Part shown: in pieces, positions 1-64,000 of the stretch
Layout of the letters: the number at the start of each line of letters is the position of its first letter
How positions within the stretch are numbered: the stretch's first letter is position 1
Source: Sphyrna mokarran
Taxonomy: Eukaryota
Reading direction: 5' to 3'
DNA length: 64,000 bases
Assembly (NCBI GenBank): GCA_024679065.1
Contig: JAGIQG010000001.1
Coordinates: 144,460,001 to 144,524,000 of the forward strand
Notes under the pieces: generated by a model
The model's database searches: none
What the model was told of the DNA's origin: nothing
Seen by the model: the letters and a program-made list of their open reading frames with translations, nothing else
Translations under genes and position numbers: made by a program

Positions 1-129
1 TCCCACTAAGTTTCTTATTGGCATACTCATCCTGGTTGGTCACTGAGTTCCTAAAAATTGACCAGTCCACTAACTCGAAACAGTCCAGTAGAAAATGATC
101 CAATTTCCCCAGACCAACATTGTACAACT

Positions 130-1030
130 TCCTTTCAGATTCTCCTGCTTCAGTTTTTGTTTGTAAGCTGGAAGCAAGAGTGCATCCTTGTGGTCTGATT
201 TGCCAAAGTGTGGGCAGGTGATCGAGCAGTCAGCATGTTTGATATTGTGTAGCAGTTCTCCAGGATATTTGGGCCTCTCGTGGAACCCTTCTGCATCCTT
301 ACCACCCTCAGTGCTTCCTCCAAGTGCTGTTCAATGTGGAGGAATACTGAATCATCAGCCAAGGTGGCGGGGGGGTTGGAAACGGTACATGGTAAACATA
401 GTTTCTTGCCCATGTTTGACCTGAAGTCGTGAGTTTTCATGGGATGGAGATATCTTGGTGGGACACTTCTGTGCTTGGCCTGGTTGAATGATCAAGACTA
501 TTTGTGTCTCAAGGCTATTTGTGGTGTGTATGCTTTGTCCTGTGTGGTTTTCATGTCTGTATTGGGTGGAATGTAAACTGCGGTCAGGGTAACGGAGGTG
601 AACTCCCACAGAAGATGGTGGGGTGACATTTTGGCGTCAGGTATTCTAGGCCTGGGAAGCAGAAACATGCCAATGCTGTCACTTCTGACCATCAAGAGAT
701 GGTGATTAGAAGGCAGACCCCTATCTCCCCTGGCTTTGCCTGAGGCCACTGTACGGTCCATTACCTGGATTGAGAAGGCCTTTCTCCAATTGCTATTCAA
801 CATGGAAGATTGCTGATTCATCAGCTGAGGGGAGGGGGGGTGGTGATGATATTCATGGTTTCCTTGCCAATGTTTGACCTGAAGCCATGAGATTTCCTAT
901 GATCTGGTGTCAATGTTAAGGGCTCCCAGGGCAATTCCCTCCCTACTGTACGCCATTATGCCACCGCCAAATCTGTTGGGTCTGCCCTGCCAGTGAGACA
1001 GGGCATATCCAGGGATGGTGATGGTGCAAA
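130..1030 (-). mobile_element. Degenerate LINE endonuclease (APE) fragments (Rex1-like plus an older CR1-clade family)
   Basis: Minus-strand peptides WEFTSVTLTAVYIPP (Rex1-like APE) and TIPGYALSHWQGRPNRFGGGIMAYSREG (APE-like). Confidence 0.6.
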
Positions 1031-1331
1031 AATCCACCACTTTATCAAGAGCAATTAAGGATGAGCAATAAGGCTTGGTCTGGGTATCGATGCTCAAAAT
1101 TTTAAAAAATGGTGAGACTGCAGGAAGACATAGGTCTTTTCCTGGCACACTCCCACATTATAATGTCAGTCCTCCCACTCCCCCAAGCTTATTATTTAGT
1201 GATAGGAAAATTCCACCCTAATATTCTATTGCAGTCACAATGTGAACCCAGTTCAAATGTTGTATTACACTTAGTGTAAACCCTATTCGAATATTGTGCT
1301 GTGTTCATCAAGTCCCTCTTCAAATATTGTG

Positions 1332-4242
1332 CTGCACTCAGTCTAATCCCCATTCCAATCTTGTACTGCACTCAGTCTAATCCCCATTCCAATCTTGTAC
1401 TACACTCAGTCTAATCCCCATTCCAATCTTGTACTGCACTCAGTCTAATCCCCATTCCAATCTTGTACTGCACTCAGTCTAATCCCCATTCCAATCTTGT
1501 ACTGCACTCAGTCTAATCCCCATTCCAATCTTGTACTGCGCTCAGTCTAATCCCCATTCCAAACTTGTACTGCACTCAGTCTAATCCCCATTCAATCTTG
1601 CACTGCACTCAGTCTAATCCCCATTCCAATCTTGTACTGCACTCAGTCTAATCCCCATTCCAAACTTGTACTGCACTCAGTCTAATCCCCATTCCAATCT
1701 TGTACTGCACTCAGTCTAATCCCCATTCCAATCTTGTACTGCACTCAGTCTAATCCCCGTTCCAATCTGATGTTGCACTCACTCTAATCTCCATTCAATC
1801 CTGTATTACACTCAGTCTAATGCCCATTCCAATCTTGTACTGCACTCAGTCTAATCCCCATTCCAAGCTTGTACTGCACTCAGTCTAATCCCCATTCCAA
1901 GCTTGTACTGCACTCAGTCTAATCCCCATTCCAATCTTGTACTGCACTCAGTCTAATCCCCATTCCAATCTTGTACTGCACTCAGTCTAATCCCCATTCC
2001 AATCTTGTACTGCACTCAGTCTAATCCCCATTCCAATCTTGTACTGCACTCAGTCTAATCCCCGTTCCAATCTGATGTTGCACTCACTCTAATCTCCATT
2101 CAATCCTGTATTACACTCAGTCTAATGCCCATTCCAATCTTGTACTGCACTCAGTCTAATCCCCATTCCAAGCTTGTACTGCACTCAGTCTAATCCCCAT
2201 TCCAATCTTGTACTGCACTCAGTCTAATGCCCATTCCAATCTTGTACTGCACTCAGTCTAATCCCCATTCCAAGCTTGTACTGCGCTCAGTCTAATCCCC
2301 ATTCCAATCTTGTACTGCACTCAGTCTAATCCCCATTCCAATCTTGACTGCACTCAGTCTAATCCCCATTCCAACTTGTACTGCCTCAGTCTAATCCCCA
2401 TTCCAATCTTGTACTGCACTCAGTCTAATCCCCATTCCAATCTTGTACTGCACTCAGTCTAATCCCCATTCCAATCTTGTACTGCACTCAGTCTAATCCC
2501 CATTCCAATCTTGTACTGCACTCAGTCTAATCCCCATTCCAATCACCCCCACCCTTGTACTGCACTCAGTCTAATCCCCGTTCCAATCTGATGTTGCACT
2601 CACTCTAATCTCCATTCAATCCTGTATTACACTCAGTCTAATGCCCATTCCAATCTTGTACTGCACTCAGTCTAATCCCCATTCCAAGCTTGTACTGCAC
2701 TCAGTCTAATCCCCATTCCAATCTTGTACTGCACTCAGTCTAATCCCCATTCCAATCTTGTACTGCACTCAGTCTAATCCCCATTCCAAGCTTGTACTGC
2801 GCTCAGTCTAATCCCCATTCCAATCTTGTACTGCACTCAGTCTAATCCCCATTCCAATCTTGTACTGCACTCAGTCTAATCCCCATTCCAATCTTGTACT
2901 GCACTCAGTCTAATCCCCATTCCAATCTTGTACTGCACTCAGTCTAATCCCCATTCCAATCTTGTACTGCACTCAGTCTAATCCCCATTCCAATCTTGTA
3001 CTGCACTCAGTCTAATCCCCATTCCAATCTTGTACTGCACTCAGTCTAATCCCCATTCCAAACTTGTACTGCACTCAGTCTAATCCCCATTCCAATCTTG
3101 TACTGCACTCAGTCTAATCCCCATTCCAATCTTGTACTGCACTCAGTCTAATCCCCATTCCAATCTTGTACTGCCCTCAGTCTAATCCCCATTCCAATCT
3201 TGTACTGCACTCAGTCTAATCCCATTCCAATCTTGTACTGCACTCAGTCTAATCCCCATTCCAATCTTGTACTGCACTCAGTCTAATTCCCATTCCAATC
3301 TTGTACTGCACTCAGTCTAATCCCCATTCCAATCTGTACTGCACTCAGTCTAATCCCCATTCCACTTGTACTGCACTCAGTCTAATCCCCATTCCAATCT
3401 TGTACTGCACTCAGTCTAATTCCCATTCCAATCTTGTACTGCACTCAGTCTAATCCCATTCCAACTTGTACTCACTCTCACCCACCAAAGTCTATCCCCA
3501 TTCCAATCTTGTACTGCGCTCAGTCTATCCCCATCCAATCTTGTACTGCACTCAGTCTAATCCCCATTCCAAGCTTGTATTACACTCAGTCTAATCCCCA
3601 TTTCAATCTTGTACTGCAACTCAGTCTTATCCCCATTCAAGCTTGTACTGCACTCAGTCTAATCCCCATTCCAATCTTGTACTGCACTCAGTCTTATCCC
3701 CATTCAAGCTTGTACTACGCTCAGTCTAATCCCCATTCCAATCTTGTACTGCACTCAGTCTAATCCCCATTCCAATCTTGTACTGCACCCAGTCTAATCC
3801 CTATTCAAGCTTGTACTACGCTCAGTCTAATCCCCATTCCAATCTTGTAACTGCGCTCAGTCTAATCCCCATTCCAATCTTGTACTGCACTCAGTCTAAT
3901 CCCCATTCCAATCTTGTACTGCACTCAGTCTAATTCCCATTCCAATCTTGTACTGCACTCAGTCTAATCCCCATTCCAATCTTGTACTGCACTCAGTCTA
4001 ATCCCCATTCCAATCTTGTACTGCACTCAGTCTAATCCCCATTCCAATCTTGTACTGCACTCAGTCTAATCCCCATTCCAAGCTTGTACTATGCTCAGTC
4101 TAATCCCCATTCCAATCTTGTACTGCACTCAGTCTAACCCCCATTCCAATCTTGTACTGCACTCAGTCTAATCCCCATTCCAAGCTTGTACTGCACTCAG
4201 TCTAATCCCCATTCCAATCTTGTACTACGCTCAGTCTAATCC
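1332..4242 (+). repeat. 34-bp minisatellite, roughly 85 copies
   Basis: Unit CTGCACTCAGTCTAATCCCCATTCCAATCTTGTA in tandem, period 34 (1332 to 1366), no unique spacers. Confidence 0.97.
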
Positions 4243-4975
4243 TGATTTGAGGCTAGTACTTCAGTGCTTTAGTCAATGGGGTGGTGTGGAGAGGGGAGGC
4301 GTCACGGGAAGTGTAAATTGCTCAACTTGCCTAAATTTGCTTTCCCTCCAAAAAATTGCCTGGTAAAACCTACAATGATAGTTATATTATAATGTCTTGT
4401 TCAAGCTGCTGTCATTCTCCACTCATGTAACTTTCTTACCTCAGAACATTCCTGAAAGTTTTCCCTTCAGCTTTATCATCCTTGTTAGGGTATCTGTTAC
4501 CCCAAGGTATAGTACAGGAAATGCAATAACTCTGACAATTATTGTGTTTCAAAAGCTCAATAGTTTAACCTCCAATCACTTCCTCTACCACTAACGCAGC
4601 TGATTTACGCAATAATATTTCTGTACAAAGGAGATTGAGCAAAAGATTCAGTACGTCTCCTGCCAAACACTTTTTTAGTAAAAAGCTAAGTATACATTTG
4701 TGATTTAAATGTGACAAAAGGTGCTGATTAATTTAAATAAGCATTGGAGAACATCATAGGTTGCAAAAATGCAACAAGTGATATGGAGGGTAAAAGCTAT
4801 GGAGGGATTTGAAAAGAAGGAAGAGGATTGGAAAACCTGAGAGGTTGTGGTAATATTCTACAAGTGAGGCAAAAACAGACCTCACATTCACAGCCTCCCT
4901 CTCAGAAAAAAATTGTGTGGATAGGGTAGATACAGCACCTGTGAAGAAATATTATGGGGAGGCAATGTAATGTCA

Positions 4976-5681
4976 TTTGATTTGATTTATTATTGTCACA
5001 TTCGTATACAGCAACAAGTATTGTTTCTTGTGTGCTAAAGTGACAAAGCATACCGTTCATTGAGAAGGAAAGAAGAGAGTGAGGAAAGTAGTGTTACAGT
5101 CATAGCTAGGGTATAGACAAAGAACAACTTAGTGCCAGATAGGTTCATTCAAAAGTCTGATAGTAGCAGGGGAGATCTGTTTTTGAGTTAGTTGGTAGAT
5201 GTTCTCAGATTTTTGTATCTTCTTCCCAACAGAATTAGGTAGAAGAGATTAGATGGGGTGCACGGGGCCCTCAATTATGCTGGCTGCTTTTCCAAAGCAG
5301 TAGGAAGTATAGACAGTGTTGATGGATGAGCGGCTAGTTTGAGTAATGGACTGGGGTTTGTTTATGATCCTTTGTAGTTTTTTGTAATCTTAGACAGAGC
5401 ATGAGCTGTGATACAACCAGAAAGAATGTTTTCTATGGTGCATCTATAAAGATTGGTGGGAGTTGTAGCAGACATGCCAAACTTTATTCACAAAGTAGAG
5501 GGGTTGGTGGGCTTTCTTAACTATAGTGTCGGTATGGAGGGACCAGGTCAGGTTGTTGGTGATCTGGGCACCTAAAAACTTGAAACTCTCAACCATTTCC
5601 ACTTCGTCCCCATTGATGTTGAAAGGACATGCCCTCCACTATACTTCCTGAATTCAATAACTATCTTCTTCATTTTGTTAA
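4976..5681 (-). mobile_element. Rex1/Babar-like LINE 3' fragment inserted into a tRNA SINE
   Basis: Homologous to 62041-62560; minus strand reads like ..FKFLGAQITNNLTWSLHTDTIVKKAHQP..; short-repeat tail at 4976-4995. Confidence 0.65.
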
Positions 5682-5963
5682 CATCACTACATTATTAATC
5701 CAGAAACTTAGCTGGGGACTTGGATTTAAGGAATTTGAATTCAACAAACAATATGTGCAATTCCATTGCCGATTGCCAGACAAATCCATCTGATTCACTA
5801 ATGTGCCATATGGAAGAAAAACTGGTGTCCTCATATGATCTGGCTTACATGTGACTCAAAAGCCACAGCAATGTGGTTAATTTTCAGCTATCCTCAGCCA
5901 ACTGAAGTTGGGCAATAAATGCTGGCCAGCCTGCAATAATCATGTTTTATGGATGAATAAAAA
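5682..5963 (+). mobile_element. tRNA-derived SINE, family B (head split off by the Rex1 insertion at ~4975)
   Basis: Similar to 18784-19120 and 55853-56175; tail gggcaataaatgctggccagcc...atgaataaaaaa. Confidence 0.65.
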
Positions 5964-6084
5964 AATCTCCAACAATTTTTGCACCAACGTCAGTAATTGT
6001 GACCAGGCCATTCTTGTCCACAGGAAGAATGAATTTTGTTTCACCAGTGAGCCACTTTTCATGTCTCTGAGTTTCCATAAAAAC

Positions 6085-6410
6085 CCTACAGTGCAGAAGG
6101 AGGCCATTCAGCCCATCAAGTCTGCATCGACCACAATCCCACCCAGGCCCTACCCCGATATCCCAACATATTTACGCACTAATCTACCTAACCTACACCT
6201 CTCAGGATAATAAGGGGCAATTTAGTATGACCAATCAATCTAACCCGCACATCTTTGGACTGTGGGAGGAAACTGGAGCACCCAGAGAAAACCCACGCAG
6301 ACACGAGGAGAATGTGCAAACTCCACACAGACAGTGACCCAAACTGGGAATTGAACCCAGGTCCTGGAGCTGTGAAGCAGCAGTGCTAACCACTGTGCCA
6401 ACTTGCCTCC
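6085..6410 (-). mobile_element. HE1/V-SINE-like tRNA SINE
   Basis: Minus strand: A box tggcacagtggttagcac, B box gggttcaattccc, core gtgtggagtttgcacattctcc...tttcctcccacagtccaaagatgtg, CR1-like 3' tail. Confidence 0.85.
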
Positions 6411-6479
6411 TTTGAGGATCATTTATTGCGTGGAAAAGGCACAGCCTTTCAAAAAGCCTCAGAGTCTCAGGCAGCAAGA

Positions 6480-8090
6480 AATTGGATGAGGCCTTTTAAA
6501 ATGTAGAATGGGTAATTCCAGAAACAACCTGGGAATGATCTTGTCATATACTGTTGTAGTTGGGAGTATTTGTTGCCCATCACTAATGTCCTTGAGCAGG
6601 GTGGTGAGTTTTCTTCTTGAACAGCAGTGGTCAGTGAAGTGTATATTGACAATGCTATTACTGAGGAGTTTCAGAATTGTGACCCAGCCACAGTGAAGGA
6701 ACGGCGACATTGTTCCAAGTCAGGATGGTGTGTACAAAAACAAAAAGTCTCAAGGGGTCTGTGGAGCGAGAATAGAGCCAACATCTCTGCAGAAATGCTG
6801 TCAGATCTGCTAAGATTTTCCAGCATTTTTTATTTTTGTTTCAGATTCCAGCATCCACTGCATTGTGCTATTATCAGGATGGTAGATACCTCTGGGGAAT
6901 TTTGAAGATGGTAATGTTCCCATACATCTGCTGCTCTGATCCATCTAGGTAGTAGAGTTAGGGATTTAGAAGGAATTGGTGAGTTGCTGCAATGCATCTT
7001 GTAGATGTTGCTACTGTTCATTGGTGATAGAGGGAATGGATGTTAAAAGTGGTGGATGGGATGCCAATTAAGCAGGTTGCTTTGTCCTCGATAGTGTTGA
7101 GCTTCTGGAGTGCTGTTAGAACTGCACTCAGAGGCAAGTGGAGAGTTTTCCATCACAGTCCTGTCTTGTGACAGGCTTTGGGCAGTCAGGAGAGAGTTAC
7201 TCACCTCAGGACGCTCAGCCCCTGACTTGCTCTGGTAGCCTTGATGGCTGTTCAGTTTCTAGTTAATGGTAACTCCTATTATATCAATTGAATATCAATG
7301 CCATCGAATGTCAAGGTGAGATGGTTAAATTCTCTCTTTTTGAAAATGGTCATTGCTTGACACTTCTGTGACACAAATGTGACTTGCCACTTATCAGCTT
7401 GAATGATGCCCAGGATGATCATGGACTTTTTTCCCTATCTGAGAAGTAGAAACTGTTGTTGAACATTGTGCAGTCATCAGTTAACATTCCCACTCCTGAT
7501 CTTATCATGGAGATAAGGTCATTAATGAAATCTCTGAAGGTAATTGAGCGTAAGGCACAACCCTGAGAAGTCCCACACTAATGACCTGGAATTCAGACAA
7601 TTAATCTTTAACAACCACTGTCACCTTCCATAGTGTGAGGTATGACCCCAATCAGCAGAAAGCTACCCTGCCCTTTCATTGACTTAACTTTTGCTAGGAC
7701 TCTTTGATGCCTCATTCAGTTAATTGCTGTCTTGATGTCAAAGTCTGTCACTCTTGCCTCTCTTCTTGAATTCAGCTCTTTTGTCCATATTTGGATCATG
7801 AGGTCAGGGTCTGACTGATTCTGACGGAAGCCAACATGAACATCACTGAGTAGATTATTGCTATGTAAGTGTCACTTGATAGCTTTGTTGACAAAGCTTT
7901 CCATCACTTTGTTGATGATCATGAGGTGGGTGTTGCTGGTTAGCCAAATTACATTTGTCCTAGTTTTGGAGAGGTACCCAGGCAATTTTCCACACTGTCA
8001 GGTGGATGCCCATGCTGGAGCTGTATTGCAATAGCTCGGCTGGGGGCTTTGTTAGTTTTAGAGCACAAGAATTTAGTATGACTACCAGTA
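6480..8090 (-). mobile_element. Old degenerate LINE RT region (CR1 clade, older family)
   Basis: Colinear with 49360-49845 plus 52490-53350; decayed RT motifs; interrupted by a short repeat at ~6735-6875. Confidence 0.65.
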
Positions 8091-8429
8091 ACAGAAATCA
8101 CTGCATGGCTATCCACTGATTGGCAATTGAGCTACTTAAGGATTCAACTTCCCTTCAATGCCAGAATTTTACTGAAGTCAGGAAGGCCTGCTGCTTGTGT
8201 GGGGAGACCATCAGGTAAATCCAGGGGAGGACCAATCATGACCCTTAGAAAAAACACCAATAGCAATAGCCACCAATGAAATGGAGTCATGCCCTTGGAA
8301 TATGCCTCCCCCTCCCCTAACTAACTCATGACTAAGGCCATCCTGCCCTGACTTCCTCAAAGCAACTGGACATTGAAGCATCCACTCTTCCTGCTGTTGC
8401 CTTAGCAATGGCCACTAGTAGTGACCACA

Positions 8430-8813
8430 GGAAGAGTCTGACAACATCACATTTAAATCCAACCAATTTATTTGATTGTAAATTCACAAACTTTCGATCC
8501 TCTGGCCTTTGTCAAGTGAATGAGGTGTTATGGTCTCAAACAGCACACATAACAGCACAGACTCTTTACAGACTACTGATTAGAATGCGAATCTTTACAC
8601 CTAACCTGCCTTTCAAGTCTTAAAGTGGCCAACAATGTGAGTGGAAGGAGCACTGAACACAGGTTAAAGAGATATGTATTGTCTCCAGACAGCACAGTAA
8701 GTGAGGCTTTTTTGCTAACCCAGGCAAGTCATGTAAACCCAGACAAGTAATCTGTAAAGAGCCTGTGCTGTTATGTGTGCTGTTGGAGACCAGAACACCT
8801 CATTCACCTGACA
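8430..8813. mobile_element. Penelope-like remnant with 63-bp inverted repeat
   Basis: 8510-8572 is the reverse complement of 8751-8813 with 4 mismatches; related fragments at ~15583-15650 and ~30765-30810. Confidence 0.55.
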
Positions 8814-9213
8814 TAACATAACAATTGACTAATGTACAAATAGCATATGTTAAAGTTGTGTACTCCGATCATGGTGGCAGTAGATCCCTGACAGGCCTCA
8901 ACATCTGACACTCATTCAAAACAACCAATACACCTGTAATCAAAAACAAAGGCTAGCCTGTAGACAGATTGATCTCTGGTTTCATCTATTTTTCCTCCTA
9001 TTTCAATAATTTAATCACTTATATTTCCACAATGTTACCTATTGTCTGAGTAAAAGCATGTCCCTAATAATGAACCTATGGCTGATTTTAAATAAAGCCA
9101 CTTCAAACCTTTTGCTCATATTCAATACTGAGCTGGGCACAGAGACTTAAATATGGATCTGGAACTGATTAAGGCACTCAACAGCAAAAACCTTTTTTCT
9201 AAACCAGTTTAAG

Positions 9214-9363
9214 TGATTCAGTTTATTCTTTTTACACGTGCTTTGTCATAGTTACATAATCTGTGGCAGAGCATGCTAGTGACAATTGCTGCAGTTTAAC
9301 CACAGCCTTGTCCCAGCCGACATCAACTTTCATTAATGATTCACAGTATGCAGACTATAAATA
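9214..9363 (+). promoter_or_regulatory. Putative CXCL8-like proximal promoter (TATA box, AP-1-like and C/EBP-like sites)
   Basis: TATAAATA at 9356-9363, 80 nt before the ATG; TGATTCA (AP-1-like) at 9214-9220 and 9337-9343; TTACATAA (C/EBP/PAR-bZIP-like) at 9252-9259; E-box CACGTG at 9235-9240. Confidence 0.6.
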
Positions 9364-9442
9364 CAGATGTTGAGTTGTATGTATCAGACTGTAACTTGTT
9401 ACAACAATAAGAGGGTAAAAAATATTGTACAAACAAATCACA

Positions 9443-9506
9443 ATGAACACCAAGGTTACCCTCTTCTGCCTTACTCTCTTTGTACTTTATATGGCTTCGA
9501 TACAAG
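9443..9506 (+). CDS. CXCL8: CXCL8-like exon 1 (signal peptide)
   Basis: ATG at 9443, MNTKVTLFCLTLFVLYMASIQ, donor CAAG|gtaaga, phase 1. Confidence 0.9.
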
Positions 9507-12132
9507 GTAAGAAAAGAATAAAATCCACAATTGAACGTTATTTATGCAGAATCTAGAGTTGTATTTACAATGTACATGTAAGTAAGATTTCTCCTAAAGT
9601 TCTTGTGATAGAATTGCTATTGCAATTATTCATTGGTACCTTTTATCATGCATATTAAGTAAAGACAGGAGAAGACTTACAGTAATCTGCATACTTGATT
9701 AGCTTTTATTAGCTCAAGAAAAGTAAATTTCAGTGTGTGGTAATGGACTAAAGACAACTGATAATGCCAGAAATATAAAAATAAAATTTCAGCCCAAATA
9801 AGAGTACACCTGAGGAAGAAAATTAAACTCTGCTTTCCATTTATACCGCTGCATCAATTGGAAGGTCAGGAACGAGTCTCCTCTGTCAGTGTACCAAAAC
9901 ATCTTCCAAATTCATTCACCCAAGGTTCATGAAGAATATTGACATTATTCCAAGTGGCCTCCACTGTGAAAATGTGGAAATTATGTAAGTGTTTATCACA
10001 GAATATTTATGGATTCTACTTCTTATAGATATGATATTTGAGTATTGTTTTTCATATGAGAATTCTTTATAATCAGAATAGTTTTTTAATCAAATAGTAC
10101 AAAATGGGATTGTTTAAAATGCCCCAGGAGGATAAGTGACTGGATCTTTAACATTTCAAATAAAAACTTCACTTAGTGTGAAATAAACTACTGAAAAGGC
10201 CATATTAATAAAGTTTGCTTTGGACTGAACTAGAATGTACACTTTGTTGGTAGGGATTTGGGCCACTTAACTAAACCCTGAAAATTAGCAGGTTCAAGTG
10301 TAAAAAACCTCCATGTGTGTGAGGCATATTACTCATATTTAACCATCTAAATCTTTGCAACTTAGCAACAGAGAATCAGAATATAAGCTGCTAGTGGGTA
10401 ACTAAAACCATTCTACTTATTTTGGCTCGCAGAGTTAACTGGAGTCAAATGAGAAGTTCAGCTCCGCGGGAGGGGGTGCACAGGTTTGCCTCCCTGTAAC
10501 CTATCAGTGAGCCAGACTGACTTATTGTTAATGAACAGCATTCTGGAGTTCTATAGCTCTGCCTGACTCAAGTGTTGGGTTATGGATTCTGCCAAGAAAG
10601 GATCAATCTCTCCATGACAGGTATGTTGTGTTGCAACAACTGTGACAGTGAAGAGAGCTCACTTGGCTGTTTTCCCCAATGGTCTTTTATTGATCATTAG
10701 GTCTTTGTTAGGGTATGGGTTTGAACCCTTAGTCAGAAGGAAGCACTTGTCAGGAGCCCCTTGTGACTAGTAAGTGAGCAATACAACTCATAATAAAAGA
10801 TAAATCCATTGTCACTAGCTTCCTGCTCACATCTTGGAAGCATGTCATACTCCATTGCAGGATCTTTTTGTCAGACTTGGTAACCTAAGGCAGGCAGGTC
10901 AGCATTATTTCATCAGTTAAAATCCATAGTTTCAACACCAATACATTAATTCCTTGCAAACTAATCAAAAGGGGCACCAAATATATCAGCAATATTTACA
11001 TTCCCTTCTTCTTCCCAGCCACTGTTGATTGAAAATATCAAGTTTGTTCATCGACTGTTTGCTTTTCAGCATGATTAGAGTACCTATGCACAACAGTTTA
11101 CAACATGCCAACCATCTAAATTGCTACCCATATCAAATCCAATGCTGTAGGTTGTCAACTATCTAAAACAAGTCCCCATAAACAGGGATTGCAAACAGAA
11201 AGACCAGGATTTCATTACCTTCCCAGGGTGCTGGCTTTCCTTTCCTGTAATTTATCTCCCGTTCAATCACAATCTCACTTCTCAGGTACATCATGGACCT
11301 TATCCATGGAATTAAGAGCTTCCTTCTGAAAGTGCACAAGGAAGCAGGAAGGATGTGTAGAATTAAGAATATTAACAGCATTTTTTTTTTTAACTGTCCA
11401 ACTAATGGAAAGTCAATTTGAAACAAATATTTTTTTTTTCACTTCTTTAGTGCCACTCTTCAGAGCAGTAATCGAGTTTGTCTGGATCCCGAATCCCTCT
11501 GGGTAAAAAAAATTATTGACAGGATAATCAGTCAGTAAGTTCCTACTTCTATGCAAAGCCAAAGAATAAGAATCCATATTTGCATGTCATCTTGTGCAGA
11601 TTGTTCTGAAATCATAAATAGCAGGCAAATGTAGAACCGTCTTAAACCAGTATTTCGTATTTATTTATTTACCATTTATTCCAGTTTGTATTCAGTTACA
11701 TTGAACAGTCCTCAGTCAGTTATGGTATGCTTAGACATAGCTCAAGGCATGAACGCCTTCAAAGCATCTTATGTAACTTACAAGAAGACAATACCATCTG
11801 GCTGGCAGTTAAAGTCATCTGTTAGAAAATATATGGGAAACATTCAGTAATCCCACAGTGGGAGGCATGTTTGAAGAGCATAAGGGTAGGAGTTAGGGGC
11901 TAAACCTTGTGCTGCTCATCCTGTTTGAGTGCACAGGATGGGAGTGTAATACTGTGGGATTTAGGTCAATGTTCTGATGGGTTTATAAAGACTAAAACTT
12001 CACATCACTCCTTTTGGATCTAAAAACTATCACATTCTTATGGAAATAACAATAAATCACAACTGTCTTCTTTTTTACATACTCTACAGTTCCAAGAAGA
12101 CTAATGAAGATAAACTCACTGTGAAATTCTGA
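9443..12132 (+). CDS. CXCL8: CXC chemokine, interleukin-8/CXCL8-like; join(9443..9506,9849..9984,11451..11534,12090..12132), 108 aa
   Basis: Spliced translation: MNTKVTLFCLTLFVLYMASIQAASIGRSGTSLLCQCTKTSSKFIHPRFMKNIDIIPSGLHCENVEIIATLQSSNRVCLDPESLWVKKIIDRIISHSKKTNEDKLTVKF*. Signal peptide, CQC motif, (P)SGxHC-xNVEII and VCLDP..WVKKII are CXCL8-family motifs. Exon 1-3 CDS sizes of 64/136/84 nt and phases 1,2,2 match mammalian CXCL8. All splice sites are GT-AG except the intron-1 acceptor (CG at 9847-9848). Orthology versus paralogy is not established. Confidence 0.9.
9849..9984 (+). CDS. CXCL8: CXCL8-like exon 2 (CXC motif)
   Basis: (A)ASIGRSGTSLLCQCTKTSSKFIHPRFMKNIDIIPSGLHCENVEI; donor AT|gtaagt. 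The 5' boundary is uncertain: ttataccg| at 9848, or the in-frame cag| at 9869. Confidence 0.85.
11451..11534 (+). CDS. CXCL8: CXCL8-like exon 3
   Basis: Acceptor ttttttcacttctttag|; (I)ATLQSSNRVCLDPESLWVKKIIDRIIS; donor CA|gtaagt; 84 nt. Confidence 0.92.
12090..12132 (+). CDS. CXCL8: CXCL8-like exon 4 (coding part)
   Basis: Acceptor ttcttttttacatactctacag|; (H)SKKTNEDKLTVKF*; phase compatible with exon 3. Confidence 0.8.
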
Positions 12133-12799
12133 AGAGGATGACAACGCATACACATTCCAAGGACTCTGTACAATTCAAGAATCCATATTTGCATGTCATC
12201 TTGTGCAGATTGTTCTGAAATCATAAATAGCAGGCAAATGTAGAACCGTCTTAAACCAGTATTTCGTATTTATTTGTTTACTAATGCTAGCACTTGCACA
12301 GCAACATCCAGATTTTTTTTGTTATTGGACTATATATTTTGTACCATTGTATCTGACTGATGGCTTCCTGAAGACTAGATGTGAGATTTTCACTATCGTG
12401 TTTGCAGTTTCTAAGTAAGTATATTGGTAAACTGATGGCGAGTTGCCATTTAGCAGATGACACAGTGCCATACTTCAGTTTCTTAAGGTTACACTGCACT
12501 GTTGCCAGTAAAGAGTCAACTATCCTGACATCATTTTAACACACTAAACATTTCACCATAATTTGGACCAAGATGAATAGAGCCATGTACTTCAATATAA
12601 GCAGAAGTGCACAGATTTGCGCTCACATGACTAGCGAGCAATGTTACTCAACACTGCCAATAGACAGTCGAGTAGACAGTCCTCTAAAGCCAATCCCACA
12701 ACATAACCATGGATCTATGATCTGACTAGTTTATCATATTTTTTCACCTTTGTTGCCAGCTTAAGATATTGCAGGGTAAAGTCAAATGGCAACAATATT

Positions 12800-12911
12800 G
12801 ACCAGAATTGATTGCTAGCGAGAATGGAGAATTTGGTGCTCAGCCAAAATTCCATTCACTGCAGCGGGACAGGAGAATTTCAACTATGGGCAAAGTCAGA
12901 GAATTTTGATC
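12800..12911. mobile_element. Short MITE-like element in the CXCL8-like 3'UTR
   Basis: Imperfect termini gaccagaatt...aattttgatc; related sequence in opposite orientation at ~46370-46470. Confidence 0.45.
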
Positions 12912-13157
12912 ACTATTTCTTATATTACTATTATTGTCAGTATTAATTCTGATTCTGTTAGTTTATTACAAAACCATTTAATACCCTTCACTATTTATGT
13001 CTATCCAACATCAAATGATTATTCTTGTATCTATTGCATGCAGGAACAACAAAATAGCTTTTGAAACTTTTTTCTTGATTACCTTTAATTTAATTTAATT
13101 GTTCTAATAGGTTGCACTCCTTAGAATTGTTATACTTATCAAGAGATCACATTTTTC

Positions 13158-13233
13158 ATTTATTTATTGTAGAGCTGAAATGTGCAATGTCTTGCTTCCT
13201 TAATAATTGAATTTGCTTAAAATTATAAATAAA
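13158..13233 (+). promoter_or_regulatory. CXCL8-like 3'UTR AU-rich element and polyadenylation signal
   Basis: ATTTATTTA at 13158-13166 in an AT-rich UTR; AATAAA at 13228-13233. Confidence 0.55.
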
Positions 13234-13599
13234 ATATTTTGGAGTTATTATTTAACATGTATATGAATTTTATTGTATAATACACTACACGATAGGTTTA
13301 ACTTACACAGGGGTTACAGAGTGTCACAAAATGACACAACCATGTCTAACCTCTCCAAGAGACCTCTCAACAAACAGAATCTCCAGAACGTGTGCTGATT
13401 GTCATCAAGGGCAGATGATTTGACATCTGAAAATAATGGATTAGTTTCCTAAGTGTTGTGAATAAGGCCAGAGGATTCAGGAAGTGGAGACTTGTAGCTT
13501 GCACATTGCTCCATAATCTGTGACTAATTACCCAGTCAATTTGACACAGCTTCCCTTTCTCAAAATTTGTTGCTTGAGGCTCAGCAGCTTCTGGAAGCA

Positions 13600-14180
13600 A
13601 ACCCACTCCTTAGTCCACCCTTTCTCTCTGCTCCTCCCCTCCATCCACCTCCCCTCCCCTCCATCCACCTCCTCTCTGCTCCTCCCCTCCATCCACCTCC
13701 CCTCTGTCCCCTCCTCTCTGCTCCTCCCCTCCATCCCCTCCCCTCCGTCCACCTCCTCTCTGCTCCTCCCTCCATCCACCTCCCCCCCGTCCACCTCCTC
13801 TCTGCTCCTCCCCCCCCCTCCATCCACCTCCCCTCCGTCCACCTCCTCTCTGCTCCTCCCCTCCATCCACCTCCCCTCCGTCCAGTTCCACTCTGTTCTT
13901 CCCTTCCATCCACCCTCCTGTCTACTTCCATCCTGTTTCTCCACTCCGTCTGCTGCCACTCTCTGTTGCTCCTCTCTGTTCACTTCACCTACCCTCTCTG
14001 CTGCCCCCTCTATTCACCTGCCCACCCCCCATCCTCTCCCTTCCATTCTCCTCCCCTCTCTGCTGCTCCTCCTCCTTTTCCTGATCCCTCCATTCACCTA
14101 CCCGCCCTCAGCGCATTTCTCTCCAATCCCTCCCCTCTCTGCCACTCCCCTCCATTCACCTCCACTGTCTGCTGCCCCCC
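13600..14180 (+). repeat. Pyrimidine (C/T)-rich degenerate minisatellite
   Basis: Repeated ctcctctctgctcctcccctccatccacctcccct units; source of the low-complexity ORFs in several frames. Confidence 0.9.
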
Positions 14181-17100
14181 TGTCCAGCAGCAGGCCCATG
14201 AATAGCAGACTGCTGCTGCTCATATTGCTCCTTGTCCAAAGTCCAATCTTAATGCAGCCATTGCTCCCAATCTGACCACTCAGTCCTCGCCCGCCACAGT
14301 GTTCCAGTGAAGCTCACCATAAGCTTAAGGAACAGCACCTCATCCTTTGACTGGATACTTTACCGCACTCTGGACTCAAAATTGAAATCAACCCAGGTGC
14401 TTCTTTGCCAGTTTGTTTTTCACTCTTATTTCTCTTATTTCCTCTATGTTTTGTTCTGATGACAGCTATTCTGCTACTCAGAACTCCTCTAGACACATCT
14501 GTTGTTTTTTACGTGTCCCACTACCACTCCCTTGGGTCTTGCAATGTGAAACCTTTTGTCATTTAATCCCTCCCACCCACCACTCTGTACAGACGGTCCC
14601 TTTTTTTATGCACAATCCTGCTTTCACTTGTTCAAAACCTACTTGATATCTAGTTTTTCCCCACTGCTAATGAACCTAGAATGTTTAACTCTGTTTCTTT
14701 CTCACAGATGTCAATGGGCATGCTGAATATTTTCAGCATTTTCTGTTTTATTCCTGACTTTCAACATCCATGTTATTTTGCATTTGTGTAGTTGTGATCT
14801 GTCATGACAACCATTGAAGTCAGCTGTATCAACATTTAAAAACTTAGCAATTACGGTTAAATGTCTCCTTTTTATACCTAATATTGAATTTAATCGTATT
14901 AAGATCGCTGTTAAATAAATTTTCCCCTGCTGAAGTATCTTGTACGTTTGAGAATATTTCTTTTTGGCACACAATGTCTTCTGATAATTCTAGATGTTTT
15001 CCTCCAACAAACATATACATTCCACTTTTTAAAATATTTCCATCAGTTTATCATTAGCAGATAGTCTCTTACAGTAATAATCTGTCAGCAAATAAGGTCA
15101 CTTTGCTTGCACGATTTCCTGACAAAACACAACAATCCAAGTCTCCAAATTCTTATCTGATTTCAAGAATTTCATTTATTTGTCAAATATATAATTTGGG
15201 ATACAATTAATTAAAGTATCATTTAATCAATTTTTGAATCTGATTTGTGTAAAACCCCTTCCCTCCCATAGAAAATCATCTTTAAGATCAATTGATCTTA
15301 ATAACTTTGCTGTTCTTAATGACTCCCATTATCTCCAATCTTTAGAGCATGACGCAAGTCACATAACTCAGATGATGAAAAATATTATGAGATTAATTTA
15401 ATCAAAAATAGTTATAAAAAGCTTCAGTTGCCAGCATCACTAATTCATTCACAAGTCCTTTGTAAAATTCATTTGCATTATTTCATGTTTCACCCATTTT
15501 TTAAAATATTAGTCGCATTCCTGTCCATAACTAGATCTAATCTATATTATCTGCACTAAGGCATTCATACAGGAGAGTACAGCAAGAAGTCTGACAACAC
15601 TGGGTTTAAGTCCAAATCGGTTGTTTATCCCAGTCCAACACTGGCATCTCCACTACAGGAGAATATCCAGTGTGCTTCACAGCTGTGCAAAGAAAAAGCA
15701 AATTCAGATGTCCTCGTACCCTATTGTTCTTGAAGTGTTTTTTCACATAAGATCTGCACTTTGTCAATGTTTTACAACTGTGCTTTCATTTATATCATTA
15801 TTATACTAATACTTCGACTTCACATCACAATCAGATATGACTGTGGGTTTTGAGCAGAGATAATCCAATGGTGCTCCACTAGCTACATTATGAATAATGA
15901 TTCAAACCTTCTCATATTTAATATTCACAGCTGCTCGTGATTGCTAGCCCTAGCTTGGACTCACTGCTAGGCTGAGAAGTATCTCAGCAGACATCTGTGA
16001 AAAGGGAACATAATCGGAAGTTCTAGGAAGCCTAATGCAAAGAAACATGAAATGTTGTTAATCACCATTAGACAGTGCCTGATATGCCACTGCATGATAA
16101 TATTTCGGACCATCCAAATGAGTTTGTGGGGCAGGACTGGAAGACCTATCAAAATCTGGGAGCATTATGATTGTAGATGCTTTGAGTAAGGACTGTGCAG
16201 TGGAAGTGCTGGAGATTCGTAAGGTAGGAGAACATTTTCTTAAAAGAAAACTAGTAGAGGAAGTAATAAACTTCAGGGATGCAAACTATCAACAAGTAAA
16301 AGTTAATTAATTCTTACTTGTGGAAAGTAAAGAGGAAGAATGAATTCAGTCAGATAAGAGTAGCTTTCCCCACAAGAAGAAAAACAGTTCAGACTAGTAT
16401 TGCTATTTCCCTGTTTTACTGGTATTCCATTTTAAAATATACAAGACCAGTATTGCTATTTCCCTGCTTTTTCCTTTCCGATCTCCAAAATTGCACTTTC
16501 CTTTTCAAAAAAAAATCAAATTGCAAATTTCAGTGGAACTAAATCCATTTTATTGGAATAATTTTCCTGTCCTGCCTGCTATGGGAATTGTAGCGGGCAG
16601 GATATGGACAAAAGGTGCGTTGACCTTGGGCATGATTTTCCAGGCTTGGAGTGAGCGCGGCCAGAAAATCTTGCCCATGTGTCTCTATTTCAAAATGTAT
16701 CAAGCCCATCTTCAAACACACTTTCCCTAATCCCTTAATTCTCCCATTTGCTGAGGATATAATTTCACATTGAAATAAACAGTCAAAAACCATCAAAACA
16801 AAAGTAAAATACCACAGATGCTGCAAGTCTGAAATAAAAAGAAAATACACTGGAAAAAATACACTGGAGAAAGAAACTGAGTAAATTGTCTGAAGTGAAT
16901 ATGACTTCTTCAGGTTCTGAACAAAAGTCACATTGGACTCCAAGTTTTAACTCTCTCTCTATCCAATAACCATTCACATTTCTGTGCACCTTAAAAATAT
17001 TGATTTCTAGATTAATTAGCTCTAAAAATACCATTTTTCATGATAAACCCAAATTGTGCGCATAGGGGTTATTACATAATTTGCAGAACTAATTTCCATA

Positions 17101-18783
17101 GTGGCCTTCCATAGAAATCAATTTCTTTAATTTGATCATTTAATTAAACAGTCCAAATTACTCCAAAACTTTGAAGTTTAAAAATAGAAAATGGTCATTG
17201 TTTCTGATAAATAGATCTTCAATTGCTAACATCACTATTAACTTTCAAGGACTGTTGAAATGGAAAGACAAATCTACCATTTGAAGTGGCTGCTCTTCAA
17301 TTTCTGGCTCCACTTCAGCCAGAACTGGACTGCACTGGACTGTTGACCAGCTGATGTGGAGAGAGCTTGCTTATTGGAGGGCCTCCTCAGGACTACTGCT
17401 GGGCTTGGCTAAGGCAGCCACACACAAGATCAGGCAGTACGCAGTGAAAAGGAGCTAAACCATCTGCGTCTCTTCCAATAGTTGCATTCATGCTGGCTGA
17501 ATTTGGACCGGGAGTATGTGGGATTGCCAGTGGGCTTGATGCCTTCCACAGCCAATGAGCACAGGAGGGACTGGAATGCTTTGTTGATATGCAGAATCAT
17601 ATTCTAATTTAATTTGTTAGGTTCCATTTTGTTTAAACCATAATATCAGTTTTCATAAGGAAAAAACAGTAAAACTTGGGAAATTACTGATGCTAGTCTG
17701 AACCGGTACGATGTACATTAAAGAGAGCTCAAGTCTGTATCAGTACCCACCATTTCCAAGTTTTAGTGATTTCTCCTTGTTTGTGTCTGCTTCTTCAAAG
17801 TTGTCACTAGTTAACTGGATAATGACATAATTATCTAAATTGGTAATTAATAAACAGGATTAACTTTCAAAATCACATCACTAGCAGCAAACTTTCACGC
17901 ATTCTTTCTTTTTTCTTTTTCTGTGGTATCTTTTTCAACAATCAGTTAATAATCAATGTAATCTCCAATTTTTAGCTGGTTACTATGATATCATCTGGAA
18001 ATCTTTTCTTGTCTGGATTTCAGCAAGACCAGCTTTATCCATGTTGGGAAAAGCTGGTGTTTTTCGACACAGCAAATTGTACTTACATTCCGAAATTCCA
18101 TCCTTCAATTCTTTCATCCCACCCTCCACTTTGAAGGTTCCTCTCAATGCTCACCTATTTTTTCAAACTTCTGGTTAACCCTCCTAATATCAACTTCTGT
18201 CTCAGCCTCTCTTATTATCTGATTATGCTTTTGTGAAAAGTTGGGATACATTTTTCTGTGAAACAGGCATAATATAAATGCGAGGTGTTGTTGGATCAAT
18301 TTAATTGACATCGAAACTTGAAAACTCCAATTAGATTGCCCCAGTGGCAATAAAAAAAATGATAAAACCTGGCTTCAGATTTGGTCACAACATTCTTACA
18401 GTTACTTAATTATTTTAAGTCGGGAAAAGCCCCCAAATATTAGCCTTCTATTAGAATACAGGATATGCAAAATAACATATCAGCAGATGTCTGGGTATAA
18501 AGTGTTGCCATTTCCTGGCTGTAGCCACAGATTTACTGTATTTAGACCTTCTACTATTTCCAAAACCTTCGTAATTCCCACAAGGGAATTCAGAATGAAA
18601 AAAACAATGAGGTGGCTTTACAATATTTAAGCAGAGCAAAAGGAGCAGTTTCAAATTGGGCAGCTGTTTAGCGTGTAAAAGTTGTCGATGGGGCACACCC
18701 AATGAGGACATCATCCCTTTCCCACTCCTCGCCCTGACCCTTCCCCAACCACCTTCCCACAGTTTCTAAGGGAGGTGAAGATC

Positions 18784-19120
18784 TAGTGGTATTATCACTA
18801 GATTATTAATCCAGAAACTCAGCTAACGTTCTGAGGACCTGGATTCGAATCCTGCCACAGGTGATGGAATTCGAATTCAATAAAAAATATCTGGAATTAA
18901 AAGCCTAACAATGACAATGAAACCATTGTCAATTGTCAGAAAGACCCATCTGCTTCATTCATGTCCTTTAGGGAAGGAAAGTTACTGTCCTTACCTGGCC
19001 TGGCCTACATGTGACCTCAGAGCCACTGCAATGCGTTTGACTTTTAACTGTCCTCCAAGGGCAACTAGGGATAGGCAACAAATGACAGCCAACCAGCAAC
19101 TCCCGTGTCCCACAAGCAAA
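18784..19120 (+). mobile_element. tRNA-derived SINE, family B
   Basis: tagtggtattatcactag (A box), ggattcgaatcc (B box); body shared with 5682-5963 and 55853-56175. Confidence 0.7.
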
Positions 19121-19186
19121 AGAGAAACTTGTTTTTCTGAGCATGAAGGAAGAACATTCACAAGCAATCAAGCAGGTCCATCTATT

Positions 19187-19395
19187 AACATAGAACATAG
19201 AAAACTACAGCAGAAACAGGCTCTTTGGCCCACAAGTTGCGCTGATCATATCCCTACCTACTAGGCCTACCTATAACCCTCAATCCATTTAATTCCCATG
19301 TACTCATCCAGAAGTTTCCAAAAGACCCCAATGAGTTCTCATCCACCTCCACCGACAGCAGCCAACTTCACTCACCAACCATCCTCTGAGTGAAT
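19187..19395 (-). mobile_element. CR1 LINE 3' end fragment
   Basis: (catagaa)n tail and 3'UTR similar to 56200-56730. Confidence 0.7.
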
Positions 19396-19799
19396 AAATA
19401 TGGAAATCAAACTCAGGTGATATCACAAGTGTAAGCTTTTAAGAATGTTTAGAGAGATAGGGCATTGCAAGGGTTAAATGACCCCAAGTATTTTTCTAGA
19501 GGTTTAGCTGTTAACAAGTAGACCACCTTGGACCTTCTGCTGATTGCAGTCCTAAGTTGCATCATGAGTGATCACACAATTGCAAAGAAAACACGTGCTC
19601 TTGCTTAAAATCTGAAGAAAAAGAAAATTGGTGACCCATTCTTAGGAGTAATGTTTGCTAAGGAACATTAATTGGGGCAATGCATGATTGCACTGCACCC
19701 AATGGATCTCATGCAGGCAGCAAACAAACTTCATGTTGTCTGTGATCTTTATGACAGTAGCTTGGAATTCAGCGCAAAACATATTGCTGAATGACCACA

Positions 19800-21512
19800 T
19801 ATAGAACATAGAACATAGAACATTACAGCACAGAACAGGCCCTTCGGCCTTCGATGTTGTGCCGACCAAAATAAAAAGCAATGCCCCTCCAAACTAACCA
19901 TTCCCTTCTCTTCCATATACTTATCAATTAACCTCTTAAACGCCACCAAACTTGGCGCATCTACAACAGCTGCAGGCAGGGCATTCCACTCCCTAATCAC
20001 TCTTTGAGTAAAGAACCTACCTCTGATATCCGTCCTATAACTCATACCCCTTAATTTAAAGCTGTGTCCCCTCGTGCTACTTTCTCCATCCTAGGAAAAA
20101 GGCTATCACTGTCCACCCTATCTAAACCTCTAATCATCTTATATGCTTCAATAAGATCCCCTCTTAGCCGCCTCCTTTCTAACGAAAACAACCTCAAATC
20201 CTTCAACCTCTCTTCATAGGACCTGCCCTCCATACCAGGCAACATCCTAGTAAACCTCCTCTGTACCCTCTCCAATGCCTCCACATCTTTCTTATAATGT
20301 GGCGACCAGAACTGCACACAATACTCCAAGTGCGGCCGCACTAGAGTTTTGTACAGCTGCAACATGATGCTGCGGCTCCTAATTTCAATCCCCCTACCAA
20401 TAAAAGCTAAGACTCCATAAGCCTTCTTAACAACTTTATCCACTTGACTGCCTACTTTCAGGGAGCTATTGACACATACCCCAAGATCCTTCTGTTCCTC
20501 AACACTATTAAGAGCCCTACCATTAGCCCTATACTCTACACATTTATTGTTCCTGCCAAAGTGCATTACCTCACACTTTTCCACATTAAACTCCATTTGC
20601 CACCTCTCGGCCCAGCTCTGCAACTTGTCCAAGTCACTCTGTAAACTAAAACACCCCTCTTCACTATCTACCACTCCACCAACTTTAGTATCATCTGCAA
20701 ATTTACTGATCCATCCCTCAATACCCTCATCCAGATCATTTATAAAAATTACAAACAGCAGGGGCCCCAAAACAGACCCCTGAGGCACACCACTCGTCAC
20801 CGAACTCCACGATGAATATCTCCCATCAACCACCACCCTCTGTCTTCTATCTGCCAGCCAATTCCTAATCAATTAGCTAAATCACCCTCTATTCCACACA
20901 TCTGCATTTTCTGTAGAAGTCTTCCATGGGCCACCTTATCAAACGCCTTACTAAAGTCCATATATACTACATCAACCGCCTTACCCCCATCCACCTCTCT
21001 GGTCACTTTCTCAAAAACTCAATGAGGTTAGTAAGGCATGACCTACCCTTCACGAAACCATGCTGACTATCCCCAATCAATTCATTTCTCTCTAAATAAC
21101 TATAAATCCTATCCCTAATAATTCTCTCCAATACCTTGCCCACAACAGAAGTAAGACTCACTGGCCTATAATTCCCTGGAATGTCTCTCTTCCCCTTCTT
21201 AAACAATGGGACCACAATCGCTATCCTCCAGTCCTCCGGAACCACACCCGTAACCAACGAGGACCTGAAGATCAGAGCCAGAGGCTCTGCAATCTCCTCT
21301 CTTGCCTCCCAGAGAATCCTAGGGTAAATCCCGTCCGCCCCAGGGGACTTATCCAACTTCAAACCCTCGAGAATTTCTAACACATCCTCCCTATCTACTA
21401 CAATACTTCCCAACTTGCAATCCTGTACCTCAGTGATCTCCATAGCTACATTTCCAGCACTCTGCGTGAATACCGAAGAGAAATATTTATTCAGTGCCTC
21501 ACCAATCAGCAA
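19800..21512 (-). mobile_element. Young 5'-truncated CR1 LINE (RT domain and 3'UTR)
   Basis: ORFs 21003..21512 and 20051..20872 contain PGNYRPVSLTS, QHGFVKGRSCLTNL, GVPQGSVLGP and FADD; (TTCTATG)n tail at 19800-19822; broken by small frameshifts. Confidence 0.95.
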
Positions 21513-22164
21513 GGGCAGGTAGATTCATGCAAGGTAACATTAATTAAAGCTAGCCTGTTCCTCCGAAGCAAGAGAGAAGTTTTGGCTGTAACAGACGCTC
21601 AATGTGGCTGGGCAAGACATTCTCAAGAAGAAGAAACAAGAGTTCTGGACCATCAGGCTGGAGAGGGAACTCCTCAGTCAGGATGTACAGAACTGAGTCT
21701 GTTACTGAGGTTAGAAAGATAAAGAGAGTTTATCTCTCCACAGGGAATCAACCCTGAGGTGACCCTTCAGAAATAAACTGTGAAGGGAGGGGAAGTGGAT
21801 AGCCACGGAGATCAATGTCAACTGTGGTGCTACAAGGGCCTGGTGAACCTTGGCCAAGCTGTCAGGTCTATGCACATATCTTCAAATGCCAATACCTTCC
21901 AAATGCACCACCATCCTCACACCCTGATAAATGTACCACACCTCCATCACTCATTCATCAGCAATCCCTGGCCTTCCCTCCTTCTGTGCCATATAACCCC
22001 CTGTGCCTCCTCTACCACCCCCTACACCCGCCTTCACCCTTTTATACTGACCTGGTCCTGGACTCCAGGACTGCTGGTGATCTAAGTCCTGCCCATTGCT
22101 GCTCTGCTGGGACAGCCCAGCTGTTGGCAGCTATCTGAGTTGGGGCTTTGTAGAGTATTAAAAA

Positions 22165-22315
22165 ATGAAAGCAAAACACTGCGGATGCTGGAAATCTGAA
22201 ACTAAAACAGAAAGTGCTGGAAAAATTCAGCAGGTCTGGTAGCATCTGTGGAGAGAAAATAGAGATAATGTTTTGAGTCCATATGACTTCTTCAGAGCTC
22301 TGAAGAAGAAGCATT
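22165..22315 (-). mobile_element. Short Penelope-like dispersed repeat (other copies at ~6780-6870, 14650-14780, 16790-16960, 36105-36190, 38710-38810, 41185-41300)
   Basis: Shared ctctccacagatgct..cagacctgctga..ttttccagca..ttctgttttt..ttcagatttccagcatc; palindrome ttcttcagagctctgaagaa. Confidence 0.6.
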
Positions 22316-23479
22316 AGAATGGCCAGTTATTCTTCAAGTTAACAAGTTAAGAGGATGAGGATACTGAGAGAAGGAAGCAAATTAGGAAACACACTAGCCC
22401 TAATTTCCAATGGAATGGAAATTGAGTCAGATCCGATTCCACTCAGATGTACGTACTTGGAAATCCAGGAAACCAGATCTCACCCAATCTTTCTACTCTG
22501 GACAAATCTGGAGCATGAGCCTAGGCCCAATGCCTAGAGCTGTAGAGTTACAGGTCAGTAAGCCACTATGGCATTCTCTCCTGCCATAAACAGGGCGAGT
22601 TTAATAGTGGAATCAGGTTTAAGGTCTTTGACAGGCAAAGGAGAAGGCATATGTGTAAATCAAAGAGGAAAGATTGAGTGGCTTCAGGTTAAGTCTGGTC
22701 AGATCAGGCCCCTGGGATTGGATAGGATCCTGTGAGGTGGGATGTTGGGTTAGTTCAAGCTCTGCCAGTTGGTGTCAGGTCAAACCCCGAGAGGGAGACT
22801 ATTGGATCCTGCTGGGTTCTGTGAGGTGGGGTGTTGGATGAGACTGGGCCCTGTAGTGGTAGGAAGACAGGTGAAACTGGGCCCTATGAGGGTGCAGTCT
22901 AAGGTCTGTGGGGCGGGAATGAGGCAGGGTGTCAGGTCAAGCTGGGTGCTAAGTGTGAGAGGGTGTTTTCTGTTAGATTGGGCCATTGGGTTGGGCTCTC
23001 TGTGAGGGGGGGGGGGGCGCTGTTGGATCCCCATGAATCCTGTGAGTTGGGGAGTTCATCTAGGGTGCCTAGGGATTGGGGACAGTCCCATCGGGATGAT
23101 ATGGGGACATCCCTCAGACTATCAGAACGTGGGGGAAATCCTATGAGGTGTAATGGAGGTTCAGGGGTGTGGCAGAAGTTCCATAAGGGTTTGATCTAGG
23201 TCTGTGCAATATTGTCCAGTAGTTAAGAATTGACTTTAATTCTGCCAACTTATTCTGGGAATCTATTGATATAACACATATCGAATCATCTGAAATTTGA
23301 TATTTAGATCACATTTTTGGATGGTTTCCAGTGCAGGACAACTGTCCAGAGGAAATTTGCACTTTTGGACAATTGCTACACAAACTTTAACTAGGAGTCT
23401 CCAGAAGAGGTGTTCCCCAGCACATATCCCCAAGGGATATCTACACAAGTACAACACCCTCAAAAGTTACTGGCCCAAG

Positions 23480-24375
23480 GATTAGGGTCGAGGCTCCTGC
23501 TTTTCTTGATATATATTAATGACTGAGAATTGTTTGTACAGGTTACAGTTTCAAAATCTGGAATTGTCACAAAATTTGGAAGTATTGAGAAGTGTGAGGA
23601 GAATAGTGATGAACTCCAATAGGATATAGACTAGGTGGAATATACAGATGAAATCTATTGTAAAAGAGTATATGATGTAATTGGAAAATGAGAAGAGACA
23701 AAAACAAAAGGCATAATTCTAAAGGAGTTGGAGGAACAAGAGGCCTGGGATATATGAGCAGAGATCATTGATGGTGGCAGGGCAAGTTAAGAAAGCGGTT
23801 AAAAGGCGTATGAGATTTAGGGTTTTATAATTAAAAAGTACAAAAGCAAAGGAACTATGGAAAACCTGTTTTAAACTGGTCCAATCTCAGCTCGAGCGTC
23901 AGGTCAAATTGTAGGCTTCACACTTTAGTAAAGATGTGAAGGGTGTGGAGAAAAGATTCATGAGTCTGATTCTAGGAATCAGAGAGTTCCGTTACATGGA
24001 AGTGTTCGTTATGCTAAGGCTGTTCTCCTTAGAGGAGAGAAGGTTGAGAAGAGACTTGTGAGCAGTGTATAAAACCAAGATGGGTCTAGAAGGCAGACTA
24101 TGTAAAGAGAAATCATTCCTTTTTGGTGGGAGGCTTGAGAACCAGGAAAACTAATTTAAGTATTTCACACAGTGAGTGCTTAGGACCTGGATTCACTGTC
24201 TGAACTGTGGTGGAGGAAGATTTAGCAGGGGCTTTCAAAGGGAACTTGAATAAACACCTGAAGCAAAAGATTTGTCAGGCTACAGGAATTGAGACTATCT
24301 CAGTTGTTCTTGAAGACAGCTGATACAGACATGATGAACTGAATGTCCTCCTTTTGCTCTGTGCTATAACTGTTC
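23480..24375 (+). mobile_element. Old degenerate CR1 RT/3' fragment
   Basis: Decayed equivalents of CR1 ORF2 C-terminal DNA (e.g. ttgttctccttagaggagagaaggttgagaagagac). Confidence 0.65.
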
Positions 24376-26489
24376 TCTAGCCAGTCATTTTACAGCCTCT
24401 CCTGTTTGTCAGCATATTACGGTCCCATAGAAGTAAGCAGCAATTTAAATGGCTGCCACATCCATCTGGGAAGACATGTATGATGGAGACATAAACTCCT
24501 GGCCTATGAATTTATTCAAACTAACTGACTTGAAATAGGAGCAGGCTTGGTTCATTCTCAGAGCAAGAGAACCAAGAAAGGATATCAGAGATTTGTAGAT
24601 GCTTATGTGAAGAGAATGAAGCAGGAACGGGCCATGTTATGGCCCAAAGGTAATTGAGGGTAATATAATTCTCATTTGCCTTTTGCAAATTGCTGCCCAA
24701 GTAATGGGGATACCTATAGTACACACTGGAGTGAGTTTCCTGATTCTCGCTGGTATTGTCCACAATCTGGTGATGGTCAGGAAATCGCTTTTGCCACCAG
24801 GAACATAATGAGTAGTTCAGGAGTAGGAATAGGGAGATGAGGCGGAGAACGGGAGGATGAACAGATCAAAGGGAGGAGGTAACCAGCCCTTTTGCTGAAC
24901 AATGCTTGTTCAACTGAATACAACCTAAATCCACATTGTACAGCAATCAATCTACAGCACCTTACCATCTTCTATTACAGGTCTTCTCAGTCTCCTCTTC
25001 TCACTATGAGAAAATAAACATCCCACAAAACAATAATTACAAATCAGTTTTATTCAATAAATCATCCAACAAATGTCAACTAATCACCTTTGTACATTTC
25101 CTTGGTGCTGTCCCACAGGTGCTTTTTCCTAACCTCACACTCTTAGGCCTGTCCCTACCTCCTCTTCCTTTTCCCTGTGTAAGCAGTTTGTCCTCTGTTC
25201 CAGCTCCTTATGTTGCAGTTCCAGGGGACATAAGAATAGCATTCATAACTGGGAGCTGGTGTCTCCCCAGACCCACTGCAACAGACCGTTTCCACACTTA
25301 ACACCACAATCTTCTGTAATTCAGTGAACCTTCTCTTTGAAAGGGATAGATTGGCTTTCAGTACAGAAAGTTATTTACTTCTCACACAGGTTTAACTCTG
25401 CTGAGCACTGAAGCAAATAGCATGAAATCTGCTGCGCCCAACACTACAGTCAGGTAAATGAGGTGGCAACACCAACTTTATGTGTTGTCTTCTTCAACAG
25501 GTGCAGAACAGTCACAAACCCCTGACCAAAAAATGGAGTGGACCAAATTCTAGTCTTAGTGTGTTTGCTTAAGTACGTTAACTGGAAAAAAAAATGGTGT
25601 TACATTTTTCATTTGAATTTGGGAATATAAAAAAGTTTTCAAAGCTGCAGATATCTCAAATACCTCATTGTCAATTCAGTATTAGTTTTTTTATATAACA
25701 TTGAGCACTTAAATTACGATCAATCTATCTTTGGAAGAGCAGTCTTTAGGTGATAACGTCAACCTATTTTCACAGCAATTAAACAATATTGTTGTTTTAG
25801 AATCTGTACAAATGCCGGGGAAGGATTCACATTTGTGTCTCCAGAAGTAAAGGCTAAGTTCAGTCGATTAGCCACGGTAAATGTGTGGGTAGGGTGGGGG
25901 AGAGGGCCTGGGTAAGATACTCTGTCAGAGAGTCAACACAAATCTGAAGGGCCAAATAGCCTCCTTCTGCACAGTAGGGATTCTATGATTCCAATCTGAT
26001 ACTGGTTGTATCAAGACGGCATTTTCAAAACTCAGCCTGTTACCTGTTCCACTGGCCAGTATATATGTGGAGTGCTCAGCACTACATACATATGCATTCA
26101 GCTAATAAAAATAATCTTGCTACACGTTTTTTTGTTCAGGCAGATACCGCGGATAAGATGCTATCATCTCCATTTTCTTTCTAGTGAGTTTCAGAACTGT
26201 TGTTAAATCAAGAAAATGGCTAAATCTGCTGAGTATTTTCTGAAGACACAGCTTTGATCTGAGGACATAACATCCCTTGGCATTAACATTCTTTTTGAGT
26301 ATGAATATCAGATTAAAAGACTCCAATGTATCAGATTGTCAACTATGATTCTGCTGCATAATAGTCTTTTGCTGTACAACATTCTCCTATTAATGACAAT
26401 ACAGTTGAGAATCTGTGCACCATGCAAGTTTACCACATCAAATCACAACTTGCAACACACGAATTGCAAACTTTTTGTACCTTTTATTC

Positions 26490-27306
26490 TAAGAACAAAA
26501 GAACAAAGAACAAAGAGCAATACAGCACAAGAAACAGGCCCTTCGGCCCAACGAGCCTGCGCCTCCTAAGGGCCTGCGAGTCCTAACATCTTAATGACAT
26601 ATCCATGACTTTAGGCTATGCCTATTGTGGAAGATTCCCATATAGGGACCAATATAGAGACAATTTGTTACCCAATCAGCCTAAGAGCACATTTTTGGGA
26701 TGTGGGAGGAAACCGGAGCACCCGGAGAAAACCCACGCAACCACGGAGAGAACGTGCAAACTCCCACAGACACAGGCCCAAATCCATGTGTCTGCACAGC
26801 AACAGCGATAGTCTCTGAGCTGTCATGTTGCCCATCAGATGGTCCAGTTTAAGCATACACTAACGACTTGAAGCACTAGGCCACTCCTGAAGCAACATCC
26901 AAGAGCAGCCCTCGCACGACCTGCCGAATGCATGCACCTTGTTGGTCAACAAGGTGGACCGAATTGCCTGTGGAAACAAATAAGATATTTAGACAGTCCT
27001 GCTATATCCCTCTATCTGCAGACCGCTCATGTGGCTGTCCAAGAGACCCTTAAACAACCCTAGCGTGCCTGCTCCCACCACCTTACTCAGCAGTGCATTC
27101 CACACCCCCACTACCCTTTGTGTGAAAAACTGCCCTCTAATACGTCTTATACATAGCCCCCCTCACCCTAAGGCCATGACCCCTCATTCTATCCATTTCT
27201 AATGGTGGAAAAAGCTTACCACCATTTACTCTATCTATACCCCTTATAATCTTATATACCTCTATTAGATCCCCTCTCAGCCGACGTCTTTCAAGGGAAA
27301 ACAACC
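26490..27306 (-). mobile_element. CR1 3' fragment with SINE-containing 3'UTR
   Basis: High similarity to 57476-58250; (aagaacaa)n tail; embedded SINE core at ~26670-26835. Confidence 0.85.
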
Positions 27307-27524
27307 CCTTATTCTATTAAACTTTGTTTTGTATATCAAAACTAATTTGTATTTTGTTTGAGGATTTGGTTCATATTTTTCTCTTCAAAGAGCAAATACA
27401 ATCTGATAAAACTATTTTCATTACACCTAACTCAGCAAGGTCATTCTGTTAGTTTATGGGTTTGTGGGGGAGAAGGAGATAAGTACAGACTATGTTCTTT
27501 GAACAGTTAAGGCAGGGCCCACTT

Positions 27525-28056
27525 AGAATCATAAAATCTTGACAATGCAGAAGGAGGCCATTTGGCCCATATAATCCACACCCACCACAATCCCACCCTA
27601 TTCCTCAACCCTAAATATTTATTTTACCACTCCCCCGGCATTAAAGGCCAATTTAGCATGGCCAACCTATCTAATCCACACATCTTTAGAATGTGAGAGA
27701 AAGCCAGAGCACCTGGAGGAAATCTTTACCCAAAGGGTGGTTCGGGAGTGGAATGCCCTGCCTGCAGCAGTTGTAGATGCGCCAAGTTTGGTGGCGTTTA
27801 AGAGGTTAGTTGATAAGTATGTGGAAGAGAAGGGAATGGTTTAGTTTGGAGGGGCATTGCTTTTTATATTGGTCGGCGCAACATCAAAGGCCAAAGGGCC
27901 TGTTCTGTGCTGTAATGTTCTATGTTCTATGTTCTATGAAACCCACCAGACACGGGGAAAATGTGTGGAATTTGCACAATCATCTGAGACCAGAATTGAA
28001 CCTGGGTCCCTGGCACTGGGAGGTAGCAGTGCTAACTGCTATGCCACCATGCTGCC
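27525..28056 (-). mobile_element. HE1-like SINE interrupted by a + strand CR1 3' end (~27724-27938)
   Basis: SINE halves resume on either side (...ggaggaaa / gaaacccaccagacacgggg...); the insert is nearly identical to the reverse complement of 19800-20015. Confidence 0.8.
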
Positions 28057-28481
28057 ACCTGTTGGCCCTGAAATGCCTCAGGCTGGACCTCTCTCCTTTC
28101 CTCCTACTCCTCCTCCTCATGGGGGATCCAAAGTGTGGGTGAATGTGGTCTGTGGCATCTCTTGTTTGGCAAGGCTTCTTATATACCCTCTTTCTCGAGC
28201 TCAAGTGTCAATCCCCAGATTATGCCATGGGGTACACTATTGCCAGACTCATTTTACTGTCTTCTGTCTTGATTTGTCAGCATCCACACTGCTCCATCCT
28301 CCTTGGCACATCACTTTGGCTCTCAAATGACTGCCAGAGAAAGCAGGCATTGAGCTGCCTGACAAAGCTCCAAAGCCACATGATTCCCATGTGCTACTCG
28401 AAAAATTCAAAAATCCTTGTATAATTCCTTTCAATTAGCCAATTATTTGCTTTAATTATCTTCCTACTGTGGCCATGTACT

Positions 28482-29257
28482 CTTTGTATTGGCAAACGAG
28501 ATCATAGAAGAAAGAATTTATTATCATAACTTGTAAAGCAATCCAAGTCATGAGTTCTCTCCAACAATCAAAACAGAATCCTTTGCTGAGAAAATCCTAC
28601 ATATGGTACCTACCTAAAATCCTACCATGGTAAAAATACACAAACAATATAAAATACACAAACAATAAAGGACATCTTCTATCCTGGTATTCAATACTCT
28701 CCATCTTTGAGCCCATTCCCAAAGGACCCGGAAAATTCCAAGCCAATTATTCAGCATGTCCACCATTTTCTTATTATCACTGTCAATATCATCATTATAA
28801 ACTACAAACTATTATTTTGTTCACAACTTGTTAAAGAACACTAAGCCCATGAACTGTATCTTTCTTGCGTGGGTATGAAAATGAGTGAGACAGCATTTAG
28901 ATTTTCCAGGTGAATGCATGATTAAATAATCCTCTTTATTTAAACCCACAAAAGTTTATGCCTGTTACTTAAATTGATTGCGCAACAACATGATTACAGA
29001 AAGGAAAAGGATGCCAAAGCTCTTTCCCTTCCATCTCCGTAACACCACATTGAAGTCAACCTGACCTAAATCCAATTCTACTGCTAGGTTCTTACACCGT
29101 CCTCGTTATGCATGCTTGGCTGAGAGTCCAAACTTATAAAAGGATTTTTTCAGCAAAGGATTCTGTTTTGATAGTTGGAGGGAACTCATGACTTGCATTG
29201 CTTTACAAGTTGTGATAATAAATTCTTACTTCTATGATCTCGCTTGCCAATACAAAG
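28482..29257. mobile_element. MITE / non-autonomous DNA transposon with ~117-bp terminal inverted repeats
   Basis: 28482-28598 is the reverse complement of 29141-29257 with few mismatches; TA dinucleotides near both outer ends. Confidence 0.8.
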
Positions 29258-29264
29258 TAAGACA

Positions 29265-29955
29265 CGAAGGTTGGTGGTGTTGTGTATAGTCTGGAGGGAT
29301 GTTAGAAGTTGCAGCCTGACATAGGACGCAAGACTGGGCGGAGAAGTGGCAGATGAACTTCAACTCGGATAAATGTATAGTGATCCATTTTGACAGGTCC
29401 AATGGAATGAAGGAGTACAATATCGAGGGTAGAGTTGAGGAGCAGAAGAACCTTGGGGTCTGGATATATAGGACTCTTAATTTGGCCTCCCAGGTGGAGG
29501 ATGTGGTCAAGAAGGTGGATGGTGTACTGGCCTTCATTAATCGAGGGATTGAGTTAGGAGTCATGCTGTAATGCTACAACTTTATAAGACCTTTGTCAGA
29601 CCTCACTTGAAGTATCATGCACCGTTCTGGTCGCCTCACTGCAGGAAGGACGTGGAAACTATTGAGAGGGTACAGAGGAGATTTACAAGGATGTTGCCTG
29701 GATTGGGAGGCATGCCTTATGAAGATAGGTTGAGGGACCTAGGTCTCTTCTCCATGGAGAGACGAAGGTTGAGAGATGACTTGACAGAGGTTTATAAAAT
29801 GTTGAGAGAGATAGATAGGGTGGTGTCCTGAGATGAGAAGGTTAGAGGGATTAGCAGGTAAATGTGTAGGGATATGGGGGTAGGGATGGTTGGGATTGTG
29901 ATCAGTGCAGACTTGATGGGCCAAATGGCCTCTTTCTGGTTTCTATGATTCTATG
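29265..29955 (+). mobile_element. CR1 RT C-terminal fragment joined to a SINE 3' tail
   Basis: ORFs 29353..29571 and 29571..29831 (LYKTFVRPHL...RVQRRFTRMLPG). Confidence 0.85.
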
Positions 29956-29959
29956 ACTT

Positions 29960-32660
29960 GGCATGAAGGTGGGGGGCAGTGCCAGTGGCTGTGAAAGTAA
30001 TGGCCATAGTAAACCTTTATGCTACCGGGACCTTCCAAATTGCCAGCGGACACCTTTGTGGCATTTCCCAATCATCCATCCACAAGTGTGAGAGGGAGGT
30101 CACGGATGTCCTGTATGCCTGGCTGGCCAGTGTATTAAGTTTGACATAGACCAGGCCCAGCAGGAAGCCCAGACTGCAGGGTTCGCAGTCGTCACGGAGA
30201 TGCCAAAACTGTGCCCATGTTGTCCTCAAGACTGCGGAAAGAAGTCCTGGAAGATTCATTAGTAGAAGGGGGCTTCCATTCCATATATGTGCAGTTGATT
30301 TGTGAACATTAATTGAACATCATGCAGATACCCTGGCAATGTGCATAACAGTTTTATATTGAGGAGATCTAGTATCCTGGAGGTTTCTGAGAAGGAGCCC
30401 AGAGTGCAGGGCCTCTGAGTCAGTCAGCAGTAGCAAGCAAGTGCCCTCAGACTGGGCAATGCTCTGCAGCCCCTCATCCTCAATCATCTGTGACTGGGCC
30501 ATTGTCTCAAAGGCTGCTGCCATAACCCGCTCTGTCTCAGCGCTCCCCGCTGGGTGTCTTGCGAGCTCTTGAGCCTCTCAGCCAGGGCCCCAGAATCTCA
30601 GGAAGTCTGTAAAGGCCCTCAGCCATGGTCCTCTGGGACAGGAACGTGGCCTTCTGGGACTGCTCTGCTGTAACCTGCTGTGAGTCAGCCATTGCTTGGA
30701 GGCTGCTACTCACAGTGATGATCTCATGCTGTGGATTTACTATTTACTGTTTTGTGGATTTACTATCAAATAAACTGATTGGACTTTAACCTGGTGTTGT
30801 GAGACTTCTTACGATGATTTCATGCCCCAGGATTTCCACCGTGGATGCCACCTTTGCAGTGTTGGCCTAGGAACAATGCAAGAGAGGCAACAGCTTTGGG
30901 ACTCCTCCCAACAGCCTCTCAGTCCAGTGTTGCTGCCAGTTCTTTCTGCATTCTCTGGCTCTGTTACTGCGTCTCTCAGCAGCTGAGGGAGAAGTGAACA
31001 CAGAGACCCAGCTTACAGCGAGGGGCCAGCTGAATTCTCATCTCCAGCAGGTCCCTGCGTACCAGAAGCCTCGGACGTTCCCTCCTCCACCTGATGTACA
31101 TCAGCAGAGATGTCATGCGTATATCAGAGAGTGACTGAGGTGCCTCGCTACCAACTTGACCTATAGGTGAGAAAATCTTTGGGATGGTGAGTTGCAAGGT
31201 GGAAGCAAAACTGGTTCTGGCCTAGAAGCTCCCGTTATCGGCTTTCTCCGAGCTGTCATAGGGAGAATGGATGGCAGCAGCAGTGGGGACCACGATGTTA
31301 GATGGGCCCAATGTGTTGGGGGTCTCCTCCTGCAACACAGGACACCAGGGAGGGACAGGAATCTGGGCTGCATGAAACTTGAGATATCTCCAACAAATGG
31401 AAATTTGACACTTCTGTGCTCCATGGTTGTTGTTTATGGTCCGGATCCACTCCTCTCCCACAAGCTCTTCAAATGTGGTGAGAACCCAGATCTCAGGCAC
31501 ACCCCCCCCGCCTTTGACTTTGTCCTCTTCTGGCGATTACAAGCATTATCCTCCACTGGGGACAGATGGAGCCATGTAAAATATGATGGCACGAGTCCTG
31601 CGAGAATTTCAAGGGGTGGGCCTCAGAGGGCAAGGGTTGTGATATTCTTGGGAGGGATAGAAGAGATGTGTTAAGAGGTCAGCATGAAGGGTGCTGAAGA
31701 TGGCGGGGAGTGGTGGATTTGGGTGACACTTAAGAGAAAGGTGCTAGATCAGGTTTAACACTGATCCTTGCTGACCAGATTGTGTTGGTCAGTGCTTTGG
31801 CACTTACATACACATGCTGCTCCTACTTCCTAGGCTGTGTTTCCATCCATTCCCCTGAGATGGTATCCTGCTTGGGGCGGGGGGCGGGCGGTGGTGGTGG
31901 TGGTGGGTTGTGTCCTGCCTAGCCTCCATCGACTCCAGCAACCTGATCAGATCAGCATCAGAAAACAAGGAGCTGTCTTCCTGGAGGCCATTTCACCGCC
32001 TGCCTATCTGTCTGTCCATCCTTGGGGTTTTTATCGAGCTTTCCCTTTGTTAGGGCAGATCAGCTGCAGGCAGTTTGGGTGAATCATGTGCCCATTAGAG
32101 CATTCCAACAAATTTGACACATTTTGCCTTGTTACCATGAAAGGCAACCCAAGTCAGCAGCTCTGTGGTGGTCAGGAGCAGGGGAGAGAAGAGGGTCATG
32201 TCAATCTGCTATTGGGGTCGGAGTGGGGGGGGAGGAGATGAGGCGACCATTGGCAACGTGGTCCAGAATAGGAGTAAATGGGTCAGTATCATTTGGTGTG
32301 CGGGGGGGGGGGGGGGGGGGGGGGGGGTGGTCTCTCCCCATTTGGGAGGGAGGGGTGTTAGGGGGTTGGTGAGGGGGAGGCTGTACCTGCCTCGGGGAAG
32401 ATGGGGGTGGGGGCTGGATCTGTCAGGAGAACTGATTTTGTTTTTAACTTTTTCTGCGCATATCCTGTTTGTGGCTTCAATCTGAGTTGCAGGCTGCCTG
32501 GTGAGGTAAGCCTCCCTCCCCCCCCACCACTTCTTCTAGTGGCTAGAAAGGATCCAGCCCATATTTTCAATGTCTAAATCCATAAGATTGGGAGCGAAAA
32601 CTCACCCAGAAAACGGGTCTGCAATTCACCTGTTTTCAATCTAGCTGGATATGTCCTGAG
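29960..32660. mobile_element. Decayed PIF/Harbinger DNA transposon (transposase on +, Myb/SANT-like gene on -)
   Basis: + strand ~29975-30400 encodes VNLYATGTFQIASGHLCGISQSSIHKCEREVTDVLYA and, across frameshifts, CAHVVL...FHSIYVQLICEH...RYPGNVHNSFIL (HARBI1-like). The minus strand from the ATG at 31991 reads, across a frameshift, MASRKTAPCF-SDADLIRLLESMEARQDT (Myb/trihelix-like). Confidence 0.8.
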
Positions 32661-32676
32661 GATTTGTCACAAGGAT

Positions 32677-33012
32677 GGCACAATGGCACAGTGGCTAGCA
32701 CTGCCGCCTCACAGCATCAGGGACCCAGGTTTGATTCTGGCCTTGGGTCCCTGTCTGTGTGGAGCTTGCAAATTCTCCTGTATGTGGGTTTCCTCCGGGT
32801 GCTCTGGTTTCCTCCCACAATCTGAAAGATGTGCTGATGAAGTGCATTGGCTACTGGGACACTCACCTTATATTTAAATTAGTCTCAATTTCACACAGGT
32901 TAACATTTTTCTCTCTCAGTGTACTCAACAAGTGCCGGAGTGTGGCGACTAGGGGATTTTCCACTATAACTTCATTGCTACGTAAGCCTACTTGTGACAC
33001 TAATAAATAAAA
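32677..33012 (+). mobile_element. HE1/V-SINE-like SINE with alternative 3' tail
   Basis: tRNA head tggcacagtggctagcactg...; tail gtggcgactaggggattttc...ctaataaataaa shared with 48170-48435. Confidence 0.8.
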
Positions 33013-33999
33013 CTTTTAAACTTTATTTTTGTCCAGAGTTGCACATTGCGGTACTCTGGAGATTGACCTTCAATTCCTGGAGACTACAGGCCAATCCTGG
33101 AGGGTTGGCAAGCCTAAACACAAAGCCCTGAGACTGCCCTAGTGGACAGTTGGAATGAAGAAATTGCCCTGAAGGGCAATTGGCTGTCCATGATAAAAAA
33201 GAGATGGTTAGGACCAGGAAATTATAAACCATTAAAGTTACAGAGCCCATCACTTGAATTATAGGCTTAGAGAAAGGGGGAAGAAATAAAGTGGAGATAG
33301 GAATAGATCAGTTCAGTGGGGCAGGAACATGCTGAAACATCGATACTGTGTGAATCTTGGCAAGGAGATGGAAGTGGGATTGGAAATTAATGAAGTTACA
33401 AGTCAGGGAAGGAAGATCACCAGAGGAGAAAGGATTAATGACAGATCTAGAGGTGATGACTTGATGGGGTCGTGGTCCAGGTGGAGTGAGGAAGAAGTAT
33501 TGGAGAATTTGCATTTGATTCCTGAAAGAATCGAGGTCAGTCCATCAGACACCAGCATGACAATGTTAGGTTGTGCCTGAAAGAAGTGCATTAAGTTTAG
33601 AGGGAGATAGTTCTTTTGTTCTTATGTTCCTAATTTCTTGCTATACCTACATGACAACTTTCTGTGTTCCTTGTACAAATATACCTAAAGACCCTCTGAA
33701 CAATATCAATTACAAATTCCAAACCATTTAAAAATATAATGGCTGGAATTTTAGCAGCCTACCTGCCACAGAAATCAGAGCGAGCAAAGAGAGAAACATG
33801 GAAAGGCCCCTTGACCTTGGGCAAGATTTTATGGTTTTGGGATGAACGAAACCATAAAATCCGTTCCAAGATGTTTTTCTGTTCTTACTCATGATTGGTT
33901 TCTCTTCGTTATCAAAGATGGCCATTTTCTGTGTGCGTAGAATCGTCATCCGCTTTGCATTTTAACATGGCTGCGGCGCCCACTGGACATCTGCATAGA

Positions 34000-34320
34000 C
34001 TCATACAGTCATAGAATAACTACAACATAGAGGAAGCCCATTTGGCCCATTGTGTGTGTACTGGCCCTCTGAAGGAGCAATTGTCCTGATGCTACTCCTT
34101 GGCCTTTTCCCAATCATCCTGCAAATTCTCTTTTTCAGATAAGTATTCAAATCCCTTTGGAAAGTCTCCGTTGAATCTGCCTCCACCACAATCTATTAGT
34201 GCATTCCGGATATTAGCCTCTTGCTGTGTGAAAAGGTATTTCCTCACGTTGCCATCAATTCTTTAGCAATTATCTTCAAGCTACGTCCTCTGCTTCTCAA
34301 TTCTTCTATCAATGGGAGCA
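34000..34320 (-). mobile_element. Old CR1 3' fragment
   Basis: VVEADSTETFQRDLNTYL resembles the CR1 ORF2 C-terminus. Confidence 0.6.
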
Positions 34321-35254
34321 GTCCAGATTAATATTAAATTGTGTTTTGATGAGTGGGACTGGTGCCCTGACTCCTGCCCCTGTTATTACCCAGTGTTTAA
34401 AAGGACAATGATCCAATGAATGGCCTTAGGGCAAACTGACTGTCCACAAAATCACTGGATTGTCATTCCTCCATCCAATCAGAGATTGCAGCCATGCTCA
34501 CCACTGTAGTGCCCTGTTCCTGATGGTGTGACAAGTCAAGACAACTGGAAATGTGGTTTAGCTGCAGTGGATATTCATCAACACTTTCTTCACCGGTACC
34601 AATAAATCTTACAGCTGTCCACACAGCTGTGCTGTAATGCTTTCAGTACCAATGAGGGAATACCATTTCATCTGCTACATCTGTCAAGGCAGCTATACTG
34701 TGCGTTTGACAAAGGCTGGTTGGGGGTAAGCATTCTCTCTCACATGTGGGCATCAGATGCATGCTATCCTCACCTGGAATTGCCCTGCAATTCAACACAG
34801 TTACCGGGATGTGGCCACTGCCTTTCAGAAGAAGCAACTTGGAGCCCCAGCTGAGAGCCGGGTGTCAAGGATCATTGTGACCAAAGTGAATCACTTCACA
34901 TTTCCCCACATTATCTGCTGCTTTATTACCCTTTCACTTCACATGTCTTTATTTCTTTTCAGCCTCTGTGTTGACTAGGCATTAATGTAGATTGTGAATA
35001 GTTGAGGCCCACTGTTGATCTTTGCAGCCCACCAATTTGAAAATGCCCATTTACTCTCTGCTACCTGGTGTTAACCAATCCTCCACCTATGCTAATGCAT
35101 TAATCCAGAACTGCATCTGCGACTTTTGTCTGCCAACTTATCAAATGCCTTTTGGAAACTATCCTACACTTCTACTTCCCCTTTATCTATTCAACTAGTT
35201 ATATCCTCAAAAAACTCAAATGAGTTGTCAAATATGATTTATCTTCAAGAAAAG

Positions 35255-35550
35255 GTGCAGTGGCACAGTGGTCAGCACTGTTACCTCACAGCGCCAGGGA
35301 TGTGGGTTCAATTCTGGCCTCGGATTACTATCTGTGTGGAGTTTGCATGTTCTCCCTGTGTGGGTTTTGTCTGGGTGTTCTGATTTACTTTCACAGACCA
35401 AGATGCACAGGTTAGGTTGATTGGCCATGTTAAATTGACCCTAGTTGTCAGGGGATTAGCAGGGTAAATATGTGGGATTATTGGAATAGGGTCTAGGTAG
35501 GATTGGGGTCAATCCAGACTTGATGGGCTGAATGGCTCCTTCTGCACTTT
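35255..35550 (+). mobile_element. HE1/V-SINE-like SINE
   Basis: gtggcacagtggtcagcactg...gggttcaattct..., conserved core and CR1-like tail. Confidence 0.8.
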
Positions 35551-38500
35551 CCACTATCTGATCATGCTATAATTCTCTGAGTGTATTGCTAAGACTTCCT
35601 TAGCAATAGGTGCTGCATTTTCCCAAAACTGATGCCAGGTTAACTGTCCTGTAGTTCCCTGTTTCTTTTGCCCTTCTTTCTCAAATGGCAGTGTTACATT
35701 TGCCTACCTCCAATTTGGGAATCTGAGAAATTTGGTAAATCGTAACTAGTGCATTTCTGCACTATTTCTTTTCCAATATTGAGCCTTTAAAATCTCAAGT
35801 CCTCAGCTCTTTGGGAGATGTAGCAATTTTTTTGAAGCTATATTTGCTAATTTTCTAAATTGAAATGTACAAGTTCTGCATCAACCCTATCCTAACTCAC
35901 AATTCCACTTCTCACCTCTATCTCTAATATCGTTAGGATAAGTAGGATCAGAGAAAGCCATTCGACACTTTGAGCCTGCTTCCACCATTCACATTGATCA
36001 TGATTGATCATCCAACTGACCCTATCTCTACTCTTTGATTCCCGTTGCCCTAAGTGCTATGTCTAACTGTATACAGTATGTTCTCAAGCAATAAATAAAC
36101 AATTTCCTTCTGACAAAGGGTCATCTAGACCCCTCCTCTCCCTGCAGATGCTGTCAGACCTGCTGAGATTTTCCAGTATTTTCTGTTTCTGAAACAATTT
36201 CTTTTCACTGATTTACCCCAAGCTTATTTTTAATAAATTTGTAGCTATCAAGATTTTTTGCTCATTGTAATGGTTCAGGAAAAAACTTAGAGGATATATT
36301 AAAGACAAGTATCCAGAAAAGATTGGACTAATAAGAGGGATTTAATAAAGGAATTTAACAACTGGAAAACCTATTGAACTTATCTGGGAGATAACTGACT
36401 GAATAACCATATTGCCTGCAGGTTACTCTGGATGTTAGGGGAGTTTCATCAAGAGAAGCCTTACTCTGGTGTTTCCATCTATTTATACTAGCTCCTGCCC
36501 TCACAGTGGGCTTGTCAATGGAATGATTGCATAAGTCAAGCAACTGACAGGCAATTCAATGCAATGAGCAGTTTTTAAAACAGTGACTTTCTCACTGTTT
36601 GTGCAGCGGAACTGACTTATCCAAAGAATTATCCACATAGGAGCTGCTACATTTCCAATCAATCTGCATAACTGAAGTCCTCCTCCCTATGAATGATTTC
36701 TACCTCCTCTCTACTGTTTTCACATGCCTAAGTTAAATGTTAACAATTAACAAAAGCCACCATAAGTATTTTTTTGTAACTATCATACCTGCAGAAGGAG
36801 TTTGAGACATGGATGCAAATCAGAAGATAATGGCAGATTTGAACCAAACTGCGAAGGCACACATTCTTTCAGAACAGATCATTGTTTACACCTCCAGTGA
36901 ACTGAACAAAGAACATTACAGCACAGGAACAGGCCCTTTGGTCCTCCAAGCCTGCACTGACCATGCTGCCCAACTGAACTAAAATCCCCTACCTTTCTGG
37001 GCACCATATCCCTCTATTCCCATCCTATTCATGTACTTGTCAAGATGCCTCTTAAAAGTCACTATCATATCCACTTCCACTACCTCCCCCGGCAACGAGT
37101 TCCAGATGTAAAGGATCTGCTTCGAACATCTCTCTCTGTGTAAAGAACCTGCTTCATATATCTACTTTGATAGATGAATGCCGTGCAGACTTAGTGACAC
37201 CCAGTTCAATTGGAGGCTGGACGCATAACGTGAAAGGACTGCACTTGACAGTTGAAGGTTCAAAACCATATTCTGTAACCGCCAAAATGGAAAGTAGTCA
37301 TCTCATTGAATCTTCCTTCCCCTGCCCGAAATTAGTATTGAACAGGCCACAGAATCTTCCAGATGAGTGTGAAGAAGGGAATGAAAGAAACAACTTGGAG
37401 CTCCAGCTCTCTCTGCTTTTTGCACCTCCTTCAACAGCATCTCCAGAGAACAACTTCAACTGGGAGCCAAACACAACAGCATCTCCAGCTCCTTGTACCT
37501 CATGGCGAGCAGCATTAGACTGACCAGATCCACCCCGTGAGATGATCTGAAGTCCAGAACCAGCCCTAAATGAGAAGGAAAGCCCAAATCAATGACTGCA
37601 GATCCTGAAATATCAGCCAACGCTCAAAGACTGGGAAATGTTGCAGCATTATTAAACAGGTATTACCAGTCTTTTTGGACAAACAGTTCAAATATAGTGA
37701 TAGAGGCCTGTAAATAAAGTGTACCTAGTGTCGATTTGAGACTATTTATTTAGATATTTAAGACTGTTCACTGAAGAGTCCTGTGAAAAAAATGATAGAG
37801 TTTAATTAAAGTACAATAGTTGATTCTGATAACTATTGTTTTTCTTTGATAAAGTGTCCAATAAAGTTGTGTTGGACTTTCACTTATCTCACCATGTAAT
37901 GCGCCCAAATTAAAAAGGATTACTGCGTACAGGTCAAGTTTAGTTAGTGTACATCTACCCACCTTTCAGTTTACAGCACTAGCCAGTGTCATCTGCATCA
38001 GGTAAAAGAATTAATAAAACACTGATCTGGCCTTTCTTAGACCTCAATATTGAACTCCTTTTGCCATATTTTTATGCACTTAATTTATCAATATCTGTTT
38101 GCAATTTTCTGCTTTTATATGAACTATTAACTATGCTGCATAATTTAGTGATCTTGGCAAACTTTGAGATACAAGTCTCTATTCTTTCAACTAAGTCTAT
38201 TACAAATGAATTAAAACTAAGATCCTGGGACAGATCTTTGGGGATAGCACTAGCCACATTCTGAAGAAAGCAAGAAAGACTTCTATTTATTTAGCATCTT
38301 TAATGAACTTTGAATAGTCCAAAGTACAATGCAGCCAATTAAGTACTTTTTGAAGTGTAGTCACTGTTATAAAGTAGGAAACACAATAGTCATTATGCAC
38401 ACAGTAAGGTCCCACAAATAGCATTGCGATAACGACCATATAATTGGTCTCTCGGTTGAGCAATAAATATTGGCCGGTGCAGAGGGAAACCCTACAGCTT

Positions 38501-39146
38501 TTCTTTAACGTAATGATGGATATTTTACACGTACATGGAAGTGCTGACAAGGCCTCAGTTTAACATCTTTCTGAAGGATGGCACCTCCCACAATGCAGCA
38601 CACTTTTAGTACTGCATTCAAACCACAGTTGGATTATTTGCTCAAGTCTCTCAATTGAATTTTAAACCCAGGATCTTCAGACACAGAGATAGGAGTACTA
38701 CCCGTCTCTAGGCTAACAAAGGGTCAACTAGAGTCAAAACATTGGCACTATTCTCTCTCCACAGATGCTGTCAAACCTGCTGAGATTTTCCAACATTCTT
38801 CTGTTTTTGTAACCATTATCTAATGTCTCTGACCCCTAACCTCTAGTTCCTTACCTATATCAATGGGTTGCCTCCTCTTCCATGCATTCTCATTTTTGTT
38901 AGCAATCCTTTACGCACAGCTTTAATGAATACCTCCTCTAAATCCATGGATTTTCTCTTATCTACCACATTAGTTATCTCCTCAAAAAGTTCAACAAGAA
39001 GTTCAACAAATTTCGTTAGGCAAGCTTACCCTTTACAAATCATCCTGATTATTCAACTTTCATGGAACCTTGTTTAATTCTCACTCAAATGAATACTCTG
39101 CACAGTCCTGTTCTCCATATCATGTAATAGACATGGAGAGTGAAGG

Positions 39147-39391
39147 TATAAAATAGACTTCTAAGGACGATTTCTGTTTTTCTTTAAAATGCCCAGAATC
39201 AAAGACAGGGTTACTAGCATCTTCTTTCTAAACTGCAGCAACTTCTTAAAATGGAACAGAAACTAACCTGGAGTTATTAAAAGAAACAAACCCATAAGAC
39301 AAGCAAAACAGTTTGCTGTTTCATTTTCTTTAGGCTACAGTTGTGGCCAAGTGAACAGCTGCCGCACGAAAGGAAGATCACTGAAGTAGAC
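39147..39391 (+). promoter_or_regulatory. Candidate J chain-like promoter/5' region
   Basis: TATAAAA at 39147-39153; E-box CAGCTG at 39356-39361; ETS-like AAAGGAAG at ~39369-39376. A good acceptor (ttttctttag| at 39333) would instead imply an upstream non-coding exon. Confidence 0.3.
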
Positions 39392-39458
39392 ATGGTGAAG
39401 ATTAAACATATGCTAGGGCCACTAGCAATAATTCTACTTTTTACAGCTCTTGCAGCAG
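39392..39458 (+). CDS. JCHAIN: J chain-like coding exon 1 (signal peptide)
   Basis: gacATGG Kozak context; MVKIKHMLGPLAIILLFTALAA; donor GCAG|gtaatg, phase 1. Confidence 0.85.
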
Positions 39459-42400
39459 GTAATGTTTTAATTATTATGTTTTGCATTTTGGCACATGATG
39501 AGTAAATATTTCCTATTTTGTTAGTCCAGAGATATAGGAAGACTAGTGTCTTCTCCATGATAACTAGATACGGTATTGGTGAACTGAAGTTAAGTGAGGA
39601 TAGTGGTACAGGCACTGAAAATCATTGCCATAGATTGAAATTTCAATGTTCATTTCTGATAGTTGTTAACTTATCCCTCAGTCCATCCTGCTCCAGGTCA
39701 AAACATTTTTAGTTTCTTGCAACGAGTTTTCTATAGGTTAAGCAGTGACCCATTGCAAAAAGGATCACTTGTTCAAGGACTGTTCTTTTAATGAGCTGAG
39801 CTGTTTTAATGATGTTGGTTGAGAGAGAAAAATGGTAATTTGGAACACTGAAAGAACTTCCGTGCACGCGTTTGATAATTTCATAAGAATCTTGATGTCT
39901 GTTCATGAGGGCAGATAATTCTTTGGCTCAATGTCATATTCTGCAGAAAGTGACAGTACCAGTCCCTTTCGACAATCTTATAAGTCACACCAAAAGGCAT
40001 ATTTTAAAAAATGATACTTGTACATGAGAAACAAAAGTTAGCATGTGGGTACAACAAGCAATTAGGAAAACAAATGGCATATTGGCCTTTATTGAAAGGT
40101 GATTGAAGTACAAGAATAATGAACTCTTGCTACAATTGTATAGGACTTTGAGGAGATCACCTGGGGTACTGTGCACATTTTTTGGCCTCCTTATCTCATG
40201 AAGGATATAATTGGAAGAAATATAATGAAGTTTCACTGGATTGACTCCTGGGATGACAGGTTTTCTAATGTTGAGAGACTGAGTAAATTGTGACTATTTT
40301 CTCTTGGGTTTAGAAGAATGAGAGGGGATCGTGTTGAAGTGTACAAGTTTCTGAGGAAGCTTGATTGAGAGGTTGTTTCCCTTGGCTGGGTAATATAGAA
40401 CAGGGCCATTATCTCAGGAAAATCATTGAGATTAAGATGAGGAGAAATGTTTTCACACAAATGTTTGTGAATCTTAGGAATTCTCTACTCCAAACGGCTC
40501 TAAATGCTTTATTATGCTTATATTCAAGGCTGGGATGAATAGATTTTTGAACTCTCGGGAATTCAACTGATACTGTGCTGAGTAAGGCAAAAGCTCAGTT
40601 TTATTATGTTAAGCAGCAGAGCAGTCTGAAGGGACCATATGGACTACTCAGCTCTTATTTTTATGGTTATATATTTTTATTAATGTACAGCATGATTGAA
40701 ATATATATTCTTTTAAAACAATCTGGACAAGTCCTAATATTAAGTAAACAGTGTCAGTTGGGAGCCAAGTGCTCATTCTGGACACAAATGCTCAATGAAA
40801 CAGTTTAGTCATAAAATGGAAAACTATTTACATGCCTACGCTATTCAAATTCAAGATCTATAACTTGGCACAATTAAAATTATTACAATAAAATGAAAGA
40901 TTAATACAAACATGGCTAACACAAGACAATTTTTAAAGAAATAAAGACTTTAAAAAAAATCAAACTTATCAAAAGTTAAGAAATTATAGCAAAATAATGA
41001 AAAAAGAGTTTCAAAAACAAAGGAATTGGAAAAACAAACCTTTTAGCAAAATGTATAAAACTAAAATATAAAATTGTCAAACCACGTACAAAACTATTTA
41101 AAAGAAAGCTAAATTCTGCTTCTCAACTTGAAAAACATGCAGTTCAATAAGTCCAAAAGCTAAGAAAGTAAGAAAGAGTAATGCTCTCGAAACATTAACA
41201 CTCTTTCTCTCTCCACAGATGTTGTCAGATCGGCTGAGTATTTCCAGCACTTTCAGTTTTTATTTCAGATTCCCAGCATCTGCTCAGTATTTTGCTTTAA
41301 TAAGAAAGTATGTGTTGTTTTATGAAAATAGATGCAAGTCATGTTGTTCTTTTTTGTTAAGGAAAGTTTTACGTTGTTTTTTAATTGCTGTGCTTGCCAG
41401 GGAATGGCTTCCCATTACCAAGTCCCTCGACCAGGCACTGAGCGCCTTTGAATAAGGGAACTCTCTTGGAGTTTGTAAGAAACTCAGTGCAGGATGGTTT
41501 TTCATGCTCTCCATATGGTAAACCGCCTCCCCATCCACCACAGTATTAATACCAGTGGTGGTGGGATGCAGCCTGTAAGCTGGCATGAATAGACTTAAAA
41601 CCTCTATTGACAACTAGCTCATCCATGGGACTTGCCATCATGGATTTAATCAGGATGGAAGTAGGAATGTACTGCAATCCCCATCTACTATCCCTCTGCC
41701 TGATTACACAACCCACTCATCACCAAACCCAACACTGGGGCAGGCATTAAATGGTATCCTGTATCAAAGGTAAATTCTTGTATGGGAGGTTGCGCCATAT
41801 AATAGTGATAAAATAATTGACTGGCAGGATGTAAGAAATGGTGTTGCCCAGGGATCTGAGCTTTTTTCCATAGATAATCAATGACTTAGATGAAGAAATA
41901 GAAGTTATGAAACAGGTTTACAGATGACGCAAGGTTAGAAGACACCGTAAGTTAAGGAGATGGAAGCGGGAAGTCAGAATGAGACTTTGACAGAGTAATA
42001 CTGATGGGGCTCAATTTGGGGAAGTGTGGTAACACCAACTTTAGATCCAAGGAAAACAAATTACAGCATTTTCTGGATGACATTTGTATTTCTTCATTCC
42101 AGACAATAAATTTATTCTTTCTTCATTCTAAAGCCTCAGAATGCTTCCTATAATGTAGAGCCCGATAGCGCACAATAATCTGACTGAATTCTTATTCAGC
42201 TGTTCTGATTAATATCACTGCAGTTTCCACTGTTGTAAAGTATACAATAAATTGAATAATTAATCCATTAATTACAAGTTTATAATTTCACACTACAATC
42301 TAGAATCTCCCTTGGTATGTTACTTCTTTCCCAGGCATACAATAATGATGCTCTAGAACCACAGCAATGTCTATGAAGGCAAAGTTCCTGTTGGCAGATG

Positions 42401-45400
42401 TAGTCAAACCCTTGACATTCAGAAGTGGCTCTTACAGCCACTTAGAATATTGGTCAGCAGCTTTTTTTTAGTCTGTGACCTGTTGGTGTGACTCCCAGTC
42501 CATCAATGTACTCCTGTTAAATAGCACTGGTCCTTTGCCATTCACTTTGACAATAAGAGATTCATTGTGTGCATTTGATAAGCAAGATCTCAACATTCAT
42601 ATCAGACCATTACTCATTCCACTGACTGAAATTTCATCAGGGCTTCAATACAGGAAGTATTAGTTCCTCTTTTTAATGATACTGCATCAGATTTAGAGAG
42701 CTGGTAACTATGTCTATCTTTACAGTTGACACCAACAGCCACCTTCTAGTTTCGTCACAATGTAAGCTGTTAGAAGTGAAATCCAGAATGGTTGTAACTG
42801 AAAACCCGAACGGTGCAAAAGTGGAACATGTTGCAAGAGATATAAAAATTATGTAAGTTGATTTCTGATCGTATTCACTGTATAGTAAAATTAAATGGAG
42901 AGGCAGATTACTAGAAGCTGATTAGAGACAGTTTTGCACCATGAACACAAGAAAATATGTGGAAAAGGCATATAATAGAGTGGAGACCATCATTTCATCA
43001 TTCAGACTGAAAGCAAGGTATAACATAGTTCTCCCGTCAGAAACATAGGGATTTGGACACAACCATCCCACTACCACTGTCCAACACAACAATTTCATTC
43101 CCATGATGAGTGTGGAGACTGGAGAATCTGTCAAATACACTCCTCCATTTCTACACATAAAACTATCAGAATTCTGAGGAATTCTATTAACAGTTTAAAA
43201 GGTTTCAGTGGCAGGCAAAGTAATGCGCACAATTTCGATGCTAATTATTCTTGTAGAATTTCTCCTAAAGAAATGACAAACTGTTGCTGCAATGAACCAA
43301 AAAGCCAGCGACACGGATTCGATTCCAGCCTTGGGTGACTGACTTGTCTGTGTGGGGTTTGTCTGCATGGGTTTCCTTGGGGTGCTCTGGTTCCTTCCCA
43401 CAATCCAAAAATGTGAAGTTTAGGTGGATTGGTCATGCTACATCTCCTCTGAGTGTCCAAAGATGTGTAGGTTAGTTGGATTAGCCATGGTAAATGGGCA
43501 GGATTATGGGATAGGGCAAGGATAGGCCTGGGTAAGATGCTTTTTTGGAGCGTTCATGCAGATTCGATGGGCTGAATGGCCTGTTTCTGCACTGTAGGAG
43601 GTTATATGATCCTCTGAAGAAAACTGGAAAATAGTAGCACCACCAACTAGATTATGCAGTTGATTGAACAATGGGTGAACCTGTCCAGGTCGTTGGGCAT
43701 GGAGCTACATGAGCCATTAATGGGAAATGTAGAGACTGAAAGGAAAATCAGATCATGGAAAACAAGCTCATACCAACTGATCACAAGATAAGGAAGATCT
43801 TTTATCACATCTCAGTTTTATCCATTTCAAAAAGGCATTGGAGAAGATACAGAGGAGGTTTACCAGGATGTTGCCTGGTATGGAGGGCAGGTCTTATGAA
43901 GAGAGGCTGAGGGATTTGAGGTTGTTTTCGTTAGAAAGAAGGAGGCTAAGAGGAGACCTTATTGAAACATATAAGATGATTAGAGGTTTAGATAGGGTGG
44001 ACAGTGATAGCCTTTTTCTAGGATGGAGAAAGCTAGCACGAGGGGACATAGCTTTAAATTAAGGGGTGGTGGTTTTAGGACAGATGTCAGAGGTAGGTTC
44101 TTTACCCAGAGGGTGGTAAGGGTATGGAATGCCTTGCCTGCGTCAGTTGTAGATGCGCCAAGTTTGGTGGCGTTTAAGAGGTTAGTAGATAAGTTTATGG
44201 ATGAAAGGGGAATGGTTTAGGTTAGAGGGTCACTGCTTGTTCCTAATTGGTCGGCGCAACATCGAAGGCCGAAGGGCCTATTCTGCGCTGTAATGTTCTA
44301 TGTTCTATGTTCTACCCCACTGTGGCACAGAATCATTTCTTAATTGATTCACGAGTTCTTTCCCCCAAGTATTCTATTCATAGCACAGCTTTACAATATT
44401 TCGTCCAATAAGGCACTGAATTACTCAATCAGTTTCAATTTCACAATGAGTTCTTCAGTTGATGTGGAACTACCTTTTTCGATCACGTCAGCAAGAAACA
44501 CTCTAGTGGTTGTAGGTTCAGTTTGAGTCAGGATACACACATTGCTTTAGATGTGAAGTTTAAAGTTACTTAAAAGGAGCAATATAACCTACCTTTTATT
44601 CTATGGATTACCCAGCTTGCCCTTAGCTTTGGCATTGCTACTCAGCTTTATCATAAAGAACTTTAAATGCTTGATTTTATTTAACAGCATCATAAAATTC
44701 CATCCACAATGATCTAGAAGCATATATTGAGGGTCTCTAATAATCTCGGGATGACTATTAATTGCTCTTTCATTGCAGAGTTCCCCTGAGAACCAGAGAG
44801 AACATTTTAGATCCAACCTCCCCAATTCGGACCCACTTTGTCTACAAGATTTCAGATTTGTATGATCATTATTATTTTTATGAATTTTATAATGTATAGT
44901 TGTAAAATCTGAATTGGAATGATGATTGCAATGTATTATGTGTGTGGTGTATAAACGAGTCACATCTTTGATGTGGCATTTTATCCTCTGGAAACATAAT
45001 CACAATGCACCCAGTGGTTCCCCTTTATCCACAGCACCGGAAAGATTCACCGGTGGGAGGTGGCACTTTGTTTGCTAGCAATGGGATTCTCTGGTCCCAC
45101 CACTGTCAATGGGAATTCCCATTTACATCACCCCATGCTGACGGGAAACCCACAGGTGGAAATGCGCTATTGGTGGAACAGGAGAATCCCACCGACATGA
45201 ATGACCAGAGAATTCAGCCCACATATTACTTCGTCAAAGAGTTCCAATAAGTTGGTTAAGAATGATTTTCCTTTCACAAAACCATGTTGGCTCCACCTGA
45301 GTGGCTTGAATTTTTCCAAGTGTCCTGCTATAACATCTTTAATAACGGCATCTAATGTTTTCCCTATGACAGATATTAGATTGTAATTTCCTGTTTTCTG

Positions 45401-47967
45401 TCTCTGAATAATGGAATTACATTGCCATCTTCCAATCTAATGGCACCTTCCCAATCTAATGGGATCTTCCCAAATCTCCAACAATTTACTCAGTACCACT
45501 TCTCTGCCAACTGTAATTTTCTTAAGTTCCTCCCTCACTTTCATTTCCTTGTTTATAGCTGCTTTTGAGGTGTTACATGTAGCATACATTTGAGGACAAT
45601 GAATGTGGGCTCAAGATTCTGCCCATAGGCCATCAGAACTGTGTCACAGTTGAGTCCAAAAGTATGGAACTGACCTCCAGCTGCTGTACAAAGCTCTGGT
45701 GTCTCATCTACCTCTATCTATGCTGTTCTTGAATCCTTTCCCTGCCCATCGGACAGATGAAATGCCTGTTTATGTTTGGTTCTGCTGTTAATTACTGCTG
45801 GAACAGATTTCTAACCTGTCATCAGAAGCTACAGCTTGCACGTCTGTGGTAAGCAATGCTGACCAGGAGACACTCCCCCTCTTATTGTCTGCTTTAGTAA
45901 CTTGGAAAGTTTGCAGGTTGGTAATCAATCTGATTGCCTCAACATGAATGTACCCTCTATGGCTATCGAGACGCAGGGGAGGATTTGAACCCAGAGCTTC
46001 TGTCTTAGATGCTGGGATACTATCCACTGCACTACATGACATTCTTCTGCCTCTGTAGCATGCTTTAACTTATGCACATAGTAGAATGTGAGCTGGTAGC
46101 TGCAAGTATGCAGTTGAGTGACATTTATATTGTTGATAAGTATCTCTTTGCTTTTCGTATCAGCTACTCTCCCTTTCTCTTTTTCCCTCTTTCTATTTAT
46201 TCTGTCCGATAGCTCATAGTCCTTTCTCTGTTATTCCATTTGTCATTTTCAGCTGTGTCACATTTCCCTCTGTAATCTCTTCCAATGCAGTAACAATCCC
46301 AATCCCATTACAATTCCTTTTATCCCTGGCTATCTCAGCTAATCATTGATCAACTGAAGGGTAGCAATGAAAGTCCTGCTGCAGTAAACAGAGATTTGGC
46401 TGAGCGCCAAATTCTCTGTCATTGCTTGTAGTGGTCTTGCGGTATGAATGGCTGGAGAATTCTGGTTACTAGGCGGAATTTTCCAACAAATTGTCGGAGC
46501 ATCAAGCTTTTTCTGAAACCAGGCATGCTTCTCTCCAGAAACGCAGCTGAGTATTCATGCTAGACATCCCAGCACTCTGTGCACAGAAAATCTGGGGGAG
46601 TGTTTACACTGTCGCTCTGGTGGGATAGAGGGGCTGATAGATCCAAGGATTTGGAGCGTCAACTATAAAGGACATTTAAAATAATCCCACCTCCCACCCC
46701 ACCCACCCTCCATCTCCATCCCTGACCTGGACAAAGAGCACCAACCCACAAGCTTTGGGGCGACTTCCTTCCAACTAAAGTATCTGGGGGCACTCTTCTC
46801 ATCCCCCCTCCCCTGCACCGTCATTGGGGATCTCCTCTCCCCCCACTACATATAAAAAGTAACCCCTCCTCTAAAAGAGGAAAGTTAGCACCCCCCAACA
46901 TTGCCCATATGGCACTGCCAGGTGCTAGGGGGCAATGCCCTGACTTGACACTCAACTCTTGGGATTTCCAGGCACGTATGAACCCCTGGCATGATCATCA
47001 CAACTCATTTACACTTTTGAAAATCAGTAGTAATTTGCACTGGCGTGTCGTCATACTGCTGGGAAAGGAAAGAGGTTCCAGTATGGGCAGAAGCTACAAC
47101 ATAAAGCTGTTTAAGTTTATTTAAATTTATTCAAACTAATGAAAATGAGATTCATGCCAATGGGGAGGGAGTGGGGGGAGGGCTGGAGAGAGAAAAGGTG
47201 GGGGAAGATCACAAATTGAGACATCACTGGCACAAATCCTGTTTCGACCCTCTCACAAGATTATAATGTACCCATGGTGAGCAGAGCCACTAGACCTCAC
47301 CCAGTAACTTCATCATTCAGAATTTGACAGGGTCAAATGTAGAATTTTCAGCCAGGCTTTACCCAGCAATGACCCTATATTGGTTTTTAGTTGAAGAACT
47401 GCACTTCTTGAGAAAATATTGGTAGATTCTCTGGAACCACTTTCCTACCAGCAATGTGATTGACTATCATTAGAACATTAATATTAATCCCCCACTTCCT
47501 TGTATAACTAGTTTGACTGTGTTGTATATTGCCCTATTGAATTCACTACAAATGGGAATTGGTCACACGTAAAAGGGTTTCTAGTCATTGTGAACATGCT
47601 AACTGAATTAGAAAATTAATTCTAAACAGATTTAACTGCATGTGATGTAAACTTGTTTTCTGAATATCTAATGACTGTAAGGAATCAGGGCTATGTACTT
47701 AATGACAATTATATCTTTTATAATGTATCTTTTTGCAGCTGTAAGGATTGCTCTCCAAAGACATCTCCACAAATACCTCAGTGCAACCCCAAACCTCCAC
47801 CTGTGAGTGAATGTTACGCCCACGACAACAAAACGTGCCTAGACTATCAAAACCATTCACGATCGCTTGTTCTTAAACATCTATACGATGGTCAAGGGGA
47901 TCTAAAACCTACACTGGCACCTATTAAAACAACAAGAGATTTGTCATCAATATCAGATGCTCCATAG
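39392..47967 (+). CDS. JCHAIN: Immunoglobulin J chain-like; join(39392..39458,42726..42852,44779..44859,47739..47967), 167 aa
   Basis: Spliced translation: MVKIKHMLGPLAIILLFTALAAVDTNSHLLVSSQCKLLEVKSRMVVTENPNGAKVEHVARDIKIIVPLRTRENILDPTSPIRTHFVYKISDFCKDCSPKTSPQIPQCNPKPPPVSECYAHDNKTCLDYQNHSRSLVLKHLYDGQGDLKPTLAPIKTTRDLSSISDAP*. IIVPLxxRENIxDPTSPxRTxFVYxxSDxCKxC matches human J chain (IIVPLNNRENISDPTSPLRTRFVYHLSDLCKKC), and ECYAHDNKTC matches ETCYTYDRNKC. All introns are GT-AG, phases 1,2,2, and exon 3 is 81 nt. Confidence 0.93.
39990..40660 (+). mobile_element. Old CR1 3' fragment in J chain intron 1
   Basis: Decayed KANGILAFI..GLKYK..LLQLYRTL and RRMRGD..EVYK motifs. Confidence 0.65.
42726..42852 (+). 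CDS. JCHAIN: J chain-like coding exon 2
   Basis: Acceptor tctatctttacag|; (V)DTNSHLLVSSQCKLLEVKSRMVVTENPNGAKVEHVARDIKI; donor AT|gtaagt. Confidence 0.92.
43290..43612 (+). mobile_element. HE1/V-SINE-like SINE in J chain intron 2
   Basis: ggattcgattccagccttggg, conserved core, CR1-like tail gatgggctgaatggcctgtttctgcactgtag. Confidence 0.75.
43833..44314 (+). mobile_element. Young CR1 3' fragment in J chain intron 2
   Basis: ORFs 43838..44062 and 44023..44220 are nearly identical in protein to the 19800-20300 copy; (ttctatg)n tail. Confidence 0.9.
44779..44859 (+). CDS. JCHAIN: J chain-like coding exon 3
   Basis: Acceptor ctctttcattgcag|; (I)VPLRTRENILDPTSPIRTHFVYKISD; donor TT|gtatga. Confidence 0.95.
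47739..47967 (+). CDS. JCHAIN: J chain-like coding exon 4
   Basis: Acceptor tatctttttgcag|; (F)CKDC...QC...ECYAHDNKTC...DAP*; corresponds to ORF-track entry 47653..47967. Confidence 0.92.
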
Positions 47968-48063
47968 ATTATTCTAAAGATCATATAAATAATTGCCCTG
48001 TTTCTTTAAGACTTTTAAGCTTCACTGTTAGCCATGCTGGTCTTCTACTTTCTTCGATCAGAG

Positions 48064-48096
48064 AATAAAATGCTTCAAATCTTGTTTCATAATAAA
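48064..48096 (+). promoter_or_regulatory. J chain-like polyadenylation signals
   Basis: AATAAA at 48064-48069 and 48091-48096, about 100-130 nt after the stop codon. Confidence 0.6.
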
Positions 48097-48169
48097 CTCT
48101 GATCTCCATATTATGCATCACTTATAAACGTGTCATGTTTCATGAGAATCAAAATTGAGACAATTAAGG

Positions 48170-48436
48170 TTTTATTTATTAGCATCACATGTAGGTTTAC
48201 ATTAACACTGCAATGAAGTTACTGTGAAAATCCCCTAGTCACCACACTCTGGTACTGTTCGGGTACGCTGAGGGAGAATTTAGTATGGCCTTTTGTGGGA
48301 GGAAACTGGAGCATCCGGAGGAATCCAATGCAGACACGGAGAGACCGTGCAGTCTCCACACAGACAGTGACCCAAGCTGGGAATTGAACCTGGTTCGCTG
48401 GTGCTGTGAAGCAGCGGTGCTAACCATTGTGCCACT
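48170..48436 (-). mobile_element. HE1/V-SINE-like SINE just 3' of the J chain gene
   Basis: Minus-strand head gtggcacaatggttagcaccgctgcttcacagc; tail as in 32677-33012. Confidence 0.8.
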
Positions 48437-49022
48437 GAGAAAAATATTGCGTGGAAAATCTCACCCAACACATCATAGGTTCAGAACGGCCTACAGTAAT
48501 ATGGATATGATTTGTGACTTTGCTGACCTCTACTCTCCCTTGTATCTCAGTCATCTAGATACAAAGACCCACAATCCATGAGCTTCTTTGATTCTTTTTA
48601 CCATGTTCAGGATATTTTAATGATTTTTGTCATCATTGCCAGCCCTCGAAATATGGCTGATGTCAGTCAGGCTTGTGTTCTCTCAGGCCACTCAGCAGAC
48701 CAATCCTGGATCTGCACTCCTTTAGTCAGAGAGGATAAGAGTTAGCCTGAGAAAGTGGGTTTGCATCCATCACTCACCTGATTATTGGATCGAGAACTAA
48801 CGTCAGTAAAATAATACCTTTATTTTAAAAGACTCATCCTCATTTTTAAAATTCTCAAGACTTTTCTCATTCCTATGCATGTTGACAAGATCTAATATTA
48901 CCTTTGTCGTGACCCATGAACGTTGCTGTGTTCTTTGAATACTCCCTTGCGACAGGGCACATTGTATTATAGGGTTTATGAAGTCATGGACAAAGAATAA
49001 TCTAGAGCAGGGACAATTAATT

Positions 49023-49340
49023 GGGCAGCACAGTGGTACAGTGGTTGGCACTGCTGCTTCACAGCACCAGGAATCCGGGTTCAATTCCTGGCTTGGGTCA
49101 CCGTCTGTATGAAGTTTGCACATTCTCCTTGTGTCTGCATGGGTTTCCTCCGGGTGCTTCAGTTTCCTCCCACAGTCCAAAGATGTGAGGTTAGAATGAT
49201 CGGCCATGTTAAATTGCCCTTTAGTGTCCTGGGGGGATTAACACAGTAAAAACATGGGGTTACAGGAATAGGGCCAGGGAGGAATTGTCATCAGCGCAGG
49301 CTCAATGAGCTAAATGGGCTCCTTCTGCTCTATAAGCTCT
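49023..49340 (+). mobile_element. HE1/V-SINE-like SINE
   Basis: gggcagcacagtggtacagtggttggcactg...gggttcaattcc, core and tail. Confidence 0.85.
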
Positions 49341-49359
49341 GTATAAAATTAACTTAGAT

Positions 49360-52300
49360 GGGATGAGAATGCATGTGGGGTTCAGTGATGGGTATTGCTA
49401 TTGAAACTCAAGGGGCAATGGTTAGATGAGATGATGGAGATGATCATTTTCTGGCACTTGTGTGGCATGAATGTTCCTTGCCACTTGTCAGCCAAGCACG
49501 AGTATTGTAAAGGTCTTTTTGCATTTGGACATGGACTGATTCAATATGAGGAGTCACAAATAGGTGCTGAACATTGTACAGTAATCTGCAAACATCCCCA
49601 TTCTGCCATTATGATGGAAAGCAGGTCATTAATAAAGCAGCTGAAGATGGTTGGACTGCGAACACCCCTCTGAGGAACTGCTGCAGTGATACTCTGAAGC
49701 TGAGATGATTGATCTCCAATCAACACACTGTCTTCTCTTGTGCCAGTATAATTTCAACTGGTGGAAGGACTTCCCCTGATTCCCATTGATTGTAGTTTCC
49801 CTTAGGGTTCCTTGATGTCATATTTTCTCAAATGTTAATCTTAAGCCAAAGAACAAAGAACAAAACAGCACAGGAAAAGGCTCTTCAGCCCAACGAGCCC
49901 ATGTCGCCACCTCAATGTTCCCACTTCCACCCATGATCCCTGCCTATGTTTATAGAAATCTGTATTGGAACCAAATTTGCAAGACAATTTAGGGAGAATT
50001 TGTTTTGCCAATTAGCCTAAGAGCACATCCTTGGGGTGTGGAAGGAAATTGGAGCACCCGGAGAAAATCCATGGAAGCAAGGGGAGAATGCGCAAACTCC
50101 CACAGACACAGGCCCAAATCCATGTATCTGCACAGCACAGCGATAGTCACTGAGCTGTTGTGTTGCCCATCAAATGGTCCAGGTCAAGCGTATACTAACG
50201 ACGTGAAGCACTAGGATACTCTCAACAAAAATCCAAGAGCAGCCCTCTCACGATCCATCGCGTGTATGCCCCTTGTTAGATAACAAGGTGGATTGAAGTA
50301 CCTGTAAGATAAAACAGAAATACATCATTATCATTCGCAATTCACGTATTCCCAGGGAACTCCCACGGCTCATGACCCCTACTTTAAATCAGTCTTCTAT
50401 ACCCCTCCATCCCCATTCTGTTCATGTGCCCATCTAAGTATCTCTTAAATAACTTCAGCATGCCTGCCTCTACCACCTTACTTGGCAGTGCATTCCATAC
50501 CCCCACAACCCTCTGTGTGAAAAATCTCCCTCTAGCATCCAAATTATACCTTACCCCCTCACCCTAAGCCCGTGATCCCTCGTGATATTTGATTGCAACC
50601 TAGGAAAAAGCTTAACCCTGTTTACTCTATCTATACCACTCATAATTTTGTACAGCTCTATTAGATCTCCTCTAAGTCTACGTCTTTCTAAAGAAAACAC
50701 CCCAATTTGCCTAACCTCTCCTCGTAACTCAGACCTTCCATACCAGGCAGCATCCTGGTAAACCTCCTCTGCACTCTCTCCAGAGTTTCCACGTCCTTCC
50801 GGTAGTAAGGCGACCAGAACTGGACGCAGTATTCCAAATGAGGTCTAATCAACTTTTTATACAATTGCAACATTAAAGGCCAGCTCTTGTACTCTATACC
50901 CCTTCCTATGAAGGCTAGCATACCATATGCTTTTTTCACAACCTTCTCCACCTGCTCTGCCACCTTCAGAGACTTGTTCTCCTGCACCCCCAGGTCCCTC
51001 TGCGTTTCTATACTCTTAATAGGTCTACCATTTACCATATACCTCCCCACTACATTATTTCTCCCAAAATGCATCACCTCACATTTATCAGGATTGAATT
51101 CCATCTGCCATCTATCTGCCCAAGCTACCAGCCTATGTCCTGCTGTATCGCCTGACAATGCTCCTCACTATCCGCAAGTTCAGCCGTCTTTGTATCATCT
51201 GCAAACTTGCTGATTACACCACTTACTCCCTCTTCCAAGTCATTTATATATATTACAAATAGAAGAGGTCCCAATACTGAGCCCTGCAGCACACCACTAG
51301 TGACTGACCTCCAGCTAGAAAAACACCCTTCCACTATTACTCTCTGTCTCCTATTACCAAGCCAGATACTTATCCATCTAGATACCTGTCCTTGTTTTCC
51401 ATTAGCTTTGACCTTTTCAACTAACTTCTCACGAGGGACTTTGTCAAACGCCTTACTGAAATCCATATAGACGACATCAACGGCTCGCCCTTCGTCGACC
51501 ATTTTTGTCACCTCCTCAAAAAAATTGTATCAGATTCGTAAGGCACGACCTCCCCTTAACAAAGCCATACTGCGTATCCCTAATCAGATTGCAACGCTCT
51601 AAGTGCATATACATCCTATCTCTAAAAACCTCCTCCAACAGCTTCCCTACCACTGACGTCAAACTCACCAGCCTATAATTTCCTGGGTTATCCCTACTAC
51701 ACTTTTTAAACAAAGTTACAACATTAGCTATTCTCCAGTCCTCTGGGACCTCACCTGTGTCCAAAGAAGAGACAAAGATTTGCGTCAGAGGCCCAGCAAT
51801 TTCACCTTGCACCTCCCTAAGCAGCCTGGGATAAATGCCATCAGGCCCAAGAGATTTATCTGTTTTAATGCTACCTAGAAGCTCTAAGACTTCCTCCCTC
51901 GTTATAGATTTTTCCTTCAACTGGTCTACAGCTCCCTCAGAGGTAGGACCAGTCAACAAGTCCCTCTCCTTCATGATTACTGATGCAAAGTATTCATTCA
52001 GGATCTCCGCCATTCCCTTGGGCTCTAAGCACAGTTCCCCTCCTCTGTCCCTGAGAGGTCCGATTTTTCCTCTAACCACCCTTTTATTCCTAACATAGGA
52101 ATAAAAAGCCTTTGGATTTTCCTTAACCCTATCTGCCAAAATCATTTCATGCCCCCTTTTTGCCCTTCTAACTCCCTGTTAGACTCTCTATACTCTAAAT
52201 GTTCCCTGTCCCTTCTATATAGTTGCCCTTCTTTCACAAAAACTTCCCAATTATCTACAAAAATAAAACCCTCTGCCCTACACCAGTCCTTCAGCCACGC

Positions 52301-53350
52301 ATTCAGCTGTAGGATCTCATTTCTCCTGGCCCCGCTGTTGCCTAGCCCTGGTAGCAGCCCTGAGATTGCCACCCTGGAGGCCCTGCTCTTCAGCCTGTCC
52401 CCCAACTCCCTAAACTGCCTTCGTATATCCTCCCTGCTCTTCCTTCCTACGTCCTTCTCTCCTATGTGAATAATCACATAGGCTGTCACTCTCACCTCAT
52501 CTTTGGAATTCAGCTCTTTTGTTCATGTTTACACCAAGGATGCAGTGAAGTCAGGAGCTGAGTGACCCTGGTTGAACCCAAACTGAACATCCATGAGCAG
52601 GTTATTACTGAATGAGTGCTGCATGAGAGCACTGTTGATAACACCTTCCATCATTTTACCGAAGATCAAGAGTAAACTGATGGGGCAGTAATTAACAACT
52701 TGTTCTGTTTCTTATGTACAGAACATCTTTGCAATTTTCTGTATTGTCAGATAGATACCAGTGTTGTAGCTGTATTGGAACAGCTTGGTTAGGGAAGCAG
52801 CAAGTTTTGGAGCATGTGGCTTCAGTACTATTGCTAGAATGTTGTCAGGGCATACAGCTTTTGCAGTATCCAGTTTCTTACATCTTGTGGAGTGAAATGA
52901 ATTGGCTGAAGACTGGCATCTGTGATGCTAGGACCTCAGGAGATGGATCATCAATTCGTCACTTCTGGCTGAAGATTTTTGTGAATGCGTCAGCTTTGTC
53001 TTTTGCACAGATATGCTAGGTTCTTCCATCATTGAGGATAGTGGCACAGGCAGGAATGGTGATGGTGATGTGGGACTTTGTCTGTAAGGTATTATTCTGT
53101 GAGTATGACTATATCAAGCTGTTGCTTGGCTGTTCTAAGACACCTCTCCCAATTTTTGCAGTAAGTAAGGAGGCGTTAGTAAGGAGGACTTTGCAGGGTC
53201 AACAGTGCAGAGTTTGCCATAGTCACCCCTAAATCGATGCCAAATGGTCCATCCAGTTTCATTCCTTTTTGTTCCATTTATAATTGTTGGACATAACTGA
53301 ATAACTTGGTAGGTCATTTGAGAGTCAAGCACATTATTGTGGGTCTGGCG
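49360..53350 (-). mobile_element. Old LINE (RT remnant) split by a younger CR1 insertion at ~49848-52490
   Basis: VPQRGVRSPTIFSCFINDL in ORF 49541..49726; the two flanks join colinearly when compared with 7680-7800. Confidence 0.7.
49848..52490 (-). mobile_element. CR1 LINE copy, 5'-truncated and internally deleted (ORF1 remnant fused to mid-ORF2), SINE-containing 3'UTR
   Basis: ORF 52142..52495 is an ORF1 esterase part; ORFs 51516..52145, 51125..51511 and 50688..51158 are RT parts; 3'UTR homologous to 57476-57960. Confidence 0.9.
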
Positions 53351-53499
53351 TCATGGGTCATTGTTAAACTTTTAATTCCAGATATTTTATTGAGTTTTTA
53401 AATTCCACCATGTGCCATGGAACCCACAGCATTATTCTGGGTTTCTGGATTATGAGCCAAGCGGCAATATCTCTGTGCCACACTGGTGGAAAAGATGTG

Positions 53500-54065
53500 G
53501 CTGAACAAAAGGCCATCTTTAATGAAAAAATATTGCAGGCAATGTCAAGGTATGCTCCTTTGCAGGGGAAAGGTAGGACAAATAAATGCAAAGTGCCCTG
53601 GATGATGAGAGAGGTACAGATGAAGATAAAAAAGGAAGAACTGCATGAGTAACAGATGTATGTAGAAATTACAATGGAGAAGTAGGCTGAATATGGAAGG
53701 GACAGAGGGGAAAGTGAAAAAAATTAATAAGAAAATCAGGGAGAGAGCAACAAATAACAAAAGGTGGTGCTAGAAAGAATAGGGCTGATTAAGAATAAAA
53801 AGGGACTTGCAAATGGAAACAGTACTTTGGAATAGATTAGGTATTAGGATTGGATGAGATGTATCCAAGGGTACGTAGGGAAGTGAGAGTGGAAATTGCA
53901 GAATCATTAGTGATAATCCTCTATCTATCTTCCTTAGTCAGAGCTGGTTCCAGAGGATAAGGGAATTGCAAATGTTGCTCTCTTGTTCAAATAAGGTGCA
54001 AAGATAAAGATGGTAACTATAGACCAATCAGTTTGATTTCAGTGGTAGGGAAATTTCTAGAAACT
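53500..54065 (+). mobile_element. Old CR1 ORF2 fragment
   Basis: Decayed PED..IANVALLFK.GAKDKDGNYRPISLISVVGKFLE. Confidence 0.65.
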
Positions 54066-55269
54066 ATGGCCACAATTTAGCAGATCCGTCAGCCCAGGAG
54101 CGTAGATTCCGTAATGGCTGCTAAATCTCGCGAGGGGCCAAAAACAGGATTTGTGCCAACAAGATTTGAAAGCACGATCTCCCCAGGCCTTCTTCCGATA
54201 ACGTGATCAGGTCAACGGCAGGAAGGGAACAAACCTAATTAGCATGAATTTGAATGTACTATTTACTTAGCCAGCTTAACATTGCATCCTCTGCTGTCAC
54301 TCTTCAGCTGTGACATTGCGCAAGTGCAAGATCACTATTGCTCCTTAAAAACGGGAACAGGCACCATGACTGAAGGAGGAAGGAGGCGAATACTACTGCC
54401 TCCACTGAGAACTTACAGATCTAGACTATGTTTAACCAGAAAGCAGTGTAGATCAGCCAACATTTCAGGCTGAAATGGACTTGTTTACCCTGACTGGGAA
54501 TGGACCCAGCCTTCCCTGCTACACCCCACACATACTATCATTTTACACATTTCCAGCCACCTCTTGCAGCTGAGAAACTGCAATTTGAAAAATACAGAAC
54601 AGATATAACTCAAAAGCAAGATTTATTTTGACAGATTTATCGGATGGAGAGAAAAATCTAGCAGGGAAATGTAAAATTTCTCTATAAACAAAGCCATTGG
54701 AGTCACCCCAGTGAACTTTGCAGCCTTGCTGAAGGAGCATTCACAGAAACCAAGTCTGAGAACAACTTTCCATCAATACCTCCACCTAGTGCTGATTTTG
54801 ATAAAACTTCTCCCTCTACTAGAACATGCTTACAGCACCCACCACTTTTACTGATCCTGCTTAAGTTAAACATCACATATCAGACAAATAAAACATTAAT
54901 CATTTCTTATTTCCATGGACATAATTTACAAAGGCTTTCTTAAACAGAATGGCTTTTTCACACAGCATAAAGACTTTGTCAGGAACACAAAGAGTATTTA
55001 TTAACAAGGAAAAACTGTACAAAGATTGACAGCTTCAATGACTGCTCCAGTACATGTCTTCAGACTGTCTTCCGCCTAGGTCGGACTCCACCCCGGGGTG
55101 ATTATCCACGTAGTCCCAATTAGTCCCTCAGACCAAGTGATCCTCTTCTGCCATACTGCCCTTAAAGGGACAGTCACCACACTCAGGTTAGCAGTTGTTG
55201 GCCCTCACTAAAGCACAATTATCTCTCTTCAAACGCTACGGTGCTTGCACTGTCATATCTACCTGCTTC

Positions 55270-55560
55270 AAAAAACAAAGAACAGCACAGCACAGGAAAC
55301 AGGCCCTTTGGCCCTACAAGTCTGCGCCGCCCATTTTAACATTCAGTGAGTGCCTTATTCAAGTCTTCTACCTATGACTTTTACCTACCTCTAATGGACT
55401 CCACAATAAAGGGATGAAAATTTAGGGAATTATATGTGCTCCAGATTAAGGGAGATCCAATTTAGGGATAATTTATTGACACCAATCAGCCTAAAAGCAC
55501 ATTTTTGGGATGTGGGAGGAAACCTGAGCACCTGAAGAAAACACACGCAAGCACGGGTTC
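55270..55560 (-). mobile_element. 3'-terminal fragment of the SINE-tailed CR1 family
   Basis: ccaatcagcctaaaagcacatttttgggatgtgggagg and the tail match 26490-26760. Confidence 0.6.
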
Positions 55561-55852
55561 AATTTGATCCATTTCCCAAATCTAAAGCATTGCAAGAGAA
55601 ACCAATTCAACTGTTTGTAATTAGGTTGTATAAAAAGTTCTGGCACATAAGCCCAGGCTATGGAATTCAGAACGATCTTAATGAGAGTGATCTTAATAAT
55701 TGTGTCTAATGGGGAAAATCTCAGAGATTGATGCAGATCTCATTCAAGCTTTGTCAGTTTCACAATCAACTCTACTTCACCACCTCCTTTTAGCCCTTTC
55801 AATACCTCTGATTGATCAAATTGTCCAATACCCAATTCTAAGGGGAGTTGAT

Positions 55853-56175
55853 GGCATGGTGATGATGTCCCTGGATTAGTAATCCTAGGGACTCTGGGGA
55901 CAAGGGTTTGAATCCCATCACGGCAAATGATAAAATTTGAATTCGATAAAAATTTCAAAACAAAAGTCTCATGATGACCATGAAACCACCGTCGATTGTT
56001 ATAAAAACCCATCTGGTTCACTTAGGGAAGAAAATCTGCATACAACTCACATATGGTTGACTTTTAAATACCCTCTGGAATGGCCCAGGAAGCCAGTCAA
56101 TTCAAGGGTAATTAGGAATGGGCAATAAATGCTGGCCCAGCCAATGATGCCCATGAATCGCATGAATGAACAAAA
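55853..56175 (+). mobile_element. tRNA-derived SINE, family B
   Basis: gggtttgaatccc B box; body and tail shared with 18784-19120. Confidence 0.7.
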
Positions 56176-56199
56176 AGATTAGATTTAAAATTTAGTTCA

Positions 56200-56730
56200 G
56201 TAGAACATAGAACATAGATTACTACAGCACAAACAGGCCCTTCGGCCCACAAGTTGTGCCGATCATATCTATACTTACCAGGCCATAGACTTATCTGTAA
56301 CTCCCAATCCCATTAAATCCCATGTACTCATCCAGAAGTCTCTTAAAAAACATCAGCGAGTTTGCCTCTAACACCACTGACGGCAACCGATTCCATTCAC
56401 TCACCACCCTCTGAGTGAAAAACTTACCTCTAACATCCCATCTGTACTTGCCCCCCATCACTTTAAATCTGTGTCCTCTCGTAGCAACTATTTCAGCCCT
56501 GGGAAATAGCCTCCGAGAATCCACTCTATTTATTCCTCTCAACATCTTAAAACCTCTATCAGGTCGCCTCTCAACCTTCGTCTCTCCAGGGAGAAGTGAC
56601 CTAGCTCTCTCAACCTATCTTCATAAGGCATGCCCCCCAATCCAGGCAACATCCTTGTAAATCTCCTCTGCACCCTCTCAATAGCTTCCACATCCTTCCT
56701 ATAGTGAGGCAACCAGAACTGCACACAATA
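56200..56730 (-). mobile_element. CR1 3' fragment
   Basis: ORFs 56539..56784 and 56291..56545 (YCVQFW..RVQRRFTRMLPG..FFTQRVVSEWN); (catagaa)n tail. Confidence 0.9.
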
Positions 56731-57966
56731 TGTAGGGTGAAGTAGGATGAAAACTGAAACATGCCAATTTTTAAACTTATTCAACTAACCCAACAATCAG
56801 AGGAAACAGTTTCTTCCTACTTGTTCTATCATTTTCAGTACATCTCATCATTCTCAAAACTTTTGATAAACCTTCAACTATTCCAATAAGCTTTTGGCCA
56901 GCCTCCCATCTTCTATCATCATTAAACTTCAGCTTATCCAAAACTCTCCAAATTACATCCAATCCCTGCTTCCCAGTCTTCCTCTCATCCCCAACCCTTG
57001 TTCCTTCTGTCTTCCTCTGTGTGGTGAAGAAGCAAATCCATGTTTCCCAACAAAAACCCACGGATGAACAGGGATATCCACTGCTTGCTGAAGCCCAGGT
57101 CTCAGGCAACCCTGACCTATACAAGAAATACAAGTATGATCTACAAAGACCCGTCAAAGATGCCAAAAGACAGTGCCGGACCAAGCTAGAATCCTTGGCT
57201 GGCTGCAAGCAACCCCACCAACAATGGCAAAGTCTGCAAGATATAATAGGCTACCAGATGTCAATAAGTAGGAGTCTTTGTTATCCTGGTGTTCCAGAAT
57301 TCGGTGTAGGGCCAGGGAGATGGCACCTGCTGTGGACCTGTTACAGCAGTAGGTGAACTGTAGTGGATCCAGGTAATCTGGGGGCAGCAAGTTTCTAGGC
57401 GTCCAGATCATCAATAACCTGCCTCCATACCAATGCTGTAGTTAAGAAAGACCATCAACTCTTTTTTTTTTTTTTAAAGCAACACAGCACGGGAAACAGG
57501 CCCTTCGGCCCAACGAGCCCGCGCCACCGTAATACCAAATCATTTCCTATTTTAATAGTCCTATATAATAGTATATATATTAATCCTAATTTGGAAAATT
57601 TTCACCATAGGGACAATTTGTTACCCAATCAGCCTAAGAGCGAATTTTTGGGTTGTGGGAGGAAACCGGAGTGCCCGGAGAAAACCCACACAACCACGGG
57701 GAGAACGCGCAAACTCCCGCAGACACCGGCCCAATTCCAAGCGTCTGCACAGCCACATCGATAGTCTCTGAGCTGTCATGGTGCCCTTCAGGTGGTCCAC
57801 ATAAAGCACTCATATACGACATGAGGTACCAGGCAACCCATGAAACAACATCCAAGAGCTGTACCCGCACCACCTGCCGAATGCGTGCTCAAATTATGGA
57901 CCGAATTACCTGTGGAAAAAAGCCGTAGTTAAACAGTCCTAATATATCCCTCTATCTGCATACCGC

Positions 57967-60831
57967 TCATGTGGCTGTCCAAGAGACCTTAAACAGCCCC
58001 AGCGTGCCTGCTCCCACCACCTTACTCGGCAGTGCATTCCACACCCCCACTACCCTTTGTGTGAAAAACTGCCCTCTAATATTCGTCCTATACATAGCCC
58101 CCCTCACCCTAGGGCCATGACCTCTCGTCCTATCCATTTCTAAAGGTGGAAAAAGTTTACCTCCATTTACTCTATCTATACCCCTTATAATCTTATACAC
58201 CTCTATGAGATCCCCTCTAAGCCGACGTCTTTCAAGGGAAACAACCCCAGTCTATCTAATCGTTCCTCATAGGACAGTCCTTCCATACCAGGCAGCATCC
58301 TGGTAAACCTCCTCTGCACTCTTTCCAAGGACTCCACATCCTTCCGATAGTACGGAGACCAGAACTGGGCGCAGTATTCCAAGTGAGGCCTAACCAAAGT
58401 TGTATACAACTGCAACATCAAACTCCTACTCTTATATTCTATACCCTTTTCTATGAAATCTAACATACTATACGCCTTCTTTGTCACCTTCTCCACCTGT
58501 GAGGACACCTTCAGAGACTTGTGAACCTGCACCCCCAAGTCTCTCTGCGTCTCTATGCTCCGTATAGTTTTACCTTTTATCCTATAATTCTCTCTACATT
58601 TTTCTGGCCAAAATGCATCACCTCGCATTTTTCCAGATTAAATTCCATTTGCCATCTATCTGCCCAATCTACCAACCTGTCTATGTCCTGTTGTATTGCC
58701 TGACACTGCTCTTCTGTACCCGCCAATCCAAGCATCTTGGTGTCATCAGCAAATTTGCTGATCTCACCACCTACCCCTACTTCAAAGTCGTTTATGTAGA
58801 CCACAAATAGAAGAGGACCTAGTACTGAGCCTTGTGGCACTCCACTAGTGACAGGCTTCCAGCTGGAAAAAGAGCCTTCCACTACTACCCTCTGTCTCCT
58901 CCTTCCGAGCCAGTTTTCGACCCATATACATACACGACCCTGTATCCCATGCGCCTTCACCTTCTCTATCAGTCTACCATGAGGAACCTTGTCAAACGCC
59001 TTACTGAAATCCATGTAGACGACATCAACAGCCTGTCCTTCATCAACTGTTTTTGTCACTTCTTCAAAAAATTCCACTAGATTCGTAAGACAAGACTTCC
59101 CCTTGACGAAGCCATGCTGAGTATCCCTGATCAGATCGCAGCGCTCCAGATGCTCATACATCCTGTCCCTAAGGATCCTCTCCATTAGCTTACCTATAAC
59201 TGAAGTCAAGCTCACCGGCCTATAGTTCCCTGGGTGATCCATCTGACCTTTTTTAAACAACGGTACTACGTTTGCTATCCTCCAGTCCTCTGGGACCTCA
59301 CCTGTGTCCAAGGAAGAGACAAAGATTTGCGTCAGAGGCCCAGCCAAGTCTTCCTCAACTCCCTTAGCAGCCTGGGGTAAATGCCATCAGGCCCCGGAGC
59401 TTTATATGTCTTTAAGCTGCCTAACAGCCCCAACACCTCTTTCCTCGTAATCCTTATTTCCCCCAACCAATCTTCAACTTTGTCAACATCAGGCACAGAC
59501 ATCTGTCCAGTCTCCTGCGTGAATACCGACGCAAAGTATTCATTCAGGATCTCCCCCATTCCCTCAGGCTCTAAGCATAGATCCCCTCCACTGTCCCTAA
59601 GAGGTCCAATCTTGCCTCTAAACATCCTTTTGCTCCTTACATAGGTGTAAAATGCCTTTGGATTTTCTTTAATCCTACCTGCCAGAGCCACCTCATGGCC
59701 CCTTTTTGCCTTTCTAATACCCCTTTTTAGATCCCGTCTACACTCTCTATAAGCTTCCAGTGCTATCTCAGTCCCTAGTTGCCTAAATCTAATGTAAGCC
59801 TCTCTCTTTTTCTTGATCAAGTCCTCAATCTCCCTGGTAAGCCAAGGTTCTCTAATCCTACCTTTCCCATCCTTCCTCCTTGGCGGCACATATCTTTCCT
59901 GCAGAGAGTTTAGTTTTCCCTTGAAAGACTCCCACATGTACCTCGTCGACCTGCCCTCAAAAAGCTTATCCCAATCCGTATCTTTAAGTTCTTGCCTAAT
60001 CTGGCCGTATCTAGCCCTCCCCCAGTTAAATACCCTCCCTTTTGGGCCAGTCTCATCCTTTTCCAGTAATATCCTAAAGCAGACAGAGTTGTGATCACTA
60101 TTTGACACCTGCTCTCCTACCTCGACGTCAACCACCTGGCCTGGCTCATTCCCCAGAACCAAATCCAGTATAGCCCCCCCTCTAGTCGGGCCATCCACAT
60201 ACTGCTCCAAGGACCCTTCCAAAACACACTGTACAAATTCCTCCCCATCCACTCCTACAGCCCTGGGCACACTCCAATCTACTCCAGGAAAATTAAAATC
60301 TCCCACCACTACCACCCTATTTTTCCTACACTTATCTAAAATGTCCCTGCATATCCCTTCTTCCACAGCCCGCGGGCTGTTGGGCGGTCTGTAGTAAACA
60401 CTCAACAGAGTAACCACTCCCTTCCTATTCCTCAACTCCACCCATAGAGACTCAGTTCCTAAATCATACATACCTATCTCCCTCTGCACTGCTATGACGT
60501 TGTCCTTAACTAATAAAGCCACTCCCCCACCTCTCTTCACACCAACTCTGTCACACCTAAAACACTTATACCCTGGAATATTCAATTGCCAGTCTTGCCC
60601 CTCCTTCAACCACGTCTCGGTCACCACCACCACGTCTAAACTCCTCGTGAACATTATTGCCTTCAGTTCATCTGTTTTGCCAGTCACACTCCTCGCATTA
60701 AAACACATGCACTGAAGACCCTCAGCTCTCGGAAATACCTTTCTACCTACCGGTGTTGCCCTATCATCCCTCTCTATCCCACTCCCAGTTCCTGCTGTCT
60801 CCCCACCCTCCCTCCCTATTAGTTTAAACAT
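57967..60831 (-). pseudogene. CR1 ORF2 (APE endonuclease + reverse transcriptase), frameshifted as assembled
   Basis: Segments 59332..60831 (NARS, VTETWL, YYRPP, GDFN, LDLVL, SDHN), 58577..59347 (YMDFSKAFD, PQGSVLGP, FADD), 58203..58628 and 57967..58200; three apparent 1-nt frameshifts. Confidence 0.9.
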
Positions 60832-61709
60832 TTTTGAAACACTCCAGCTAACCTCCCAGCTAAAATATTTGTTCCCCTCCCAGTCAACTGCTCCCTATCC
60901 CTCATAAATAGGTGACCCTCCCTCCTGAAGACTTCCCAATGATCAATAAATATGAAGCCTTCTGCCCTACACCAATCCCTCATCCATGCATTTAGTTGAA
61001 GTGTCTCATTTATTACCCAATCGGTCCCAGGCACAGGCAGCAGCCCAGAGAACGCCACCCTGGAGGCCCTACCTTTCAGTTGAGCCCCCAACTCCCTAAA
61101 CTGTCTACGCAAGTCCCCCCTGCGCTTTCTTCCTACATCTTTTTGTCCTATGTGAACTATTACATTTGCCTTAGACCCTCTTCCCTTCAACATTCCCTCT
61201 ACCCTCTCTGATACATCCTGGACCCCTGCTCCAGGGAGGCAGACTACCATCCTGGAGTCTCTCTTTTGCCCACAGAATCTCCTATCGATCCCTTTAACCA
61301 TCCCATCCCCCACCAATATCTCACTTCCTACATTCCTGCTGGTCTCTGTGGCCTTCTGTTCCCTCTCCATCACAGCTTTTACCCCCCCCTTGGTTTTCTG
61401 GGGATCCTCCTTAGAGATGGCCTTTGTGCCTTGATTTTTGTTCTTATTCCTTGTAACTGTACCCAGCCCATCCCTACTGCTAGATCCTGGGGTCCCTGCA
61501 GGTCTGCCCTCCCTATTCATTGTGTCCTCATTTTCCCTCACCAGACAAACGTCCTCCAAGCGCAGCTCCAGCTGTCTCAACTTTGCTCGTAAACGCTGCC
61601 GTTCTAAACATTTTGCGCATATGTGGGGCTTCGGGAGACGTGATGCCTCCAAGAAGGTCCACATATGGCAGCGTACACAGTGGACGCGTTTGGCCAAGTA
61701 TCGTGGCAT
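60819..61709 (-). CDS. CR1 ORF1p (N-terminal Cys zinc-finger-like motif, coiled coil, SGNH esterase-like domain), 296 aa
   Basis: CVRC..CAKC, LRAKLRQLELRLE, ILVGDGMVKGIDRRFC, VVCLPGA, VIVHIG, FIFIDHW..F; intact ORF overlapping the ORF2 start by 13 nt. Confidence 0.88.
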   Translation of the reverse strand: MPRYLAKRVHCVRCHMWTFLEASRLPKPHICAKCLERQRLRAKLRQLELRLEDVCLVRENEDTMNREGRPAGTPGSSSRDGLGTVTRNKNKNQGTKAISKEDPQKTKGGVKAVMEREQKATETSRNVGSEILVGDGMVKGIDRRFCGQKRDSRMVVCLPGAGVQDVSERVEGMLKGRGSKANVIVHIGQKDVGRKRRGDLRRQFRELGAQLKGRASRVAFSGLLPVPGTDWVINETLQLNAWMRDWCRAEGFIFIDHWEVFRREGHLFMRDREQLTGRGTNILAGRLAGVFQKCLN

Positions 61710-62556
61710 TTTATATACCCCTTTAAAGGTGATTAGGTAAGAAGCACGTTACTCACTGCTTCCAAGCCTGCGCTCTTCCAAGCCCAGTGAGCTTAATCCC
61801 TTGTTCCTCTCACTCTAACTCCCGTCTCACTCCACTGCCCGCTCCCGACGCTGCCCGCTGTCTTACCTTGGCCTTCCTTTTATACTCCCGCGCTTCCTCC
61901 CCTGCAGCCCCCCGCGCCTACCTCCCGCTACGGAGCGCCGAAATAAACACTCTGCAAAATAAAGTACAAGACAGAAATTGCAACTCAGGATTCTCTCCAG
62001 CCACTCTCCAAATAACTCTGCTCCGGAGAACAGTAAACTCCTCTTCTTTCTCAGGAGACTAAGTAAATTTGGCATGTCCACTACAAACCTCACCAACTTT
62101 TCCAGATGCACCACAGAAAGCATTCTTTCTCGTTGTATCACAGCTTGGTATGTTTCCTGCTCTGCCCAAGACCACAAGAAACTACAAAGGATCATGAACA
62201 AAGCCGAAAGCATCAAGCAAACCAGCCTCCCATGCATTGACTCTATACTTCCCACTGCTCTGCAAAGCAACCAGCATAATTAAGGACCCTGTGCACCCCA
62301 GACATACTCTTCCACTTTCATCCATTGGGGAATGATACAAAAGTCTGAAGCCACACATCAATCAACTCAAAAACTGTTTCTTCTCTGCTAACATCAGACT
62401 TTTGAATGGATCTATCTTGCACTAAGGTGATCTTTTTCTATTCCTAGCAATAACTGTAACACTACATTTTGCACCGCCTCCTTTCCTTCTCTATGTATAG
62501 CATGCTTTGTCTGTATAACATGCACGAAACAATACTCTTCTCTGTATACCAATACA

Positions 62557-62790
62557 TGTTAGCACTGCTGCCTCGCAGTGTCAGAAACTTGGGTTCAATT
62601 CCAGCCTTGGATGACTGTGTGGAATTTGTACATTCTCCCTGTAGCTGCTAATATTCATCAGTGTGCTCCTTTTTCCTCTCACAGTCCAAAGATGTGTAGA
62701 TTAGGTGGATTGGCCACATCAAATGCATGGGTTACAGGGATAGGTGCTGGGTGTGCTTGGATAAGCTGCTCTTTCAGAGAGTTGGATTCT
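62557..62790 (+). mobile_element. HE1/V-SINE-like SINE (5' part truncated)
   Basis: ttagcactgctgcctcgcag...gggttcaattccagcc, core cagtccaaagatgtg. Confidence 0.7.
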
Positions 62791-64000
62791 ACGGTTCTAT
62801 CCTCATTCTCTCCCTCTCTCCCCCTGACTAAGCCCAGTTGTCCCAAATCTGAATCTCCCCCTTCCCAAGTTCTCTTCCCAAAACAACTTCTCCTTGTTCC
62901 ACTTTTACCGTCGCTCATATTCCCGATCCTCGTTCCATCTCTCCGTATTCACTTATTCCCAATCTCCCTCTGTCCCATACAACCAACACCCTGCACACAG
63001 CAACTATAATTCTTATCCCTCAATCCTCCAATCTACCAGACTAACTCTTCCCCCACTCCTCCCTTCTAGATCTTTGCACCCCACTGTTGTCCACACCCCC
63101 GCCTGCCTTCAGACCTGTGAAGGTTTGAAAGGATAATAATCCCAATTGTCAAAACCAACTGGCAGTTTCTTTTTAAGACTTTGTTTTACGGATCCAGATT
63201 CAACTTGAATTCATCAGGTGCGTTTTGAGAATGTGGGCATCAGGCACAAATATTGAGGCCGTTCAGTGTACGACTAAAACTGTTATGTCTAAACAAGGCA
63301 GAATGACTGCCAACATCAGGCTCAAAAGCACATCCTCTAATCATGATGGTGAATCCCATTCGATAAAGATGCATTCAGTTAGACTTATTGAAAAGTCAAC
63401 TATTTGTCAAGAGTTTGCAGATTCAAGGGAATTCAACAAAAAAACGCAAGACAAAGGCAAAGTAAAAAATATGCAATCCAACATTGTATTAACAATGTCC
63501 AACCTGATGATGATGGTTCTCTAATTTAACCTCCTTCTAAAATGACAAAGGTTTCTTTTAAGATTAAATACCTGAAAGTAAATAGTATTTTCTGCCAGCT
63601 GTTGTTAAATTTGATCAGCTGTTTATAAATCATCTGACAAGGAATCGTCAGCAATTGAACTTTGCTCTTATACAGTCCCATTTTAATCATTTCTAAGAGT
63701 TTTGCATGACCATCACTTGACTAAGTAGAAATGAAAATATTATTCAAATTCAAGACATCTATATTCCTCAGCACTAATGCATAAATGGTCAACACAAAAA
63801 TGGAAAGATTGAACGTTTAAAACATCAATGGACGCGACAGGAAAGACCACTTCTTTCACTCAGGTTTACTAAATGGTCATTTTTTTTCCCAACTCATTCA
63901 ACCAGGTTTCTGAGCTCCCCTGCCTGCCAGCCTAATCCTTTTCTGAGTTTTTTAAAAGTACCACTGGATGGAAACAAGCCTTGAATAAACGTAAAATAAA

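Follow-up and report, generated by a model that had tools for sequence, protein, structure and literature searches.

A spliced JCHAIN gene at the end of a CXCL8-like chemokine cluster in Sphyrna mokarran, beside a chemokine copy that is likely a young pseudogene

The window analyzed here is a 64,000-nt stretch of the Sphyrna mokarran genome (C1:144,460,001-144,524,000) that carries a CXCL8-like chemokine gene and a J chain gene (JCHAIN), both on the plus strand. The distance from the chemokine stop codon to the J chain ATG is 27,259 nt, and the interval between the genes (13220..39391) holds LINE reverse-transcriptase fragments (20051-21524, minus strand) and simple repeats. The original prediction had placed the genes 27 kb apart with no recognizable host gene between them, and this was borne out: an ORF and Pfam check together with CXCL and J profile scans recognized no host gene in 13220..39391, and the five inter-gene ORFs of ≥150 aa gave only reverse transcriptase in Pfam (2/5, the other three having no match). 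Profile scans over 104 kb found no CXCL or J remnant between the genes; the best extra CXCL match in these scans (E 0.04, near 38.3 kb) was taken as chance. DNA contigs of run X1, which is possibly the source of the window, match both genes, and the order of the genes agrees with that published for other sharks, which speaks against a misassembly between them. Elsewhere, the window contains a minisatellite at 1247-4242 (34-nt unit, 88 copies, 91% matches), a near-complete LINE on the minus strand at 58577-61748, with a GDSL esterase-like ORF, an endonuclease and a reverse transcriptase in three frames, and, besides the fragments at 20051-21524, more LINE sequence at 50688-52178.

Six further CXCL8-like exon 2 copies lie upstream at C1 144.04-144.43 Mb (all <440 kb), and CXCL cluster A spans C1 144.04-144.47 Mb; a second CXCL cluster is found at 113.0-113.2 Mb. 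Downstream of JCHAIN, on the minus strand, an annexin gene occupies C1 144.54-144.59 Mb. One of its exons scores alike for A6, A4 and A5, which identifies it at the family level, and we infer from the published whale shark order that it is probably A5. The linkage of JCHAIN to a CXCL cluster and an annexin is thus present, as in other cartilaginous fish with anxa5, and the CXCL clusters, JCHAIN and annexin stand in the same order as published for whale shark. Profile and sequence searches of the animal's own genome, in which at least one JCHAIN locus was found, returned no second copy. Among the other chemokine loci, L026 (C1 ~144.431 Mb) is a divergent paralogue whose exons 1 and 2 measure 55 and 139 nt and in which the end of exon 3 is altered, and the CXCL8-like copy at L031/L011 (C1 ~144.037 Mb, minus strand) has a frameshift ahead of its CXC motif and is probably, like the window copy discussed below, a pseudogene. 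CXC chemokine exons at L005/L034 (C1215 ~94.68 Mb) and L018 (C905) fall outside both chromosome clusters.

JCHAIN consists of four plus-strand exons. Exon 1 (39392..39458; 67 nt, phase 1) encodes the signal peptide, exon 2 (42726..42852; 127 nt) carries CKL in place of CXC with its Cys at nt 36, exon 3 (44779..44859; 81 nt) matches Pfam Ig_J_chain (E 2.3e-9; 37.7 bits, cut-off 27), and the coding part of exon 4 (47739..47967) encodes five Cys and a shark-type C-terminus. In run X2, all three introns are spliced as predicted, and the RNA contig ends at 48108, with an AATAAA at 48091. The closest named protein, the J chain-like protein of Mustelus asterias (P0001), is identical at 143/167 residues and in turn finds human J chain at E 2.9e-19. 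The mammal-type arrangement of eight Cys with CXC and an N-I-S site is replaced by six Cys, CKL and NIL; these mammal-type cysteine and glycosylation features do not define the family in sharks, where CKL genes have been filed as jchain (PMC10801876). P0001 has the same six Cys and CKL and, unlike the window gene, keeps the otherwise conserved NIS sequon. NIL is common to the window gene and the Scyliorhinus torazame J chain (P0002), and other sequons of the window protein lie at residues 122 and 130. With mammalian J chain (PDB 6kxs, 8bpe), the window protein shares the signal peptide, the exon 3 block and equivalents of Cys13, 69, 72, 92, 102 and 110, whereas it has no equivalent of Cys15 or Cys135, its C-terminus is unrelated, and the mature protein is basic (pI 8.5), unlike the mammalian one.

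The CXCL8-like gene, likewise on the plus strand, begins with a signal-peptide exon (exon 1, 9443..9506; 64 nt, phase 1, GT donor), with transcript coverage from 9395 on. An ancestral exon 2 (9849..9984; 136 nt) with the CXC motif and the third Cys follows, then exon 3 (11451..11534; 84 nt), and exon 4 with the 3' UTR (12090..13219), in which the ancestral-frame stop ends at 12132; the RNA contig end at 13219 lies near an AATAAA at 13228. Exon 2 matches Pfam IL8 (E 3.2e-5), and the closest named relative of the conceptual protein is an interleukin-8-like protein of Mustelus asterias (P0003; 90/103 residues identical), for which IL-8 ranks first in PDB (E 1.8e-24). At the DNA level the chemokine hallmarks are present (signal peptide, CXC and two further Cys, IL8 domain, WV motif); the ELR-like motif (ELR, SLR, DLR, NLR) before CXC is missing, SLL standing in its place. 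Changes in exon 2 comprise R33L at the xLR position, which is Arg in 14/14 other aligned chemokines, and P59L. In the tree, the window chemokine groups with P0003 and P0004 (support 0.95) rather than at the base of the cluster, with P0003 as its sister (support 0.91). P0003 is annotated with a full exon 2 N-terminus, SLR and GPHC, whereas the window chemokine reads SLL and GLHC, is longer by five residues at its C-terminus and has a dead splice acceptor. A 110-nt piece of the 3' UTR (12176-12285) is duplicated in intron 3 (11567-11676; 106/110 identical); the intron 3 copy is missing from DNA contigs of two relatives, so the duplication is recent.

The dead acceptor lies at 9847..9848, where CG stands in place of the AG carried by paralogues (AG in 4/5 other plus-strand cluster A copies). 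Transcript evidence comes from run X2, which bears the same organism code as the window and derives from another sample and study. Its RNA nature is our guess, for which the GT..AG joints in both genes argue. The sole X2 contig on the chemokine gene (1326 nt, 0 differences) comprises 9395-9506, 11451-11534 and 12090-13219 (joints 9506>11451 and 11534>12090); it bridges exon 2, which none of the X2 contigs covers. This is one run with one chemokine contig, and assembled contigs drop minor forms, showing the presence and not the absence of isoforms. The exon 2-skipped RNA encodes 39 residues, a signal peptide with a frameshifted tail: the CXC exon is lost, exon 3 is out of frame, and the stop falls 28 nt before the end of exon 3, that is, before the last junction. 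A stop this close to the last junction falls inside the usual limit of nonsense-mediated decay. The skipped RNA would thereby escape decay and persist.

With CG at the acceptor of exon 2 and an RNA contig that skips this exon, the window copy is likely a young pseudogene. The original prediction had treated the 136-nt exon 2 as a working exon, and of its exon boundaries those of JCHAIN agree with the RNA while those of the chemokine do not. A literature search, with subscription journals outside its scope, showed no earlier report of the skipped exon among the matches listed. Decay has counter-evidence in an exon 2 whose frame is open and in four intact chemokine Cys; in a relative-rate test, private changes in exon 2 numbered 5 versus 0, which is not significant (binomial p 0.06), and in comparison with the J chain they stood at 11:5 (Fisher p 0.28).

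The intact frame and cysteines would also fit a chemokine that remains functional through a downstream AG, with the skipped RNA as a by-product. The AG at 9868-9869 restores the frame; of the AGs tested in 9800-9890 it alone yields a full-length frame, and it would define a 115-nt exon 2 (9870..9984) and a 101-residue protein without seven N-terminal residues. Whale and zebra shark possess a 64/115/84 cxcl gene, with its Cys at nt 15, adjoining jchain (PMC10801876), and the paralogue L002/L027 (C1 ~144.390 Mb, 110 kb upstream of the J chain) likewise lacks the usual AG before exon 2: a stop lies in the 21 nt that follow, and an in-frame AG at the 115 position avoids it and leaves a 115-nt exon with SLR. 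We nevertheless consider this explanation doubtful. The 115-nt form, like the rest of exon 2, appears in no X2 contig, another AG, out of frame, precedes the rescue AG by 5 nt, and the xLR Arg lost here is present (SLR) in the annotated 115-nt genes; with its SLR and 115-nt pattern, L027 is likely the counterpart of the whale and zebra shark gene, and a better candidate for that role than the window copy. A sequencing or assembly error in an intact gene is far less probable still. The CG differs from AG by one base and the rest of the frame is open, yet a short-read X1 DNA contig (possibly from the same sample) shows 0 differences over 9200-11597, the CG included, and exon 2 is skipped in the X2 RNA, whose sample and study are different.

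The matching architecture of the two genes was confirmed on the DNA. Exons 1 to 3 measure 64/136/84 nt in the CXCL gene and 67/127/81 nt in JCHAIN, both genes have phases 1,2,2 and place the first Cys at the 12th full codon of exon 2, and both exon 2s end in ATTAT/gtaagt, an 11-mer that occurs only twice in the window. The identical exon end is less telling than it appears, since it combines a conserved Ile-Ile split codon with the commonest donor: among 18 chemokine loci examined, of which 15 could be parsed and 3 could not, exon 2 ends in ATN AT/gt in 14/15, the donor is gtaagt in 10/15, and the exact 11-mer is found in 2/15 (window gene included).

The two genes are, as identified, a CXCL8-like chemokine gene and a JCHAIN gene of matching architecture, and the explanation in print is that a CXCL gene was co-opted (PMC10801876). 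In seven elasmobranchs and elephant shark, jchain lies downstream of the CXCL8-like cluster A and adjoins anxa5 (PMC10801876), and the same study (Kawasaki et al., 2024) describes 1-2-2 phases for both jchain and cxcl genes, with CXC in corresponding positions. For whale and zebra shark, the table gives jchain exons of 67/127/81/226 nt, puts the Cys at nt 36 and remarks 'CKL (not CXC)', as it also does for bamboo, great white and cat shark, and most cluster A genes of sharks and rays have 64/136/84 with Cys at nt 36 (PMC10801876, Dataset S1). The window has in common with whale and zebra shark the 67/127/81/226 jchain with phases 1-2-2, Cys at nt 36 and CKL, the 64/136/84 CXCL8-like genes upstream, the opposite-strand annexin next to it, and a second cxcl cluster ~31 Mb off on the same chromosome. 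It differs in the gap (46-47 kb there versus 26-27 kb here) and in the neighbor, which there is an annotated 64/115/84/25 SLR gene and here a copy whose exon 2 has a CG acceptor and is skipped. The main claim of the original prediction was thus already published in 2024 with the same numbers, and the window adds one more shark to the table. The 64/136/84 pattern would be the shared plan of the whole cluster and would mark no special tie between these two neighbors.

Descent of JCHAIN from a CXCL gene has been proposed, although homology programs were reported to find no likeness between them (PMC10801876). We compared 19 J chains with three shark CXCL8-like sequences in hhalign, signal peptides included, and obtained a co-linear match of 86 columns (probability 74%, pairwise P 2.9e-5; 64% with 12 cartilaginous fish sequences); mature regions only gave P 3.6e-4. 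Against 15 shark chemokines, the mature regions scored 22.75, which was reached by 0/150 column shuffles, by 2/150 with the CXC part fixed and by 13/150 once CXC was removed. In the alignments, the residues at the exon 2/3 junction fall together without prompting. The profile-profile check of the two proteins thus yielded the co-linear match, which is lost within the shuffles once CXC is removed, and it gives a weak hint of J/CXCL homology at the level of sequence without amounting to proof.

Broader searches gave no significant chemokine match. The J profile against 1.84 billion representatives gave 23 matches at E ≤ 0.001, with no chemokine by score and inspection (16/23 read, all J-like). 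An IL-8/MGSA chimera at E 0.62, from the J profile of alignment A1 against PDB sequences, was absent with A2 and A3 and was rejected. An AlphaFold2 model of the Mustelus J chain (P0001, 14 sequences) reached a mean pLDDT of 46 and a pTM of 0.29. With this low-confidence model, Foldseek ranked J chains highest (best E 7.8e-3), the matches listed including no chemokine, and VIA-align gave a best Z of 3.9 and no chemokine among the best 50. At a pLDDT of 46 the model is uninformative for the fold; J chain reportedly folds only when on IgM.

J chain has a role in IgM pentamers, and the cysteines of the window protein bear on this role. Across 19 aligned J chains, all six galeomorph proteins have CKL and six Cys, and the other 13 keep CXC; lineages were checked for four species in this alignment, and the remaining species are placed by general taxonomy. 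CXC is kept in Heptranchias, rays, skate, a chimaera-like sequence and tetrapods, and all eight Cys are present in 4/4 full-length proteins from Heptranchias (sevengill shark), Pristis, Mobula and Narcine. The window gene has CKL and six Cys like the 6/6 galeomorph database proteins; all seven are without Cys2 and Cys8 (mammalian C15 and C135) and keep Cys7, the C110 equivalent (Cys125 here), which is left without its partner. According to PMC11729874, mouse J chain has intrachain bonds C13-102, C72-92 and C110-135, its C15 and C69 bond the IgM tailpiece, and a C15S mutant still gives pentamers, less well. Incorporation of J chain into polymeric IgM is stated for sharks in PMC4279169. For nurse shark, PMC3743840 gives the missing Cys as Cys3 and Cys6, in conflict with the Cys2 and Cys8 missing from the galeomorph proteins of the present alignment. 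A literature search, again with subscription journals outside its scope, showed no earlier report of the paired loss among the matches listed.

The original prediction had regarded loss of the second Cys of CXC as informative about how the disulfides were rewired. The loss is confined to the sampled galeomorphs, was already noted in PMC10801876, and affects the Cys that in mammals bonds the IgM tailpiece (PMC11729874). Judged from the alignment, it is a late event in galeomorphs, and one that concerns immunoglobulin binding rather than how J chain arose from a chemokine. Being late, and affecting a Cys that is IgM-tail-bonding in mammals, it gives no date for the rewiring of a chemokine into J chain. 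The window J chain would bind the IgM tail through Cys93 (mammalian C69) without a C15 equivalent. That the galeomorph J chain was rewired as a unit, with the orphaned Cys125 taking the second IgM-tailpiece bond in an alternative pentamer closure, is an idea we hold at low probability, and a replacement of C15 by Cys125 is speculation.

Two readings of the locus as a whole compete with descent of JCHAIN within a cluster whose members turn over. One, which we judge improbable, is that the JCHAIN/CXCL likeness is a coincidence of linkage and common exon phases. The J-profile search without a chemokine, the absence of a structural match among the matches listed for the low-confidence model, and the fall of the profile score within the shuffles after removal of CXC all agree with it. 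Against coincidence stand the linkage of JCHAIN and CXCL across jawed vertebrates and the combination of 1-2-2 phases with an exon 2 CXC, which is unique in the human secretome (PMC10801876), and also the unguided co-linear alignment, with its paired junction residues and its rarity among full and CXC-fixed shuffles. The other, which we consider very unlikely, is that the locus keeps an ancestral CXCL-JCHAIN pair unusually intact and that CKL records the rewiring from chemokine to J chain. It draws support from the agreement in exon lengths and phases, in the place of the first Cys and in the end of exon 2, and from the gap of about 26-27 kb, the shortest among the sharks compared. From the coordinates in PMC10801876 Dataset S1, however, we computed that the gap ranges from 46 to 104 kb across five sharks and measures 17 kb in elephant shark; sawfish has 29 kb, and two caecilians have 29 and 32 kb. 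The gap here resembles those of sawfish and the caecilians and exceeds that of elephant shark. The gene next to JCHAIN also differs by species, being the 115-nt-exon gene in whale and zebra shark and a frameshifted pseudogene in great white shark (PMC10801876), and the original view that the ancestral tandem is preserved very tightly is not supported by this comparison. Most shark and ray cluster A genes share these exon sizes, CXC is retained in 13/13 non-galeomorph J chains aligned, its second Cys bonds the IgM tail in mammals (PMC11729874), and the window copy groups with P0003 and P0004 instead of lying basal to cluster A. Birth and death of chemokine copies next to a stable JCHAIN explains the locus better than a preserved ancestral pair.

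Taken together, we conclude with considerable confidence that the window contains a single spliced galeomorph-shark JCHAIN ending a CXCL8-like cluster, in what is likely its arrangement of origin, and that the nearest chemokine is likely a young pseudogene. JCHAIN would stem from duplication of a chemokine gene within such a cluster, the descent itself being drawn from the literature, and chemokine copies beside the stable JCHAIN would be born and lost. The weak sequence-level hint from the profiles touches a homology that the programs of the 2024 paper missed (PMC10801876). The chemokine beside JCHAIN turns over and can be broken, and therefore no single neighbor is the 'ancestral partner'. 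The cysteine pattern raises the question of how a galeomorph J chain, with one of the two mammalian tail-binding Cys missing, closes IgM pentamers. Since the mouse C15S mutant still assembles pentamers, less well (PMC11729874), galeomorph sharks are a natural version of that mutant.

What the first reader, a model, noticed from the sequence alone, without database searches (positions are those of the whole stretch)
39392..47967. Atypical immunoglobulin J chain: CKL instead of CKC, no terminal Cys, novel tail
Seen in sequence: an intact 4-exon J-chain-like ORF with only 6 Cys in the mature protein. Exon 2 reads S-Q-C-K-L (TGT AAG CTG, 42761-42769) where human has N-K-C-K-C. The loop between the C71- and C91-equivalents is 10 aa versus 19. 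After the C108-equivalent there is a 42-aa Cys-free tail unrelated to the mammalian C-terminus. Established: in mammals Cys14 and Cys68 bond the IgM/IgA tailpieces, C108-C133 is intrachain, and the C-terminal region contacts pIgR. Nurse shark J chain is already reported to lack some cysteines, so part of this divergence is known for sharks. Inference: this protein retains only one canonical Ig-bonding Cys (C68) plus a newly unpaired C108-equivalent. That implies rewired disulfides, a different polymer geometry or partner (IgW, IgNAR or a non-Ig partner), or a second, neofunctionalised J-chain paralog.
Basis: partly seen in the sequence, partly recalled or inferred. Interest (0 to 1): 0.85.

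Follow-up and report, generated by a model that had tools for sequence, protein, structure and literature searches.

The report
Ordinary shark J chain gene
This is the normal immunoglobulin J chain gene of a ground-shark relative, and its "missing" cysteines and odd tail are the pattern already published for the nurse shark and shared by every related shark examined here.

Summary
A four-exon gene on the + strand (39392-47967) has intron phases 1-2-2. Its mature part has six Cys, reads C-K-L at 42761-42769, has a 10-residue loop and a 42-residue Cys-free tail. A spliced 615-nt contig from a second sample of the same organism confirms introns 2 and 3, the exon 1/2 junction and the CTG codon.

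The interpretation as atypical or as a new paralogue is not supported. The nurse-shark J chain (AAO14897.1, P0112) has the same six Cys, CKL and an ...SDAP end. So do all 13 galeomorph shark records, from 10 species. All 13 squalomorph, ray and skate records keep C-x-C. The closest relative is the Mustelus asterias J chain (36/41, 23/26 and 63/75 identical residues for exons 2-4). A CXCL8-like gene lies upstream, which is the published chondrichthyan synteny. No second copy lies in the window.

One point remains open: both Cys appear to have been lost on the galeomorph stem, so the J-to-IgM disulfide wiring must differ from the mammalian one. My searches found no paper stating this lineage pattern.

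The exons were never joined, and every search was run exon by exon. Interest is low.

The parts
39392..39458 (+). Exon 1: start codon and a 22-residue hydrophobic signal peptide, plus the first base of the split Val codon (phase 1)
   Evidence: Translation; donor GTAATG; 18/22 residues identical to the Mustelus J chain N-terminus. Only the last ~37 nt are seen in the RNA contig, as the loose end at 42723.
42726..42852 (+). Exon 2: N-terminal strand region with C-K-L in place of C-x-C
   Evidence: Pfam Ig_J_chain E 0.058, below cut-off. 36/41 identical to Mustelus. RNA contig piece 42723-42852 has 0 other letters.
42761..42769 (+). TGT AAG CTG = Cys-Lys-Leu; a Leu stands where tetrapods, rays and squalomorph sharks have the second Cys of the C-x-C motif
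   Evidence: Confirmed in DNA contig X1 and spliced contig X3. CKL is found in 13/13 galeomorph records.
44779..44859 (+). Exon 3: the most conserved J-chain block; here it reads N-I-L-D-P, so the usual N-I-S glycosylation sequon is absent
   Evidence: Pfam Ig_J_chain E 2.3e-9. PDB J chains E 1.8e-8. No sequon in exon 3. Joints 42852>44779 and 44859>47739.
47739..47967 (+). Exon 4: the CxxC pair, a short loop, three further Cys, a decayed last hairpin without its closing Cys, an elasmobranch extension ending SDAP, and the TAG stop
   Evidence: E 3.8e-24 to the basking-shark J chain. 63/75 identical to Mustelus. RNA contig piece 47739-47999 has 0 other letters. Sequons NKT and NHS.
48064..48069 (+). 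AATAAA polyadenylation signal; a second one lies at 48091
   Evidence: The 615-nt contig runs about 109 nt past 47999 (record positions 506-615).

Best explanation
This is the orthologous JCHAIN gene of a carcharhiniform (galeomorph) shark. It encodes the small secreted joining chain that is built into polymeric (19S) IgM. Shown here: the gene structure, the splicing, expression in at least one library, the orthology, and a six-Cys pattern identical to the nurse-shark J chain. Inferred from work on other species: the protein docks by its conserved strands (exons 2-3) onto the IgM tailpieces and is fixed by disulfides. Galeomorph sharks lack the Cys that bonds one tailpiece in mammals (C14/C15) and also lack the closing Cys of the last hairpin (C133/C135). 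Two even-numbered rewirings are possible. In the first, the first Cys of the former C-x-C bonds the tailpiece, and its old partner ('ECY') pairs locally with the freed 'KTC' Cys, which lies 7 residues away. In the second, the 'KTC' Cys itself bonds the tailpiece. The decayed last hairpin fits a J chain that polymerises IgM but does not serve pIgR-type transport.
For: J-chain identity. Intron phases 1-2-2 with the signal peptide ending at exon 1/2 match the JCHAIN/CXCL gene plan in PMC10801876 (whole main text read). Synteny: a CXCL8-like gene lies upstream on the same strand; its exon 2 (9827-9985) matches Pfam IL8 at E 3.1e-5 and its exon 3 (11422-11535) at E 1.5e-3. That paper describes the same arrangement for chondrichthyans. 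Orthology: identity falls with taxonomic distance, from Mustelus through Scyliorhinus and lamniforms to orectolobiforms and then squalomorphs and rays. Only self-hits to the four exon peptides are significant in the 64 kb. Same pattern as the published protein: P0112, nurse shark. CKL with 6 Cys occurs in 13/13 galeomorph records. Expression and splicing. Net charge +3 over the three exon pieces fits the 'neutral or basic' cartilaginous-fish J chains of PMC10801876. Function without those two Cys is plausible. In mouse J chain, C15S still gave secreted pentamers, and deleting hairpin 3 with C110 and C135 did not change pentamer formation in vitro. One Cys of the CxC and one of the CxxC had to remain (PMC11729874, passages read). 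An AlphaFold2 model of the nearest relative (P0006) matches only J chains among solved structures: ranks 1-15, best E 3.2e-4.
Against: Exon 2 alone is below the Pfam cut-off, and exon 4 alone hits no Pfam family or solved J chain. No protein-level or tissue evidence exists for this species. Run X3 is only guessed to be RNA, though its contig is spliced, and its tissue is unknown. Copy number in the rest of the genome was not tested. PMC10801876 reports 'one or more jchain genes' in sharks and rays. The model has mean pLDDT 65.3 and TM-scores of only 0.25-0.42 to solved J chains. Which Cys bonds IgM is pure inference.
Confidence: 0.93

Rival explanations
1. It is a second, neofunctionalised J-chain paralogue that serves another partner (IgW, IgNAR or a non-Ig protein), while a canonical 8-Cys J chain lies elsewhere in the genome.
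For: PMC10801876 states that some sharks and rays have more than one jchain gene. Skates show 2-3 distinct J-chain proteins per species. The rest of this genome was not searched.
Against: Every galeomorph species in the searches yielded only the CKL/6-Cys type, and none yielded an 8-Cys type. The nurse-shark protein of this type is the one GenBank names immunoglobulin-associated J chain. The synteny is the one described for chondrichthyan jchain. There is no second copy in the window.
Confidence: 0.03
2. It is a decaying or functionless gene, and the lost cysteines, lost glycosylation sequon and divergent tail reflect relaxed constraint.
For: Two of the eight ancestral Cys are absent, the N-I-S sequon reads N-I-L, and the middle of the tail varies in length among galeomorphs, from 33 to 46 residues after the last Cys.
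Against: The frame is intact and all splice sites are canonical. A spliced contig reaches depth 2017 in a 98-million-letter run. The six Cys, the exon 3 block and the C-terminal K-P-T...T-x-D...S-x-SDAP end are kept across three shark orders and into rays.
Confidence: 0.02
3. The Leu codon is an assembly or sequencing error and the real gene reads C-x-C.
For: None found.
Against: Contigs from two runs of different samples read CTG with 0 differences. Leu stands at this position in 13/13 galeomorph records.
Confidence: 0.01

Closest known systems
Nurse shark (Ginglymostoma cirratum) immunoglobulin-associated J chain, AAO14897.1 (P0112); Hohman et al. 2003, J Immunol 170:6016 (paper not held here)
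   Same: Both read CKL in exon 2. Both have six Cys at the same aligned positions, no Cys after the 'xxC' that follows ECY, a 42-residue tail and an ...SDAP end. The length is 167 aa, equal to the sum of the window's exon pieces plus the three split codons.
   Different: It belongs to a different order (Orectolobiformes). Identity by exon is 27/41, 23/26 and 36/75. The nurse shark keeps the N-I-S sequon, whereas the window reads N-I-L.
Mustelus asterias immunoglobulin J chain-like, XP_078063998.1 (P0006)
   Same: It is the closest sequence found: 18/22, 36/41, 23/26 and 63/75 identical for exons 1-4. It has the same Cys pattern and tail.
   Different: It has a two-residue length difference in the tail and keeps N-I-S.
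8-Cys J chains of squalomorph sharks and rays (Heptranchias, Pristis, Mobula, Hypanus, Narcine)
   Same: They share the gene family, the short loop after the CxxC and, except in Narcine, the extension ending SDAP.
   Different: They keep C-x-C and the closing Cys of the last hairpin ('NPEC'). The window and all galeomorphs lack both.
Mammalian and avian J chain in solved IgM/IgA complexes (e.g. 6kxs_J, 7jg2_J, 9ec7_J)
   Same: The exon 3 block is nearly identical. A model of the nearest relative matches only these chains. The CxxC pair and three further Cys align.
   Different: Tetrapods have 8 Cys, a 19-residue loop (armadillo row), an acidic protein and a last hairpin that contacts pIgR. They have no SDAP extension.
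CXCL8-type chemokines, proposed ancestors of J chain (PMC10801876)
   Same: Both have four exons with phases 1-2-2 and a signal peptide ending at exon 1/2. One such gene lies about 27 kb upstream in the window.
   Different: There is no detectable sequence similarity. The window's J chain no longer has the C-x-C that the paper lists as shared.

Membership tests
JCHAIN (gnathostome immunoglobulin J chain, Pfam PF15097) | Sequence match to the Ig_J_chain profile | tested here: met
   Exon 3 scores E 2.3e-9 and 37.7 bits, above the 27-bit cut-off. Exon 2 scores 13.7 bits, below cut-off, and exon 4 has no match. The exons were searched apart and the joined protein was not scored. All 14 elasmobranch relatives carry PF15097.
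JCHAIN (gnathostome immunoglobulin J chain, Pfam PF15097) | Four exons, intron phases 1-2-2, and the signal peptide ending at the exon 1/2 boundary (PMC10801876) | tested here: met
   Introns 2 and 3 and the exon 1/2 junction were seen in a spliced contig.
JCHAIN (gnathostome immunoglobulin J chain, Pfam PF15097) | Linkage to a CXCL cluster; in chondrichthyans, a position downstream of CXCL8-like genes (PMC10801876) | tested here: met
   A CXCL8-like gene lies at about 9.44-12.3 kb on the + strand. Pfam IL8 matches at E 3.1e-5 and 1.5e-3 for two exons.
JCHAIN (gnathostome immunoglobulin J chain, Pfam PF15097) | Covalent incorporation into polymeric IgM/IgA and expression in plasma cells | not testable with these tools
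   The only evidence is a spliced, deep contig in one run of unknown tissue.
Tetrapod-type 8-Cys J chain | C-x-C in exon 2 plus the closing Cys of the last hairpin, giving eight conserved Cys | tested here: not met
   The window reads CKL and has 6 Cys. This feature defines the 8-Cys type and not J chain as such, because the nurse-shark J chain lacks it too.
Tetrapod-type 8-Cys J chain | N-x-S glycosylation sequon in the conserved exon 3 block | tested here: not met
   The window reads N-I-L. Scyliorhinus torazame also reads N-I-L. The other 11 galeomorph records keep a sequon there: N-I-S in ten and N-L-S in Rhincodon.
Galeomorph (nurse-shark-type) 6-Cys J chain | CKL, CxxC, three further Cys, no Cys in the tail, and a C-terminus of S-x-SDAP | tested here: met
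   The window is shown. The same holds in 13/13 galeomorph records and 0/13 other elasmobranch records.

The most novel reading that the evidence does not exclude
The six-Cys J chain is a shared derived state of galeomorph sharks, not a general shark trait. The tailpiece-bonding Cys of the C-x-C and the closing Cys of the last hairpin were lost together on the galeomorph stem. Squalomorph sharks and rays keep the ancestral eight. These two Cys are not partners in mammals, so their joint loss implies a partner swap. The likeliest version has the first Cys of the old C-x-C bonding the IgM tailpiece and a new local 'ECY'-'KTC' disulfide. That would make galeomorph IgM a natural experiment on which J-chain cysteines are needed for pentamer assembly. 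A conserved, predicted-disordered extension ending SDAP, present from sharks to rays, would then mark an unknown elasmobranch-specific partner.
Probability: 0.5. Interest if true: 0.45.

Novelty: already known. Interest (0 to 1): 0.18.

Why it matters
For this locus it matters little. It is a correct reading of an ordinary, already described gene type, and it confirms the published JCHAIN-CXCL linkage in one more shark. The wider pattern is of modest interest. Recent mouse work treats the C-x-C couple as pivotal for starting covalent J-chain insertion (PMC11729874). PMC10801876 lists C-x-C as a feature shared by JCHAIN and CXCL genes. Yet a whole shark superorder that makes J-chain-containing pentameric IgM has had only C-x-L, probably since the stem of that clade. 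Disulfide mapping of shark 19S IgM would show directly which cysteines suffice.

Tried and rejected
Paralogue within the window: tblastn of the four exon peptides against the window at E up to 50 gave only self-hits as significant matches. The weak hit of exon 2 at 37951-38007 (E 0.32) was taken as chance.

Constraint was judged from protein alignments only.

Exon 2 of a related species from reads: run X8 (organism C) holds a contig about 93% identical over 42001-43387. The table of differences was cut before exon 2, so its state is unknown. Run X2 gave only repeat pieces.

Representative search with exon 4: 4 hits at E <= 0.001, and only P0001 is a J chain. P0004 is a tandem-repeat protein. 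P0002 and P0003 have 15 and 5 matched stretches and were not examined. I took all three as low-complexity matches.

Holocephalan, coelacanth, Heterodontus and Squalus J chains were not found by either search, so the loss cannot be dated more finely.

Structure: coordinates are not returned, so Cys-Cys distances in the model could not be measured. The model is of the Mustelus protein, not of the window's own.

Papers: Hohman 2003, Castro & Flajnik 2014, Castro 2013 and Flowers 2021 are not held. What I say of Hohman 2003 beyond the deposited sequence is recall. Searches found no paper that states the galeomorph versus squalomorph/ray split. Datasets S1 and S2 of PMC10801876 hold the authors' nine cartilaginous-fish sequences and may show it, but supplements were closed. 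Tacchi 2013 (PMC3743840, passages read) lists different Cys as missing in the nurse shark than alignment A2 shows. I followed A2.
Full report
What is there. Reading 39300-48100 and translating the pieces gives a four-exon gene on the + strand. Exon 1 is 39392-39458, exon 2 is 42726-42852, exon 3 is 44779-44859, and exon 4 is 47739-47967 with a TAG stop. All introns are GT..AG. The phases are 1-2-2 and the split codons read V, I and F. Exon 1 encodes a 22-residue hydrophobic leader. The rest holds six Cys. Positions 42761-42769 read TGT AAG CTG, that is C-K-L. Ten residues lie between the second Cys of the CxxC and the next Cys. Forty-two Cys-free residues follow the last Cys.

Is it a J chain, and is it real? 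Exon 3 matches Pfam Ig_J_chain at E 2.3e-9, above the curated cut-off, and matches J chains of solved IgM/IgA complexes at E 1.8e-8. Exon 2 is only a weak match (E 0.058). Exon 4 matches no Pfam family and no solved J chain. Against 1.84 billion representative proteins, however, exon 4 finds a basking-shark 'immunoglobulin J chain-like' protein at E 3.8e-24. Public runs were laid on 42000-47999. Run X3 comes from the same coded organism but from another sample and study. It holds one 615-nt contig at depth 2017. That contig skips exactly 42853-44778 and 44860-47738. It has no differences in exon 2 or exon 4, and it starts with the end of exon 1. So the gene is spliced as modelled and expressed, and the Leu codon is not an assembly error. 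The tissue of X3 is unknown and its RNA label is a guess, but a contig without introns can only come from cDNA.

What its relatives look like. The basking-shark protein found 14 elasmobranch J-chain clusters among 231 candidates. A profile of 15 of these proteins found 106 proteins among 2985 candidates: the same 14 clusters plus lungfish, amphibian, reptile, bird and mammal J chains. Cluster members include the nurse-shark protein AAO14897.1. I tabulated 26 elasmobranch records. All 13 galeomorph records read C-K-L, have six Cys, have no Cys in the tail and end in S-I/F-SDAP. They come from 10 species in Lamniformes, Carcharhiniformes and Orectolobiformes, orders confirmed as Galeoidea. All 13 other records read C-x-C. 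Heptranchias, Pristis, Mobula, Hypanus and Narcine have eight Cys. Pristiophorus has seven. Seven skate records are 122 residues long and stop after the sixth Cys. In alignment A2, the lungfish, caecilian, frog, turtle, swan and armadillo rows share C-K-C and the last Cys ('LNPEC', 'LTPxSC') with squalomorphs and rays, so eight Cys is the ancestral state. The short loop after the CxxC is common to all elasmobranchs. The first half of the galeomorph tail aligns with the last hairpin of the 8-Cys forms. The second half is an extension (K-P-T...T-x-D...S-x-SDAP) found in 18 of the 26 records.

Orthology. The window's exons are closest to Mustelus asterias (18/22, 36/41, 23/26 and 63/75). They are then closest to catsharks and lamniforms, then orectolobiforms, then squalomorphs and rays. 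That is the order expected for an orthologue in a carcharhiniform that is not Mustelus. The four exon peptides have no second significant match in the 64 kb. A CXC chemokine gene lies upstream on the same strand. Its leader is near 9440-9510. Exon 2 lies within 9827-9985 (Pfam IL8, E 3.1e-5) and exon 3 within 11422-11535 (E 1.5e-3).

What is already known. Reviews state that the C-terminal region of the cartilaginous-fish J chain is poorly conserved and that transport of the mammalian kind is unlikely (PMC4279169, passages). PMC10801876 calls the elasmobranch C-terminus 'unique' and the protein neutral or basic. The window's pieces sum to a net charge of +3. Tacchi et al. 2013 (PMC3743840, passages) note that the 8-Cys pattern is not kept in the nurse shark, although their list of which Cys are missing differs from alignment A2. 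The nurse-shark and clearnose-skate sequences have been public since about 2003 (accessions cited in PMC3125105).

How it most likely works. By homology, the protein joins IgM subunits into pentamers. Mouse mutagenesis (PMC11729874, passages) shows that C15S J chain still yields secreted pentamers. It also shows that deleting hairpin 3 with C110 and C135 leaves pentamer formation in vitro unchanged. One Cys of the CxC and one of the CxxC must remain. The galeomorph protein satisfies these minimal needs. The two lost Cys are not partners in mammals, where one bonds the heavy chain and the other closes hairpin 3. Their joint absence therefore leaves two Cys that need new partners. I favour a swap in which the first Cys of the old C-x-C bonds the tailpiece and its former partner pairs with the 'KTC' Cys seven residues away. 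The alternative is that 'KTC' bonds the tailpiece. Neither could be tested here. An AlphaFold2 model of the Mustelus protein (mean pLDDT 65.3) has confident strands in the exon 2-3 region and a C-terminal 33 residues below pLDDT 50. Among solved structures it matches only J chains at ranks 1-15, with low TM-scores of 0.25-0.42.

Verdict. It is the ordinary galeomorph J chain, which is already known. The residual value lies in the lineage pattern: 13/13 against 0/13. My four literature searches did not find this pattern stated. The closed supplements of PMC10801876 and the unheld Hohman 2003 and Castro & Flajnik 2014 papers may contain it.

Noticed in passing
window 44779-44859 (codon TTA within 'gag aac att tta gat'): The otherwise near-invariant N-I-S glycosylation sequon of J chain reads N-I-L here and in Scyliorhinus torazame. 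Two other sequons (NKT, NHS) lie in exon 4.
   Followed up: partly
window ~9440-12300 (+): A CXCL8-like chemokine gene lies here. The leader is near 9440-9510, the C-Q-C exon is within 9827-9985, and the 'CLDP' exon is within 11422-11535. Pfam IL8 matches both exons. It lies upstream of JCHAIN, as published for chondrichthyans.
   Followed up: partly
window 43200-44400 (intron 2 of JCHAIN): Interspersed repeats reach summed contig depths of 10^5 to 7x10^6 in all four runs laid, including runs of other organisms. Smaller pile-ups lie at 45000-45400 and 46200-46600.
   Followed up: no
window 19750-21520 (-), 50690-52520 (-), 58200-61750 (-): Long open segments look like LINE reverse-transcriptase fragments; the motif resemblance is recalled and no Pfam scan was run.
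   Followed up: no
window 13517-14272: A long Pro/Ser/Leu-rich repetitive stretch is open in several frames on both strands.
   Followed up: no
P0013 (Pristiophorus japonicus J chain-like): The first Cys of the CxxC pair, which is the mammalian tailpiece-bonding C68/C69 equivalent, is Leu ('SDFLKNC') in this sawshark record. C-K-C and the last Cys are kept. This could be a real variant or a model or assembly error.
   Followed up: no
P0017, P0018, P0116-P0120 (skates): All seven skate J-chain records are 122 residues and stop just after the sixth Cys, so they lack the last hairpin pair and the SDAP tail. Amblyraja radiata has three distinct proteins and Rhinoraja longicauda has two, so the gene is multi-copy in skates.
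   Followed up: no
P0019 (Protopterus dolloi) in alignment A2: The lungfish lacks the two Cys that form the loop disulfide in mammals, as Tacchi 2013 reported. This is a clean paired loss, in contrast to the unpaired double loss in galeomorphs.
   Followed up: partly
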